Positions 1-64,000 of a stretch of 64,000 bases of DNA are shown one piece after another. Each line of letters starts with the position of its first letter. Position 1 is the first letter of the stretch. Source of the DNA: a bacterium (GTDB lineage: Bacteria; Electryoneota; Electryoneia; Electryoneales; Electryoneaceae). The notes under the pieces were generated by a model, which saw nothing but the letters and a program-made list of their open reading frames with translations, ran no database searches and was not told where the DNA came from. Location of the stretch: positions 1,440,001 through 1,504,000 of the forward strand of contig OY769902.1 of the NCBI GenBank assembly GCA_963669175.1, given 5' to 3'. The translations under genes and the position numbers were made by a program.

Positions 1-2
1 CG

Positions 3-2636
3 TATACCGATGAAACGGAGTGGTATACACGTGGGCTGGTTGTTTCCAATTCGGATGTGTCTGGCGTATCGACCATTTACCTGAATCGTTATCTGCGCCA
101 TATGATGATGGATGCGGGGTATACCCAGGTGGATACAATCTGGTACAATGATGGCGGCGGGAATGTTATCGAGCGCGCTGCTGAAATCCTTTCACAGGGG
201 GTGAGTTTCTTCCAGTTCAGAGGATTGATCGGCACCGGCTTTACTGAACCGGACATTCCCGGCATTGATAACGACAGGAAGCTCCCGGTTATTGCTGATA
301 TCACCTGTTCGACCGGCGATTTTGCAGAGGGCTTGTCCATATCCGAAGCGTGGATGCGTGCGGGTACGGTTTCTCAGCCACGAGGTGGTATTGCGGCCTG
401 GGGAATGGCAACCGCAGCGACCTTGACACGTTTCAACAATGCCCTTTGTATCGGACTCGACCAGGCCGCATTCCAGACAAAGCTTGCCACCATTGGCGAA
501 CTGGGCACCGCGGGAAAATTGAACATGTGGCGTCAGTTTTCTGCCTATGAAAACGCTCATGTGGATGAATTTCTACAGTGGTTCAACCTGATGGGCGATC
601 CTACTGTTGTTTTCTTTTCCGGGATTCCGCAGGAGCCGATCATCACCTGCCCGGACACGCTCTATTCCGAAATCAACGGCTTTCCCATTACCGTGGCAAC
701 GCAGGATGGACCAGTTGCAGGCGCCTGGGTGTGCAGGTATCAGATGGATGGCGAAGCGCTGCATACCGCTTTCGGGGTTACCGGTGACGATGGTACGGTT
801 GTGATCCCTGGCAGTGGTGGCGATTACGGCGAGGAAGTAACCTTTACGATTACGGCGAAGAACCTGGAAACATGGCAGCATGATTTCACGGTTCATTCGG
901 CCTCAATGGCATTAAGGGCCTCAACCGGAAGTTGGACTGATGATCCCGGTATCGAACAATACATCGGTGACAATGACGGTGTTATTGATGCCGGTGAGAT
1001 AGGCGGTTTACGTTTCAACATTACCAATACGGCAGATGCAGCTCAGGACAATATTACTATCCAGGTATATGCTGATGATCCGAATCTGACCGTCATTGAC
1101 ACTGCCGCTGTGCTGGCATTCCGGAGCATTGGGGCAGGCGCAACCGTTGCTTCCCCGGAATTTCAGATAGCCGTGTCCGGTTATACGCCCGATGAATACC
1201 TGGCTACGATACATGTGGTTGTTTCCAGCACGCAGGGGCAGTGGGAACACACGCTGGTGCTGCGGATTAAAGCGCCGACCCTGGCGGTTGAAAGTGTTGA
1301 GACGGACCAACCGTTGCTTCCCGGCCAAACGTCAGCATTAAGTGTACAGCTTTATAATTACGGCAGTGATGATGCTACCGGTGGAGAAATATCGCTGAGT
1401 TCACTTACGCCTTTTCTGGTTGTTGCAAATGGAACCGCAACCTGCGCTGCAATTGACACCAGTGAAGCCTTAACTGTTACCGGGTTTCAGGTACAAGCGG
1501 TTGATGAAGCGTACAGCAATGGCAGTATCGCAGAACTTCAGCTCGTTTATTTGGGCAGCAACGGTGTGGTCGATACCATTCTGACTGGTGTAACCATCGG
1601 CGAACTGGCGGAAGAAGACCCCGTTGGTCCGGATGCTTATGGCTATTATGCGTTCGAAAATGTGGATACAGCTTATGATCTCGCGCCCGTGTATGCGTGG
1701 GTAGAGATCAATCCGAATGTTGAACATCATGATTATGAAGGAACAGCTTTGGATCTGCCGGATACCGCGCGGGAATTACAACACGCAGTCGTGAGGCAAC
1801 TTCCCTTCACGGTGCAGTATTATAGTGAAACCTTTACCGAGATTACTGTTGCGGCCAACGGATTTGCAGCAATGGGGAGCCAGGCGGATCTGCCCTGTTT
1901 ACAGAATTGGTCAATCCCCTCACCGGGCGGTCCGAACGCCATGATTGCCCCCTTCTGGGATGATCGTACGGTTTTTGATGGCGCCGGGGTTTACGACTAT
2001 CACGACACCGCCAATGGACGATATATCATTGAATGGTACCAGGTGACAGACCTTGACAGTATCAATCCCTGCACCTTCCAGCTCATCCTGTATGACCAGG
2101 TTGAAGGCCACGAGACTGCAACAGGTGATGCGGATATTCTCTTCCAATACAGTTCATTGAATCCCTCAACGAGTTCTGATCCCGAAGGGGTGGACTGGTG
2201 GACCACCGGGATTGAAAATAGCACGCAGAACCTTGGCATCCAGATCGCTTATCGTCATTTCGCGATGGCTGGGACAGCCATGATTGATTCAGGTCGTGCG
2301 ATCCTGTTTACTACCAACACCTGGGACAACATTCATCCGGTAGAAACAGACATCGAAGAGGCGCTGCCGCGTGATTATGCTCTGGACGCGCCGTATCCCA
2401 ATCCGTTCAATTCCGAAACAGTGATCCGGTATGCGTTGCCCAGATCGGAACGTATCAACCTGAGCGTGTTCAATGTGCTTGGTCAGCGAATGTCAACGAT
2501 GGTTCAAGGGATGCAGGAAGCCGGGTATCACACGTTGACGCTGGACGCGAATGGATGGCCGTCCGGAGTCTACTTTGTACAGTTAAAAACGGCCGGAGGT
2601 TTTGCTTCGGCACAAAAAGTGATGTTGATTAAATGA
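3..2636 (+). CDS. C25 (gingipain-like) cysteine peptidase family protein with Ig-like domains and T9SS-type C-terminal sorting domain; 5'-truncated by window edge
   Basis: Frame is open from position 3. Motifs ITCSTGDF, EAWMRAG, GGIAAWG, FNLMGDP and GPDAYGYY; C-terminus YPNPFN...SGVYFVQL...KVMLIK. Confidence 0.8.
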   Translation, partial: YTDETEWYTRGLVVSNSDVSGVSTIYLNRYLRHMMMDAGYTQVDTIWYNDGGGNVIERAAEILSQGVSFFQFRGLIGTGFTEPDIPGIDNDRKLPVIADITCSTGDFAEGLSISEAWMRAGTVSQPRGGIAAWGMATAATLTRFNNALCIGLDQAAFQTKLATIGELGTAGKLNMWRQFSAYENAHVDEFLQWFNLMGDPTVVFFSGIPQEPIITCPDTLYSEINGFPITVATQDGPVAGAWVCRYQMDGEALHTAFGVTGDDGTVVIPGSGGDYGEEVTFTITAKNLETWQHDFTVHSASMALRASTGSWTDDPGIEQYIGDNDGVIDAGEIGGLRFNITNTADAAQDNITIQVYADDPNLTVIDTAAVLAFRSIGAGATVASPEFQIAVSGYTPDEYLATIHVVVSSTQGQWEHTLVLRIKAPTLAVESVETDQPLLPGQTSALSVQLYNYGSDDATGGEISLSSLTPFLVVANGTATCAAIDTSEALTVTGFQVQAVDEAYSNGSIAELQLVYLGSNGVVDTILTGVTIGELAEEDPVGPDAYGYYAFENVDTAYDLAPVYAWVEINPNVEHHDYEGTALDLPDTARELQHAVVRQLPFTVQYYSETFTEITVAANGFAAMGSQADLPCLQNWSIPSPGGPNAMIAPFWDDRTVFDGAGVYDYHDTANGRYIIEWYQVTDLDSINPCTFQLILYDQVEGHETATGDADILFQYSSLNPSTSSDPEGVDWWTTGIENSTQNLGIQIAYRHFAMAGTAMIDSGRAILFTTNTWDNIHPVETDIEEALPRDYALDAPYPNPFNSETVIRYALPRSERINLSVFNVLGQRMSTMVQGMQEAGYHTLTLDANGWPSGVYFVQLKTAGGFASAQKVMLIK

Positions 2637-2662
2637 GCAGGTACTTGTATACTTGTTGGTCT

Positions 2663-2692
2663 GCGCCAGGTGGGGATGCACCTGGCGCTTTT
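2663..2692 (+). terminator. Rho-independent terminator
   Basis: GCGCCAGGTG-6nt-CACCTGGCGC followed by TTTT, between convergent genes. Confidence 0.75.
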
Positions 2693-2713
2693 CGTGTACT
2701 CAGTTGAGCAACT

Positions 2714-4090
2714 TTAAAACGTAAGTTGCGCTCCGGCCATTCCGCCGAACCAGAAGGCGTTCCAGTGGTTATCGCTGTTGTGTATCACCGCTTCATCGGG
2801 AAGCAATTCCTGTCCTGCATCGCTTGTCGAATAGGCCCATCTTAAGGCCGGCCCCAACGATACGAACAGCCTTTCATTGACCTGAAGCTGGCCTGTGATG
2901 CGCCATTCAGCAAGCAATACCGGGTCGTCCGAAATGCCTTCGCCATGCAGAATATTCCAGACAAGGATGTCCGTTTTAAGGGAGAAGTCTTCAGTCCTGA
3001 TCGGAGTATGCCAGCCAATACCGCCAACCATGCCCCAGGCTTGTGCATTATCCAGTCGCTTCCCCACACCGATAAGGTTATACAGGTTTTGGTTGCCCGA
3101 GACAAAGGCAGTAGATGCCATCCCGGTTTCATCGAACCAGAAAGTGACATGGACGGGTTGATCTTCTACAAGGCTGACCAACCCGACAGGCCAGCCATCG
3201 TTGACATCGGCCATATTCAGCACACCGATCTGTACCCCCTCCACAAGACTTGAATGGGTGTACACGCCAATCTGAACACCTTTACCAAACTGGCTCAAAG
3301 ATATCGGCGCCAGTTGTACCAACGGCGCTATCGGTGAGTTTGCAATGATCCCGGCCACCTGGATCCCGTTCAATTTCATGGTAGAAACGGCAAAAAGTCC
3401 ACCAAGTTGAAGTCCGGTGTAAGTGGTTCCACTCACAGAAGCAAGCCCGCCTATCATGATGCCGCCGCCACCTTCCATGGCGAACGATCCCAGACCGCCC
3501 ACCTGGAAACCGTACCAGGAATGGGTGGCGATAGAAAGCAGTCCACCTACCTGAAAGCCAACCCCATCAAGCGCGGCGCTGGTTAGCCCGCCAAGCTGCA
3601 TCCCGAAGTGTTTGCCACGTGACAAAGCGAGCAGCCCACCCACCTGGAAGCCTTTGCTGTACGCTGGGTCTTTTGCGGCCCCCGAAGCAGAAAGAAGCCC
3701 GCCGACCTGGAAACCCTGGAAACGTCCTTTTGTTGAATTGGCAATTCCAGAGACCTGGAAACCATCAAAACGCTGGTCTGCCTGGTTCAGGAAGGGAGCG
3801 ACCTGGAAACCGGTTGAAGGATATAGACAATGGTTTGTCAGTATGCCGATCTCGGCGCCGTGCAACTGCCCGGAATGACCCAGACCCAGGTGCAGCGCGA
3901 AGATGTGATGCACATGATCGGAAGGTCCGAATACGCTGTACCCGTTAATGAACGTCACATTTACCGGGACTGTCATCAAAGACAGGGATGAATCCGGCGA
4001 TACGGGATCTGTTCGCGTATTGTCTTGCGCCAGGGTGGCGAGAGGAAGTAAAAATAAAACTGAAACGAGTAGCAGCGCTTTTGTGTTCAT
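2714..4090 (-). CDS. Secreted GxQ(V/L)GG-repeat (LA_2272-like) surface protein with C-terminal beta-rich domain
   Basis: Signal peptide from MNTKALLL; many ~14-aa GFQVGGL repeats; ends in Phe (AQLTF) like outer-membrane proteins. Confidence 0.7.
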   Translation of the reverse strand: MNTKALLLVSVLFLLPLATLAQDNTRTDPVSPDSSLSLMTVPVNVTFINGYSVFGPSDHVHHIFALHLGLGHSGQLHGAEIGILTNHCLYPSTGFQVAPFLNQADQRFDGFQVSGIANSTKGRFQGFQVGGLLSASGAAKDPAYSKGFQVGGLLALSRGKHFGMQLGGLTSAALDGVGFQVGGLLSIATHSWYGFQVGGLGSFAMEGGGGIMIGGLASVSGTTYTGLQLGGLFAVSTMKLNGIQVAGIIANSPIAPLVQLAPISLSQFGKGVQIGVYTHSSLVEGVQIGVLNMADVNDGWPVGLVSLVEDQPVHVTFWFDETGMASTAFVSGNQNLYNLIGVGKRLDNAQAWGMVGGIGWHTPIRTEDFSLKTDILVWNILHGEGISDDPVLLAEWRITGQLQVNERLFVSLGPALRWAYSTSDAGQELLPDEAVIHNSDNHWNAFWFGGMAGAQLTF

Positions 4091-4287
4091 GGTTATTCCT
4101 GTTCCAGGTTGATCCCACCGCACTATTGTAGGAATAAAGGGTAGCTGTAAGCAATGGGAAAATAATCTGGATTTATTGGTATACAAGTGGCCAAGTGGTT
4201 GATATAATTAAAATAATACAGAATAACCATCATTGTTCAACCTGAATTTTGTATATTCTATTGGAAAGAAAACGGCAGGAGGTGAAT

Positions 4288-4563
4288 ATGCCTTTCAGAG
4301 ACAAAACCGGTCCTTTGGGGCTGGGCGCTAAAACTGGTCTGGGTTTAGGACGTTGCCGTGACAGCAAGAAGAATCTTGACCTGTTGAAGCAGGCCACAAA
4401 AACACGTTCGATCACCAACAGTCCGTGGTTCTGGAGTGTCATGATCCCGGTAGGCGCGGTTGTGGTGAAAGACTTGACCGGGCAGAACAGTATTCTGAAA
4501 CGCCTTGCCGGACAGGCTCCCAAGCTGTTGAGCAATGGTGTCAAGGGATTGCTGAAACCGTAG
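4288..4563 (+). CDS. Small DUF5320-like protein
   Basis: Strong SD AGGAGGTG before the ATG at 4288; N-terminus MPFRDKTGPLGLGAKTGLGLGRC resembles the MPxxDGTGPxGxGxxTGxGxGxC pattern. Confidence 0.6.
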   Translation: MPFRDKTGPLGLGAKTGLGLGRCRDSKKNLDLLKQATKTRSITNSPWFWSVMIPVGAVVVKDLTGQNSILKRLAGQAPKLLSNGVKGLLKP

Positions 4564-4577
4564 AACAAGATTCCTGT

Positions 4578-4612
4578 AAAAAAAGCCTCACCCGGTTTCC
4601 GGATGAGGCTTT
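4578..4612. terminator. Bidirectional terminator
   Basis: AAAAGCCTCACCCGG-TTT-CCGGATGAGGCTTT between convergent genes. Confidence 0.7.
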
Positions 4613-4630
4613 ATGTGTTTTTGTTCAGAC

Positions 4631-6802
4631 TCAGGGAAGTGTTGTGAACGACCAGACCTGGGAAGCCGCTCCATTGGCTCCGTTGGCATCAACCGCGTAT
4701 ACCCGCCAGTAATAACGGGTATTGTTCGCCAATCCAGTAGCGGGATAGAAAGTCTGGTTGATGTTGTCCTGGTCCACAACCATGGTGCCTGTAGAGAAAT
4801 CAGATTGTGTATTGATCTGCAAATGGTAATGATCCGCCCCCCCTGAAGGTTCATTCCATTCGAAGAACGTATTCGGGGCAACCGGGACTTGAACAGCATT
4901 GTTCAAAGGCTGCGACAAAGTCGGAGCGCCGACGCGAATACGGAAATCTATTGAGGTTGACCAGGCACCGTAGCCGCTTTCGTTGCTGCCACGCACCCGC
5001 CAGTAATACCCATAATTATAGTTCAAGCCATCACTGAGGCCGTGTGTGGTAGTCGTATCGTTTAAAATCTCATTGACCAGGGGATTCGCAAACCCGGGAT
5101 CAGCAAGCCCTGTGGCCTGGAACTGGTACTGTGCGGAATACTCGGAACTGTTCCAGACGAACGTGATCGGGACATCTTCCAGGTCGCCGCTGGCCGGTGA
5201 TAACGGGGTTGGCGCTTCCGGCGCTTCCATGCGTGTCCTGAATCGCCACACGCTTCCCTGGCGCGTGTTACCGTAATCGTCACGTACGGTCACCTTCCAG
5301 TAATAGTTCGAACGGTAGTCCAGTTCATCCGGCACATAGAAGTTTGCCGTCAGGTTTGAATCGACCTTGGTAACCGGGGGATTGCTGTCATCAAAATAGA
5401 CGTCGAAAAAGAGCTGATCGTGTTCCGGATCAGAACAGGTCCAGTACAGCGTTGGTGTAAGCGTAACATTTTCAGATGCATTTGCCGGTGAGGGCGAACC
5501 CGGCGCGGCAGGAGACTGGTTCTGGCCCGTGGTGAATTGCCAGATCGAAGAAGGTGTCTGTTCACCGCCGGTCGGTGCATCCTTCGCGATAATCTTCCAG
5601 AAATAGGTCGTGTTCGAGTTCAACCGGCTGGGTGGCGTCCATGTTTCCAGTGTCTGGTTGCTTGCGATTTCTGCCGGTGGGTTGGAGGCGCTGAAATGGA
5701 TATCATAATACAGCATGTCGCCATCCGGATCAGAGCAGTTCCAACTCAGAGAAGTGTATTCATCAATACCGGTCGCATTATTGGCCGGTGACGGTGAGTT
5801 CGGTGCATAGGGCGCCTGGTTGGGACGTTCTGCCGTGAGGAAAGTCCAGACCGAACCTTCCGTGATGGCGTTATCTTCATCCCGAACCACTACTTTCCAG
5901 TAGTAATAGGTGTCGTAATCAAGCGAATCCGGGGTGTAGGAGTTATTCACCAGGCTGGTAGCTCGAAGTGAAGGCGGCCACACCTTGCCAAGATACAGGT
6001 CATACAACAGTGTGGTGCTTTCCAGGTCCGACGCCTGCCATGTAAATGTCGGGCGAACCTGTGTATTCTGAGCGCCGTCCGCCGGACTGGGATTGGACGG
6101 TGCCGATGGCGGCTGATTGCCTTCCGCAGCTGTAGTAAAACTCCACAGCTCACTTTCGGCGGATCTTCCCGATGGATCCTGCGCAACCACTTTCCAGAAA
6201 TACTCAGTCTCGTACTCGAGTGTGATTGTATCCGGGAAACTGTACGAAGGCGTGGTCAATTCGCTGTCGATTTTCACCGGGATGAGCGTTTCACCGAAAT
6301 AGACATCGAACGTAAGCGTATCGCCATCCGGATCAACTCCAGACCAGCTCAAGGTCGGTTGAATGGACACATCTTCCGCTTCCGGCGCCGGTGATGGGTT
6401 GGTGGGAGCTGTGGGACTCTGGTTGATTACAGTAACCATCACAGACGTGTCCACAGAAACATCTCCATCCCAGACCCTGACATACAGGTACATGGGGCCC
6501 ATCACGTCCGATGGCGCCTTCCAGGTTACACTGGATAACGCATTGCTGGATACAAATGTCCCGTAATCAGCGGTCCAGTAATAGGCAAGGCTGTCGGTTT
6601 CATCCGGATCGGACGCGATACAATTCACGGTAGATGTGCTGTTGACCCCCAGCGCAGAAGGGGTGGCTGTAATACTTGCAATTTGTGGAGCATGGTTGGC
6701 AGGGGGATTCACAGCGTCATCATCATCGCTCCCACAGCCCGCAAGCAGCCAGCTCAAAGCCAGCAACAGCACCATCCCGATATGTATGGATCTTCCTAGC
6801 AT
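4631..6802 (-). CDS. Lipoprotein with tandem Ig/fibronectin type III-like repeats
   Basis: Lipobox LLAGC; repeated PxxPSNPSPAxxA...W...D.D.D.L.YDVYF...YYWKVV...W.F.T modules. Confidence 0.8.
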   Translation of the reverse strand: MLGRSIHIGMVLLLALSWLLAGCGSDDDDAVNPPANHAPQIASITATPSALGVNSTSTVNCIASDPDETDSLAYYWTADYGTFVSSNALSSVTWKAPSDVMGPMYLYVRVWDGDVSVDTSVMVTVINQSPTAPTNPSPAPEAEDVSIQPTLSWSGVDPDGDTLTFDVYFGETLIPVKIDSELTTPSYSFPDTITLEYETEYFWKVVAQDPSGRSAESELWSFTTAAEGNQPPSAPSNPSPADGAQNTQVRPTFTWQASDLESTTLLYDLYLGKVWPPSLRATSLVNNSYTPDSLDYDTYYYWKVVVRDEDNAITEGSVWTFLTAERPNQAPYAPNSPSPANNATGIDEYTSLSWNCSDPDGDMLYYDIHFSASNPPAEIASNQTLETWTPPSRLNSNTTYFWKIIAKDAPTGGEQTPSSIWQFTTGQNQSPAAPGSPSPANASENVTLTPTLYWTCSDPEHDQLFFDVYFDDSNPPVTKVDSNLTANFYVPDELDYRSNYYWKVTVRDDYGNTRQGSVWRFRTRMEAPEAPTPLSPASGDLEDVPITFVWNSSEYSAQYQFQATGLADPGFANPLVNEILNDTTTTHGLSDGLNYNYGYYWRVRGSNESGYGAWSTSIDFRIRVGAPTLSQPLNNAVQVPVAPNTFFEWNEPSGGADHYHLQINTQSDFSTGTMVVDQDNINQTFYPATGLANNTRYYWRVYAVDANGANGAASQVWSFTTLP

Positions 6803-7297
6803 CAGCCAACTCCGACAAACACGTATTAGTTATCGAATATACCAAATTCAAGGTAAGCCTTCCTGCGATACCATACAAGCCGAAACTTCACCGGGACAGT
6901 GAATTCAGGCAAATATGAAACATCATGATGTTAAAGAGAGGCTTCAGGTATTTTCGGGTGAGTGTACTACTGCTGAGACAGCGGAGGAGATATACACAGT
7001 CTTGGGTGTTGTAATTATTGCTATCAGATTGAGAGCTCTGTCTTAAAATATATAGAATCGTAAGGGAAAAAGCAGAAAGAAATCAGTGTATTCCTTATTG
7101 TTTTTTGGAATTTATGGATTTATAATCAGAAGCATAATTTGGACTTATCAATCTCTTTCATTATTTGTTTTCTGAGGAATGCAATTATTGAGAATGCGGG
7201 AGGATGTAATCAGGTCAGTTTTCCAGCGTAAGAGAAGACTGACTGATACGGGTTGTTGTTTTTTTACGAGCCCATAATTCATGCTGTGAGGTCTGTG

Positions 7298-10282
7298 ATG
7301 TCCATGTTTCGTGATCTTTCTCTACGTGTCAAGCTTCTCCTCCTGTTCCTTGCTATGGGGCTTTTGACCATGATCGTCATTGGCTGGCAGGGATACATCA
7401 ACGGTAAACACTCACTGGAACAGGCCTCGTTCAATCAGTTGACCTCCGTACGTGAAACAAAAGCTCGCCAGATAGAACGCTACTTCGAGCAGATTCGTAA
7501 CCAGGTTGTCACTTTATCTGAAGATCGAATGATTGTTGACGCCATGCGTCAGTTCAAGGATGCTTTTCATAATGTGGTCAGAGAGTCCGGGGTCAGTTCG
7601 GCTCAGCTTGACGCACAGGCAAGTGAAGTAAGAGCGTATTATTCAAATGAATACCTTTCGCGCTTGAAAAAGAACACGAGTAACCAGGTCTCGGTTGAAC
7701 AATACTGGCCGGGCGAAGATGTCAGTACCTACCTGCAATACCATTACCTGGCGCACAATCCAAATCCCACCGGCGAGAAAGATAATTTGAACGACGCGAA
7801 TGACAGGTCGCGTTACAGCAGCTTGCATGAAGTGTATCATCCCATCATTCGTGATTACCTGAAACGCTTCGGGTATTATGACATTTTCCTTGTGGATGAC
7901 AAGACCGGGCATATTGTATATACGGTGTTTAAGGAGGTTGACTACACGACCAGCCTGCTCACCGGGCCATACAAGGACACCAATTTTGCCCGGGTTTTCA
8001 GGGCGGCCAATAATGCGGGCGATAAGGACTTTGTTCTTCTGGCGGATTTTGAGCCTTACGACCCTTCCTACCATGCGCCTGCCGCTTTTATCGCTTCGCC
8101 GATTTTTGACGGTGACGAAAAACTTGGCGTTTTGATATTCCAGATGCCGATTGATGAAATCAACGCCGTAATGACCGGTGACGCCAACTGGACGGAGGAT
8201 GGGCTTGGCGCCAGCGGGGAAACCTACCTGGTAGGTGATGACAAGAAGATGAGGAGTATTTCACGCTTCCTGGTGGAAGATCCTGATGGGTATTTCGACG
8301 CCCTGCGTGATGCCGGTTTTACCTCGTCAACGATTGATGCGATCAAGAACATCGGCACGTCCATCTTGTTGCAGGAGGTCGATACCCGGGGGGTAACCAG
8401 CGCTCTTAAGGGAGAAAAAGGGCAGGAAATTATCCTGGATTACCGTGATATTCCTGTTCTAAGCTCCTACAAACCCCTTTCGATCAAGGATGTTCACTGG
8501 GTTATCCTGTCTGAGATTGATGAAGCGGAAGCCTTTGCCCCTGTCAAGAAGCTTCGAACCCAGATGCTGATCTGGGGAATTGTCCTGTTATTACTGGTAT
8601 TTATTCTTGCTTATATGTTCGCCGGTTATATCGCCAATCCGTTGAAAGCGATCACAGCGCTATCTGAAGAGTTTGCCCGGGGCAACCTGCATGAAAGTCT
8701 GACTTTCAATCGTCGTGATGAGATCGGTAAACTTGCAGAAGCTTTTGGCGAAATGCGTGAGGTTTTCATCGGGAAGGTAGAGGTTGCGGCGGCCATTGCC
8801 GATGGGAATCTGGATGTGGATGTGCCCGTGGTATCCAAGCAGGATGAACTGGGGCAGGCCATGGTGAAAATGCGTGAAACGATACAGCATGTCGCTTCCG
8901 AAACCCATGAACTGATTGAAGCAATGAAAGCCGGGCAATTGGGCACACGTGGCAAGACGGCAGCATTCGAGGGGGCATGGCGAGGGCAACTGACTGCGAT
9001 CAATGAACTGATTGAGGCCTTTGTTCACCCTATTGGTCTTATGTCGTCCTATATAGAAAGCATCAGTAACGGCAATATTCCCGAACGGATCACAGATGAG
9101 TATCGTGGTGATTTCAACAAGATCAAGAATAACCTGAATCGTTGTGGTGATGTGGTACAGCGTCTGGTTGACGATACGGAAGTGCTGGTCCAGGCGGCAT
9201 TGGCTGGAGATTTTCAAACCCGTGCCAATGCCGAAAACCATTTCGGTGATTACCGGAAAATTGTCGAGGGTATCAACCGTACACTTGATGCTGTGGTAAA
9301 GCCTATACAGGAGTCGGCCGAAGTATTGGAGGCCATGGCAAACGGCGACCTGGCCGTGCGTGTCAAGGGAGACTACAAGGGTGATCATGCCCTGATTAAA
9401 AATGCGCTGAATGCCGGATTGGATTCGATCAATGCCATGCTGGCAGAGGTAAACCAGACGGTCGAGGAAGTTGCTTCCGGTACAGAGCAGGTTTCGAATT
9501 CGAGCCAGTCGCTTTCCAATGGCGCTACGGTACAGGCAAGCGCGATTGAGGAAGTGACAGCATCTCTTACGGAAATAGGAGGTCAATCCCGTCAGAATGC
9601 AGAGAATGCCCAGAAGGCTGATAATGTGGTAAACCAGGTGCGTGGTTCCGCAGAATCCGGCAACAAACAGATGAAGAAGATGCTGGAAGCGATGACAGCA
9701 ATCAACGCTTCGTCTGGTGAGATCGGCAGGATTATCAAGGTGATTGATGAGATCGCCTTCCAGACCAATCTGCTGGCGTTGAATGCGGCTGTCGAGGCGG
9801 CCAGGGCGGGAGTACACGGCAAGGGGTTCGCGGTTGTCGCTGATGAAGTGCGCAACCTGGCGCAGAGAAGCGCTTCCGCTGCAAGTGAAACCACAGAACT
9901 TATCGAAGATTCCATTTCCAGGGTAAACACGGGAACAGAAATCGCTCAATCCACGGCTGCTGCGCTTGAAACCATGGTGCAGGGGATCATCAGCGTGTCC
10001 GATGTGGTGGGCGAAATAGCCAATGCTTCCAACGAACAGGCGACAGGAGTAAAGCAGGTCAATGAAGCCTTGGCCCAGGTAGAGCAGATTACTCAGAGCA
10101 ATACCACCCTGGCTCAGGAAAGCGCGTCGGCCGCACAAACACTGTCAACTCGGTCTGTGCAGGTGAAGACCATGCTGGATCGGTTTAATCTCATCGCAAT
10201 GTCCGTTGACAGAAAAGGGTACTACCTTGAAGAGGCGAACGACTCGGACCAGGTAGATCAAGAGGAATGGTCAAGATTCTAA
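7298..10282 (+). CDS. Methyl-accepting chemotaxis protein (periplasmic Cache-like sensor, multiple HAMP domains)
   Basis: Two TM helices, HAMP repeats, signature [35 protein letters not shown]. Confidence 0.95.
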
Positions 10283-10495
10283 ACCGTAATTGTCACGATA
10301 TATTGCGGTCGCGAGAAGGATACTTTCCCACTTGATTCAGGGATGATCTCATTTCGCAGAAGCCTCGCAAGGCTGCAAAAAACAGGATCACTATAGTATT
10401 ATAGTGGTCCTTTTTGTATTTTCTGAAGTTCTGCTTTTTCTATGACAGCAAGTGGTTTACAACGCGAAGCTGTTTTTCCTTCGGACGGTAGCGGC

Positions 10496-10975
10496 ATGGA
10501 CGTTAAATACATAAATCCCTTCATTGAGTCTACGATCAACTGCATTGAGATGATGACGGGACATTCCCCGCAACGCGAACAGCCATTCGTGAAAGAGGGC
10601 GATATGTCGCATGGGGATATCACCGGGATGATCGGTTTCGCCGCCCAGAATATTACGGGTTCGGTAGCGGTGACCTTCCCGCGTGAATCCGCGTTGTCTA
10701 TTTACAATGACATGACCGGCGAATCGGTTTCTGTAATCAACAGAGAAGTTCAAGATAGTGTTGGTGAGCTTGCCAATATTATTGCGGGAGGCGCAAAATC
10801 AATCCTTGCCGAACAGGGGTTGTCCTACCATATTTCCATCCCGACAGTGATTGTTGGTAAGAATCATCATATTCAACACAGATCAAACACACCTGTCGTT
10901 GTCATTCCCTTCAGCTTCAACAACATGCGCATTGTTGTGGAAGTAGCCATGAGGCTCACCGGCAAAACCAAGTAG
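10496..10975 (+). CDS. cheX: Chemotaxis phosphatase CheX
   Basis: MDVKYINPFI start; DSVGELANIIAGGAK (ExxN motif); ISIPTVIVG. Confidence 0.9.
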   Translation: MDVKYINPFIESTINCIEMMTGHSPQREQPFVKEGDMSHGDITGMIGFAAQNITGSVAVTFPRESALSIYNDMTGESVSVINREVQDSVGELANIIAGGAKSILAEQGLSYHISIPTVIVGKNHHIQHRSNTPVVVIPFSFNNMRIVVEVAMRLTGKTK

Positions 10976-11070
10976 ATTTATAGTTCTTCGCTGTTTCGAA
11001 TGGGTAAACCATTGTTCGATAGCATGTGATTAAGTTGATAGTATGTGATTAAAAGGAAAGGCTTCCAAAT

Positions 11071-11163
11071 CACCTCGAAGAGGTGAAACTTGAATAGCGC
11101 GGGTGTGCAAACCCCGGGAAAACATGGACTACTACACCAATCGTCCCCGAAGGGTACGCACAT
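11071..11163 (+). repeat. Half copy of palindromic REPIN-like element (family A)
   Basis: CACCTCGAAGAGGTG...TGAATAGCGCGGG...CCCCGGGA...GTCCCCGAAGGGTAC.CACAT is colinear with 49586-49677. Confidence 0.75.
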
Positions 11164-11281
11164 ATGACGAGTCTATCAGAACTGCCCTGTTAAAGAAAAG
11201 AGGGATACTGTGACAGGGATTCTCTTAACCAGCAAGTTTCGCTAGTATTGGTGACCCACACAAAACAGCGAAGCACCAAAT

Positions 11282-11959
11282 TTATTTCTTCTCGCCTGGC
11301 TTCTCCGTCACAATTCCCAAAGCAGCGCGAATACGTTTGCCACTGAAAGCCTCGTTATGCTCCAACCTTATGGTATACTTTGCGTCCAGTAGTCCGGGCG
11401 GAAGTGGTGGGGTATCCGGTTCGATGAAGACAAAGAAGTTCACACTTTCCAGTTTCGGTACATTCTTCCTGATAGCTGCTGTTTCATCCGACGTCAGCAG
11501 GTGGTAAAACTGTTGATACATATCCAGTGATACGGCAACAACGACACGTTTTTTCCGGTCATTTTTCAACCCGGAGGCAATCTTCTCAAGCGTTGTTTTT
11601 TCGTCCTGGCAGAGGATAGAATCTGTGAAACCGGCACGCGACAAATAGGATTGTATGTTTCGTGCGCGAAGTGTCTGTGAGTCATAGATCACGAAAAAGG
11701 CTTCACTTTTGGGCGGATCTTTTGCCTGGGCGCCGGATTTGAAGGCACGTTCACTGCGCTGGGTTCGTCTTCTCAGTTCTTCCTTCTGGGCATCGGAAGC
11801 TGATTGTGTGGTACGAGATGATGAACCGCCTGATGCGGGAGGTACGGCACCGCCCGCGCCCATGGAGTTGGCGACACGCTGTAAAATCGCAGGATCAATC
11901 TTCTTGCGAAGCGCTTCCAGTTCTTCCCGGCTGGGCTTTTTGCTATCGTCAGGCAGCAA
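11282..11959 (-). CDS. Hypothetical protein, possible degenerate receiver-like C-terminal domain
   Basis: 225-aa ORF with a low-complexity N-terminus and an alpha/beta C-terminal pattern (FFVIYDSQ...IQSYLSRAGF). Confidence 0.55.
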   Translation of the reverse strand: MLPDDSKKPSREELEALRKKIDPAILQRVANSMGAGGAVPPASGGSSSRTTQSASDAQKEELRRRTQRSERAFKSGAQAKDPPKSEAFFVIYDSQTLRARNIQSYLSRAGFTDSILCQDEKTTLEKIASGLKNDRKKRVVVAVSLDMYQQFYHLLTSDETAAIRKNVPKLESVNFFVFIEPDTPPLPPGLLDAKYTIRLEHNEAFSGKRIRAALGIVTEKPGEKK

Positions 11960-12124
11960 AAGAACCCCCTTTCCCGATAGTAATGAATGATCGCCTGAAA
12001 GCGGGCAGTGCTGTAAGCCTCTCGATCAGGTAGGTCAGGTCTTACCAGCGACAAAAACCGATAAACGATAGTGATCTTTCTATTTCATAATACAATGTGA
12101 ATGTGAAGCAACGCGAAGTCAACT

Positions 12125-13789
12125 CTAAAATGATGTATGTTTGTCCAATTGAAGCTCAGATCCATGTTCAACACCGATAAGGGAAAAGACGCCATTCTCC
12201 CGTGACAGGAAATGGAATCGGGCAGGCAGAGAGCAGTGTCCGGAAGATGACGTTTCAGCGATGACATCGAGAACCAGGTAGCTGGAAGCCGGGTCGGACA
12301 GGTCAATTGCGGAAAGATCAATAGTCAGGAAATCATCATCGCGGTCCGTCTGTACCGTTTTTTTCAAGACAGCCTTGCGGTCAAGATTCATGGCGATGAT
12401 TTCGCAGGTGTACAAGTCTATTTTATCACGCAGGTTACGTGGGATTGTGTTTCGTATCGTCAGCACGTTGTTATCGATAGAAACCGGGTCAAATGGGGAG
12501 ACTTGGCTGTACGCATAAACCAGGGTTTTATCCCGACGTTCGCGAAGAACTTTTTTTACATACGCTGCCGCTTCCGGTTCCGGATATTGAGCCGCGTCTA
12601 CCAGTGCGGAGATGTGGTCATCGGTCAAACCCGCCAGGATTTTCGCCGCCCAGTAATCATCTTCCGGTAAGGCTCGCCGAATGGGAACGTACTGGTATGT
12701 CTCCCGCCACTGTTCAGGATTATAAACTTCGGATTCAAACGATCCCACCGAGGGCCAGATCGTGAAATCCAGTCGCTCCCAGGGCTTTACGTACAAACCA
12801 AGTGTGATATAGTTGAGCGCCATCTGGTGATAGGAAAACGCATGTGCGTAACCATCCCACAGCCACTTGTGTTCTGCGGCATGTCCTCCGAACGCTTCCC
12901 CGAAATCCAGCATATAAGGGACTGTGTACCCGTCGCCCGGTTCACCGTGGTATATATCCAGTGAGTTGTCAATCCTGATGTCGGAATGGTTGGTGAAGGC
13001 GCAGAAAACGTGCAATGCACGCAGTACTCGGCGGTTCTCATGAGGGATAAAGTCGTTTGAATTTCCCTCACGAGTCCCTTTCTCTGCAACCGGGCCAAGG
13101 ATTTTTCCGGAAAGAAACATACTGAATGTAGCGCGATATTCCCCGTTCACAGGTGGCGCTACCCTGGACAGGACATCATTCACATCCGCTTCATTCAGGT
13201 CCGCCTTTGGATCACAGGACAACTCGCTTCGTTTGAAGAATACCTGGTAGTCTTCAGGCACGTTATAACCAAAGCCCCAGAACAGACGGTTTACAATGAA
13301 AGATGTTGTCGTCTGGATACCGTTAAATTCAGGTGGGTCAAATTTTACCAGGTATCGGATACCGCGTGCGTCATCGGCGAAGAACCCGGGATTGGTGCCG
13401 CCCTTCTTGGCGCGAACGACTGTATAAGGCGGTTGAGGCGCTCCGGTGACTTCGTTTTCGTGAACAAGTTGATCCGGAGAGAGATCTGTATAACCCAGTC
13501 GTGGCGTCCACCAGACTGTTTCAGGTACTTCATCCAGTGCATTGACATCCTGGCTCTGCGGCGTCCGTTCAGGATCAAGCGCAGCCAATGCGGGATTTCG
13601 GATCAGGTTGTTGAAATAATAGAAGGCCGGTTCATATTCACTTCCTTCAGGAAGTGGAGAAGGTTGATCATCATGCAATGAGGTAACCGGGGGGGCATCG
13701 GCAAAACGCGATGGGGTTGGTGCGCATCCAGCAAAGATCAGGAGCAGGATAAATAGTCCAGGGATTCTCCTTGTTATATGCTTATCCAT
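12125..13789 (-). CDS. Lipoprotein with atypical (HipA/PI3-4K-like) kinase motifs
   Basis: Lipobox IFAGC; KKGGTNPG loop, YLVKFD, SDIRIDN, LDFGEAFG. Confidence 0.6.
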   Translation of the reverse strand: MDKHITRRIPGLFILLLIFAGCAPTPSRFADAPPVTSLHDDQPSPLPEGSEYEPAFYYFNNLIRNPALAALDPERTPQSQDVNALDEVPETVWWTPRLGYTDLSPDQLVHENEVTGAPQPPYTVVRAKKGGTNPGFFADDARGIRYLVKFDPPEFNGIQTTTSFIVNRLFWGFGYNVPEDYQVFFKRSELSCDPKADLNEADVNDVLSRVAPPVNGEYRATFSMFLSGKILGPVAEKGTREGNSNDFIPHENRRVLRALHVFCAFTNHSDIRIDNSLDIYHGEPGDGYTVPYMLDFGEAFGGHAAEHKWLWDGYAHAFSYHQMALNYITLGLYVKPWERLDFTIWPSVGSFESEVYNPEQWRETYQYVPIRRALPEDDYWAAKILAGLTDDHISALVDAAQYPEPEAAAYVKKVLRERRDKTLVYAYSQVSPFDPVSIDNNVLTIRNTIPRNLRDKIDLYTCEIIAMNLDRKAVLKKTVQTDRDDDFLTIDLSAIDLSDPASSYLVLDVIAETSSSGHCSLPARFHFLSRENGVFSLIGVEHGSELQLDKHTSF

Positions 13790-13791
13790 GG

Positions 13792-15162
13792 CTATTTCCA
13801 ATCCGTACGGTTTTTCTCAAACAGGGGTGAACCGATACTCAAGGTCACCCTGAACCCCTCCGATCCGTTGGCGTAGGATACTCTTCCCATCTCGCTGCCG
13901 TTGATGTGAATCAGTATGCCTGTGCCCACTGCCCAGGGAACGTCATCACCAACATTGATTCCTTTTGGTTCATATCCGGCAAGCAAAACATCCGTAAAGA
14001 CGAATCCGGTCATAACGTGCGACAGGGGCCACTGGTATTCCAATGATGGAACCATGGTGTACTGTTCCACCTTCAGCAGATTTTTTGAGGATACACCTCG
14101 GAATGTGTAATGCCGGGCCATCTCGTAGAATGGAATAACGTACGTACTATGTTTATCCCAGTAAACGCCATTAAATGCGATTCGAGGGATCAGAAATCGA
14201 TCATGCAGCAACACCGGGATATACAAGGACACATCTGAACCAAAACGATAGAAATCCTCCACATCATTTTCCATGCCCTGGGAATAGCCGCCATACATCT
14301 CGATGGCGTATCCTTCAACCAATCCGTTCAGGTCACGTTGATATGTCTGCACGGCCAGTTCAGTATAGAGTTGCTTGCTCAATAAATCGGGATCAGCCAT
14401 GGACAGGATATCATCCGGGGTAAGGAAACCAATATCACCATCCAGGTAAACAGTGAATATTTCCCTCTCACGGTATTGGCCGGTAGCAAACACGCTGATT
14501 GTATTGGTTGCCTGAACACCAAAAACAATGGTTCCTTCACGTCTTCGCTGGCGGTAATTCAGGTTTCCTGGATCAATATTGTTCCAGCGCTTCAGGTTCC
14601 AGAAGTTCACCTGGAAATCATCATCCTCGGCATTCAGTGCGGTGATCGTTGTTTTGGTCGGTTTGCCAAAAAGGGCTTTCTTGACACTGAGCGATGCTTT
14701 GGTCTGGTAATGGTGCTCGGTGCTGTACCATCCGGACAAGGAAGCTCCGAACCATGTGCCACGATAAAACAACTTGGTGCCATACAAAGGTTTGAGGTCG
14801 CTGTCGAGATTTAAAACCGGATACCATCCCAGACGGCGTTCATACAGGTAAAGGATATCCTCAACCTTCTCAATAAAGCGCGGATCTGTTGCGATATAGG
14901 CGCCACGTCCGGCAGAATAAAGAAGTCCGCTCAAGGCGCTACGAGGCAGGAACAGGGCATAATCCAACGCTTTTCGTCCGGCGTCATCCTGGTGACGTTC
15001 CGGTGTGGAAATGCCGCGAACGCCGAGAGAGTCTTCCGGGCCACCGGATCGTCCGCCGGTAGAATCACCGGGAACAGGGTTCTCTTCTGCGAATAGAGGG
15101 ATAGACAGAATGAAGGACAATACGAGGATGCTACAGAGCTTGGTACAGGATTTCACCTGCAT
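13792..15162 (-). CDS. BamA/TamA (Omp85)-like outer-membrane beta-barrel protein lacking obvious POTRA domains
   Basis: Signal peptide; amphipathic strands; IPFYEM...TFRG loop-6-like motif; SLEYQWPL..GFVFTD..WAVGTGI. Confidence 0.65.
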   Translation of the reverse strand: MQVKSCTKLCSILVLSFILSIPLFAEENPVPGDSTGGRSGGPEDSLGVRGISTPERHQDDAGRKALDYALFLPRSALSGLLYSAGRGAYIATDPRFIEKVEDILYLYERRLGWYPVLNLDSDLKPLYGTKLFYRGTWFGASLSGWYSTEHHYQTKASLSVKKALFGKPTKTTITALNAEDDDFQVNFWNLKRWNNIDPGNLNYRQRRREGTIVFGVQATNTISVFATGQYREREIFTVYLDGDIGFLTPDDILSMADPDLLSKQLYTELAVQTYQRDLNGLVEGYAIEMYGGYSQGMENDVEDFYRFGSDVSLYIPVLLHDRFLIPRIAFNGVYWDKHSTYVIPFYEMARHYTFRGVSSKNLLKVEQYTMVPSLEYQWPLSHVMTGFVFTDVLLAGYEPKGINVGDDVPWAVGTGILIHINGSEMGRVSYANGSEGFRVTLSIGSPLFEKNRTDWK

Positions 15163-15312
15163 GCCTCCCTGATGAACAAGAACCCCCAGAAGATTTGCAA
15201 TATAGTATTATCTTCAGTGCCAATGCTAATGATCAATGTGTCATTGTTGGCAACCTGTGTCATAAAGAAATATCGCGGTTCTCGATTAAGTTATGTCAAA
15301 ATGAATTTACCT

Positions 15313-15502
15313 GGAAAAGGGGACGGGATCCTTTTCCTCGCTCTCACATGGAACATGCTGATCAAACTTGTGGAAAAGGAAACTGTACCCTTTTCCGCGT
15401 GATTTCAGCCTGCCCGCAAGAAAATGGGTACAGCCACCTTTCCCAATCCATATTCAGAGTGGGAAAGTTTTATCCCAGGGAAAGGAGGCAGTCCCCTTTT
15501 CC
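15313..15502 (+). repeat. ~190-bp four-motif palindromic element (REP quartet, family B), copy 1
   Basis: Motifs AAAAGGGGACGGGATCCTTTT, AAAAGGAAACTGTACCCTTTT, GGGTACAGCCACCTTT and AAAGGAGGCAGTCCCCTTTT; motif 1 pairs with 4, and 2 with 3. Confidence 0.85.
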
Positions 15503-15573
15503 CATCGCCTTTGTGTCCATCATACAGTGGAGCTTCCGCTGAACTACAGAAATACGGTTTATGGTTATAGCTG

Positions 15574-16035
15574 CTACTGTGAAAACATGGCTGGCAACAG
15601 GAGGCTTATAAAGAATACCGGCGCGGCAAGAAGAACCGTAGCCACACTTCCCACGAACACATAACTCCACCAGGCCTGCGACCTCTCACGGCTGGCAGAA
15701 TCCAACAGGGAAACAGCAACGATATATCCCCGAATGGCAGCGAACGCACCGCCAAGAATTCCATAACAGATTACAAACACCAGTATCCATATACCAAACA
15801 CGCCACTGTCATCGCGCGCCCACCGTATTAACACCCCCAATTGCGGCTGAATCAATCGCAACGCCAACCCGATAACAAACATGGCAATAGTAGAAGCAGT
15901 AAACAGTACGGCAGGACGTGAAGATTTTTCCTTAACCAGGATTTTCCTGGTGTAGAAAAGGTCCAGCGCTGTCTGTATCACCAGGGTCAACAGCAGCCAA
16001 CCGCCCAACAGTGGTATGGAAAGGTGGATGTCCAT
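15574..16035 (-). CDS. Hypothetical membrane protein (about 4 TM helices)
   Basis: Hydrophobic 153-aa ORF downstream of and co-oriented with the methyltransferase gene. Confidence 0.6.
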   Translation of the reverse strand: MDIHLSIPLLGGWLLLTLVIQTALDLFYTRKILVKEKSSRPAVLFTASTIAMFVIGLALRLIQPQLGVLIRWARDDSGVFGIWILVFVICYGILGGAFAAIRGYIVAVSLLDSASRERSQAWWSYVFVGSVATVLLAAPVFFISLLLPAMFSQ

Positions 16036-16071
16036 GAATCACGACTATATGCTTTCAAATTCTCAAACCAA

Positions 16072-17058
16072 TCAACACTTATGCAATTTCTCGCCCAGCA
16101 TCAGGATATGTTGATTATTGCTCCCGCAGCAGCCCCCGAAAATCTTCATCCAGGGATGAGAAATCACCACATCCAGCATGGCGTTGGTAAACTTGTCCGG
16201 ATCATCACCAAGCAGGCTGCTCGCATCGTTCAACTCCTCATGGGGAGCGTCGGAGGTATTCGCCTGCAAGCCAATGATTCTCGGAAGATGACTATCGTTT
16301 GGAGTGTCAGCCAGGTCCGGTTGAGGGATGAACAGGCTTTTCTCAAGCGCCGTATTAAAATTCCTCGGATGAACGCAGTTGCCCATATACCCATAGGGTG
16401 CAGGTGATACAGCATTGTCAATGGTATCGATAGCACGTTGCAACGGGGCGCCGTCAAAAAGAGAACCGGTAGGGCGAAGAACAAAACTGATGATGTAGGG
16501 GATGCCGGTTGATGCCATCGCCTGCGCGATTCCGATAGCCTCGGGAAGTGTCGGCAAGGTTGCGGCCATGAAATAGTCTACTCCGGCCGCCGCCAACGCC
16601 TGGATCTGCTCCGTATGGAACACCACCGCTTCATGGGTGGGAATACCGTCACGGGAATCATAGGCATCGCCTTTCGGGCCGGTCAGACCGCCGACCAGCA
16701 ATTTCTCACCGTAATTACCCGCATCGTTTTGCAGTTCACGCATGAAACTGATCGCGTCCAGGCTGTACTGCTTCACTTCCGGCAGACCGGCAGCGAAAAG
16801 GCGTGGTGGAGTGGCTCGCCAAGTCGGCGCAAGCAGTAGCATGGGCAAGCCTGCTTCACGTCCGGCATCGATATATCCGGTGTATAGTTCCTTCAAAAGG
16901 ATGCGTTGATCCGGATCATAGATGAACCCGGCATTCAGAACATGCGGGTCCAGGGGGAAGTCTGTTTCTCGCCGGATACGTTCGATAATCGCGCCTTCGG
17001 TCAGGAACAGATCGTGTTCCTGCAACAGGCGTGTGAAACGGTCAGAAATTACGGTCAT
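16072..17058 (-). CDS. Homocysteine S-methyltransferase family protein
   Basis: LFLTEGA, YIDAG, YMGNCVHP and IFGGCCGS (Zn-binding Cys residues). Confidence 0.9.
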   Translation of the reverse strand: MTVISDRFTRLLQEHDLFLTEGAIIERIRRETDFPLDPHVLNAGFIYDPDQRILLKELYTGYIDAGREAGLPMLLLAPTWRATPPRLFAAGLPEVKQYSLDAISFMRELQNDAGNYGEKLLVGGLTGPKGDAYDSRDGIPTHEAVVFHTEQIQALAAAGVDYFMAATLPTLPEAIGIAQAMASTGIPYIISFVLRPTGSLFDGAPLQRAIDTIDNAVSPAPYGYMGNCVHPRNFNTALEKSLFIPQPDLADTPNDSHLPRIIGLQANTSDAPHEELNDASSLLGDDPDKFTNAMLDVVISHPWMKIFGGCCGSNNQHILMLGEKLHKC

Positions 17059-17060
17059 GG

Positions 17061-18512
17061 CTAGCGCCTGATCATTTCATAAGCTGCCAGCGCACGTTCG
17101 CGGGCGTCATTATGATCAATAATCGGTTCAGGGTAGTCTTTTCCAAGCTTTAGATGAGCGCGTTCCAGGACCAATGCCGATGCAGTCCAGGGCGCGAAGA
17201 ACGCTTTTTTCGGCAGACGGTTCAGTTCGGGGCACCACTTCACGATGTAAACACCATCCGGATCGAATCGTTCTGCCTGTCGTGTCGGATTAAAGATTCG
17301 CCAGTAAGGTGCGGCATCGGCGCCACTGCCAGCAGCCCATTGCCAGTTCAGGGAATTGCTGGCAAGATCGGCATCAATGAGCGTTTCCCAGAAATACTTC
17401 GCACCTTCTTGCCAGGGGATCAGCAGATGTTTGGTCAGGAATGAGGCGACTACCATTCGCACACGGTTGTGCATCCAGCCTGTCGAGTTCAACTGGCGCA
17501 TGCCCGCATCAACCAGGGGATAGCCCGTTTGTCCCCTTTTCCACGCCTGGAGTTCCTTCTCATAATTGGATACCCAGGGGAAATCGGCATACTTCGGATT
17601 GAGTGGTTCTGTATCGGTATGTGGGAAATGATACAGCAAATGATACCCGAATTCTCGCCAGATAAGTTCACGGTAAAACCCGGCTGCTGCTTCGGGCAGG
17701 TCTGCCGGATGGGCACAGTTGAATTTCTCCATCAGGGCCTGTTGAATCATACGAAGGCTGATCTCGCCGTTGGCAAGATAAGACGAAAACCTTGATGTCA
17801 GATCAAGGTCCGGACGGTCACGTAATTCCGGGTATTCCTCGATTGCCTCATCCAGAAAGCCGCCCACTCTTTTCAGCGCATTCTTCTCACCCGGTTCCCA
17901 GAACGCATCCCAGTGATGTCCATCTGGAGGGGTGGCCGGCAGGTCTTCGAAATCATCCAGGGATAAGCTTTGAGGCCATGTCTCAGGCGTGGCCAGGTTC
18001 ACCGTTGCCGGTATGGGCGGAACCGGTTCCAACCGTTCAAGAACAGCATTGTAGAACGGTGTGAAGACTTTGAACGGGCTGCCGTCTTTTTTCGTACCCA
18101 TGTTCCACGGCTCAAACAGCAGGGTAGCGCCGTATTCACTACATGTGATTCCCCGGTCTTCCAGCGACTCTTTCAGATCCTGGTCCGCTTCTCTACCTGA
18201 AGGATCATACCTGCGGTTCAGGAACACCTGCCTGGCATCATGGTCATGGCACACATGCTCAAGCACTGTAGCCGGATCGCCTTTGAAGAGCAGCAGTTTC
18301 GATCCGGCTTTCCGGAGTTGGTCTTGTAATGAAAGCAGGGACTTGCGAAGCCACCAGCGCCGGGCCGTTCCCAACGGCCAGTCATCTCCAAAAGGATGCC
18401 AAATAAAAACCGGCAGCGCCGGCTGCCCGGTCTGGGCAGCCGCATGCAATGCCGGATTATCGATCAAACGTAAATCCTGCCGAAACAGGACGACTACGGG
18501 CGTGTCAGACAT
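17061..18512 (-). CDS. phrB: Deoxyribodipyrimidine photolyase (class I/III CPD photolyase)
   Basis: FRQDLRLIDNPAL, TSRFSSYL, WREF, GQTGYPLVDAGMRQL..TGWMHNRVRM, NWQWAAGSG. Confidence 0.93.
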   Translation of the reverse strand: MSDTPVVVLFRQDLRLIDNPALHAAAQTGQPALPVFIWHPFGDDWPLGTARRWWLRKSLLSLQDQLRKAGSKLLLFKGDPATVLEHVCHDHDARQVFLNRRYDPSGREADQDLKESLEDRGITCSEYGATLLFEPWNMGTKKDGSPFKVFTPFYNAVLERLEPVPPIPATVNLATPETWPQSLSLDDFEDLPATPPDGHHWDAFWEPGEKNALKRVGGFLDEAIEEYPELRDRPDLDLTSRFSSYLANGEISLRMIQQALMEKFNCAHPADLPEAAAGFYRELIWREFGYHLLYHFPHTDTEPLNPKYADFPWVSNYEKELQAWKRGQTGYPLVDAGMRQLNSTGWMHNRVRMVVASFLTKHLLIPWQEGAKYFWETLIDADLASNSLNWQWAAGSGADAAPYWRIFNPTRQAERFDPDGVYIVKWCPELNRLPKKAFFAPWTASALVLERAHLKLGKDYPEPIIDHNDARERALAAYEMIRR

Positions 18513-18522
18513 GCCCCCTCCG

Positions 18523-19851
18523 TTAATAGGGCAGGGGGTTCCTTCCAATGATGTTAAAGCGGTTCGGTTCTACTCGAATTTTGATTTCTTCGCCCGAACC
18601 CACCTGCAGGGAACCCTCATACCAGACTTCAAAACCTTCGATCTTCAATATATAGGTGCCCGGCATCAGGTCAAAAACAGTTGCCTGTCCCAATTCATCA
18701 ATATCGGGGATGCCGATCTCGGCTTTCTGTTTGCCGTCCAGATATATTTCACACATGCCTTCTTCCGACATAAACACGACCTTTGAAGGTCGGCTCGGCG
18801 GCGGCGGCGGTTCTTCCATGGTCAGCGTGCTGGAATTCTGCTCCTGATATGTGCTGGTGGAAGTTTCCGTGACGCTGACTCCCATGCCGGGAAGAGTGAC
18901 ACTCTGTCCGGCAAACTGCATGGTGACTTCTGGTGTGCTGTGCTCGATTTGCGTAGTCTGGGTAGTTGTTGTCTGTGCGCCACCGGCGTTCTGTGTCTGT
19001 GTTGGCGTTGACGGACGGGACTGAGTGGCCTGCTGTTGCATACCGGGGATCGGTACGGTTTCGATGATTTGCAGGCCGTCATCCCGATACGTTGCCCGCA
19101 CGATATAACCGCCGGGGATGTTGATATTCTCTTCGGCAACCACTTCAGAGCTGAACATACCCTTGATCTTGTGGATCTGGAGCAGGTGCTTGCCGTGGCC
19201 AACCTCACGGATGGCTTTCATGTCGTTTGAGGCTTCCAGAACCTCGCCGTCCAGCATGGCAGTGTAAGACATTCCGGAATAGATGTATTCCAGCCTGCCG
19301 GGAAGGTTCGGATTGCCGCTGATGCTGGGGCCGGAATTCTCCGCGGTGCCTGCCAGAAGTTTCGCCATCTCGGCAATCTGGGTCATCATCACTTCTTCGA
19401 TAGTACACTGACAGTCCTTGCTCTCGGCAATCATCAGTTCTGCGGTTTCCACGCTGAACATGCGGACAGTCAGGGTGTAAATGCTGCCGATCTTGCTGAT
19501 CGAGCCGGCAACGATCATGTTCACATTCAGCATGCGTCCGGCTTTAACCATGTCATCCTGGCTGGTAATACCGACCATGCCAAGGCCCTGTTCGGACAGA
19601 ATGGCGTCCATTCGGGCGCGTTCGACGACATTGAACTCACCTGTACGGAATAATTCCTGGCGCAAACGATCCGACAAAGCGCCCGCGATATCCTGTTCCA
19701 GGCCATATTTTGCTTCAAGGTCGAGTACTGCTACGGTCGGCTGCTGTGCCAGAACAGGCATGGCAACAAGCAGGAATGTTATCAGTGCCAGCAGTGCTTT
19801 GGACATACCACTCCCGGAGTTGCGAAAACGTGAGATCATGTTCTCCCCCAT
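18523..19851 (-). CDS. CsgG/HfaB-like domain secreted protein with Thr/Gln-rich linker and PEGA-like C-terminus
   Basis: PTVAVLDL...FNVVERARMDAILSEQ...AGRMLNVNMIVAGSI. Confidence 0.75.
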   Translation of the reverse strand: MGENMISRFRNSGSGMSKALLALITFLLVAMPVLAQQPTVAVLDLEAKYGLEQDIAGALSDRLRQELFRTGEFNVVERARMDAILSEQGLGMVGITSQDDMVKAGRMLNVNMIVAGSISKIGSIYTLTVRMFSVETAELMIAESKDCQCTIEEVMMTQIAEMAKLLAGTAENSGPSISGNPNLPGRLEYIYSGMSYTAMLDGEVLEASNDMKAIREVGHGKHLLQIHKIKGMFSSEVVAEENINIPGGYIVRATYRDDGLQIIETVPIPGMQQQATQSRPSTPTQTQNAGGAQTTTTQTTQIEHSTPEVTMQFAGQSVTLPGMGVSVTETSTSTYQEQNSSTLTMEEPPPPPSRPSKVVFMSEEGMCEIYLDGKQKAEIGIPDIDELGQATVFDLMPGTYILKIEGFEVWYEGSLQVGSGEEIKIRVEPNRFNIIGRNPLPY

Positions 19852-20098
19852 CCTGTAATCTCCTCACTAAAAAAACGTCCACCCAATCAGGTCACAAAGA
19901 TACATCTTCAGGTCAAGAAATAGAAGAGATAGAGGTCACATGTTTTTGTTTTATTCATGCTTACTCATTGTATGGGAGACAGCCTGTTTGTTGTAAAACT
20001 CTGATTATATAGCGATTCCCATTATTATTCCGTCATGTGGTCATGTGCCAGATCAGTGAAAGGTCAACCATATGGTTGGAATAAAGGATAAGGATATG

Positions 20099-20288
20099 GA
20101 AAAAGGGGACAGTTTCCTTTCCCTTGGGCAAAGCCTTCCCGCTGTGAGCAAGGACTGGGAAAGGTGGCTGTACCCTTTTTCTTGAGAGCAGGCAGGACGT
20201 ACACGGAAAAGGGTACAGTTTCCTTTTCCACAAGTTCGGCGAGAGTGTTTCATATGCGCGCGAGGAAAAGGATCCCGTCCCCTTTTCC
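20099..20288 (-). repeat. ~190-bp REP quartet (family B), copy 2, inverted relative to copy 1
   Basis: Its reverse complement aligns colinearly with 15313-15502; motifs are near-identical and spacers have diverged. Confidence 0.85.
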
Positions 20289-20415
20289 CGGCAATCTTTA
20301 TTATGTCGGAATAAAATCGAGAACAGCAATAGATCATTTGAGTACATCTATAGGTTCATCCTGCCGGGTGAATGCCACTATATTAGGGTACAACTTCGAA
20401 ACCTGAAGAGGAAAC

Positions 20416-21051
20416 ATGATATCCCGTTTAACTGTCGTCAGCGTGATAATCCTTTTTATTTCCGTCAGCGCGTATGCAGAGCCACGAACATTGCTTGGCG
20501 GTGACACACAAATCGAAAGTGGTGGGTATGGAGCGCCGGTAGTGATGTTCTCCATGTTCAATGAAGAGTTCGCGGTTATGATTGGCGCTGAAGGCGGGTG
20601 GATCATCAATCACCAGTTTGTTATCGGCGGTGGCGGGTATGGCTTGACAACCCTGCATGAGATCAGGCAGGAAACAGTTGATCAGAACGGCCAATCGGCA
20701 ACAGAAAAATACATCATCGATTTCGGATATGGTGGAATGTTGCTGTCCTATATCTACAGGCCGAATGATCTGGTCCATATTTATATTTCCGGAATGATTG
20801 CCGGTGGTGGTGTGAGTATCAGTCAGCAGCAACCGTCCGAGCTGGATGTGAGTACACTTCACAACGACCCCGTCTTCGTGCTTGATCCGAAAGTTCATTT
20901 CGAGCTGAATGTGACCCGGTGGTTTCGTGTTGGGGTCGGGGTCGGCTATCGTTGGGTAGGCGGATACAAAGAATACGAAGAAATAGAATTCAAGTCAGGC
21001 GAGTTGAAAAGCTGGCAATCAGCTATTACGCTGAAATTCGGTAGTTTCTAA
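20416..21051 (+). CDS. Small outer-membrane beta-barrel protein
   Basis: Signal peptide; GGYGAP, GGWIINH..IGGGGYG; C-terminal LKFGSF. Confidence 0.75.
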   Translation: MISRLTVVSVIILFISVSAYAEPRTLLGGDTQIESGGYGAPVVMFSMFNEEFAVMIGAEGGWIINHQFVIGGGGYGLTTLHEIRQETVDQNGQSATEKYIIDFGYGGMLLSYIYRPNDLVHIYISGMIAGGGVSISQQQPSELDVSTLHNDPVFVLDPKVHFELNVTRWFRVGVGVGYRWVGGYKEYEEIEFKSGELKSWQSAITLKFGSF

Positions 21052-21111
21052 TTGAAGTTGGAAAGTTGAAAAGTTTGAAAGTTCTAAAGTAATTGTTATT
21101 GAAGGCTGATC

Positions 21112-22251
21112 ATGCTGCGAAAGTTACCTATTCATTTTGATCGTGAAAAGCTGGTTCTGGATTTTCAGGAACGCGTGCATACTACGCTGGTGAAAACCAT
21201 TTCCAGCGGTATCCATGCCGATAATGCGGAAGACCGTCTCAGAAAACTCCGCGAAATCTACGTGGGCATGCCGCCGGAGCAACTGGCGCAACTCCTGATC
21301 CGTACTGCACAACGGAAAACTCAGATCAGTGGAGGCATTTCCGGGACAACCACGACCGGTAGCGATATGCTCTTTTTCGCGCCTGATCCGACCCTGTTGA
21401 CAAAGGCGTTTGGCCTGGGCGGGATGGCGGCATCGGTAAGCGGCGACCTGATCAATGTTTCACGTATCCAGATGCAGCTCATCTACGATATCGCCATGCT
21501 GTACGGTGTGCCTTATGACCCGGACGATGAAGAGGACATCTGGGCGATCTTCATGGCGGCGTTTGGATCGAAAGGTCTGGAGAAGGCCAGCCTCTATACC
21601 CATCGTGTGTTTGCTGAGTTTGCACGGCGTCAGCTTGGCAACCTGATGAAAAGCGGGATGAAGCAGACGGTACAGGTGTGGGCACGCAAAGTCCTGGGAC
21701 GCACCCTGGCGAAGCTTCTCGCTGAACGCTATGTCATGCGCTTGATTCCAGTAGCAAACATCGCTATCGGCGCTGTAGGAAACGGCCTGGTGACAAAGCA
21801 GGTGGGGAAATGGGCGGTGGTGCGTGCACGTATCCGTTCGGCCACGTTCAAACATATGGATGTGCTGCTGAAAAGCGGACGCGAACATGTGGAATTGATT
21901 CCGGCCGTGATCTTCCTCGCCGGGACCGCTGACGATACGCTGACGGTGAATGCGGCGGGTTTGTATCGTCAAAGTCTGAAGCGGCTGGGGTTGACTGATG
22001 GTGAAAAGGAAAATGTGCAACGTCTTCTGAACGAGTTTGACGTGGAGCAGGCGGTGATCGAACAGCTTGAAGAAATAAAAGACCCTGATGTCCGAAAACA
22101 TCTCTTTGGTCTGGCGCTGGTGACCAATGCGGCGGCAACCCTGAAGGCGAAAGCGGAAGATCATACGACGCTGACACGTATCGCCGCGGCGTTGCGACAG
22201 CCTTATCGTCCCCCTCATCTGCAGGAAAAAATCAGGGAATTGAAGAAATAG
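21112..22251 (+). CDS. EcsC-family protein with TerB-like helical C-terminus
   Basis: IQMQLIYDIAMLYG.PYD; RLIPVANIAIGAVGN. Confidence 0.65.
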   Translation: MLRKLPIHFDREKLVLDFQERVHTTLVKTISSGIHADNAEDRLRKLREIYVGMPPEQLAQLLIRTAQRKTQISGGISGTTTTGSDMLFFAPDPTLLTKAFGLGGMAASVSGDLINVSRIQMQLIYDIAMLYGVPYDPDDEEDIWAIFMAAFGSKGLEKASLYTHRVFAEFARRQLGNLMKSGMKQTVQVWARKVLGRTLAKLLAERYVMRLIPVANIAIGAVGNGLVTKQVGKWAVVRARIRSATFKHMDVLLKSGREHVELIPAVIFLAGTADDTLTVNAAGLYRQSLKRLGLTDGEKENVQRLLNEFDVEQAVIEQLEEIKDPDVRKHLFGLALVTNAAATLKAKAEDHTTLTRIAAALRQPYRPPHLQEKIRELKK

Positions 22252-22311
22252 GAAGTCAGTAGCCCGGCCATGCTTGGCCGGGGAAGGCCCGGTGCTCTCA
22301 TCCCAGCCTTC

Positions 22312-22512
22312 CAGGCTGTCGCAAAATAGGCATACTCTCATCCCAGCGAAGGCTGGGATCCAGTCATATTGCGATATTACAAGAGGTTAAGTATTCTCAA
22401 GAAACGCTGTACATTGAGAGTCGTCATAAAGTCCACCTTGTTATTATGTCGGTACATGCCTGGATCCCAGCCTTCGCTGGGATGAGAGTGTTTTCTATTC
22501 TGATAGAGTCTG
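22312..22512. mobile_element. Putative MITE with IS1182-like imperfect ends, carrying an inverted REP pair, 4-bp TSD CTTC
   Basis: Left end CAGGCTGTCGCAAAATAG and right end CTATTCTGATAGAGTCTG (13/18 complementary); CTTC on both sides; internal 29-bp IR at 22334-22362 and 22461-22489. Confidence 0.5.
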
Positions 22513-22746
22513 CTTCGCTGGGATGAGAGTGTTTTCTATTCTGATAGAGTCTGCTTCGCTGGGATGAGAGTGTTTTCTATTCTGATAGAGTCTGCTTCGC
22601 TGGGATGAGAGTGTTTTCTATTCTGATAGAGTCTGCTTCGCTGGGATGAGAGTGTTTTCTATTCTGATAGAGTCTGCTTCGCTGGGATGAGAGTATTCTC
22701 TATTCTGATAGAGTCTGCTTCGCTGGGATGAGAGTGTTTTCTATTC
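22472..22746 (+). repeat. 41-bp tandem repeat, 6 full copies plus 1 partial
   Basis: CTTCGCTGGGATGAGAGTGTTTTCTATTCTGATAGAGTCTG starting at 22472, 22513, 22554, 22595, 22636, 22677 and 22718. Confidence 0.95.
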
Positions 22747-22911
22747 GAGGACTGGCACTACACTGGTGATGACAGAATGGGACATTTTTTTCGAAATTCA
22801 CTCTATAAGTGGATAAATATCAAGCGTGTCACTAATAATCTTCTGTATATCCCGCTAAATCAACACATTAAAATCAAGCCGTTATCCTGTTCATCTTTGC
22901 TGTTATCCTCT

Positions 22912-24243
22912 TCATCCTGTAAATCCCTTGAGCAGATCCCGGAGGAATGCGGCGGTTTTGATTCCGCGCTGGTCCCAGAGCAGATCTTTCGCACGCTCAT
23001 GCGCGGCCTTCGCCATTTCAAGCTGAGTCTCATCCGAAGAGGTAACTTTTGTCAGCGCTTCTGTCAGGGCAGCGACATCTCCCGGCGGCATATACAAGGC
23101 TGCGTCTCCTGCCAGTTCGCGTACTGCCAGCAAGTCGCTGGTGATCACCGGGACAGCATGGGCGAGGTAATCGAAGAGTTTGGAGGGCGCTGTCAGGTAG
23201 CGATTATAGAACGTATCCCGCAAGGGCAGTACCGCGATGGACGCACTGTTCAACTTCTCACGCATGGCTGTATCATTCAACCAGCCGGTAATCTCGACAC
23301 GATCTCCCAGCCCAGCCGTTTCCGCCTTGCTACGAACCCCATTGATCTCAGCGTCATCACGTCCCCCGATGAACAGCAGCCGCCAGTCATCCGTCAGCTT
23401 CGCATTGTGAAACGCTTCAATCAGCAGGTCCACACCTTTCTGGCCCTGAAGGCTGCCCAGGTAGGCGATGGTTTTACGAGCAGGGCGTTGCGGATCGGGA
23501 TCACGCGCTCGGTCCAGACCGGGGTGCGCCGCAAGAATCGCCTTGCCCGGCAGGTATTCACGGTATAACGCTGCCTGCACCTCCAGCAACGGAAGATGAC
23601 CGTCGATCTTTGGCAGGCAACGCTGCTCCATCTTCTGGTATCGTTTCAAGCGCTTGCTGTTCGGGTCAATATCCTCACGCCGGGACAGGTCCATGTAAAA
23701 ATTGTGGCTGTCATGAATTGACAGCAGGTGAAGCGGTCCCTGCTTCGCATGGGTGGCGATGCTGCGCCATTTGACGAGGAAAGGCAGGGCACGAGTGTCG
23801 CGGCTCATGACCACATTGACGCCATGGGAGCGTACCAACCGTTTCAACAACCAGCCGGCGCGAGTGAAGAACACAGCACGATCCGAAGCGGGCTTCCAGT
23901 GCGGCATGGGGATGACATGGATGTGCAGGTTTTCCGGGGGGGTGATGCCATATTCCTGTTCCAGTACCGCGCGACCGTCCCCGTTGCGCCCGTCAAACCC
24001 ACGATCCGCCGATTGCACGATATAATGAACCGTAACACCCGCGTTGGCAATGGCCGTCATGAAACGTGCCCCGAACGGCCCGGCCGGAATCGCAGAGGGC
24101 CAACGGATGAAATTGACATACGCCAGCACCGGGTCGACCTGTCCCCCGGACGGTTTCGTTTCCACCTGGGGGCGAGTCAGCTCAATCGATTGAGCCTGCA
24201 TCGCGCTGCAATCACGGCAGTAGGGAGTGTTGGATGAAGCCAT
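22912..24243 (-). CDS. Glycosyltransferase family 4 protein
   Basis: YLGSLQGQKGVDLLIEAF; PSKLFDYLAHAVPVITSDL. Confidence 0.9.
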   Translation of the reverse strand: MASSNTPYCRDCSAMQAQSIELTRPQVETKPSGGQVDPVLAYVNFIRWPSAIPAGPFGARFMTAIANAGVTVHYIVQSADRGFDGRNGDGRAVLEQEYGITPPENLHIHVIPMPHWKPASDRAVFFTRAGWLLKRLVRSHGVNVVMSRDTRALPFLVKWRSIATHAKQGPLHLLSIHDSHNFYMDLSRREDIDPNSKRLKRYQKMEQRCLPKIDGHLPLLEVQAALYREYLPGKAILAAHPGLDRARDPDPQRPARKTIAYLGSLQGQKGVDLLIEAFHNAKLTDDWRLLFIGGRDDAEINGVRSKAETAGLGDRVEITGWLNDTAMREKLNSASIAVLPLRDTFYNRYLTAPSKLFDYLAHAVPVITSDLLAVRELAGDAALYMPPGDVAALTEALTKVTSSDETQLEMAKAAHERAKDLLWDQRGIKTAAFLRDLLKGFTG

Positions 24244-24362
24244 AGATAAAAGCGACCTGTTGCGTTATCGCTAAATTCGCAAGATAATAATTATAACTGC
24301 GAGGATTATACTCCTATTCTACTTGAATCTTTCCTGTCATGCGAAACTGAAGGAGTTGCCAC

Positions 24363-24716
24363 GAAAAGGGGACGGAATCCTTTTCCGCGTGTCATGCTTC
24401 ATTCGTATATGCTGCTTTTTCGGAAAAGGAAGCTGTACCCTTTTCGCAGTGATCAGGCCTGATATCATTTGTTCTTCCTGATCCCGACTTGCTCCTCAAG
24501 TGTATCACAGAAGCAGGATTGGCTCTCATCGTCTGCGTATCCAAAGTATCTACTAACTCAGATGGTGAGTCGGGCCATACGGGCGAGAGCCTGTTAGAGT
24601 TTTGATGGCAGAAAATGCAAAATCTCACTGGCAAAGGGGGACAGTCACCTTTTCGATTTCCTGCATTACATATTATCCCACACCAGCGCGACGAAAAGGA
24701 AACAGTCCCCCTTTAC
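24363..24716 (+). repeat. REP quartet (family B), copy 3, with long central spacer
   Basis: AAAAGGGGACGGAATCCTTTT, AAAAGGAAGCTGTACCCTTTT, GGGGACAGTCACCTTTT, AAAAGGAAACAGTCCCCCTTT. Confidence 0.75.
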
Positions 24717-24770
24717 TGCAAATCATTCTGAACGCTCCCTATTCTCTTAATCCTCGAGATCCCCGTTCAA

Positions 24771-24867
24771 GCCGGGGATGACATTGTAAAGCCGGGGATG
24801 ACATTGTAAAGCCGGGGATGACATTGTAAAGCCGGGGATGACATTGCAAAGCCGGGGATGACATTGT
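24771..24867 (+). repeat. 20-bp tandem repeat x5 derived from a REP half
   Basis: GCCGGGGATGACATTGTAAA at 24771, 24791, 24811, 24831 and 24851, preceded by GAGATCCCCG. Confidence 0.9.
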
Positions 24868-25033
24868 GAGGAAACAGTCCCCCTTTACGGTTGTATTCTC
24901 ACTTTATTGATACAGCCAATCCTTCCAGGAGAAAAATGATCTGGAGAGTACCGGAAACTTGTATCGAAGCCACTTTTCAGTGCATATTACAAGAGGCCAC
25001 CAATAACACCCCGCAATACCGACAGGTACTCCT

Positions 25034-28000
25034 ATGATACGGATCTCTGTGTGCCTTCTCTTGAGCATGCTGGTAATGCTGGTGTGCGCTTTCCCTGTCT
25101 ATTCCGAAACCGTTGTTGAAGGTGTCGCTTCCGGTGTCTGGGAGCCTTCCGGTAATCCGTATATCCTCAGCAGTTATACAGTCGTTGTACCACTCGATTC
25201 TACCCTGGATATCATGCCGGGTACGGAAATTCAATTTGGTGACTGTGAGTATTTCCGTGTGCTGGGTGTGATTTCCGCAACAGGTTCAGAGGAGTTCCCG
25301 GTTCAATGGGAAACCGGTACTGGTTACAATTGTTCCATCGGCCTGGCGTCTGAACCGGAAGATACAAATCGTTTTGCCAGGGTTCACTTCAGCGGGGATA
25401 GGGATTATCTAAGAATAAGTTCTACCGATGGTTGTACAATCTGGGATTCCTGCCAGTTCAATTTGAATCACAAGAACCTGATACTAAATGTTCAGAGTGA
25501 TTGGATCATGGATAACAACCTGTGGTTCAATACAGCAATTACACTGGAAATGTCCTCCGGGATTCTGCGGTTTACTAACGACAGGATGGAGGGAGAGGGG
25601 AGTGTGGTTGCCTATGTAAGTGCTGATAATATTCTTATTCAGAACAGTAGTTTCATGAATTCTGAATTGTATTTGGACGCTACATATCTGGAACTGGATA
25701 ACAATGAATTGGGGGTTTGTCTAGTGGAAGGAGGAGCTTATGTCACAGTCAATGACAATGATCTTGAGATGCTGCAGATAGAAAGTTCAAATCATGTAAC
25801 TGTATCGGAAAATCATTTCCGGAAGAATATGAACTATGGCTATAATGGTTATCAGTTCCTCTGTGAGGCCGGGCAGGCCAGCATCTCCGGTAACCGCAAC
25901 ATAAACGATGCATGTTTCATCGAAATGTTTGTGGATTCAGAGATTGAGTACAACGAGTTTACTGCCAATGTCACCCTGTCAGATTGCCAGGCAAACTTTC
26001 ATAACAACACGCTTGTATTGCTGCATGAAAACTATACCCAACAAGACAGAGCAATCCTGACTTGTCGTGACGGAAGCCGTGCCACCATCGATAACAACAT
26101 CTTTGTCGGCGTTTCCGAGCTGCTCACTCCCTGCGCCATCGAAGTCATGGAGCAATCAGACGTAAACATCAGGAATAATTGTTTTCACCGTGTCGGTGAA
26201 CCGGTAACGGGCGATCAAGCCCATGATACGATCTTAGCTGATCCCTGTTTTGTGAATGAGGAGGCGGGGGATTACCACCTGCAGGCTCATTCGCCGTGTA
26301 TTGACGCCGGAGCCGCAGGGTACTGGGATGAGGACGCCAGTGTTGCTGATGTAGGCGCTTTTCCGTTTGACAACAGGGAAGCTCATCCACCGACTTTGGC
26401 CACAGCACGCCAGGTGCAGGCGGTGAAGGGTGAAATGGTACGGTTTACAGTGTGCGCGTCGGATGACGGCGAAACTCTCGATATCTCCTTCTCAGGTTTG
26501 CCCTGCTGGCTTTCTCCGGGTTTCGCAAGGTCCGAACTGGATGCAGTACTCGACTCGGTGATGCTGGAAGGTGTGGTCCCGACGAATGCGACCGATAGCT
26601 GGGTAGTGGTGACTATGCTTTCCGGTAACAATGAAACGAGTGTCGATTCCCTGCTTGTCCATGTCTACGAACAACGCCTGTCCGGCGAGCTATCCGGGAC
26701 TATTTCAGCTTCAGAAGCGCCCTACCTGATGGATGGAGATACATGGATAGCCGAGAATGGCAATGCTCTCTTTGAACCGGGCGTCGTGGTAGAGGTATTA
26801 GAAGATCTCAACGATCCATTGGGCATTGATATCTATGGAGATGTTGAGTTGCAGGGCATTGAGGCGGATAGTATTGTTTTCCGGAGTGCAGCATTGTTCC
26901 CGGGACGTCATGCCTGGCGAGGAATTACGCTAAGGGAAGATCCCGCTGAAATCGCTTTCCGGTATGTTGTCATTGAAGATGCAGATACTGCGTTGTCTGT
27001 GATAACCTCGCAGCGGATCAGTTTGCACGACAGCCGTTTTTCTCATTGCAGGCAGGCAGTGACAATCTGTTCGAGCGACACAAGCTATATCAGCAGAAGC
27101 GAGTTTTTCGACAATAAGAATGGGGTGATCTTCACGGAAGACAATTATCATCGCACTGCCCTAGGCTATCTGGACAGCCTGTTATTTCGTGATACCAGAA
27201 GGATTGCGGTTGATATGCCACCAGGCAGACTGTCGGACAGCCGGATTGAAGGGGGATATGGCGGTATTTGTCGGTTTCGGTCAACATCGGGCGGAGGAGA
27301 ATATCAAATTCTTAACAATTATATATCAGATTGCTATTATGGATTTCAGGACTGGTATTCAAGTACATCGATGTTTATGTTCAAAAACAATATCTTCGTA
27401 AATTGTTGCTATATAGATCTTAATGGATCTTCAGTAACCTATTATTACCTGTATAATAATACATTTTACGCACCCGAAGTGCCTCGATATTCGTATATAT
27501 CCGGTTCTTTTACGAATTCTTATTTGGTGAATAATATTCTCTATTGCACCTATCCTGCTGATCATGAGGGTAATCATACTGAGTATTCCCGTGATTATAA
27601 TCTTATCAATATGGACAATTATGCTATGTATGGAGTTGGCAACATCCATGCTGATCCCCTTTTCCATAACGCGGCGGAGGGTGATTTTCACCTGATGGAA
27701 GGCTCGCCGTGTATTGATGCTGGTGATCCTACGTTTCCGTATGATCCTGACGGCACTCGTGCGGACATCGGCGCGATTCCCTACGATCCGGACTGGGTAC
27801 AAGTGGAAGACTTACGGCCGTTGCCAACCGAAGATGATGTCTGCCCGTTGTATCCCAATCCGTTTAACGGCACCACCACCTTGAAGATCAACCTTTCCGA
27901 CATGGCGGATGTGCAGGTGCATGTGTTCAACATTCTTGGGCAGAGGGTTGGACGTTACCAGTGGGAGAGCCTGTGCGGCGGCGAACATCGTCTGCACCTG

Positions 28001-28117
28001 GATCGTCAGGGACTGGATTTTACCACGCTCGCCAGTGGAGTCTATTTCTTCCGTGTGGAATTGATGCGCGCCAAAGGAAACGAGCTGTACATGTTGAAGG
28101 CGGTGCATATCAAGTAA
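25034..28117 (+). CDS. Secreted right-handed beta-helix repeat protein with T9SS-type C-terminal domain
   Basis: Signal peptide; two beta-helix modules each ending ADP.F....GD(Y/F)HL...SPCIDAG; C-terminus YPNPFN...ASGVYF. Confidence 0.85.
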   Translation: MIRISVCLLLSMLVMLVCAFPVYSETVVEGVASGVWEPSGNPYILSSYTVVVPLDSTLDIMPGTEIQFGDCEYFRVLGVISATGSEEFPVQWETGTGYNCSIGLASEPEDTNRFARVHFSGDRDYLRISSTDGCTIWDSCQFNLNHKNLILNVQSDWIMDNNLWFNTAITLEMSSGILRFTNDRMEGEGSVVAYVSADNILIQNSSFMNSELYLDATYLELDNNELGVCLVEGGAYVTVNDNDLEMLQIESSNHVTVSENHFRKNMNYGYNGYQFLCEAGQASISGNRNINDACFIEMFVDSEIEYNEFTANVTLSDCQANFHNNTLVLLHENYTQQDRAILTCRDGSRATIDNNIFVGVSELLTPCAIEVMEQSDVNIRNNCFHRVGEPVTGDQAHDTILADPCFVNEEAGDYHLQAHSPCIDAGAAGYWDEDASVADVGAFPFDNREAHPPTLATARQVQAVKGEMVRFTVCASDDGETLDISFSGLPCWLSPGFARSELDAVLDSVMLEGVVPTNATDSWVVVTMLSGNNETSVDSLLVHVYEQRLSGELSGTISASEAPYLMDGDTWIAENGNALFEPGVVVEVLEDLNDPLGIDIYGDVELQGIEADSIVFRSAALFPGRHAWRGITLREDPAEIAFRYVVIEDADTALSVITSQRISLHDSRFSHCRQAVTICSSDTSYISRSEFFDNKNGVIFTEDNYHRTALGYLDSLLFRDTRRIAVDMPPGRLSDSRIEGGYGGICRFRSTSGGGEYQILNNYISDCYYGFQDWYSSTSMFMFKNNIFVNCCYIDLNGSSVTYYYLYNNTFYAPEVPRYSYISGSFTNSYLVNNILYCTYPADHEGNHTEYSRDYNLINMDNYAMYGVGNIHADPLFHNAAEGDFHLMEGSPCIDAGDPTFPYDPDGTRADIGAIPYDPDWVQVEDLRPLPTEDDVCPLYPNPFNGTTTLKINLSDMADVQVHVFNILGQRVGRYQWESLCGGEHRLHLDRQGLDFTTLASGVYFFRVELMRAKGNELYMLKAVHIK

Positions 28118-28122
28118 TAGCT

Positions 28123-28248
28123 GGGAAAATGGGGACTGCCACTCTTTTCGCTTGTGAATAGACCAGGGATAGTTGACCATGTTTTGCTTTTATTGAAAAA
28201 TTGGTTTTGGAAAGACCTATTGCGAAAAGGTAACGGTCCCATTTTTCG
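28123..28248. repeat. Family B REP doublet just after the stop codon
   Basis: AAAATGGGGACTGCCACTCTTTTCGC ... GCGAAAAGGTAACGGTCCCATTTT in inverted orientation. Confidence 0.6.
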
Positions 28249-28525
28249 CTTTCATATCCACTCCGCAGGGATTACCGAACACAACATAGGACCATACCGT
28301 CAGTTTGGCACGCCCCTGCAAAAGGAAGCGTCCAGATTTCAATCACTCAGTGGTTGCCCAATAGTATATACAAAAAAAAATAAGGACTAACTTATTAATA
28401 TCAATTAAAATAGACCCCGCCGGACAAGCCGCTCGGGGCCAATAGAATACAATCTTTTCGTTATGTCTTCCCAATATTCTGAGGAAACGGTTAACAAGCA
28501 TCAAGGCTTTTTATCAATAGAGATT

Positions 28526-30019
28526 TTACCTGTTCACAGAACCTGAATTCAGTTGCCCCGGGGGTGTGCCCGGACCGAGTCGCTCGGGGATAGTGAAGGA
28601 TTCAGTCAGGATTTTCTGGAAATAGCGGTAGGATGAATACAGGGGCCGCAAGCGTATGATCAGCGTGTACTCACCGGCGGGCAGAACGGTGGCGTAGTCA
28701 CCGGGAGTCGAGATGAATTCCTGCAGGTGGCGATTACGGGAGCCGTGAACCAGGGGCATAATCGTACTGGCCATGCCGGCATCACGAATCACCTCGCTGA
28801 TATGAACGATATCGCCCTTCTCATCCTGTATTTCAAATTGGACCCGTGCTTTTTCCGTGAGCACCATATTCACTTCGAGCGCATTCATGTCCGGCCGGTA
28901 AATAACCTGGGGCTTGCCACGCACATCCGTGCCGACCCACAGGTACTGCGCCCCGATTTGTTCAGCAACGAACGTACGTCCCCGCCTACGCCATATCCCG
29001 ACCCCGGTGGGGCCGGTGAATTGGCCACGGTCATTGCCCTTCTCACCCCAGACGGTCAAGAGGTTTAAATCCGGATCAAACTTCAGCAGACGGTTGTTCG
29101 CACTGTCCGATGCCGCTACACAATGATGACGGTCCAGTTCGATATGGCTGATGTAAGCCGTTGGTCCCAGCGAATCAGGCAGGGTTCCAGAAGCCAGCAG
29201 ATCACCCTCAAAAGTAAATTTCTGCAAGCGCTTCCCGCCTGAATCACAAACCACGAAGTAGGCTTTGGGACGGGTGAACGATGTCCGGTCAAAGCAGGGA
29301 TCAGCTTCACTAATAGCAGCAAGAGCGGAAGGGTGGTCGAATCCGGGGAATTCCTGCAAAAGAACGCCGGAAGTATCGAATTCGAGCACACGTCCTGACC
29401 CTGCATCGGCAACGAACAACAAGCCGTCATGGGTTACATCGATCCCACGGGGATTCACCAGTCCAACCGTCGAATCCTGTCCGAACGAAGCCTGGTACAC
29501 CAGGTCTGCATCGATATTTCTCAGCTTGACAACCCTGCGGTTTCCGCTGTCAGTGACGAACACGAGACCGTTGGGCAGGCTGGTGATATCCCACGGTGTA
29601 TCCAGCGCCTCTTCACCCGTCAAACCCACGCCATACATCCCGATGCTGGTCATGGAGCGGTTGTAAATCAGCGCGTCCATCCCGGTGTTGCAGCCGTACA
29701 CGGTCATGTTGATCAGACGTCCGCGCTTGTTGCTGTCTTCTTCGTAACCAAGGCTGGTCGCGGAAAGCCCCTGCGGGTTGCTGAATTTTGCGCGCCCGAG
29801 GGTAAGCATGGTGAGCTGGGACTGTCGTCCCTGGATCACGATGGAATGACGTTTGGTCGGATACACCCACGTAGTGTGAGTCTTCTCATAGTCGTTCGCC
29901 CCCTGACGAGGGATTTCAGTTTCATACCTGTCTTTGATCTTCCCCAGGAGAGTAATGGGGAAGAAGAGAAGGATGAAGAAAGCGAGAATGAAGCATTTTC
30001 CGTTTGCGGTGAACGTCAT
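28526..30019 (-). CDS. Secreted NHL-repeat beta-propeller protein
   Basis: Signal peptide; repeats P.(D/G)I....G.VFV.DSGN.RV; WGEKGNDRGQFTGPTGV. Confidence 0.8.
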   Translation of the reverse strand: MTFTANGKCFILAFFILLFFPITLLGKIKDRYETEIPRQGANDYEKTHTTWVYPTKRHSIVIQGRQSQLTMLTLGRAKFSNPQGLSATSLGYEEDSNKRGRLINMTVYGCNTGMDALIYNRSMTSIGMYGVGLTGEEALDTPWDITSLPNGLVFVTDSGNRRVVKLRNIDADLVYQASFGQDSTVGLVNPRGIDVTHDGLLFVADAGSGRVLEFDTSGVLLQEFPGFDHPSALAAISEADPCFDRTSFTRPKAYFVVCDSGGKRLQKFTFEGDLLASGTLPDSLGPTAYISHIELDRHHCVAASDSANNRLLKFDPDLNLLTVWGEKGNDRGQFTGPTGVGIWRRRGRTFVAEQIGAQYLWVGTDVRGKPQVIYRPDMNALEVNMVLTEKARVQFEIQDEKGDIVHISEVIRDAGMASTIMPLVHGSRNRHLQEFISTPGDYATVLPAGEYTLIIRLRPLYSSYRYFQKILTESFTIPERLGPGTPPGQLNSGSVNR

Positions 30020-31906
30020 CTATTCAGACCCATGCAGGATTTCCAACAGCTTTTTGCCACTTTCCTCGGAGAACCCCGGTACTTCGGCTATCTGTTTCGG
30101 GGTGGCCTCTTTTAAACGCTTGAGCGAGCCGAAGTGTTTCAACAGCGCCTTTGCCTTGGCTTCACCGATTCCCGGCAGGGTCACCAGGGAGGTTGCTACG
30201 GTTTGCGAACGCAGGCGTCGATGGAAGGTAATAGCAAAACGATGCGCTTCATCACGGATTTGCATGAGTAGTTTTAATGCAGATGAGGATTTCGGCAGCG
30301 TGATGACGTTGTCCCGATCACCCGGAAGCACGATTTCCTCGAACCGTTTTGCCAGGCCAACCAGCGGAAGATGCCGGAGGTTCATGCGGTCCAGTACCTC
30401 ACGTGAGGCGTTGACCTGGCCAATGCCGCCGTCGATCAGCACAAGGTCCGGCATGTCTTTCTCTTCAGCACGCAACCGTTTGTATCGTCGGCCCACGACC
30501 TCACGCATGGAGGCAAAATCATCAATACCGACCACAGTTTTAATCCGGTAGTGGCGGTATTCTCTTTTCATTGGACGGGCATTTTTGAACTGCACCATGG
30601 ATGCGACCGGATGTGTGCCGAACAGATTCGAATTGTCAAAGCACTCGATGACCATTGGCGGGTCAGGCAGATCCAGGACTGCCTGCAAGCTTTGCAGGCT
30701 TTGGGGTAGACGGTCGCGTTTCTCCTTCGCCAGCCGGAATTCCTGCAACAGCATGGAAGCATTACGATTGGCTAGTGAGATCAGGCGCGTGTAATCACCG
30801 CGTTCCGGCTTGCGCATTTCCACAGCTCCATCACGCTTTCTTCTCAGGAAGGTATAGACAGGTTCACGCACTTCAGCGGGCAATGAAACCGGCAACAGAA
30901 TCTGTTTGGGAATCACACGCATTTCCGGCATGTAATACTCGGTCAGGTATCGCGACAGGATTTCGTGCCCGGAAATTCCTTCCAGACGTGTCAGGGTAGA
31001 ATGCTCACGTCCCACCAGACGGCCATTACGGATGCGCAGGATAGCGATGCAGCCGTCATTGTCCTCACGGGCAAAGCCGAACACGTCACGGTCATTCAGA
31101 TCAGCGGTAAGTTTTTGCTGTTTGGTTGCCAGTTTTTGCGCTGAGATGAGCTGATCACGCACACGCGCGGCTTCCTCGTATTTCATCTCTTTTGAGAGCG
31201 CCTTCATGTGCGCTTCAAGCCACTCGATCAACTCCTCGCCTTTGCCGTGCAGAGTCTTGACCAGTTTATCCAATCCCTCGAGATATTCGTCCTTCTCAAC
31301 AAGCCCCTCGCAGGGACCGTCACAGTTACCGATATGGTATTCCAGGCAGATTTTATGTTTCCTGTTTTTGATGCTGTTGCTGGTAATTTTCAGGTTGCAG
31401 GTTCTGATCTTGCAGGCTTGTCGCAGAGCGTTTAGCGTATCGCGCACCCGTGTCACATCGGTCAGGGGGCCGTAATATTTGGCGCCTTTCCCCTCGGGAA
31501 AGCGTGTCAGGAAGACCCGAGGAAACGGTTCTGTGGTCACTTTCAGGTAGGGGTAGGATCGATCATGGCGGACATCAATGTTGAAGCGTGGCCGGTGTCG
31601 CTGTATCAGGTTGGCTTCCAGGACAAGCGCTTCCACCTCGTCGGCCGTGACAATGATCTCCAGGTCACGGATGCGTGCGATCAGTTTTTCATACTGGTAG
31701 CGTCCATCTGAACCGCCGGTGAAGTAACTTCTCACCCGGTTTCGCAGAACCTTCGCCTTACCCACATAAATGATTTTTCCCCGTTCATCCTTGAACAGGT
31801 AGCACCCTGAGTCCTGTGGCAACAGATCAAGCTTGTCCTTCAGGGAGAGTGCAGGCGTTTCAGATGGTCCGTTCACGGGACCGGTATTTCCGGATATCTT
31901 TACCAT
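30020..31906 (-). CDS. uvrC: Excinuclease ABC subunit C
   Basis: GIY-YIG (GCYLFKD..IIYVGKAK.LRNRVRSYF), UVR coil, IECFDNS, LIDGGIGQ, IRDEAHRFA, C-terminal HhH. Confidence 0.97.
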   Translation of the reverse strand: MVKISGNTGPVNGPSETPALSLKDKLDLLPQDSGCYLFKDERGKIIYVGKAKVLRNRVRSYFTGGSDGRYQYEKLIARIRDLEIIVTADEVEALVLEANLIQRHRPRFNIDVRHDRSYPYLKVTTEPFPRVFLTRFPEGKGAKYYGPLTDVTRVRDTLNALRQACKIRTCNLKITSNSIKNRKHKICLEYHIGNCDGPCEGLVEKDEYLEGLDKLVKTLHGKGEELIEWLEAHMKALSKEMKYEEAARVRDQLISAQKLATKQQKLTADLNDRDVFGFAREDNDGCIAILRIRNGRLVGREHSTLTRLEGISGHEILSRYLTEYYMPEMRVIPKQILLPVSLPAEVREPVYTFLRRKRDGAVEMRKPERGDYTRLISLANRNASMLLQEFRLAKEKRDRLPQSLQSLQAVLDLPDPPMVIECFDNSNLFGTHPVASMVQFKNARPMKREYRHYRIKTVVGIDDFASMREVVGRRYKRLRAEEKDMPDLVLIDGGIGQVNASREVLDRMNLRHLPLVGLAKRFEEIVLPGDRDNVITLPKSSSALKLLMQIRDEAHRFAITFHRRLRSQTVATSLVTLPGIGEAKAKALLKHFGSLKRLKEATPKQIAEVPGFSEESGKKLLEILHGSE

Positions 31907-32062
31907 GAAAGAATATAGTAAATTCAGGGAATTGGCACGTATGCTCCACAGTGTTAGCAAAGTTTACTACTCTTTCAGAGTCTAGATTCTACTTGACTTC
32001 TATTCAGCTTTTGCATTTACTTTTATAAGAGTAAAAAAATTGTATTGGAAAGGGACGACATT

Positions 32063-32452
32063 ATGTGGAAACGTATTCTGGTTGTAGACGACGAAGAAGG
32101 TATTCGTGATATCCTGACCAAGGCTTTTACCCGTGCGGGTTATGAAGTAAAAACAGCAGCTTCCGCTGAAGACGCCCTGGAGATTCTCAACCAGGAGCTT
32201 TATCCACTTCAGATTATTGATTTGCAGCTTCCAGAGATGAACGGGATAGAATTATGCCGCCGAGTGCGTCGTGAGAACCCGACGTCGATGCTGGTTGCCA
32301 TTACGGGGTATGCCTCAGTGTTTCAAATTGTCGAGGCTCGCGATGCGGGCTTTGATGACTATTTCCTCAAGCCTTTTAAGGTTGAAGATCTTCTCGAGGC
32401 AGCGAAAGATTGTTTCAAAAAGCTGGAACGCTGGCGTAAGACAGCCTCCTGA
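32063..32452 (+). CDS. Single-domain response regulator
   Basis: ILVVDDE, IIDLQLPEMNG, AITG, FLKPF. Confidence 0.9.
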   Translation: MWKRILVVDDEEGIRDILTKAFTRAGYEVKTAASAEDALEILNQELYPLQIIDLQLPEMNGIELCRRVRRENPTSMLVAITGYASVFQIVEARDAGFDDYFLKPFKVEDLLEAAKDCFKKLERWRKTAS

Positions 32453-32469
32453 TCTGAAGGATTATTCCG

Positions 32470-32504
32470 AAAAAAAAAATCGCCCACCGTCTGGTGGGCG
32501 TTTT
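32470..32504. terminator. Bidirectional terminator
   Basis: A-tract, CGCCCACC-GTCT-GGTGGGCG, then TTTT, between convergent genes. Confidence 0.8.
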
Positions 32505-32525
32505 GTATTTTGAAAACAGATGTAT

Positions 32526-32984
32526 TTACCACATCATGAGATTGCGCCATGCCAGGTTGGCTTGCCGCATCTTGGCGGAAATCGTTTTCGCCAAGGCTTT
32601 CATCAGGTGATAACCTACCCGTGGTTGTTCTTCCAGAAAAGCATTCAATTCTGCAAAGGGATAGAAATACAATTCCGATTCTTCTTCCGCCTTGACTGTT
32701 GCGCTCCGGGGCGAACCATCAACAAAGGAGACCTCACCGATAATATCGCCTGCGTGGACAGTGTCAATGACTTCTTGTCGTCGGCCTTCGAACGGCATGA
32801 GCATGCTGACTGAAACGGCGCCCTTGCTCAGGAAATACAGGTCACGTGACCGGGTCATCTCCGGGATAATAATATCACCGCCCTTGTATTTCTGGAGTTG
32901 GGCTAAAGCCATCAATTGTTCTGTCTCTTCTTCGTTGATACCGGATAACCAGCCCTGTTTGTCCAGAATTTCACGCAACTCCAT
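32526..32984 (-). CDS. Stand-alone cyclic-nucleotide-binding domain protein
   Basis: LYFLSKGAVSV, GDIIGEVSFVDGSPRSATVKA; no HTH domain. Confidence 0.85.
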   Translation of the reverse strand: MELREILDKQGWLSGINEEETEQLMALAQLQKYKGGDIIIPEMTRSRDLYFLSKGAVSVSMLMPFEGRRQEVIDTVHAGDIIGEVSFVDGSPRSATVKAEEESELYFYPFAELNAFLEEQPRVGYHLMKALAKTISAKMRQANLAWRNLMMW

Positions 32985-33189
32985 GGAAAATCCTCCGCAT
33001 TTGGGGTTTAAATGAATATAGAAAGTGAAGATTAAGACAACAACCTGAAACGTAAACTTCATAATTGATAAACTCTGTCTCCATCACTCTCGGATTCTTT
33101 CCGCTCAGGCTATATACTACACGCAATACAGGGAACTGATGTCGCCATTATGCGTATCTTTACAAACAAGAGACCTGTCGGAAAAAGAC

Positions 33190-34041
33190 ATGCTTAAAAA
33201 CACTTTTCCAGCCATAGTACTGGCCATCCTCTTCTCATTCGCCTGTTTCTCACGCGTGGAAGCGCAGCGTGTGAATGCTGCGGTTACGGCGAACCTGGAA
33301 CGTCTGCCCCAGGAAAACCAGAATAAGCTGATGGGTCTGGACCGGGTGATTGAAAATTACTTGAACCAGACTGACTGGGGGCCGGACGAATATGATTACG
33401 ACTACTACGTTGATATCGAAGTATTCTTTGAAAAGGTGCAACCGGTCAGTTACGAGGACCGGTACACGGCACGCTTTGTGATTTCAAACCGTAATGACGC
33501 CGTATACAATGACAAACGCTGGGATTTTAAACTGGACACCGGATTCCAGCTAAATTACAGCAACCAGTTCGATTCTTTCCGCAGTATGCTTGATTTCTAC
33601 ATGCAAATGATTCTTGGCCACGAGTATGACAAGGTGAAGAAATTCGGCGGTCAGACCCATTTCGAAGAAGCCAGGCAGATTGCACGTAACGCTCGCTTTT
33701 CCAGCCATTTCTTTAACGGGTGGGATAAAAGAGAAAAACTGGTGGAAGATTATATCGCCCCGGAAAACCAGCATTACCGTTATGTGAATTTTCTGTATTA
33801 TACCGGTGAATGGCTCTATTATGAGGAACGGGACCGTGAAAATGCCAAGCAGTATCTGCTCTATGCGATCAAACAATTGGATCGTGTTCCGGAAGAGGAA
33901 CGGGAGCGTTTCTTCAACTTGAATCATTACAATTTTGCGAATGCCCTTGCGGAGTACCAGGAGTTTTCTTCGTTGAGCCGGATTGCAGCCATGGATCCGG
34001 AACACGCGGAGGTCTATCAGCGCTTGCTTGACAAGCGTTGA
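33190..34041 (+). CDS. DUF4835 family (PorD-like) secreted protein
   Basis: Signal peptide; IENYLNQTDW, DKRWDF, MLDFYMQMILGHEYD...GG..HFEEARQI, GW..R. Confidence 0.6.
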   Translation: MLKNTFPAIVLAILFSFACFSRVEAQRVNAAVTANLERLPQENQNKLMGLDRVIENYLNQTDWGPDEYDYDYYVDIEVFFEKVQPVSYEDRYTARFVISNRNDAVYNDKRWDFKLDTGFQLNYSNQFDSFRSMLDFYMQMILGHEYDKVKKFGGQTHFEEARQIARNARFSSHFFNGWDKREKLVEDYIAPENQHYRYVNFLYYTGEWLYYEERDRENAKQYLLYAIKQLDRVPEEERERFFNLNHYNFANALAEYQEFSSLSRIAAMDPEHAEVYQRLLDKR

Positions 34042-34125
34042 TTGGCTATTCTCCAACAACTGGTGGATCGATTTATATGATTCGATCCATCGGAGCCAAC
34101 CAGAAAGTCACAGGGAGAACGATTG

Positions 34126-34581
34126 ATGCAGGCGTTTGAAACCTTGGATGATGTCCTGGCTTTTGCGATAGAACGCGAAGAAGAGGCCGCTCAGTTTTAC
34201 ATGGACATGGCGGATAAATCCGACAACCAGCAGATGAAAGATGTGTTTACTTCATTTGCACGTGAAGAAAAGGCTCACAAGGCGAAGTTGCAGAATGTGC
34301 AGAAAGGAGAAAACCTGACCTCTGCAAGAGAAAAGATTCTGGATCTGAAGATTGCGGATTACCTGGCCGACGTGAACCCGAATGAAGAGCTGACTTATAA
34401 CAAAGCGATCGTTCTTGCCATGAAACGTGAAAAGGCTGCTTTCAAGCTTTACATGATCCTGGCCGAACGTGTGGATGATCCGGAAGTGCAGGTCTTGTTC
34501 CTGGAATTAGCCCAGGAAGAAGCAAAGCATAAACTGCGCTTCGAGCTTGAGTACGACGACCACATCATGCAGGAGAATTAG
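34126..34581 (+). CDS. Rubrerythrin/ferritin-like diiron protein
   Basis: AIEREEEAAQFY...EEKAH; AMKREKAAFKLY...EEAKH. Confidence 0.9.
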   Translation: MQAFETLDDVLAFAIEREEEAAQFYMDMADKSDNQQMKDVFTSFAREEKAHKAKLQNVQKGENLTSAREKILDLKIADYLADVNPNEELTYNKAIVLAMKREKAAFKLYMILAERVDDPEVQVLFLELAQEEAKHKLRFELEYDDHIMQEN

Positions 34582-34613
34582 GCTGCTCCTGCCTGACAGA
34601 TGGATATTTCTAT

Positions 34614-34646
34614 ACACCCTCCCGGGAAAGCCGGGAGGGTGTTTTT
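34614..34646 (+). terminator. Rho-independent terminator
   Basis: ACACCCTCCCGG-GAAAG-CCGGGAGGGTGT followed by TTTT. Confidence 0.85.
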
Positions 34647-34654
34647 CTTCCAAG

Positions 34655-37600
34655 TCACTCGTCTGTCTGTAAAAACTGTTCTAAGGATCTCAGGTCGTTT
34701 TTAAACAGATTCGTTTCATCTTGAAGTTCCTCGATCAGGGTGTCCAGACCAGCAGTGTCATGTCGATAGCATTGATCAGAGATTTTCTTTGCAATGGCGG
34801 CAAGGCGTCGCAACTGTAAAAACGCGGCAGAACTTTTGATCCCATGCACTTCAGTGCGCAATACAGCCAGATCCCTGTTCTTAAACGCCTCGATCATTCG
34901 TTCCATCTGCTGTTCCAGTTGCTCGGACTGGATTTGTAACAGATTCAGATAGCCCTCTTGAAAATCCTTTTCCAGTTCTTGAATGCTGAATGTTGAATAG
35001 GTAAGCTTGGCCGCGTTTTTGATATTCGGAGCATGTTTTTCTTTAGAAGCGGCGTGTCCATTGGTCCATTTCTCAATCGTTTTGACCAGGGTGTCACGGC
35101 TGATAGGTTTAGGCACAACATCATTCATGCCAATTGTCATGCACTTGTCAAGTTCTTCGAGATATGTCGTTGCGGTCAGTGCAAGAATAGGCGTTCGCTG
35201 GTTGATATTCGTCGTAGTACGAATCAGGTTGGTCGCTTCAAGGCCATCCATTTCCGGCATCATGACGTCCATCAGAATGATATCATACTTTGTTTCTTTT
35301 GCTGTATCGACAGCCTGCTTTCCGGTTTCGGCCACATCAACTTTGTATCCGGCGGCCATCAGGTGGGTCATCAGGATTTGCTGATTGGGACGATAGTCCT
35401 CAACAAGAAGGATACTGAAAGCATCACTCCGTTTTTTCCGAGTTTTCTTTCCTACCTGGTCAGACTCATCTTCCAATCTGAGAATCTCTGCGCTGTCAGG
35501 TAAATCCAGGGGCATAGTGAACCAGAAAGTACTTCCTTTTCCGATTTCACTTTCCAGGCCCATTTCACCACCCATCTTCTCAACCAGGGATTTGGCGATT
35601 GTCAAACCAAGCCCCGTGCCGCCATGTATCCGTGTCCTGCTTCCTTCAACCTGGAAAAAACTTTCAAACACATCTTGAATTTTATCCTTCGGGATGCCAA
35701 TTCCAGTGTCGGTGACAGACATTTTCAGTGTAGCTTTGCGTTTGCTTATCTTTTTCGCCTGAACATGCAAGGTGACTGATCCTGTTTTGGTGAACTTCAT
35801 GCCATTCCAGATCAAATTGTACAATATCTGCTTGATACGGACAGGATCGCCAACAACCCATTCCGGAACATTGTTGTCTGTAATACAGATAAATTCGAGC
35901 TTGTTCTTCTTGAATTGTGGAGTTAAGACAAGGTTCAACCCCGCGAACAATCGTTTCATGGATATCGTTTTGTAGTTTAATCGTATACTTCCTTCTTTCA
36001 GTTGGATGTGATCTAAAATATCATTTATAATCACAAGAAGATTTTCTGATTCAGAGATTGTTTGTTGTACCATATTCCTGATTTCACTACTCACATTATT
36101 GTCAAGAATGAGTTCTGACAACCCTATGATCGCGGTAAGAGGTGTTCGCAATTCATGGGTTGTGTTTGACAGGAATATCTCTTTTGCTTTATTCGCATCT
36201 TCTGCTTTTTGTTTTGCGTTAATCAAGGCGATTTCTGCCTTTTTCTGCAATGTGGTGTCTCGTCCTACCCCAAGAATATTGACAACCTGGTCAGCGATAA
36301 CAATGCTGGTTAAATTCCATGACATCCAGATCCATTCGCTTTGTGAAAGAACTCTGATTTCAAACGTAACAGACTGTGTTCCTGATACAACCTGCTGAAA
36401 AGCTTCTAAAAACCTGCCACGGTCTTCCGTATAAATAATGGACTCAAACCTGGAGCCGATAGCTTTCTCGGCATTTCCACCAACGGTAGAAATATAGGAA
36501 GGACTGGCAAATCGGATAAGTCCCTTATTATCCAGCGATATAATTATGTCTGTCATGTTTTCGACCAACAAACGGTATTTTTCTTCACTCTCCCGTAATT
36601 TTTTCTCCATCTTAACACGTTCAGTTATATCACGGGTCAACACTCCCAATACATAGCCTTTATCTGTTTTTATAGAAAATGTGGATTGCATTAAAGTTTT
36701 GATGCTGCCGTCTTTGTGAATGATTTGTCCTTCCAGCGCAGGGGTCAGCAGGTCGCCAGTTCCTGTAACAAGAAGTCTTTTCAACTTGACCTTGTGCTCT
36801 TCCAGCCAATCGGAATTTTTCTCTGTTCTGAATTTGGCTGAAATATCCTGAATGTCCCAAAGTTTTTTTCCAAGTACATCTGACCGTTTAACTCCGGAAA
36901 CTCGTTCCTGTGCATCGTTCCACTCGATAATGTTGCCTGTTTCATCGGCCATCATGATGCCTTCAGAGGTCATCTCAATGAATTTTCTGCTCAGTGATTC
37001 ACTTTCCAGTTGCATTAATTCAGCTTTCTTCCGTTCAGTAATATCCGTGATAGTCCCTGCGACAAGCCGTCTCCCTGTATTTTCTTCAGGGATTTTACGA
37101 CCGCGCAACAATACCCACTTGGGTTCAGCAGTGCCGTCCTTAATTCTAAATTCCAGGTTGATTTCGATGATACGTTTATCCTCAAACTGCCTCATCTGTA
37201 GAAGGACAGATTTCCGGTCTTTCTTGAAGATATATCTTTTTAAATCTTTGAAATCTATATAATTGTTCGGCACATTGAAACTAACCAGCTTACACGATTG
37301 ATCATCAATATAGAACTCGCTCGTTCCCAGGTTGACTTCCCAAATGCCTGTTTTTCCTGCTTCAGCGGCCAATGAGTATCGCTTCTGACTTCTCTCGAGA
37401 CGCTTCGTCATTTTTGCTGCTTCTGTGACATCTCGGTTAATACTGACAATGCCACGTATTTTCTTGTCAAAGATCAATGGCTGCATAATGGATTCAAGGC
37501 TTATCAGCTCGCCATATAGTGTCATGAGTCGAAACTCAAAAGGTTCACTTGTTATACCATTCAGGCAGTTAGTGATCTTCTCTTGAACAAGCTCCCGGTC

Positions 37601-38593
37601 TGGCGCATAGATAAGCGGCACCCACTTTTTTCCGATCCATTCTTCCGGAAGGAAAGAGGTTAACCGCTGGAAAGCAGGGCTGATCGAGATGAAGCGGCCT
37701 TCTGTGTCGTTGATGCATATGATATCATTGGCGTTCTCAACAATATTGCGATGCAGCTCTTCACTCTCTTTCAAGGCTTGTTCTGTTTCTTTGCGTTTTG
37801 TGATATCGAGAATAACTCCAACTACCGCTTCATTCTTACCAGATTCGTCGGCCAGTATCGCAGACCAGATACTCAACCATTGGTAGTTTCCGCCTGGACA
37901 TTGCCAACGAAGGTCAAAATGGATTTCTTTTCTGTTTTGATCATGCGCTGCATCTACGATGCTAATGATCTGGTCACGGTCATCTGGATGCACTTTATTC
38001 AGAATATCTGTAACTGTAAAGGAATGCGCTTCTTCCAAGCTGGTGCCAAGGACATGTTGAACAGAGTCGGAAACATAATCAAAACAGTTGGTTGTCAGGT
38101 TAAAACGGAATATGATCTGGGGAGAAGAGGACAGGACTTCGTTGAAGCGTTGTTCAGATTTTCTCTGGTTTACCAGCGCGTTTCGCTGTGCTGTGATATC
38201 ACGTGAGATGCCAGCGACACGATACAGCTTCCCATTCTTGTCAAGGTATGGTTTAACGCGGTCTTCAACGCAGATATAGGAACCATCAGGTTTGCGTATA
38301 CGGAAGGAGGCAGTGGCAATGTTTCCGCTTCTCAGTTCATCCTGGTGATGCTGAATCACGAATCGTTCTTCAGGATGAACCAGGGCTTCCAAAAGGTCAA
38401 ATACATTGTCATTTTTTTTATAGCCGATCAGCTCGAGAAAATTCTGCGATGCCCATTCAAGCTTTAAAATTCCCGTATCCTCAACCTTACACACATAGGA
38501 GTAATCGGCAGAGAGATCCAGCAAATCATGAAGCTGATCCAACGATGATGCTTCCGGATGAATTGAAACAGGCGCCGTGGTTCTTTCTGTCAT
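34655..38593 (-). CDS. Cytoplasmic multi-PAS hybrid sensor histidine kinase (PAS x6, HisKA, HATPase, REC, Hpt)
   Basis: Repeated D(I/V)T.RK PAS ends; THELRTPL; DTGIGI; GTGLGL; ILMDVMMPEMDG; HGIKSSA. Confidence 0.93.
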   Translation of the reverse strand: MTERTTAPVSIHPEASSLDQLHDLLDLSADYSYVCKVEDTGILKLEWASQNFLELIGYKKNDNVFDLLEALVHPEERFVIQHHQDELRSGNIATASFRIRKPDGSYICVEDRVKPYLDKNGKLYRVAGISRDITAQRNALVNQRKSEQRFNEVLSSSPQIIFRFNLTTNCFDYVSDSVQHVLGTSLEEAHSFTVTDILNKVHPDDRDQIISIVDAAHDQNRKEIHFDLRWQCPGGNYQWLSIWSAILADESGKNEAVVGVILDITKRKETEQALKESEELHRNIVENANDIICINDTEGRFISISPAFQRLTSFLPEEWIGKKWVPLIYAPDRELVQEKITNCLNGITSEPFEFRLMTLYGELISLESIMQPLIFDKKIRGIVSINRDVTEAAKMTKRLERSQKRYSLAAEAGKTGIWEVNLGTSEFYIDDQSCKLVSFNVPNNYIDFKDLKRYIFKKDRKSVLLQMRQFEDKRIIEINLEFRIKDGTAEPKWVLLRGRKIPEENTGRRLVAGTITDITERKKAELMQLESESLSRKFIEMTSEGIMMADETGNIIEWNDAQERVSGVKRSDVLGKKLWDIQDISAKFRTEKNSDWLEEHKVKLKRLLVTGTGDLLTPALEGQIIHKDGSIKTLMQSTFSIKTDKGYVLGVLTRDITERVKMEKKLRESEEKYRLLVENMTDIIISLDNKGLIRFASPSYISTVGGNAEKAIGSRFESIIYTEDRGRFLEAFQQVVSGTQSVTFEIRVLSQSEWIWMSWNLTSIVIADQVVNILGVGRDTTLQKKAEIALINAKQKAEDANKAKEIFLSNTTHELRTPLTAIIGLSELILDNNVSSEIRNMVQQTISESENLLVIINDILDHIQLKEGSIRLNYKTISMKRLFAGLNLVLTPQFKKNKLEFICITDNNVPEWVVGDPVRIKQILYNLIWNGMKFTKTGSVTLHVQAKKISKRKATLKMSVTDTGIGIPKDKIQDVFESFFQVEGSRTRIHGGTGLGLTIAKSLVEKMGGEMGLESEIGKGSTFWFTMPLDLPDSAEILRLEDESDQVGKKTRKKRSDAFSILLVEDYRPNQQILMTHLMAAGYKVDVAETGKQAVDTAKETKYDIILMDVMMPEMDGLEATNLIRTTTNINQRTPILALTATTYLEELDKCMTIGMNDVVPKPISRDTLVKTIEKWTNGHAASKEKHAPNIKNAAKLTYSTFSIQELEKDFQEGYLNLLQIQSEQLEQQMERMIEAFKNRDLAVLRTEVHGIKSSAAFLQLRRLAAIAKKISDQCYRHDTAGLDTLIEELQDETNLFKNDLRSLEQFLQTDE

Positions 38594-38825
38594 GGCTTAT
38601 ATTCTCCCCACAATTACCACATCTATCGCAATAGGTCTGGAATTTACCTTGGCAATCAATATAACAACAACAGCTCATCAACGCTGCAACAGAAAGCATC
38701 GCAACTCAAAAAATAACATAGCATTAGTAATTTCAAAATATTGGCTCTGAAATATGCTCGTAATCCTCATCTATTGAATATAATGTTGCCAGTTTTATAT
38801 ACATCGTCCTGCTACTTTGTTAAGC

Positions 38826-38866
38826 AAAAAAAAACGTCACCCAATCAACTTACTGATTGAGTGACG
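38826..38866 (-). terminator. Terminator of acnA
   Basis: CGTCACCCAATCA...TGATTGAGTGACG hairpin with an A8 tract on the + strand. Confidence 0.75.
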
Positions 38867-38891
38867 AGAAATAAACTGCAAGATCAGAGTC

Positions 38892-41597
38892 TTACATTAG
38901 TTTCCGCAGCACCGTATGCAGAATGCCACCGTTCCGGTAGTACTCCACTTCGACCGGCGTATCGACACGTGCGATCACCGGGATGACCACTTCGGAGCCG
39001 TCCGCCTTGATCACGACCAGTTCGACTTCCTGCAGTGGTTTGAGGTCGTTGGACAAGCCACGCACCGCATAAACTTCCTTGCCGGTGATGCCGTACTTCT
39101 CATAGCTGTCGCCCGGTTTGAACTGCAGGGGCAGCACACCCATGAAGACCAGGTTGGAACGGTGGATACGTTCGAACGATTCCGCAACGACAGCACGAAT
39201 GCCCAGCAGGAAAGTACCCTTGGCTGCCCAGTCACGTGATGAACCGGTGCCATATTCTTTTCCGGCGAAAACGACCAGCGGCACAGCTTCTTCCTTGTAC
39301 TTCATTGCCGCGTCATAGATACTCATCTCTTCGTCGGTGGGCTGGTGACGTGTGTAGCCGCCTTCCGTACCGGGTGCCAGCAAGTTGCGCAAGCGAATAT
39401 TGGCAAAGGTTCCGCGTACCATGACACGGTCATTCCCTCTACGGCTGCCGTAGCTGTTGAACTGTACCGGTTCAACGCCATTTTCAACCAGGTATTTTGC
39501 GGCCGGGCTGTTTTTGCTGATAACACCTGCCGGGCTGATATGGTCGGTCGTAATGGTATCGCCGAGCAAGGCCATGCAACGAGCGTTCTCGATGTCCGCG
39601 ATATCCGGTACGTTCTTGGTCATGCCGACGAAGAACGGCGGTTCCTGGATGTAGGTGGATTCTGCATCCCATGCGTAGATATCGCCACCGGTGACTTCGA
39701 TCCGGTTCCACATCTCGTTGCCGTCCCAGACGTTTCCGTAGCGTTCGCGGAACATGTCCGGATCGAGGAAATCGTTAATCGCCTGGTTGATCTCTGCGTT
39801 GGTCGGCCAGATATCCTTGAGAAACACCTTGTTGCCTTGCGGATCTTGACCGATGGGATCGTTGACCAGGTCAATATCGACAGTGCCGGCCAGGGCGTAC
39901 GCCACAACCAACGGCGGGCTGGCAAGGTAATTACCTTTTGTATGCGGACTGACACGTCCTTCGAAGTTCCGGTTTCCGGAAAGTACGCTGGTCGCGATCA
40001 GGTCGCCATCCTGGATGGCCGCGACTACTTCATCCGGCAGCGGACCACTGTTACCGATGCAGGTCGTGCAACCATACCCTACCACATGGAAACCGAGCTT
40101 CTCCAGGTCACCGATCAATTTGGACTTTTCCAGGTACTCAGTGACAACCTGGCTGCCGGGAGCGAGGGAGGTTTTCACGTATGGTTTAACCGTCAAGCCC
40201 TTCGCCACAGCCTTCCGTGCAACCAGCCCCGCGCCGATCAGTACGCTGGGGTTAGACGTGTTGGTACAACTGGTGATCGCGGCAATGACCACATCGCCGT
40301 GCTTCATGTCCAGCTCGATATCGCCCTTCTTGTATCGTCCGGTGTTGTTCAGCTTCTCAGAGGGATACTCGAAGCCCATTTCCTTTGCCGGTTTGGTTTT
40401 GTCGATGTTGAACTGCTTCTGCATATCGGCAAGGGTGATCCGGTCGGCTGGACGTTTTGGCCCGGCGAGGCTGGGTTGTACGGTACTCAGATCCAGCTCG
40501 AGAACAGCCGTGTATTCCGGTTCCGGCAGGGAGGGGTTGAAGTAGAGCCAGTTGGCCTTTACGTATTGTTCCAGACGCGCGACTTCCTCTTCGTCACGCC
40601 CACTGAAGCGCATATAATCAAATGTCTTCTCATCCATCGGGCAGAAGCCCATGGTCGCGCCGTATTCCGGGGCCATGTTTGCGAGGGTGGCACGGTCCGC
40701 CAGTGTCATCGTTGCGTATCCGGGCCCGAAGTATTCGACGAACTTTCCGACCACGCCATGCTGGCGCAGCATCTGGGTGGCGGTCAGGGTCATGTCGGTG
40801 GCTGTGGCGCCGTCGGGCAGACGTCCGATCAAGCGCATGCCGACCACATCCGGGGTAAGCATGTAAATCGGCTGGCCCAGCATAACCGCTTCCGCTTCAA
40901 TTCCGCCAACACCCCAGCCCAACACGCCGAGGCCGTTGATCATGGTGGAATGGCTGTCAGTGCCGACCAGGGAATCCGGAACCATGACTTTTTCGCCGTC
41001 GATCTCACGCACAAAAACGCCCTTGGCCAGGTATTCCAGGTTTACCTGATGTACAATGCCTGTTGCCGGTGGTACGGCACGGAAATTATCAAACGCCTGG
41101 CCACCCCAACGCAGGAACTCATAGCGTTCGCGGTTGCGTTCAAACTCCTTTTCCGCGTTCTTCTTCAACGCTTCCGGGGAACCGAAGAAGTCTACCTGAA
41201 CCGAGTGGTCGATAACCAGGTCAACCGGAACCTGCGGGTTGATATTTTTAGGATCACCGCCGAGACGGTCCATTGCGCTACGCAGGGCCGCGAGGTCCAC
41301 GACAGCCGGAACGCCGGTGAAGTCCTGCAGAATCACCCGTGCGGGCATGAAGGGGATCTCATCGTGCTGGTCGCCCTTGGCGCTCCAGTTGGCCAGCAGT
41401 TTGACATGATCCTCCGTTACGATGTAATTATCCACATTCCGCAACAACGCCTCAAGCAGCACACGAATAGAATAGGGCAATCGCGCGATTTTACCGACGC
41501 CTTTCTCTTCCAGCGCGTCGAGACGATAGTAGGTTACGGTTCCTTCTGGAATGGTGAGTTGGGATTTTGCTCCGAACACGTCTTGAGTGGCAGCCAT
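38892..41597 (-). CDS. acnA: Aconitate hydratase A
   Basis: [58 protein letters not shown]. Confidence 0.98.
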
Positions 41598-41941
41598 ACG
41601 TTGCTCCCCGAGGTTGGATGGATGAAGCAATCTTTATCTGCGCACGTGTGGTGCGCGATATCCCGCAACAGCGGGATGAATCAGGTCCAATATAGGTTGT
41701 ATCCTGTTCTTCAAAGCCGCGAACTCCGGAAAGAAAAGATAAGCTCAGCCGGGGGGATGGACAAGGTGAGGTATCTCTAAACTGGATGCGGAAAAAGGAT
41801 GCGGAGCAGTCAGGCAATGGTCCACTAGATTCATCGTGCCGTACTGATGGCTTGAATATCCTCACCTGAATACCGCTATCATCCTGTTCATTGAGGAATC
41901 GTTATTGAGGAATCGTTTGCGAGAATACTACAACTCAAGGT

Positions 41942-42032
41942 GTGTGGCCCGGTGTGCTTGCACCCGGGCGGTTGTAAGCAGATCATTCTGAAAGGCATTA
42001 CAAAGCCCGGGTGCAAGCACACCGGGCCACAC
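41942..42032. repeat. REPIN-like doublet: perfect 28-bp inverted repeat whose arms are themselves hairpins
   Basis: GTGTGGCCCGGTGTGCTTGCACCCGGGC ... GCCCGGGTGCAAGCACACCGGGCCACAC. Confidence 0.85.
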
Positions 42033-42081
42033 GTCTGTGAATGCAGAAGAATGAACCAAATTCTGAAAAATGTTTATGTCC

Positions 42082-42738
42082 CTACACAAACTCCAGTTCA
42101 ATCTCCTGTTTTCCGGCCTGGAACAGGATCAGGGCCTGGAAAATATCAGCCACCATTATGACCAACCCACCCAACGGCGCGAGTATAACCGTACACATCA
42201 GGCTGGCTCCGACAATCGTAGTATAAGCCATCACTTTTTTGTATCCGTTCAACTCGTCAGGAATGCGCAGAAGACGTACGCCAAACATGATACTCAAAAC
42301 ACCGGCAGGGATTACCAACATGAACAGGATAGCAAGGATGGGAAGCATAAAGCTGATCGCTTCCTTCTTTGACAGATGATCAAAATCAACTACAGTCTGT
42401 ACCCCGGCCATGACGATGCCGAATACGCTTGCGGCAACAAACATGACAATGATCGCTGTAATCAGGACATCCACATCATGGAAATCAAACAGATCATGTA
42501 ACATACGCTTGAACCAGAGGATGCCATATATCGTACACCAAACCTGGGCAATGGCAAGTAACAGCAGGAGAGGAAGGAGGAACATGCTTTCCTGCATCCC
42601 GGCAAGGTTGGCAAACACTCTTAACCCGGTAAACACTGCTGTCAGGATCACAGAAATAATGGTCGCCCACCCGGCTTTCTCGTATTGTGCAGCATGCATA
42701 GTTTTTCCTCCTCCATCTGTTCCTTGTGGCTCGGACAT
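42082..42738 (-). CDS. Hypothetical integral membrane protein
   Basis: About 6 hydrophobic segments; SD GAGGGGG; follows the HTH gene. Confidence 0.75.
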   Translation of the reverse strand: MSEPQGTDGGGKTMHAAQYEKAGWATIISVILTAVFTGLRVFANLAGMQESMFLLPLLLLLAIAQVWCTIYGILWFKRMLHDLFDFHDVDVLITAIIVMFVAASVFGIVMAGVQTVVDFDHLSKKEAISFMLPILAILFMLVIPAGVLSIMFGVRLLRIPDELNGYKKVMAYTTIVGASLMCTVILAPLGGLVIMVADIFQALILFQAGKQEIELEFV

Positions 42739-42767
42739 GATGGTTCCCCCTCGTTCTGACTGATCAC

Positions 42768-42980
42768 TCAGACAAAATCAGGCACGTATTCCAGGAGGTC
42801 GCCCGGCTGACACTCCAGCTCACGGCAAATCCCTTCCAGGGTGCTGAAACGGATGCCCTTGACCCGTCCTGTCTTCAACAACGACAGGTTGGTCACCGAT
42901 ATGCCGACACGCTCGGACAATTCAGTCAGGGTCATCTTCCGTTGGACCAGGATCAGGTCCAGTTTTACCTCGATAGCCAT
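42768..42980 (-). CDS. XRE/Cro (YozG-like) HTH transcriptional regulator
   Basis: MTLTELSERVGISVTNLSLLKTG..KGIRFSTLE.IC..LECQPGDLLEY. Confidence 0.92.
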   Translation of the reverse strand: MAIEVKLDLILVQRKMTLTELSERVGISVTNLSLLKTGRVKGIRFSTLEGICRELECQPGDLLEYVPDFV

Positions 42981-42985
42981 GGTTC

Positions 42986-43040
42986 AAGATAGCTCGTGTT
43001 TTTACGAAAGTCAAGGATTTTTTTATGTAAAACATAAAAA
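42986..43040 (-). promoter_or_regulatory. Sigma70 promoter (leaderless) plus upstream palindromic operator
   Basis: TTGACT (43014-43009), 17 nt, TATCTT (42991-42986), 5 nt, ATG; palindrome TTTTTATGT-AAA-ACATAAAAA at 43020-43040. Confidence 0.6.
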
Positions 43041-43181
43041 CTTTTACCTCTGGCATGGTAAGAAGAATTGTAAAGGAATACAAAACTTCGAGATTCTGGC
43101 GTAGTGAAAATGTGATGCAGCTCTCATGGACCCACCCTGCATTCAGGGGTATCTTGTTTGCACACCTACTGGGGAGGTCTC

Positions 43182-44468
43182 ATGGAATATGCTCGTATTG
43201 TTGCAGCCCTTCTGTTATGTCTCGCACTTGCTTCCTTCGCTTATTCTCAAGATTCCACATCTGCTGCCAACGATCCTGCACTTGTCGATGGGGTCCGTAT
43301 AATCCCGCTCGCAGAGGATCACTATCTTTTGCATGTGGAGGAGGGCAACACTTATAACATTCTCGCGGTCACCGCCCCGGATGGCGTGCTTCTGGTGGAT
43401 ACGGGATTGCCGAACCTGGCGGAACGTGTGCAGCACGCTCTCGAGAGCATCACGGATCAGCCGGTACGGATCGTGATCCTGACTCATGGCCATGGCGACC
43501 ATGTTGGCGGTCTGCCGGTATTGGGGCCGGATGCTGTGATACTTGCGCATCAGAACGCCCTGATGGATGTTTTCTTCAGCCTGGAAGCGTTACCACGGAT
43601 TCAAGGCAATGTGGTCCTGGTGGAGGATACCCTGGAAGTGATGTTCAATGATGAGCGGATACGTATTGAATATGTGCCGAATGCTCACACAACCAGCGAC
43701 CTGATCGTTCATTTTACCGACGCGAACCTGGTTGCCGTGGGTGACCTGGCGTTTCCGTTCAAGTATCCTTATGTCGATTACAGCTATGGCGGTGTTTTCA
43801 TTACTTATATGGCGAATATTCTTCGTATGGCGGACGATTTTGATCCCGGGGCGACCGTTGTTTGCGGGCATGGGGTACCTTGTAGCTGCGAGGATCTTGT
43901 CGCCTACCATATGCAGTTGGAGAAAAATGTCGGGTTGCTCAAGCTGAGTTTGGATCGTGCGGAGACCTACCAGCAGATTGAAAAGAGCGGTATTCTGGCT
44001 GAATGGGACGATTACGCTTCCGGGTTCATCGATCAGGAATTCTGGATTCGACAGGTGCATCTCGGTCTGGGACAGGCGGATCAGCTTGATTTATGGGGAG
44101 AACAGAAGCCGACAACCATCCATGAGCTGGCGACAGAAGCGTTCATGCAGACCGGGCCGGATCACATGGAACGAGTTATTCGCAAAACCTTCGCGGAAGA
44201 GAACTCTCCCATCGAAACGTCATCCAATGACCTGGTAATCCTTGGCTATAAGCTGCTGCAACGTGAACATGTCGAGGCCAGCCACCGTGTATTCCGCATC
44301 CTTGCCGATGAATATCCCGATTACTGGAATGCGTGGGATTGCCTTGGCGAAGTTGAGCTGATCATGGGGGATACAACGAATGCCGTGGAGCACTACAACA
44401 AATCCCTGGAGTTGAACCCGGATAATACCAACGCTGTTCAAGTGCTGGAAGGATTGAAAACCGAGTAG
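43182..44468 (+). CDS. Secreted MBL-fold metallo-hydrolase with C-terminal TPR
   Basis: LLVDTG, THGHGDHVGG, AHT..D, VGDL, CGHG; YPDYWNAWDCLGE...YNKSLELNPDN. Confidence 0.88.
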   Translation: MEYARIVAALLLCLALASFAYSQDSTSAANDPALVDGVRIIPLAEDHYLLHVEEGNTYNILAVTAPDGVLLVDTGLPNLAERVQHALESITDQPVRIVILTHGHGDHVGGLPVLGPDAVILAHQNALMDVFFSLEALPRIQGNVVLVEDTLEVMFNDERIRIEYVPNAHTTSDLIVHFTDANLVAVGDLAFPFKYPYVDYSYGGVFITYMANILRMADDFDPGATVVCGHGVPCSCEDLVAYHMQLEKNVGLLKLSLDRAETYQQIEKSGILAEWDDYASGFIDQEFWIRQVHLGLGQADQLDLWGEQKPTTIHELATEAFMQTGPDHMERVIRKTFAEENSPIETSSNDLVILGYKLLQREHVEASHRVFRILADEYPDYWNAWDCLGEVELIMGDTTNAVEHYNKSLELNPDNTNAVQVLEGLKTE

Positions 44469-44472
44469 CGGA

Positions 44473-45056
44473 GAAAAATGGGACTTCTACCTTTTCATCT
44501 TTATCAAATCAGGGCTTTGAATCAAGAGTTTCCGAAAAGGTAGCTGTACCAGATTGGGCTGCTCACAAGAATTTGTGCATATTATCGACGAGCACATTTC
44601 GTCAGGTCTTGACGTGATGCCTTTTTCTTGTTCTTCTCCGCAATTTCAGACACCTGTCCGACTTCACAGCTGCTATTTCGCATGATAGATCGTCATCAGG
44701 CATCACATTGTGACCTGACGACAGCGAGAGCGCTGATACCGGTGGCAGGTCACAACGCGACAATAACAGGACGAGAGGTGGTTTCAGTATCATGTGCATT
44801 CAGAAATATATTGCGAAAGCCGAAAACGGAATGTCGCGTCAAGACCTGCCACAACTTTGCCCGGATGCACAAATTCTTGTGAGGAACCCCAGATTTTTCG
44901 CCAGCTTTATTACGAGATCAGCCGGAAAATCCTGGGATAACTATCTTTTCTACTATTTGTTTACATTTTAAGGTCGGTATTCATCTGTACGACCCATCAT
45001 TAACCTTGTGTTCAAATATTGTCTCTTGCAGAAAAGTGTAGCAGTCCCGATTTCCC
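44473..45056. repeat. Family B REP quartet, copy 4 (degenerate), interrupted by a MITE
   Basis: AAAATGGGACTTCTACCTTTT, AAAAGGTAGCTGTACCAGATT|TTT, CTGGGATAACTATCTTTT, AAAAGTGTAGCAGTCCCGATTT. Confidence 0.6.
44556..44889. mobile_element. 334-bp MITE with ~25-bp terminal IRs and 6-bp TSD CAGATT
   Basis: GGGCTGCTCACAAGAATTTGTGCAT ... ATGCACAAATTCTTGTGAGGAACCC; CAGATT at 44550-44555 and 44890-44895. Confidence 0.8.
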
Positions 45057-45219
45057 TTTTTGGCCCCGCCGGCTAGAAACACGCCGTAGCTTGCGAAGGC
45101 GGTTGCCCGGCGTTGGTCTATTTTAAATTATTTTAAGAAGTTAGTCCACTTGTTGTTTGTTATGTATTTATTAAACTGACCAGGTAATCGCTGCCGGGGT
45201 TGATCATGCGGAGGATGGT

Positions 45220-46158
45220 TCACTTCCTCAACCGCTTCAACCACCTCGCCAACAGGCCGGTTGCTGTGGCGACGCCGACCAGCACAATCGCAGTCCCACC
45301 GATCAGCGGTAGGTCTACCGGTTCATCGACCAGCCACCACGCGCCAAACGCGGCAACAATCGGAACCAGGTAGATAAACGAGCCCGCTTTCGCCGCAGGC
45401 AGACGTTTCAAAACCCATGCCCACAAGGTGAAACCGTAAACCGTACAGCCAATCGCAAGGAAGAGAAACGCCACTGTCAGGTCTATCGGGGAATGAGTGA
45501 CCTCGGTGACCAGGTCGCTGTTAATGGTGAACAGCAGTGGTAATGAACCGAGGGTCATGGAGGTTGCAGTTGTCTGCGCAGCTCCGAGCCGTTGGGAATA
45601 ATGACGCAGGCCGGTGGTGAAGATACCCCATGACAGAGGCGCTCCGAGGGTGATCAGCACGCCAAGCAGGGTGCTCATGCGCAGTTCCGGGGCGCTGTTA
45701 CGTCCCAGGACCACGATTGCAATCCCGCTCAAGCCGATAACCAGGCCGATCCAGGTACGCAGCGGCGGGATTTCTTTCAGGGACAAGGCTGCGACCAGTG
45801 CGATTGAGGTTGGGTTCAACGCAATCACCAACGCCGCCAGTGAAGCCGGGATCAGGCTTTGCCCCGTATTCAATGCGAAGTTGTAGCCAAGGGTGCCAAC
45901 CAGCCCCATCAGCAGCAGCATGCTGAAATCACGCCAGGGATGCAAAAAAGCCGGGTTATTCCATAGCCGCGTCAGTGTAACTACAGCGATAGGCAGGAAA
46001 ATGGGCAGGACAGGCAGGAAACGCAGTGTGACCAGTTGGGCCGGGGAGACATGTCTCAGCCCGACCTTAATTGCAATAAAAGAAAAGCCCCACATCACGA
46101 TAACACTTAGAGCGACTAACGTGATGGGGGCATCCAGTTCACGGTTGCTGTCGCTCAG
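45220..46158 (-). CDS. DMT/EamA family transporter (probable CTG start at 46158)
   Basis: [24 protein letters not shown]; the frame stays open 20 codons upstream of the GTG at 46098 and completes TM1. Confidence 0.85.
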
Positions 46159-46481
46159 TCGACCACCTTCTCCAGCATGGCAACCAAACGCTGCTTCGGT
46201 ACTGCACCCACTACACGCTCAGCTTCCTGCCCGTTCTTGAAAAGAATCAGGGTAGGAATGCCTCTGATGCCGAGTTGAGTGGCACGGTTCGGATTGTCAT
46301 CCGTATTGACCTTGGCAACTTTGAGCTTGCCATTGTAATCTTCTGCGATCTCTTCAACTACCGGCGCAACAATGCGGCACGGGTGGCACCAGGGCGCCCA
46401 GAAATCCACGAGTACCGGAAGGTCAGCGTGTAACACTTCCTGGTCAAAGGTCGAATCGGATACTTCCGTATACTTGCCCAT
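46155..46481 (-). CDS. trxA: Thioredoxin
   Basis: [15 protein letters not shown]; [14 protein letters not shown]. Confidence 0.95.
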
Positions 46482-46558
46482 CTTTTTCTCCTGTATTTCA
46501 ATGACAGTCTTTTGACACGTTTGATGTGTACAAGCCCGTCATGATACTCCCCATTCCG

Positions 46559-46789
46559 CTATTTGTCTCCCTTGCTCCTGTTGCAAAGGCTCCAACTGAA
46601 AAGCGGACCGCCGTTCCCGGTGCTCTTTCCGTTGAAAACATACGCCGGGCAGAAACCAGCAAATCCTGTCAGGAGAGGGATCGCGCCAAAGGCTCCCCAC
46701 CACTTTTTAAAGCGGATTCCCAGAACGATTACAGTAAGCCCAACAAGGATTCGCAAGATGCGATCAAAACCACCAACATTGCATGTCAT
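46559..46789 (-). CDS. DUF2892 (YgaP-like) small membrane protein
   Basis: NVGGFDRILRI..G; PLLTG..GFCPAY; SD AAGGAG. Confidence 0.85.
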   Translation of the reverse strand: MTCNVGGFDRILRILVGLTVIVLGIRFKKWWGAFGAIPLLTGFAGFCPAYVFNGKSTGNGGPLFSWSLCNRSKGDK

Positions 46790-47033
46790 GACCAACTCCT
46801 TTCGTTATCAGGTGTAAATTATCCCAGAAAGTAAGGTTTCCCAAAACACCAGACAACCGCATTTGAGACGCAGATGCACGGTTGCGGAGCGAATCAGTCT
46901 GTCCGCTTGACGAGACGAAAGCCAGAGAGCTACCTTCCGAATCCATAAAAAGGGTTACAACCTGCCTCCATCCGAACATGCGTATGGAAAGCAGATTGCC
47001 TACCTTTCAGCAGATTGGACCGGGACAAAAAGC

Positions 47034-48383
47034 ATGGCGAAGATAAAACCGAGAACCTTTAAGGGAACAAGAGATTTTACCCCTGCCGAGATGATACCAA
47101 GGGAACGCCTGATCAATACGATCAAGCGTGTATTTCAGACCTTTGGTTTCAGCCCCCTGGAGACTCCTGCACTTGAGATGCTGGAGGTTCTGGCCGGGAA
47201 ATACGGTGAAGAGGGCGATAAACTTCTCTATAAGCTGGATTACAAAAATGATCGTCCCGGGGATCGTGTCGCTCTTCGCTATGATCTTACCGTACCGTTA
47301 GCCCGTCTGGTCGCTTCTCACCCTGAATGGCCGCTTCCTTTTAAGCGGTACCAGGTTCAACCTGTCTGGCGTGGGGATAAACCCCAGATCCGCCAGGGAC
47401 GCTTCCGTGAATTCTACCAGTGTGACATCGACACCATCGGCGCGGACGAGGGATTTGCCGATGCGGAAATCATCGCGCTGACTGTGGCCATGCTGGATGA
47501 ACTGGGATTCAACGAGGGAGACCGTGAAGCGGTTGTTCTTCTCAATCACCGGAAAATCCTTGAGGGGCTGACCACCTTCGCCGGGCTGCCTGTCGAAAAG
47601 ATGCCCGATTTCTGCCGGATTCTCGACAAACTGGATAAAATTGGCAAAGAAGCGGTCTTTACTGAACTGGGCAACATCGGTGTTTCGACCGCATCACTGG
47701 ACCAGCTTGACACTGTATTCAATACAACCGGAAATAACCAGGAACGCCTGGAAGCGTTGACGTCGCAGTTGGCCGATTCGCCTGCAGCTTTGCAGGGAAT
47801 CGAAGGACTGCAAACAATACTGAATTTGCTCGATTCCATGCAGATCAACCCGGAGCGGGTCAAGTTTGAAGCACGGTTGGCGCGTGGGCTTGATTATTAT
47901 ACCGGGGCAGTCTGGGAAGCGATATTACCGAAGCAGCCGCATATTGGCAGTCTGAGCGGTGGCGGCCGTTATGATGAGCTGATAGGATTGTACAGCGGGC
48001 GTGATCTTCCGGCCGTAGGCGCGACCATCGGCCTGGACCGTATGTTTGCCGCGATGGAACAGCTCGACATGGTCGAAAAGCTGGGTGGTACGGTTACCAG
48101 GATTCTTTTGACTGTTTTCAGCCCGGAGGAACGTGCTGTAGCGATCAGGATGCTGGCCGAGTTCCGTAAAGCCGGTATTCCTTCGGACCTGTTCCCGCAA
48201 GGCGGCAAGATGAAGAAAGCATTCTCTTATGCAGATAAACTGGGAATTCCCTTTGTAGGTGTCCTTGGGCCGGATGAAGCGAAGATGGATCCGCCCAGGC
48301 TAACATTGAAGGACCTGTCGGATGGGTCACAGGAAACTGTCAGGGTTGAAGAAGCGATTCAACGGATACGTGGGGTGCTATGA
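47034..48383 (+). CDS. hisS: Histidine--tRNA ligase
   Basis: KGTRDF, LRYDLTVP, GRFREFYQCD, LARGLDYYTG, GGGRYD. Confidence 0.98.
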   Translation: MAKIKPRTFKGTRDFTPAEMIPRERLINTIKRVFQTFGFSPLETPALEMLEVLAGKYGEEGDKLLYKLDYKNDRPGDRVALRYDLTVPLARLVASHPEWPLPFKRYQVQPVWRGDKPQIRQGRFREFYQCDIDTIGADEGFADAEIIALTVAMLDELGFNEGDREAVVLLNHRKILEGLTTFAGLPVEKMPDFCRILDKLDKIGKEAVFTELGNIGVSTASLDQLDTVFNTTGNNQERLEALTSQLADSPAALQGIEGLQTILNLLDSMQINPERVKFEARLARGLDYYTGAVWEAILPKQPHIGSLSGGGRYDELIGLYSGRDLPAVGATIGLDRMFAAMEQLDMVEKLGGTVTRILLTVFSPEERAVAIRMLAEFRKAGIPSDLFPQGGKMKKAFSYADKLGIPFVGVLGPDEAKMDPPRLTLKDLSDGSQETVRVEEAIQRIRGVL

Positions 48384-49363
48384 GTAAGGTTCTTGTTCTT
48401 GGTGGGGCCGGGTTTATCGGCCATCATGTTGTCCGCGAATTGCTTAAAAAGGGCTACGAGGTTCGTGTACTGGTAAAACCGACCTCGGACACATCACTTC
48501 TCAAAGACCTTCAAGTCGAGATGATCAGTGGTGATTTCGAGGAAAAAGGCAAACTGGCTGAGGCTCTGGAAGGGTGTGAGTACCTGATCCACAGCGCCGG
48601 GCATTACCCGGTGTATTCCCTGCAACCGGCAGAAGATGTCCGGCGGGGGCTGAACCAGATCGCACGTATTCATCATGTCCTGTCCAAGGTGAAGGTGAAG
48701 CGATTCCTGTTTGTATCCTCTTTGACAGCTATCGGCAAATACCCGGATGGACGTCCGGAAGACGAAAACGCTCCCTATCCTGTACAGCGTGACCGTAGCG
48801 CCTATTGCCGTGCCAAACGAGCCATGCAGCAGATGGTGCTGGCGCGCGCCCAGTCATTCAACACCGTTGTCGTAGCGCCAACAGCCGTGTTGGGTGAAGG
48901 TGATCTGAAGGCCTCAACCGGACGTTTGCTGGTTGACGTTGCCAAGAAGAATGTGAAAGCGGCCGTCTCGGGCAAAACGAACGCTGTCGATGTGCATGAT
49001 GTGGCGAAAGGGATTGTGCTTGCGCTGGAAAAAGGCCAGACCGGGCGTGTATATGTCCTTGGCGGGGAAAACATGACCACCCCCGAACTGATACGTCGTA
49101 TCGCAAAACAGGCAGGCGTACCGGAACCCAGGACGGTAATCTATCCCTGGTTGTTGATTCCCATCGCCTGGTTGTCAGAAGTTCTTGGACGGACCTTTCG
49201 GCAGAAGAAACCGATTCTTCCCCAGGTTGGGCTGCATTTCTCATTGTTTGGCGAGGAGCTTTCCAGCGCCATCGCAGAACGTGAATTGGATTACACAACC
49301 GGCCCGGTCGATGCAGCGATCAAACGCGGCCTGAAATGGTATAGGGATAACGGATTCCTTTAG
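48380..49363 (+). CDS. NAD-dependent epimerase/dehydratase (HpnA/DFR-like extended SDR)
   Basis: GGAGFIG, YCRAK, VDVHDVAKG; ATGA overlap with hisS. Confidence 0.9.
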   Translation: MSKVLVLGGAGFIGHHVVRELLKKGYEVRVLVKPTSDTSLLKDLQVEMISGDFEEKGKLAEALEGCEYLIHSAGHYPVYSLQPAEDVRRGLNQIARIHHVLSKVKVKRFLFVSSLTAIGKYPDGRPEDENAPYPVQRDRSAYCRAKRAMQQMVLARAQSFNTVVVAPTAVLGEGDLKASTGRLLVDVAKKNVKAAVSGKTNAVDVHDVAKGIVLALEKGQTGRVYVLGGENMTTPELIRRIAKQAGVPEPRTVIYPWLLIPIAWLSEVLGRTFRQKKPILPQVGLHFSLFGEELSSAIAERELDYTTGPVDAAIKRGLKWYRDNGFL

Positions 49364-49390
49364 ACAAAAAACAAGTTCTCTGATCAATAG

Positions 49391-49427
49391 AAACCGGGAT
49401 TGACCAAAAATGGTCAGTCCCGGTTTT
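49391..49427 (+). terminator. Rho-independent terminator
   Basis: AAACCGGGATTGACCA-AAAA-TGGTCAGTCCCGGTTTT. Confidence 0.8.
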
Positions 49428-49583
49428 GTGTTTCAACGCTGATACATTCTGTTTTGTTCACGGCTGAGCTTCGCACCCCGTAAACTTCGCTACGGTTCGT
49501 TGAGGATGACAGAATGTGACATTGTTTTCGAAGATTGCTTTTGCATCCGCAAGAACGTAGCATTCAGCTGGGGATGAGCGTTA

Positions 49584-49798
49584 TCCACCTCGAAGAGGTG
49601 ACACATGAATAGCGCGGGCCGTCAGCCCCGGGAGAAATGTATCTGCACCAGCAATTGTCCCCGAAGGGTACACACATCATTTTCGTTTACAATGATCGCC
49701 GGAGTGTTGTGCGATCCCTTCGGGATCGAAATGGGAGGTGGTTGAGGTTATCCCGGCGCTTACGAGCCGCGCTATTCAAGTGGCCCACCTTCGGTGGA
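49584..49798. repeat. Family A REPIN-like element (full, two inverted arms of three hairpins each)
   Basis: CACCTCGAAGAGGTG / TGAATAGCGCGG / CCCCGAAGGG mirrored by CCCTTCGGG / CCGCGCTATTCA / CACCTTCGGTGG. Confidence 0.75.
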
Positions 49799-50178
49799 CT
49801 TTAATTTTCAGCCAGTCAGCCACTAGATAGTCAACCCTTGGCCGGTCAGATCATCAACCCGTCAGTGGACAGTTGGCGAGAGGATAGTTTTTGTGGGTTG
49901 CATGAATATTGTTGCATGGACAGCAAAACATCGAGATCCCCGGTTGATCCCCGACTACAACATTCGGGGAGGGGGGGGATGACATGATGCGACATTCTTT
50001 CCGAGTACCACTAGCCCGAATATTTCATGAACGGAACATGGATATTCATCTTAACACAGTTCATATCAACACAATACAACTGATTCATACAGCATTTTTC
50101 AGGGGACAGTTTGCTCCGGTATCCCTTTGCGTGTCTATTCCCTGTTTCGCTGGCAAAATAGGCTGAGAATCGGCAACC

Positions 50179-50425
50179 GCCCCGGCAGGGGCAACCTGTA
50201 TTAGCCCCGGGCAGCCGCCGTCAGTTTGGCGGCTACCCGGGGAGATAATGCGCATCATATATTTACTCCGGAAGGAGTAACCTGATAATTATCAAAAGTA
50301 TACAGTGGAAATATTCAGGCAACCCGCTGCCGGGGTTGGCAAGTAGCGTACATCCTATTCCCACCGTGAGCGCCAAACAGACGGCGCTGGACGGTGGGCT
50401 AATACAGAGAACCACTGCCGTGGTT
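50179..50425. repeat. Family A' REPIN-like element
   Basis: GCCCCGGCAGGGGC..CTGTATTAGCCC..GCCGTCAGTTTGGCG mirrored by CGCCAAACAGACGGCG..GGGCTAATACAG..AACCACTGCCGTGGTT; same architecture as 62602-62903. Confidence 0.7.
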
Positions 50426-50514
50426 CTTGTACTGGCCATTCCATCAAATACCAAATTTGAAATTGCATTGGTGAAATATTCGGGCTAGTGGATAGCGAAC
50501 CTGCACTCTCATTA

Positions 50515-51054
50515 TTACAGGTTTCGTGATTGCTGACGTAACGCTTCAGCAATCTCCGGATGCAGTTTCCACCGCCCATCAACACATACATGCTTGTCCC
50601 AGGGAAAGATGACCAGGGCATCGATTCGCAAGGCCACGTGATGCGGTGTGGGATTGGCCCAACTATGGCTGATCAGGCAGGCAGTGACCACTCTCTCGGC
50701 GCCGAGTTCCTGCACCCGTTTGGCAACCAGGGCAAGGGTTTCACCTGTGTCGGCAATCTCGTCCACGACCACAACAGCTTTTCCGGCTACCTCTTCTGAA
50801 ACATCCACTTTCCAGACAGGGTGATCAAACACAACGGTATCGTTTTCACGTCGCGTAATACGGACCGGGTACATCTCTTTTCGGAGCGCACAGGCAATGG
50901 CGGTGGCAGGAATCAACCCGGCACGAGCGATACCTACAACAGCATCGATCTGCATGGAGGAAAGTGTCTCGGTCAGTTTCCCGGCAAGCTCGGCAAACCG
51001 TTCCCAGGTAATTTCTTCTACACCCTCACGGTTCGCATAGTCATAGCTCTGCAT
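50515..51054 (-). CDS. Type I phosphoribosyltransferase (Gpt-like)
   Basis: VVGIARAGLIPA; VVVVDEIADTGETL; IFPWD. Confidence 0.9.
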   Translation of the reverse strand: MQSYDYANREGVEEITWERFAELAGKLTETLSSMQIDAVVGIARAGLIPATAIACALRKEMYPVRITRRENDTVVFDHPVWKVDVSEEVAGKAVVVVDEIADTGETLALVAKRVQELGAERVVTACLISHSWANPTPHHVALRIDALVIFPWDKHVCVDGRWKLHPEIAEALRQQSRNL

Positions 51055-51097
51055 TCCTCTATCTCTTTCAGATAACGAGGGTCGCAATGCCAGTTCA

Positions 51098-52288
51098 TCA
51101 ATCCAGCTTGATCAAGCCATGTTCCATCGGTGTAACGATTTCGGCGCCGCCCGGTTTCACAATGACGGTATTTTCAAGGCCGACTCCGCCGTGGTAATAG
51201 ATCACCTTCGGTTCAATTGCGACGACCATGTTTTCTTCGAGGGGTGTGCTGAAGCGTTTAGCCAGAACAGGCCACTCATCCAATTCCAGCCCGACACCAT
51301 GTCCTACAAATCGCACTTTGTTGGTATCACGGTTCATGTAGAATTCACCCAGACCGAGTAATTCCGCCTGTTCCAGTGTCCACATGTACAAGGCTTCCGG
51401 ATCGGCGCCGGGAACCATACGTTTTGCCAGTTCTTCAATGATTCTAACGCAAAAATCATGCGCTGCGATAAAATGTTTGTCCAGTTTCCCGAAGTAATAG
51501 GTCCGGGTCATATCGGTCAGGTAACCATCAACGCCGGCGGTGATATCCACCAGGATCGGTTTATTTTCGACAATCAACCCATCTCCGGCGCCTGCTGGAG
51601 CCAGACGATTGCGTCCTGGTTGTGCAATTGGACCGTCAAATGCGCTGTGTGCATTTACCGAATCCCCACAGGCAACAACCCCCGCCGCTTCTGAGTTGAA
51701 CCCACGAGTGCGTCCGAGGGCCTGATCTCCGGCGCGTCGCAGGGCGACTTCCATCTGCGCCTGCACTTCGTATTCATACATGCCGGGCTTGATGATGCTT
51801 GTGAGTGCTTCGAAACCCTTCACCAGGACTTGCCCACTTCTACGGATAATAGCCAGTTCCGCTTCAGATTTTACACTGCGCTGGGTTCGAATCAGGGGAG
51901 AGATGTCTGTATATTTTTCTGCGTCCGGCCAGACTTTAGAGCACATACGTTTCCAGTTGGAAACGGGAAGCACATCCTCTTCAAATCCAATGCTTTTCCA
52001 GGAATGAAAGCCATCCTCTATGAGTTCACTATGAAGCCGCCCAAAACTCGGAATAGGTTGTATATCCCAGGGACAGTTACTCGCAATCAGTCCCTGGCCG
52101 CGCCAGACATACAAAACCGGTTCGCCATCAACAGGCACGGCAAGCGCCCCCTGAAAAACCGAACCAGTATAATAAATCATATCTGCGCGTTGAAGAAGCA
52201 GAGCGCCATCAAGACCAAGTCCTGAAATATTTTCCTGAAACTTGTGCAAACGGGATTGAATCTCTGAGGAAGGAATGTTCTCTGCCAT
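51098..52288 (-). CDS. Xaa-Pro aminopeptidase family (M24) protein
   Basis: RSVKSEAE, GYLTDMTRT, GHGVGLELDEWP, AIEPK, GLEN. Confidence 0.92.
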   Translation of the reverse strand: MAENIPSSEIQSRLHKFQENISGLGLDGALLLQRADMIYYTGSVFQGALAVPVDGEPVLYVWRGQGLIASNCPWDIQPIPSFGRLHSELIEDGFHSWKSIGFEEDVLPVSNWKRMCSKVWPDAEKYTDISPLIRTQRSVKSEAELAIIRRSGQVLVKGFEALTSIIKPGMYEYEVQAQMEVALRRAGDQALGRTRGFNSEAAGVVACGDSVNAHSAFDGPIAQPGRNRLAPAGAGDGLIVENKPILVDITAGVDGYLTDMTRTYYFGKLDKHFIAAHDFCVRIIEELAKRMVPGADPEALYMWTLEQAELLGLGEFYMNRDTNKVRFVGHGVGLELDEWPVLAKRFSTPLEENMVVAIEPKVIYYHGGVGLENTVIVKPGGAEIVTPMEHGLIKLD

Positions 52289-52385
52289 TAAAAACTGCCT
52301 TTCGTTCGAGGCTGCAAACATGTTTGTTAAACCGTCTTGCTCTCGAAGAATATAATGATATCCTCATTTGTTACAAACGCATTAT

Positions 52386-54650
52386 CTACAATCCCGCTCT
52401 ACTACCAACCTGGTAAATAAGAACTGCGATACCCCACGCGAATGCGAATGTATAGGATGCCAGGAATATCGGCCACTTCCATGATCCCAGTTCCTTTTTT
52501 ACTACCGCCAGCGTGGCCAGGCAGGGCACATAAATCAGGACAAAGAACATCATCGCCAATGCCATGGATGCGCTGTATTCCGGATTGGACGCAAATTCCC
52601 GTTGCAGGGTGGCGCTCACCCCCTCTTCCTCGCTGTCGCCAAGACCATGTACGATGCCCAGGGTTGAAATGATCACTTCCTTGGCGGTTAATCCACCGAG
52701 TAACCCGATTGAAATGCGCCAGTCAAATCCCGCCGGTTTGAAAACCGGTTCCATGGCGATACCGATCCGTCCCAGGAAACTGTGTTCGATAGCATCTCGC
52801 GCGGCCTCATTTTCCAGCAGGGCAACACGTTCATCCAATTGAGTCAGTTCTGCTTCTGTTGGCGGCACACTGGCCGTCAGCTTCCACTCATTGAAAGCCT
52901 GCTGGCGACTGTTGTCCAGGTCAGCTTCATAGTTCGGGGGTTTCGGGTAATACAACAGGAACCAGATCACGATGCTGAGACCGAGAATGATGGTTCCGGC
53001 CTTGCGGACATACATGTAACTCCGATCCCACATGTGCATCAGGATTGCGCGGGGGGTAGGCATACGGTATGGTGGCAGTTCCATGACAAAAGGCGACACT
53101 TCACCGCGAAACAGGGTTTTACGGAAAACCCAGGCGACGGTGAAAGAAATCAACCAGCCGGCCAGCCAGACCAGCCAGAAAACGGTCCCGGCTTTTTCTT
53201 CGAAAAACGCGGAAGCGAGCATGGCGACAACCGGCACCTTCGCGCCACACATCATGATCGGAGTTACCAGGACAGTAATGATGCGGTCTCGAGGATTCAC
53301 CAGAGTGCGAGCGCTCATTACTGCCGGAACAGCACATCCGGTTGCAATCATAAAGGGGATAAAGCTGCGGCCGTGCATACCGAACAGATGAAAAAACTTG
53401 TCCATCACAAAGGCAGCGCGGGCCATGTATCCGCTGTCTTCCAGGAATGACAAACCAAGGAACAGCAGGACAACCAACGGGAGAAACTCAATCACACCGC
53501 CAACACCGCCGATGATGCCGTCTACAAGAAGATCACGGAGCGCAGTGTCCGGCATGGTCGATGTCAGGAATTCACCCAACTTTCCAAAACCGATTCCAAT
53601 CCACTCGCCCAGCGGGTTTCCAAGCATAAAGGTGAACTGGTAAATCCCGAACATCACGATAAAGAACAGAACAAAGCCGAAGTAACGGTTCAATACTATC
53701 TTGTCGACTTTGTTTGTGAAAGAATCCGCCTTAACCGGATGTGTACGTTTTACCGATTCACGCACGGCGCCGTGGATATACGCATAGCGTTGTTCACCAA
53801 CAACCTGTACGCTCTCGTCTTTATAATGCTTGTACAACCACTTTCGGGATTGAGCAGCTCGATCCAGGACGATAAAAGCATCCTGATGGCCCTGCTCTAC
53901 CTTTTCGGTAGCATGCTTATCCTCTTCAAGCAGTTTTATCGCGATCCAACGGGCAGGATATTTCTCCGCAAATTCACGATCCGAATTCAAGATTGGAAGA
54001 AGCTTCTCAATTTCCCCTTCGATTTCGCGACCGTAATTGATGCTGCGTCCAAGTAATCCGCGATTGCCTTCATAGATATCAACAATAAGGTCAAGCAGGG
54101 CGCCGATTCCACGTCCGCTGCGGCCTACAGTCTTTACCAGGGGAACATCCAGAATGTCGCCAAGATGCTTCTCATTGATATCAATGCCGTTCATCTCGGC
54201 TTCATCACTCATGTTCAACGCGCCGACAACCGGAAGACCCAATTCCTGGAATTGAAGGCACAGGTAAAGGTTGCGCTCAAGGTTGGTCGAGTCAAGGACA
54301 TCCACGATCAGGTTGGGACGATCTTTCAGAACATATTCACGAGTGACAATTTCTTCCGGAGAATACGCAGTCAGACTGTACGTGCCCGGTAGATCAACAA
54401 ATTCGATCCTGTATTTTCCGTGGTGACGATACCCGATTTTCTTCTCAACCGTAACGCCGGAATAATTACCGACATGCTGGTTTTGTCCTGTCAAATAGTT
54501 AAACAGGCTGGTCTTGCCGGAATTTGGGTTGCCTGCCAGTGCAACACGAATGGTGTTGTCAGTCTCATTACTGTCGCCATTTTGCGCCGGGAACAGCGGG
54601 AATCGGCGCCATCCGTGCCGTTGTCGTCTACGTTCATGAATCTCTGGCAT
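52386..54650 (-). CDS. feoB: Ferrous iron transport protein B
   Basis: GNPNSGKT, GVTVEKK, DLPGTYSL, LEDSGYMARAAF, GCAVPA, FVMELPPY, YVPC. Confidence 0.97.
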   Translation of the reverse strand: MPEIHERRRQRHGWRRFPLFPAQNGDSNETDNTIRVALAGNPNSGKTSLFNYLTGQNQHVGNYSGVTVEKKIGYRHHGKYRIEFVDLPGTYSLTAYSPEEIVTREYVLKDRPNLIVDVLDSTNLERNLYLCLQFQELGLPVVGALNMSDEAEMNGIDINEKHLGDILDVPLVKTVGRSGRGIGALLDLIVDIYEGNRGLLGRSINYGREIEGEIEKLLPILNSDREFAEKYPARWIAIKLLEEDKHATEKVEQGHQDAFIVLDRAAQSRKWLYKHYKDESVQVVGEQRYAYIHGAVRESVKRTHPVKADSFTNKVDKIVLNRYFGFVLFFIVMFGIYQFTFMLGNPLGEWIGIGFGKLGEFLTSTMPDTALRDLLVDGIIGGVGGVIEFLPLVVLLFLGLSFLEDSGYMARAAFVMDKFFHLFGMHGRSFIPFMIATGCAVPAVMSARTLVNPRDRIITVLVTPIMMCGAKVPVVAMLASAFFEEKAGTVFWLVWLAGWLISFTVAWVFRKTLFRGEVSPFVMELPPYRMPTPRAILMHMWDRSYMYVRKAGTIILGLSIVIWFLLYYPKPPNYEADLDNSRQQAFNEWKLTASVPPTEAELTQLDERVALLENEAARDAIEHSFLGRIGIAMEPVFKPAGFDWRISIGLLGGLTAKEVIISTLGIVHGLGDSEEEGVSATLQREFASNPEYSASMALAMMFFVLIYVPCLATLAVVKKELGSWKWPIFLASYTFAFAWGIAVLIYQVGSRAGL

Positions 54651-55662
54651 CCATAACCTCAATCACTACATCTTTTGCTTCTGCACGGCGAAGCGATAAC
54701 AGGTAACCGTACAGCTCAATCTCAATCGGGTCACGAAGCAATGCTTCACGTATCACAGAACCTTTTGCGCCACGGATAAATCCCATGTCGATCAGGCGTT
54801 GACGGATTTCGCCTTTCGCTTTCAGGCGTTGCACGGTAAACGCACTTCCCGGGGGGATATCCGCAAGGGACAATTGGACTCTTTTCTCCGGTTCTGCTTT
54901 GACTAGTTCTTCAAGGGGACGCTTTACCCAGAGAAAGACAGTTTCGGCCTGCTCCGCATTCAGGGTTTTATCTTCGCCGGCAACATGTAAATGTACTCTG
55001 CCATTCTGCCTGCCAATGAACCGGATGGTCGATCCGGGCAACAGTCCCATACGAATCAACTCGCGACGGGCGACTTCACTGCCCAAGAGGCGAGTAATGT
55101 AGCCTTCCTGTCCTGCTTCCAGATCGGCCAGGCTGCGAATCCCAAGATTCTCAGCCAGCCGTTTCTGCTCCTGCCAGATACCGCATTCAGACAGTTCATG
55201 GACATGATCACATTCATGGTCCATTCGGTTCAACCAGTTGTCACGGAAATGGATGACCAGGTCATGGTCCACTTTCGGGCAATAGGTGATGAATTCCGTA
55301 AACGCGGCGAGCCGTTCCATGGTGGACAGGCTCAGGGCGTGCTCCAGGGAGCAGGCGTCTTTCTCTGCCGTTTCCGGGTCTACCTGCAGCAGGTCAGAGA
55401 GGAATGTTTTGAGGAAATGATGCCGCTGATCGATACTGAACGCGAGCTCACGTCCCTCTTCGGTGAGGTCTACATACTCGCGCGCCTGGTACTCAACGAG
55501 TCCCTCTTTGGCGAGTCGCTGCAATGCGGATACCACGCTGGAAGTCTTGACATCCTTGGCTTTCGCGATATCTCGCACACGTGCGAATCTATGTTCCTGA
55601 ACCAGCCGGAAGATGATTTCGAGATAATCTTCAAGGCTTTCTGTTAATGCACCAACCTGCAT
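54634..55662 (-). CDS. DtxR/MntR-family metal-dependent regulator fused to two FeoA domains
   Basis: SLEDYLE...DACSLEHALS; RRELIRMGLLPG; RQRLIDMGFIRG...DPIEI...LSLRRAEA. Confidence 0.9.
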   Translation of the reverse strand: MQVGALTESLEDYLEIIFRLVQEHRFARVRDIAKAKDVKTSSVVSALQRLAKEGLVEYQAREYVDLTEEGRELAFSIDQRHHFLKTFLSDLLQVDPETAEKDACSLEHALSLSTMERLAAFTEFITYCPKVDHDLVIHFRDNWLNRMDHECDHVHELSECGIWQEQKRLAENLGIRSLADLEAGQEGYITRLLGSEVARRELIRMGLLPGSTIRFIGRQNGRVHLHVAGEDKTLNAEQAETVFLWVKRPLEELVKAEPEKRVQLSLADIPPGSAFTVQRLKAKGEIRQRLIDMGFIRGAKGSVIREALLRDPIEIELYGYLLSLRRAEAKDVVIEVMDARDS

Positions 55663-55674
55663 GCCGTCCTCTGG

Positions 55675-55751
55675 TAGACATTCCTAACAAAGATAGAACT
55701 TCTTGAGTATCAAGCACAAGATGAAGCTCGAAGAGTAGGGATGCCTAATTT
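55675..55751 (-). promoter_or_regulatory. Two candidate DtxR/MntR operator boxes
   Basis: Minus strand AAATTAGG-CATC-CCTAC (55751-55735) and TTAGG-AATG-TCTA (55687-55675, next to the RBS). Confidence 0.45.
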
Positions 55752-55880
55752 AAGCTCTCAAGTACACAAAAGCTAGTTGTTTATCGGCTGGTGTTCTGGC
55801 TATGGAATATTTGCTGAAAAACCGGAATTGACCCTTGTCGGTCAGTCCCGGCTTGTTGTTTTGCTATCTATAGTGTTGTT

Positions 55881-55942
55881 AAAAATGTCCCATCATGTCA
55901 TCCCCGGCCTTGTACGCCGAGGCGTATTGACCGGGGATCTCG
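55881..55942. repeat. Family C REP hairpin (GTCATCCCCGG...CCGGGGATCTC) with insert in the loop
   Basis: Related copies at 24756-24787 and 49933-50000; shared tail GATGACA..ATG.GACATT also at about 22768 and 49506. Confidence 0.65.
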
Positions 55943-55995
55943 CAGTTATTCTATTCATGGGACAATACTTAGGCAACCTGCTATATCTTACCTGG

Positions 55996-56202
55996 TCACG
56001 CCGCCAGTTCGTCATTCACTTCCTGGATAATCTCATCGACGTTTTCGAATCCTGCGTCACGAATCGCTTCGGCAACAGTTTTCCATAACGGTGTGCCGCA
56101 CTGGATGCAGATGATGTTCCTGCGGGTCAGCAGGCCGATCGCCTTTGGTACCGCCGCCGCCACATCTTCCAGGTCCATATCGCCAGTAATCTTGCTGCTC
56201 AT
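55996..56202 (-). CDS. DUF1858-like small protein
   Basis: KITGDM...P....L....I.CIQCG...W.TV.EA; SD GAGG. Confidence 0.75.
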   Translation of the reverse strand: MSSKITGDMDLEDVAAAVPKAIGLLTRRNIICIQCGTPLWKTVAEAIRDAGFENVDEIIQEVNDELAA

Positions 56203-56465
56203 GGTATCCTCACTGTTGGTTGTTTATCCTGTTGGATGCATAAGGTAGGGGAAAGGTGCGTGAGTGGAAAACAGGGGGTCGCAATTCGTGTTTGTCATCT
56301 CACCAAATACAAATGTCATTGCTGACGGATTTTACTCAGGGTAGAACTTCAATCCATGAATACGCTCCAAGAGCGCATGCCAATTCGAAGCAGTCAGGGA
56401 GCGATAAGTAAATAGATAAATTCAATTAATGTATTAAATATAATAATATAATTATTTAGGTCATA

Positions 56466-56502
56466 ATATATATATATATATATATGTGTGTGTGTATGTG
56501 TG
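56466..56502. repeat. (AT)n(GT)n microsatellite in an AT-rich intergenic region
   Basis: About 10 AT units followed by GTGTGTGTGTATGTGTG. Confidence 0.85.
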
Positions 56503-56819
56503 ACTATTGCTAATCTTATAACATATTTTAACTATTATATATATTACTGTTATACAGTTGATATTTCTATATTTTTTAAAAAAAACACTTGATATCCATC
56601 GCACAGGATGAATAGTTTATATTATAGAGTATAGAGACTCTTCTAGTTGTGTATGAGAAGATCGTACGCATGCATAATTGTCTATCATTATTAAAATTAT
56701 AGATTTACAAACCTGAAACAATATGTAAAAAAACATCTTCTTTATAGATTTTATGGTCAGTATTAATTATGTTCTCATGGGGGGAACATGAATACTGACA
56801 TGTATTGAAAGGGGGCATC

Positions 56820-57314
56820 ATGCGAGCCACATCAACAACCAAAGCGTTAGTGTTACTGGCAGCCTTATTGGTGGCCACTGCGTCAGTTGCAGCGCCACCT
56901 ACGTACCATTGGGGCTACAGTATGAGTAGTTTGGGATTTAACGAAAGCGACAATCATTACATCCAGAATGCTGTATTACTTGGCGATCATTGTACTGTCA
57001 CAACTACAGTATCGGTTGCACTAGAAGGTAATCCAGACAACATTCCCACAGATGGCTTTTCTGAATATGCAAAAGCATGGTGTGGGCCATCAGTGGGAAT
57101 TCAATATGCGTCAGCGTGTGTTGATGAAACAGAAATGCGTCTGCTAACTACATCTGAGATTGATACTGATGAAAATGTTCCCGTAGCTACAAATGTAGCT
57201 TCATACCGTGTCCGATGGGAATCCAGTGACTACCCTCCGTATTATCCAACTGGCGCAGTAATGGCTTATTGGGGATTCAATATGAGTTTTGTGAATCCTT
57301 ATGGTGAACAATAA
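56820..57314 (+). CDS. Small secreted hypothetical protein
   Basis: Signal peptide MRATSTTKALVLLAALLVATASVA; SD AAGGGGG. Confidence 0.7.
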   Translation: MRATSTTKALVLLAALLVATASVAAPPTYHWGYSMSSLGFNESDNHYIQNAVLLGDHCTVTTTVSVALEGNPDNIPTDGFSEYAKAWCGPSVGIQYASACVDETEMRLLTTSEIDTDENVPVATNVASYRVRWESSDYPPYYPTGAVMAYWGFNMSFVNPYGEQ

Positions 57315-57338
57315 TAGTTAATCATTTTTCTGGCGATA

Positions 57339-57370
57339 CCAATACCCCTGTCATATGACAGGGGTATTGG
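57339..57370. promoter_or_regulatory. Perfect 32-bp palindrome between two genes, abutting the RBS
   Basis: CCAATACCCCTGTCAT|ATGACAGGGGTATTGG followed by GGGAGG-4nt-ATG; no U tract on the + strand. Confidence 0.6.
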
Positions 57371-57380
57371 GGGAGGCAAC

Positions 57381-59723
57381 ATGCGAAAAAGAGATATTGA
57401 TATACTATACACATTATGTAATATATTAATAATATTAATATTAATATCACTACATAAAATAGCACAAGCACAATGGAATACAATAGATTATGGTGTACCA
57501 GTGATGAACTCAATTGCAGTCAGCGATGAAGAAAATGATATAGTTGTTGCTATTAGGACGAAAGGTTATTGGAGATCTTATAATAGAGGTCTAGAATGGG
57601 AATTTATAAATGATAATATATTAAATGGATATACTTTATATCCAAGAGATATATGGAGTAACTCTAGTAGTATTGATACGTTAATATTAAAAAATATCAT
57701 ACATGATCGAAGTGAATTACTGATATTTACTTATACTTATACATTAGATGGAGGTGAAACTTGGGAATTTATCAATGATACGACTATTGCCAGAGCTACA
57801 TTTGACAAATGTATAATCACAAATCGTCCCGAGCCAAGCCTTTTATATTTAAGTGGTTCCAGGTTCAATCGAATGACATTACCAGATGGAGACTGGGTGA
57901 CCACGCTCGCTGATTCTTTTTCACATGAAAAGAACTTCCTTTACCAGGATCCCTTTGATGACAGCACCCTTTACTTCGGCAACTGGTTTCAACATGCGGA
58001 GGGGTATGGTTCTTTCAGTGGATTGAATGTATCAACCGATTTTGGCGCGACATGGAATATGGTAATTGATCTGTATGCGATATTCGGGGTTCAACATGCA
58101 GAAGTCAATGGTTTCTGCCATATGCCCAATGGTGACATGATTGCCCTGGTAACAGTCCGTAATTCCGGGGATAATGAATACTGGTACAATGGCAGTTTTG
58201 TGAAGAAACAACAAGGTGACACCACCTGGTACCGTACCGGTTTTGAATTACCTTATCAACACTATCCCTATGCCCTGAAAGAAGATAAAACGCTGGAGGG
58301 GCGTCTGTATACCTGGATGGATGCAGGTGGATTTGGGTTGTGGTGTTCTGATGATTATGGTGAGTCCTGGTCACGCATGCAGGGTGGATTGCCCCAATGT
58401 TATTTCCATCCCCTCGACCTTTTTCAGAACAGCTCTTCAGGCACTCTCTACCTGTTGGGTGAAGGATATGAAATCCTCGCCAGCCAGGATCATGGAGAAT
58501 CATGGTATCCAATCCCGTCACCTGATATTGGTGTCAGTGGCTGGATCAGCATTTTACCGGAGGCGGTCCATTATGTGACCCAGGGTATCAGGTGCTTTTA
58601 CCTGGATGATGTCAACTCCGGCTGGGAGGAGCTTCATTTCGCAAAACCGGAAGACAGAACCGCCATTATAGATCCGGTATGCTATGATTCCGGCGATACT
58701 TTGATTGCACCTGCATTTACCTATCCGGATATGGAAGGGTACCTAGACCTGAATTATTGCATGGCGTTGAGCTATGATGGTGGCGAAACCTGGGACTACG
58801 GTGAACGCATTTACGAGGGACGTGGATGGATGCATCATTTTCAGGATAGTTCTATAGTCCGCATGCTCACTGTTATTGCGATTGATTCCATGGCAATCAG
58901 TACAGATCTCGGGCAGACCTGGACTCACTATCCTCAACCTTCAGATGCGAATTACCTGTATCGGTTGCAGAACCGTGATTTTCTCTACGTAGCAACAGAT
59001 ACCGATGTATACAGGTTTACTTTTGCAACAGCCGAATGGGTTAACACCGGGTATTCAGGACGGGAACTTGACTTTCATGCTTTGCTCTGCCTGCATGAGG
59101 GCAGGCCGTTTATCAAGGATGAACATGCCAACCTGTGGTACTGGAACCAGGATGAAACCTGGGAATTTGTTTGTGCTTTGCCCTTTGATATGGATGGTAT
59201 GACGTTGATACCCAGTGATCCGGCAATTCTCTGCGCAGGATGCAAATCGTCCGGTGATATCTACTATTCAACCAATCTTGGTGCAAGCTGGAGCCTACTG
59301 GATGCAGCCTATCCTGACCAGTTGCTGGAATTTGTGAATTGGGTTGAAGTTCTTTATGATCCCTATCGCGACCTGGTCTGGCTTGATACCAACATCGGCC
59401 TGTTTTATATGTCGGCTGAGGAATTCAGATATCTTGAGACGCCAGTCCGCGTTCAGAATGCTGATTTTCATGAGATCAGTGTATTCCCCAACCCCAGTAA
59501 CCACATGGTTTCCATTAATTATACCATCTCACAACCGAACCATGTCGCGATTGATATCTACAATATTGAAGGGCGTTTGGTGGAACACCTCTATGATGGG
59601 TACAGAGAGCAGGGCAGGTATGCCATTTCATGGCAGGCGGATAATGTGAGCTCGGGAACCTATTTTGTTAAAGTGAACCACGCTGAAAAAACGCTGGTTC
59701 GAAAAGTAGAGATTATCAAGTGA
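57381..59723 (+). CDS. BNR/Asp-box (VPS10/sialidase-like) beta-propeller protein with T9SS-type C-terminal domain
   Basis: Repeated S.D.G.(T/S)W motifs; C-terminus FPNPSN...SSGTYFVKV...KVEIIK. Confidence 0.85.
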   Translation: MRKRDIDILYTLCNILIILILISLHKIAQAQWNTIDYGVPVMNSIAVSDEENDIVVAIRTKGYWRSYNRGLEWEFINDNILNGYTLYPRDIWSNSSSIDTLILKNIIHDRSELLIFTYTYTLDGGETWEFINDTTIARATFDKCIITNRPEPSLLYLSGSRFNRMTLPDGDWVTTLADSFSHEKNFLYQDPFDDSTLYFGNWFQHAEGYGSFSGLNVSTDFGATWNMVIDLYAIFGVQHAEVNGFCHMPNGDMIALVTVRNSGDNEYWYNGSFVKKQQGDTTWYRTGFELPYQHYPYALKEDKTLEGRLYTWMDAGGFGLWCSDDYGESWSRMQGGLPQCYFHPLDLFQNSSSGTLYLLGEGYEILASQDHGESWYPIPSPDIGVSGWISILPEAVHYVTQGIRCFYLDDVNSGWEELHFAKPEDRTAIIDPVCYDSGDTLIAPAFTYPDMEGYLDLNYCMALSYDGGETWDYGERIYEGRGWMHHFQDSSIVRMLTVIAIDSMAISTDLGQTWTHYPQPSDANYLYRLQNRDFLYVATDTDVYRFTFATAEWVNTGYSGRELDFHALLCLHEGRPFIKDEHANLWYWNQDETWEFVCALPFDMDGMTLIPSDPAILCAGCKSSGDIYYSTNLGASWSLLDAAYPDQLLEFVNWVEVLYDPYRDLVWLDTNIGLFYMSAEEFRYLETPVRVQNADFHEISVFPNPSNHMVSINYTISQPNHVAIDIYNIEGRLVEHLYDGYREQGRYAISWQADNVSSGTYFVKVNHAEKTLVRKVEIIK

Positions 59724-59818
59724 GTTCTGAAGTTGGAAAGTTACAAAGTTATTTTAGGCGAATATTGGGGATTGACCCATTGGCGTCTGTCCCTGTTTTT
59801 CGTGTACAAGGAATATAA

Positions 59819-60736
59819 TTACGGCCGGATACCATTCCGGTCGATAGCCAGTGAGGTACGTCGTCCTTCGATGCCGGGGGTGCCCAGTTCACGGCCGTCC
59901 AGTTGAAGCGTAATCCCGCCGCCGTTGCCTACCACCATGTTGAACAGGGAGTCGGCACGATACACAGCGGTTTCACCCGGCTGGAGCAAGGCTTCCTTGG
60001 GGGAGGCTTCTTTCTTGTCCATGATCACCTGGAACCAGCATTCGGACTTGGCGGTCACGGTAAGCGACAGGCGTCCCGATCCTGCAATGGACCGTGGGCG
60101 TTGGTTTGGCGCGGGTTGAGGTTGCGCCTGTTCCTGTTTCGTGGCGGGTTCTATAGCGGGTGTTGCCTCGTTCCCCTGGGCAAGGCTGTCTCCGGTTACC
60201 TGTTCAGCAGGAGTGTCGAGATCTTCAACACGAAACTCGTTTTCGACTGGTTCACTGCGCGGCATGAAAAAGATCACAGCCAGAACGGCAACGACAATTA
60301 CTACGCCCACCAGCCAGTAAACAGCAGGGGGCTTGGCCAGGTTGCCGAAGGTTTCGCCCAGGTTCACATTGGAGCCGGGTTCATCTTCAACCAGTTCACC
60401 TGACGGAATTTTCGGTGGCGGCAGTTTCTTGCGTTTTTTCTCGACACGGTCGTATTGACCACCGGTAAGATCGACTGGAACCGGGGGGATTCCGGTAATG
60501 GTGTCGTACTGGTTCAGGACTTCCTCAACATCCATGCTGAGGATTCGTGCATAAGTGCGGAGGAAGGAACGGATGTAGGGGGTGGGCAGGAATTCCCAGT
60601 CACCCTCCTCGAGTTTCTCGAGGTATTGCACGCTGATCTTGCTGCGCTCCGCGATACGTCCCAATTCCAGGTTCTGGTATTCACGGGCAGCCTTCAGCTC
60701 GTCGCAAAACTCCTTTATCCTTTTTTCCGGAGCCAT
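59819..60736 (-). CDS. rodZ: RodZ-like cytoskeleton protein (HTH, TM, DUF4115)
   Basis: ELKAARE...ISVQYLEKLEEG...YIRSFLRTYARIL; CWFQV...VGNGGGI.L.LDG. Confidence 0.85.
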   Translation of the reverse strand: MAPEKRIKEFCDELKAAREYQNLELGRIAERSKISVQYLEKLEEGDWEFLPTPYIRSFLRTYARILSMDVEEVLNQYDTITGIPPVPVDLTGGQYDRVEKKRKKLPPPKIPSGELVEDEPGSNVNLGETFGNLAKPPAVYWLVGVVIVVAVLAVIFFMPRSEPVENEFRVEDLDTPAEQVTGDSLAQGNEATPAIEPATKQEQAQPQPAPNQRPRSIAGSGRLSLTVTAKSECWFQVIMDKKEASPKEALLQPGETAVYRADSLFNMVVGNGGGITLQLDGRELGTPGIEGRRTSLAIDRNGIRP

Positions 60737-60741
60737 ATCCC

Positions 60742-61347
60742 TCAATCTGTCCTGTTAGAAGTGTACAGACGATCTGCTTCCTGCATGACCCGTGCAAGCG
60801 GCAAACCGACTACATTGAAATAGCATCCTTCTAACCGATCCACAAACATGCCAGCCCGTTCCTGGATGCCATACCCGCCCGCTTTGTCAAACGGACGGCA
60901 TTCTTGAATGTACTCACTGATTTCACGTGAATGAAGAGCACGAAAGCGAACTCTTGTTTTTTCTACTCCTTCCGTAACTCTCCACCCGGCGCCGTGTTTT
61001 TCCTCTCGAAACGCCAGCACAAACCCGGTTACAACTTCATGCCATGTCCCGGCCAAGCGAGTCAGCATGGCCTGCGCTTCCTGCTCGTTTGCCGGTTTCC
61101 CGACAGGTGTGCCGTCGATTACAACTTCGGTATCCGCTGCCAGTACGAACCCCGCGCTAACTTTTTCACAGACGACCCGGCTTTTCCGACGGGCGTTTTC
61201 CAGTACTGTCGCCTCCGGGTCACCATTGTTCAGCTCGTCCACATCGGCCGGGCAGACCTCAGGTTCGATACCGGCTTGACGTAATAACGCGAGCCTGCGT
61301 GGAGAAGCGGATGCCAGTGTCCATTTTACGTCGCGTAGTGAGGTCAC
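60742..61347 (-). CDS. maf: Maf family nucleotide pyrophosphatase
   Basis: LASASPRR, LAADTEV, GKP, DKAGGYGIQ, GCYFNVVGLPL; GTGA overlap with the upstream gene. Confidence 0.93.
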   Translation of the reverse strand: MTSLRDVKWTLASASPRRLALLRQAGIEPEVCPADVDELNNGDPEATVLENARRKSRVVCEKVSAGFVLAADTEVVIDGTPVGKPANEQEAQAMLTRLAGTWHEVVTGFVLAFREEKHGAGWRVTEGVEKTRVRFRALHSREISEYIQECRPFDKAGGYGIQERAGMFVDRLEGCYFNVVGLPLARVMQEADRLYTSNRTD

Positions 61348-62192
61348 CAGTTCCACACTCCCGCCAGTATTGCCGCCATGCCGGGCAACATCACCCATTT
61401 TACCAGTTGCTGGGTACGTCGAATATTGACCCGTTCCGGGTAAACAAACGCTCCCCCGGCGAGGAAAGCAAGGGGTAACGCGGTCAACGGCCCGGCAATT
61501 ACCAGGTACACCCAGTTCAACCACCCTGTAAAATGGGGAACAGGAATCCACGCTGCTGTAACCAGCATCACAAGGCCGGCGGTTCTCACTGTGACCCGGC
61601 TCCCCTTGATCATGGCTAATGTGTGATGTCCCGCGGCACGGTCGCCGGTTTCATCTTCGGCGTCTTTGAGCAGCTCACGTGCGAAATGAACCGGAACCGC
61701 CAATGCGAAAGGAAGCAATCCGGAGTTGATGTCTCCTGCTGCCAGCGCTCCGAAAAGGAAAGGTGCTGAAGCAATAATCGCTACGAGTCCATTCCCGACA
61801 ACCGGCCACCCCTTCGCCGCGCCGATGTACAGGTACAGCACAATCGCGGTTCCTAATGCGAATAGCAGACAGGGAATGTTGATCAGGAATGATACTACAA
61901 TTCCGACCACGATCAGGTTGAGCCCGAACAAACGCGCGAAGCCGGGAGTTAATTGTCCTGATGAAACCGGACGGTCGGGTCGGTTGATTTTGTCCTCGGT
62001 GATATCCATGCCATCATTGAGCGCGAATCCACCTGCGGCTATGGCAACGGAAGAGAATATAGCGTAGGTCAACGCTGAAGCATCTACCTGGCCCAGTTTG
62101 ATCCCCACCAGCATACCACCCAGGCTGGTACCCAATAGGGTGAATACGAGGTTTAAAGGGCGGAGTAATCTGAAAATAGAAACTATTTGCAA
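61344..62192 (-). CDS. UbiA-family prenyltransferase, DGGGP-synthase-like (start uncertain)
   Basis: RLLRPLN; NDGMDITEDKINRPDRP; RELLKDAEDETGD. Confidence 0.85.
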   Translation of the reverse strand: MQIVSIFRLLRPLNLVFTLLGTSLGGMLVGIKLGQVDASALTYAIFSSVAIAAGGFALNDGMDITEDKINRPDRPVSSGQLTPGFARLFGLNLIVVGIVVSFLINIPCLLFALGTAIVLYLYIGAAKGWPVVGNGLVAIIASAPFLFGALAAGDINSGLLPFALAVPVHFARELLKDAEDETGDRAAGHHTLAMIKGSRVTVRTAGLVMLVTAAWIPVPHFTGWLNWVYLVIAGPLTALPLAFLAGGAFVYPERVNIRRTQQLVKWVMLPGMAAILAGVWNW

Positions 62193-62364
62193 GGATATCT
62201 CAGCGTTTTTGGAAACCTGTACTTTATGAAAATACAATGAGTGTTTTGCCTGCATTAATATCGGGCTGATTTGTAACGAAATGAAAAATCAGAATAAGGA
62301 GGCAAAAAACCATAATCTGGTTCAACCTACTCTAATATTGTTATTTCAAAAGCCAAACCAGACT

Positions 62365-62495
62365 GAGATACTGGTTTCTAAGAGATACGGCGTCAAAGAG
62401 ATACTGGTGTCTATGAGATACGGTGTCAAAGAGATACAGCGTCTAAGAGATACGGTGTCAAAGAGATACAGCGTCAAAGAGATACTGGTCTCAAA
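62365..62495 (+). repeat. Degenerate 16/17-bp tandem repeat x8
   Basis: GAGATAC(T)(G/A)G(T/C)GTC(A/T)AA units. Confidence 0.9.
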
Positions 62496-62571
62496 GAGAA
62501 GCTGACTACAATAAGCTAATGGCTTTACTTAGCAGGCTTTAGCCTGCTCTTCTTAGCACCCGGCTTTAGCC

Positions 62572-62967
62572 CTGTCTCTTGCTCACATCTTCGTGTTTCT
62601 GCCACCCCAGAGGGGGTGGTATATTTTAGCGTAGGGTTGACGCTGTCTGTTTAGCGTCTACCCTACGAAAAAGATCAAACCTTATCTCAACCCTGGAAGG
62701 GTTGCATAACGTATAATTTACACCCAATTGGTTTGTATAGAATATAAAATGCGTTATTTCCTGTATTTATTGAACGTACTAATATGAATCGCGTATTATG
62801 CAACCCTTCCAGGGTTGATTATTCGTTAGAATACCTGACATAGTGTACAGGCCAAACAGACGGCCTGTACACTATGCTAAAATAGGGAATCCCGCCGGGA
62901 TTCTAAAAATGCTATGTCCACAACTCTTTTACTGATACAGCTTTCAGAAGATGTGGGTAAGAGACAG
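62572..62967. mobile_element. 396-bp MITE with IS50/Tn5-like terminal IRs and 10-bp TSD GGCTTTAGCC
   Basis: CTGTCTCTTGCTCACATCTT ... AAGATGTGGGTAAGAGACAG (18/20); TSD at 62562-62571 and 62968-62977. Confidence 0.85.
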
Positions 62968-63038
62968 GGCTTTAGCCGGGGTGGAAAAGGATGCCCACTC
63001 AGATGAGCGCGCTTTAGCGTGCTTTCCGGTTCAAGGCC

Positions 63039-63470
63039 CTACATCTGCCCGGAATTTTCCAGAATCTCTCTTAGCGTCTTTGTGCGGTGGTGTTCTTTTT
63101 GATTGTGAACATATTCTAAAATAAAATCAAGGTGTTTCTCGGCAAAACTAACCACACCAAATCCACGTTGCCACCTCAATGTGTTTTGGCCAAATCTTTT
63201 ATTTAGTGAGTGCGCTGAAGCCCCTTTCAGTTTCCCTACAAAAGTACTGATCTCAACATGTGGCTCAAGTTGTATCACAAGATGTATATGAGTCGATGTC
63301 CCACCTAATCCCTTGAAATGAACCCCCTTGTTCATTACACAATGGTCTTTAAGGAATTCAAACAAAGGTTCCTCGATTGAAGATGTGATGCATGGCTCGT
63401 CTGCCAGACAATGCCATGTGATATGGAGAAAGATGCGATTGTAAACGTGACTTTGCCCTTTATCTGACAT
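63039..63470 (-). CDS. tnpA: IS200/IS605-family Y1 (HUH) transposase
   Basis: HITW, THIHLVI (HUH), VGKLKGAS, WQRGFGVVSF, YVHNQKEHH (YxxxQ). Confidence 0.93.
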   Translation of the reverse strand: MSDKGQSHVYNRIFLHITWHCLADEPCITSSIEEPLFEFLKDHCVMNKGVHFKGLGGTSTHIHLVIQLEPHVEISTFVGKLKGASAHSLNKRFGQNTLRWQRGFGVVSFAEKHLDFILEYVHNQKEHHRTKTLREILENSGQM

Positions 63471-63594
63471 TGGGTATTCTCCCCGGAAAGCACACTAAAG
63501 CGCGCTGATTATTGTTTTCCATACCCTGACACCCCGGCTAAAGCCAGGTGCTAAAAAGAGCCTGCTGAAGCAGGCTAATCCTCCGCAAGGAGAG

Positions 63595-63842
63595 GATTTA
63601 TCAGTGGTTCTTGTTGTGCTACTCTCAACTACATGATTTATAAGTGGTCTCTATTTGGCTACTCCAACTCAACTACATGATTTATCAGTGGTCTCTATTT
63701 GGCTACTCCAACCAACTACATGATTTATAAGTGGTCCTGATTTAGCTACTCCAACCAACTACATGATTTATCAGTGGTCTCTATTTGGCTACTCCAACCA
63801 ACTACATGATTTATCAGTGGTCTCTATTTGGCTACTCCAACT
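63595..63842 (+). repeat. ~43-bp tandem repeat x6
   Basis: GATTTATCAGTGGTCTCTATTTGGCTACTCCAACCAACTACAT units starting at 63595, 63635, 63679, 63722, 63765 and 63808. Confidence 0.92.
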
Positions 63843-64000
63843 TAAATGCAGGATTGGTCAGCAATATGTGTCTGGCTAGTCCCATCACAAGAACAGAAAT
63901 AACAGCAGTCTGAACTGCTAATTCGGGCTAAAACTCGGACCCATTATTATCAAGAAATTGACAAAGGTTCCTTACCTCGTCAGCACAATCTTTCCCGAGG

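Follow-up and report, generated by a model that had tools for sequence, protein, structure and literature searches.

The window analysed here, a stretch of 64,000 nucleotides (positions 1,440,001 to 1,504,000 of contig OY769902.1, assembly GCA_963669175.1), contains a Y1 HUH transposase gene, several REP hairpins and modules, and four short elements, E1 to E4. The first three elements had been described in an earlier note made from the sequence alone; E4 was absent from that list. The features are given below in window coordinates, and a strand is assigned only to the gene.

22295..22311: left half (CTCTCATCCCAGC) of a split hairpin with the first CTTC (22308-22311), from sequence and an inverted-repeat pair
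22312..22512: E1, 201 bp in the parse of the earlier note, palindromic, with outer 16-nt ends CAGGCTGTCGCAAAAT and ATTCTGATAGAGTCTG
22472..22746: tandem array of 6.7 units of 41 nt (98% matches, score 536), overlapping the right end of E1
44470..44556: left part of a REP-C module, ending in the first 8-bp duplication copy (44549-44556, CCAGATTG)
44557..44888: E2, 332 bp, with ends GGCTGCTCACAAGAATTTGTG and its imperfect inverse
44889..44952: right part of the REP-C module, beginning with the second duplication copy (44889-44896, CCAGATTT)
50012..50487: E4, with TA-GCCCGAATATTTCA... ends, TA on both sides and 93.9% identity to the reference copy
62531..62548: REP-A hairpin H1 (AGCAGGCTTTAGCCTGCT), outermost of three on the 3' side of Y3
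62559..62571: left half of REP-A hairpin H2 (CCC + GGCTTTAGCC), its last 10 nt being the first E3 duplication copy
62572..62967: E3, 396 bp, with Tn5-like ends, from sequence, inverted repeats and whole-genome BLAST
62968..62981: right half of H2 (GGCTTTAGCC + GGGG), holding the second E3 duplication copy
63006..63023: REP-A hairpin H3 (AGCGCGCTTTAGCGTGCT), adjoining the 3' end of Y3
63039..63470, minus strand: Y1 HUH transposase gene Y3, 143 aa (PF01797, 68.4 bits), an ORF with HIH and YVHNQ motifs
63489..63576: three mirror-set REP-A hairpins on the 5' side of Y3 (63489-63506, 63532-63548, 63559-63576)

Whole-genome BLAST in the 5.45-Mb genome confirmed that E1, E2 and E3 lie where they had been placed and that each represents a multi-copy family with conserved boundaries rather than chance inverted repeats (44 E3 copies, 55 E2 copies and 19 strict E1 cores). 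All three window copies indeed lie inside a REP-like motif. The genome contains at least five REP hairpin families, labelled REP-A to REP-E, and one family of three-hairpin modules, as well as ten single-copy Y1 HUH transposase genes of RAYT or IS200-like type, including the gene at 63039-63470; four of the REP-A to REP-E families, and also three-hairpin modules, flank these genes. Y3 scores 61 bits with the IS200/IS605 model NF033573 (cut-off 55) and 20.9 bits, below the cut-off of 80, with NCBIfam NF047646 (REP_Tyr_transpos). It has the Y1_Tnp fold, the HUH motif and catalytic tyrosine, occurs as a single copy and is flanked by inverted REPs, namely three REP-A hairpins per side in mirror order; its sequence points to an IS200-type Y1 transposase, and its context is RAYT-like. 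The Y3 paralogue, Y4, has the identical REP-A hairpin arrangement, uninterrupted, and about 99 uninterrupted REP-A two-hairpin modules are left in the genome. REP-C, in which the window copy of E2 lies, is the family flanking gene Y5 (gaaaaatgggact..taccttttc / gaaaaggta.ctgtaccagatttttc) and has 110 motif matches genome-wide.

The limits of E3 were confirmed as first given: the window copy is bounded by CTGTCTCTTGCTCACATCTTC and its imperfect inverse and by the duplication GGCTTTAGCC (62562-62571 and 62968-62977), and the 10-bp target duplication is perfect in 36 of the 44 copies. These comprise 42 uninterrupted full-length copies and two interrupted ones, 13 of them identical; 29 copies share at least 98.7% identity, 13 stand at about 89-93% and one at 77%, all with a common cargo. 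Short-read unitig depth was 919 on E3 versus 18.9 on its flank, and a second run of that sample gave 720 versus 17.2, which agrees with about 44 copies, and the repeats are therefore not an assembly artefact. The duplication consensus is GGCTNNAGCC, and non-palindromic duplications such as CGCACAAGTC, CACTCAAGTC and GGTTTATAGT are exact direct repeats of constant length. In the IS50 group of the IS4 family, duplications are usually 9-12 bp long and arise at a symmetric target. E3 shows a strong preference for the loops of REP hairpins. Of its 44 insertions, 24 lie in loops of REP-A, the repeat that flanks Y3 in the window, six in REP-B and two in module sequences, and a fold of -10 kcal/mol or better is reached by 30 of the 44 reconstituted sites, compared with 5% of random 34-mers. 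Inside, two inverted three-hairpin modules (62597-62710 and 62795-62908) are separated by an 86-nt spacer. No REP-free E3 shell was found, since the 41 end pairs less than 1 kb apart all span 350-399 nt and the two longer ones are the interrupted copies.

E2, which had been placed at 44556-44889 with a 6-bp duplication, proved real with each boundary shifted by one base and a duplication of 8 bp, the two window copies of which match at 7 of 8 positions. Among the 55 full-length copies the duplication is perfect in 27 and has one mismatch in 14 (at most one in 41/55). Its duplications are 81% A+T, and the 55 genomic copies revealed no general REP preference; the position of the window copy within REP-C is a coincidence of an AT-rich stretch. 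From its family traits (8 bp, AT-rich targets) E2 is putatively ISL3-like. Its interior consists of two long hairpins (44599-44721 and 44742-44852) whose bases are of REP-D type: CAGGTC, followed by a 3-nt bubble and then another stem. The 9-bp base, the bubble and an upper stem that covaries recur in 42 free REP-D hairpins, and four of these flank the RAYT gene Y8.

The pattern extends beyond the earlier note, as it recurs in a fourth family, E4, with 40 copies, in which TA forms the first two bases in 39/40 and the last two in 40/40. One E4 copy is nested in an E3 copy, for which the intact E3 copies provide the empty site (gacgc-TA-aacagac). The window copy encloses a doublet of three-hairpin modules (50180-50275 and 50314-50431, spacer about 38 nt) of the type flanking gene Y2, and one E4 end in the genome adjoins Y2 itself, next to that gene's module. 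The TA ends are the trait from which E4 is presumably IS630-like.

The E1 core has two inverted hairpins CCCAGCGAAGGCTGGG (22342-22357 and 22466-22481) with a spacer of about 100 nt, and its inverted-repeat pair has 49-nt arms that are 86% complementary. CTTC borders the window copy on both sides (22308-22311 and 22513-22516), and excision would restore a perfect palindrome, CTCTCATCCCAGC-CTTC-GCTGGGATGAGAG. Such ends with a duplication characterize only part of the family: 9 of the 19 strict cores carry the outer 16-nt ends on both sides, and five of the nine have a direct 4-nt repeat (exact in three, with one mismatch in two). In two paired copies the repeat is inverted and not direct, with GAAG at one edge and CTTC at the opposite one, and other cores directly abut unique DNA. 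Each unit of the 41-nt array comprises half a hairpin, a 16-nt E1 end and CTTC, and these units look like slippage products. E1 splits hairpin loops with a 4-nt duplication at some loci, and its parse, one of several, is ambiguous.

Homology to the flanks of Y1 transposase genes bears out the proposed REP cargo for E3 and E2, the interiors of which are real REP material; for E1 such cargo is plausible, and comparison of the Y1 flanks of the genome revealed no gene flanked by its hairpin. By BLAST, E3 positions 51-138 and 225-336 match the flanks of the gene designated Y1 with 78-80% identity over about 90-110 nt. An alignment of 22 module sequences, drawn from E3, from the Y1 and Y2 flanks, from free copies and from a sister species, yielded one consensus fold with compensatory change in 18 of 25 pairs. 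The modules agree in the order of their three hairpins, in the linker CTATTTTAGC/CTGTATTAGC and in the loop GTCTGTTT while the stems covary, and some rows have loop variants such as GTCAGTTT and GTCTTTTT. A module profile search of the genome returned 243 matches. E3 copies contain 91 of them, E3-like remnants 7 and E4 copies 78; another 26 fall no more than 350 nt from an E4 end, three adjoin Y1 genes and the remaining 38 are free, so that 202/243 lie in or beside E3- or E4-type shells. The proposed wrapping of hairpin modules in DDE-type ends with fixed-length duplications is borne out, and the wrapped modules occur also on either side of single-copy Y1 HUH genes in this genome.

In E3, nucleotide diversity was 0.021 in the hairpins, 0.079 in the other interior and 0.032 in the ends (p 0.001), and in E2 it was 0.041 in the arms, 0.126 in loops and linkers and 0.076 in the ends (p 2e-12), both p values overstating independence owing to subfamily kinship. 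In E4, the two best-kept module-A stem windows had values of 0.007-0.020, other module windows 0.025-0.049 and end windows 0.069-0.098. Hairpin arms are more conserved than terminal repeats in E2, in E3 and, for the best-kept module-A stem windows, in E4.

A search for autonomous IS with matching ends gave none for any family: the chromosome holds no autonomous element with E1, E2, E3 or E4 ends and no IS50-like transposase gene for E3, the IS families that do occur differ in their ends, and ISL3 is represented by one decayed fragment only. The E3 end pattern, searched for exactly, had no match in genome_contigs and one solo match in metagenome_contigs, with no transposase beside it. Among 79 genomes of the phylum the E3 end occurs in six others, and the loci inspected in two of these relatives contain neither a transposase ORF nor a full-length partner. 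Across the Y1 gene flanks of the genome, no Y1 gene was found between a pair of E-type ends.

Taken together, these data partly support the earlier interpretation. We consider it likely that two kinds of mobile DNA are physically nested here, REP hairpins and modules on the one hand and, on the other, gene-less shells with terminal inverted repeats moved by DDE transposases in trans. The first layer comprises the REP-A to REP-E hairpins and the three-hairpin modules that flank Y1 HUH genes. The second comprises the shells, whose terminal inverted repeats and fixed-length duplications may be read as the signature of trans-acting cut-and-paste DDE enzymes (E3 with Tn5/IS4-like ends and 10 bp, E2 with 8 bp, E4 with TA, E1 with 4 nt) and whose interiors are first-layer modules in mirror arrangement, so that each shell transposition would copy REP doublets. 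Nesting is reciprocal, as E3 and part of E1 insert into REP hairpin loops; for E3 this probably reflects a preference of the missing transposase for a symmetric site, GGCTNNAGCC, such as the loop of REP-A offers. Small gene-less elements are thus built from, and some land in, the hairpin repeats of unrelated mobile DNA.

Only tentatively do we suggest more, namely that REP doublets gain a second, faster means of spread by riding DDE-moved shells, that REP loops of other Y1 families serve the shells as sites where insertion does no harm, and that the hairpins may be needed in turn. Since the arms are kept more strictly than the shell ends in three families, the hairpins may be required for shell success; they might fold the element so that its ends meet, or recruit a Y1 enzyme. 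The two systems would then be functionally interdependent, beyond mere nesting.

The suggestion that such a hierarchy is undescribed is not supported in that form: REP-targeting IS are already in print, comprising IS1397 and ISKpn1 (IS3), IS621, ISPpu9 and ISPa11 (IS110) and the IS4-family ISRm22, as listed by Tobes and Pareja (2006, PMC1525189). ISRm22, as described there, lies in REP hairpins as E3 does, and the E3 ends are likewise putatively of IS4 type. According to the same source, Tn5 tends towards palindromic targets in which the duplication has G/C at its ends, and the E3 consensus is similarly symmetric with G/C at its ends. The E3 ends CTGTCTCTTGCTCACATCT and CTGTCTCTTACCCACATCT match 16 and 17 positions, respectively, of the 19-nt Tn5 mosaic end CTGTCTCTTATACACATCT as printed in PMC4248319, where the Tn5 duplication is given as 9 bp compared with 10 bp in E3, and the family of the E3 parent is putative. 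Unlike the REP-targeting IS, E3 is gene-less, 396 bp long, has no partner in the genome and carries REPs of another family; the word MITE does not occur in PMC1525189.

In the REPIN-RAYT system, as presented by Bertels and Rainey (2011, PMC3116915) and in bioRxiv 10.1101/2021.07.10.451892, two inverted REP units with a spacer form many dispersed gene-less copies and also flank a single-copy Y1 gene. The E3 and E4 interiors have this structure and can each fold into a single long hairpin, modules like theirs flank the genes Y1 and Y2, and hairpins like those of E2 flank Y8. Unlike REPINs, which are dispersed by a RAYT without terminal inverted repeats or duplications, the modules here mostly lie within or beside shells bearing both, and only 38 of 243 have no such end nearby. 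In the bioRxiv text, REPINs and MITEs are kept apart as classes that differ in their dynamics. E3, E2 and E4 have the terminal inverted repeats and fixed-length duplications of MITEs and, like the classical Correia/NEMIS, RUP, ERIC and Nezha as outlined in PMC3184786 and PMC2817692, the shells are small and numerous with stable folds. Interiors of the classical elements are usually parent-IS remnants according to these accounts, whereas those of the shells are modules of a different transposition system and their best-conserved part.

REP dimers within long palindromes have been reported in Anabaena variabilis (GTAG-15) and Halothiobacillus neapolitanus (CGTC-1) (Di Nocera et al., 2013, PMC3733652 section 7). 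They are regularly bracketed by inverted repeats, no free copy of the bracketing palindrome was found, and the architecture is probably the same as that of the E shells; section 7 reports neither target duplications nor IS-type ends, and neither a copy census nor a preference for targets, and the authors left the matter there. Their account differs from ours in that they interpret the dimers as REP insertions into palindromic targets. Applied here, ordinary palindromic MITEs would have been invaded later by REP doublets through RAYT enzymes favouring palindromic or hairpin DNA, which we regard as rather improbable. The regular enclosure of REP dimers in those two species, where free target palindromes are absent, has been so explained, and in two E1 copies (2620674p and 74837p in the alignment) the hairpin of E1 itself is interrupted by a small hairpin with a GTCTGTTT loop, so entry of REP-type sequences into such elements does occur. 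Against it, no E3 end pair encloses a REP-free shell, and three E3 lineages have a common cargo, which therefore predates their divergence. As the composite spreads as a unit under either view, this alternative bears on origin only.

Less probable still is a single chemistry, with whole composites, ends included, as Y1 HUH substrates resembling 'TIRtrons' and flanking repeats as a by-product of insertion at palindromic sites. Y1 genes with inverted-repeat rather than REP flanks are described in PMC3733652, the E4 end next to the Y2 module would fit, and so would hairpins less variable than ends. However, IS200/IS605 elements are characterized in PMC2817692 as having neither terminal inverted repeats nor larger duplications, and on that account staggered cuts, not single-strand HUH insertion, explain the exact direct repeats of E3; moreover, three fixed lengths (10, 8 and 2) pair with three distinct end sequences, and a Y1 gene between such ends was never found. 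We return to nested shells and REPs as the preferred reading, and give scarcely any credence to mere look-alikes, hairpin-rich interiors with convergent or chance REP likeness: stable structures are frequent in bacterial MITEs, as PMC3184786 notes, but this alternative is already disfavoured by the 243 profile matches, the identity of the E3 interior to the Y1 flanks, the constant hairpin order, linker and loop amid covarying stems, and the base and bubble common to E2 and free REP-D hairpins.

The genome is a single contig of 5,447,365 bp (50.1% G+C), and the window corresponds to its bases 1,440,001-1,504,000. The main observation of the earlier note, that short elements with terminal inverted repeats carry REP cargo, was confirmed genome-wide, although E2 needed correcting and E1 calls for some reservations; BLAST against the whole genome returned 128, 110 and 139 matching pieces for its three elements. 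Four families of gene-less elements with terminal inverted repeats (E1-E4), as well as one Y1 HUH transposase gene, are represented in the window:

22312-22512, E1
44557-44888, E2
50012-50487, E4, with TA-GCCCGAATATTTCA ends and a doublet of three-hairpin modules (absent from the earlier list)
62572-62967, E3
63039-63470, minus strand, Y3, a Y1_Tnp open frame

E3 is present in 42 full-length uninterrupted copies (BLAST), 13 of them identical, 29 at at least 98.7% identity and 13 at 88.9-92.9%, and an end-pair scan of the genome added two copies broken up by other elements. Every copy starts with CTGTCTCTT and ends with its inverse, and the 13 identical copies point to a recent burst. Short-read data agree with the assembly: the E3 unitig has a depth of 919 compared to 18.9 for the neighboring unique contig, and another run of that sample gave 720 compared to 17.2, which corresponds to approximately 42-49 copies. 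Since the read runs are stored as short contigs broken at every repeat, the depth ratio alone was used from the reads. A 10-base direct repeat flanks E3 perfectly in 36 of 44 copies, the remainder carrying one (n = 1), two (n = 3), three (n = 3) or eight mismatches (n = 1); several of the mismatched repeats have different REP-A loop variants on either side, which suggests exchange between copies.

The interior of E3 reads, from left to right, h1, h2, h3, an 86-nt spacer and the mirror set. By BLAST, its positions 51-138 and 225-336 are 78-80% identical to two sites that lie immediately upstream of gene Y1, and gene Y2 has the same three-hairpin module on both sides, in mirror order. Twenty-two modules were aligned, of which two E3 subfamilies supplied four, the flanks of Y1 and Y2 another four, a genome of the same genus two, and other copies the remaining 12. 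They gave a single consensus fold, in which pairing is kept through two-sided changes in 18 of 25 pairs; the conserved loop is GTCTGTTT, varying in some rows, e.g., to GTCAGTTT or GTCTTTTT. Based on the match to the Y1 flank, the mirrored Y2 modules and the shared covarying fold, the E3 interior is a REP doublet of a Y1-gene family, with the layout of the Y2 locus minus its gene.

A Pfam scan identified ten Y1_Tnp open frames in the genome (Y1-Y10). Among Y1-Y8, which were scanned with NCBIfam models, Y1-Y4 pass the threshold for IS200/IS605, Y5 and Y8 pass that for REP-associated tyrosine transposases (RAYT), and Y6 and Y7 fall just below the latter. Most of the ten genes have their own flanking repeat family, with no such family seen for Y7; the repeat signatures of Y6, Y9 and Y10 occur 34, 10 and 95 times in the genome, respectively. 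Y3, whose protein has only two distant matches (45% and 33% identity), is bracketed by three REP-A hairpins per side in mirror order (AGCAGGCTTTAGCCTGCT, CCCGGCTTTAGCCGGG, AGCGCGCTTTAGCGTGCT), and its paralog Y4 shares REP-A in an identical, uninterrupted arrangement. The motifs hosting the window elements are REPs in the strict sense, except that the hairpin of E1 and of the related REP-E family flanks none of the ten Y1 genes. Tandem arrays at 62365-62499 and 63595-63841 (16/32-nt and 43-nt periods) bracket Y3 with its REP-A hairpins, and tandem arrays also adjoin REP modules at the Y1, Y4 and Y10 loci. No Rfam family reached its gathering score anywhere in the window.

E3 splits the middle REP-A hairpin on the 3' side of Y3 precisely at the loop, and the unitig joints at 62571 connect with further REP-A loci and none with an empty allele, so that they speak neither for nor against excision. 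Among the 44 copies, REP-A hairpins account for 24 sites, a second family (GAATAGCGCGG...) for six, three-hairpin modules for two and a GGGAAGGCTTTACCCC repeat for two, with ten elsewhere, among which inspection by eye found two REP-E hairpins, one site adjoining an E4 end and one within an E2 copy. Reconstituted empty sites fold at -10 kcal/mol or below in 30 of 44 cases compared to 5% of 500 random 34-mers (mean energies -12.3 and -4.9 kcal/mol, respectively). The consensus of the duplicated 10-mer is GGCTNNAGCC, sites of which number 223 in the genome against 84 expected from composition. Approximately 99 two-hairpin REP-A modules remain uninterrupted, so roughly a fifth of REP-A modules hold E3. 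E3 therefore prefers REP hairpins strongly, and either sequence or structure may be what its enzyme reads; sites outside hairpins may include genes, where insertions would be lost. Such targeting is already known for whole IS elements: PMC1525189 lists REP-targeting members of the IS3, IS110, IS4 (ISRm22), IS256 and IS5 families and describes Tn5 targets as palindromic and G/C-ended. A symmetric target preference that is satisfied by the REP loop would explain why some IS and MITE families hit REPs.

E2 shows no comparable choice. The earlier note recognized the element, whose true bounds (332 bp) lie one base inward on each side of those it proposed, and BLAST against the genome found 55 full-length copies. 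An 8-bp repeat flanks it (perfect in 27 copies, with one mismatch in 14, two in eight, and four or more in six; CCAGATTG / CCAGATTT in the window copy) and averages 81% A+T, the genome itself being at 50%. Across the 55 copies no REP preference was found, the sites being simply AT-rich, even though the window copy lies inside a REP-C module, gaaaaatggga..taccttttc ... gaaaaggta.ctgtaccagatttttc, which flanks gene Y5 on both sides and whose core motif occurs 110 times in the genome. In the two long hairpins carried by E2, a 9-bp base (G.CAGGTC / GACCTG.C) is followed by a bubble of 3 nt and then by a second stem, which varies. This REP-D design occurs 145 times within E2 copies and 42 times outside them, where 31 are short and four flank the RAYT gene Y8. 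Lone REP-D base motifs (CAGGTC with ACA or TTG) lie outside any E2 copy at window positions 19888 and 34489.

Module copies outside E3 are mostly paired, and alignment of 18 pairs with their flanks revealed a larger enclosing element, E4 (476-477 bp; 40 full-length copies, 90.4-100% identity). It is bounded by TAGCCCGAATATTTCA and the inverse; all 40 copies finish in TA, and 39 of them also start with it. One E4 copy is nested in an E3 copy (genome 847595-848464) at the TA of the h2 loop; only one TA occurs at this point in uninterrupted E3 copies, so the TA has been duplicated. The elements are nested in other combinations as well, with E3 inside an E2 copy (genome 3910060-3910454) and inside a module of the E4 type. 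An IS of 1312 bp with a PF01609 transposase occupies the h3 loop of another E3 copy (genome 4494613-4496329) with a 9-bp duplication, CCTGGAAGG, a further case of hairpin-loop insertion. The E4 terminus TAGCCC coincides with a conserved linker of the module, which hints that E4 and the module share an origin. Beside gene Y2 and its module, a lone first hairpin and the linker CTGTAT-TAGCCC are succeeded by an E4 end (L002 locus 1146-1230, genome ~5013493-5013577); this adjacency could reflect origin or recombination.

A module profile found 243 module copies in the genome, and 202 of them lie in or beside shells, i.e., element ends enclosing hairpin cargo.

Table. Location of the 243 module copies.
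In 44 E3 copies: 91
In E3-like remnants: 7
In 40 E4 copies: 78
At most 350 nt from an E4 end: 26
At Y1 genes: 3
No such end nearby: 38

Within E2, E3 and E4 the hairpins are the best-kept parts, and the direction is the same in all three.

Table. Nucleotide diversity by region; the Mann-Whitney p-values overstate independence because copies share ancestry.
E3: hairpins 0.021; other interior 0.079 (central spacer 0.117); ends 0.032; p 0.001
E2: arms 0.041; loops and linkers 0.126; ends 0.076; p 2e-12
E4: two best stem windows 0.007-0.020; other module windows 0.025-0.049; inter-module spacer 0.131; windows with ends 0.069-0.098

E1 is less regular. Its core comprises two inverted hairpins (CTCTCATCCCAGCGAAGGCTGGGATCCAG) separated by a spacer of ~100 nt, and many loci add a variable number of 41-nt units, each composed of a 16-nt end-like motif (consensus CAGACTGTATCAGAAT) and half a hairpin; 6.7 such units at 98% identity stand on the right side of the window copy, and this tandem growth looks like slippage. 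Among 19 strict cores, nine have the 16-nt motif on both sides, with an outer 4-nt repeat that is exact and direct in three (including the window copy), has one mismatch in two and is missing in four; the other ten lack the motif on at least one side, several directly adjoining unique DNA. Two paired cases from a further scan are flanked by GAAG at one end and CTTC at the other, which makes their repeat inverted, not direct. Given these mixed flanks, the earlier parse of E1 as an element with a target duplication is right for the window copy but is not a rule of the family. The half hairpins flanking E1 resemble both its internal hairpin and REP-E, which takes the forms GTCATCCCCAGC-GCAG-GCGGGGATCT and GTCATCCCCGGC-TTGA-ACGGGGATCT (80 intact hairpins in the genome). 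At several other loci, a REP-E hairpin is interrupted at its loop by an E1 that has its outer ends, and the 4-nt loop stands on both sides:

genome 558643, CTGC/CTGC
genome 5119335, CTGC/CTAC
genome 2068045, GTAG/GTAG

Unsplit hairpins of this form stand at genome positions 403681, 830115 and 3423544.

E1 as a simple MITE within a population of intact CTCATCCCAGC-CTTC-GCTGGGATGAG hairpins was rejected, as that intact form occurs about once in the genome; where E1 splits hairpins elsewhere, these belong to the ATCCCCAGC-GCAG-GCGGGGAT type, which is also found intact. At window positions 24769-24867, a 20-nt unit (AAGCCGGGGATGACATTGTA) that includes one REP-E hairpin arm is repeated 4.9 times in tandem.

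Terminal ends together with fixed-length duplications are the mark of DDE transposases. We take E2, with GGCT... ends and an 8-bp AT-rich duplication, to be ISL3-like, and E4, with its TA, is presumably IS630-like. The E3 ends match 16-17 of the 19 positions of the Tn5 mosaic end as given in PMC4248319, where the Tn5 duplication is 9 bp. IS200/IS605-type enzymes have neither terminal inverted repeats nor larger duplications, according to PMC2817692. The search for autonomous IS with matching ends, proposed in the earlier note, yielded none in the chromosome, at the single metagenome match or at two loci of relatives. In the chromosome, end-pair scans gave only MITE-size pairs and the two interrupted E3 copies, no transposase stands beside solo element ends, and the resident IS (two IS110-type, IS3, IS630, four with PF01609 and one with an uncharacterized ORF) have different ends; the ISL3 trace is a fragment of ~70 amino acids with no E2 end nearby. 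The exact E3 end pattern had no match in the species genome collection (genome_contigs) and one solo match, with no transposase beside it, in metagenome contigs. With up to two mismatches, the end occurs in seven of 79 phylum genomes, 75 times here and one to four times in each of the six others (reversed-pattern control: 0 in all 79), and the two loci read in relatives had no transposase at E3-type ends. For the nested-element interpretation put forward earlier, the anatomy is supported, target choice partly so (a strong preference in E3, none in E2), and the mechanism not yet.

REP-targeting IS and REPIN-RAYT systems are each established already. In print, REPINs and MITEs form separate classes, REPINs being slow, vertically inherited and RAYT-dependent and differing in kind from fast, short-lived MITEs, as stated in bioRxiv 10.1101/2021.07.10.451892; here, most copies of one REP module family lie inside MITE-type shells. 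The closest precedent for the composite is a single paragraph in PMC3733652, where REP dimers of two species always lie within long palindromes, with no free palindromes, and are read as REPs inserted into palindromic targets. In the openly accessible literature, we found no paper that describes or quantifies MITEs with IS-type ends and duplications carrying REP doublets as cargo. Should it be the shells that move, the number and placement of REP copies in genomes of this kind would not record RAYT activity, and the boundary between the REPIN and MITE classes would blur. This closed genome, with its ten Y1 genes and four types of shell, offers a test system for interference or cooperation between HUH and DDE transposition.

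In another genus (locus L058), inspection by eye found a short piece that has a single truncated E3-like end and is flanked by TGCTAAAGCA on either side. An E3-like end pair enclosing REP-A hairpins was rejected for this locus, which has TGCTAAAGCA twice and a single end; a truncated insertion into a REP-A-type loop, together with another remnant, accounts better for it, and the hairpins were not counted as cargo. The locus suggests that targets of this kind are used in that genus too. At the orthologous site of the sole same-genus genome, where the neighboring gene is 69% identical, a different repeat occupies the E3 spot. Elsewhere in that genome (locus L023, genome G001 contig C289, ~1330-1400), a three-hairpin module is adjoined by an E1-type end and hairpin, CAGACTGTATCAAAAT ... 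CTCATCCCAGCGAAGGCTGGGATCCAGG, so E1 and the modules are older than the split of the two species.
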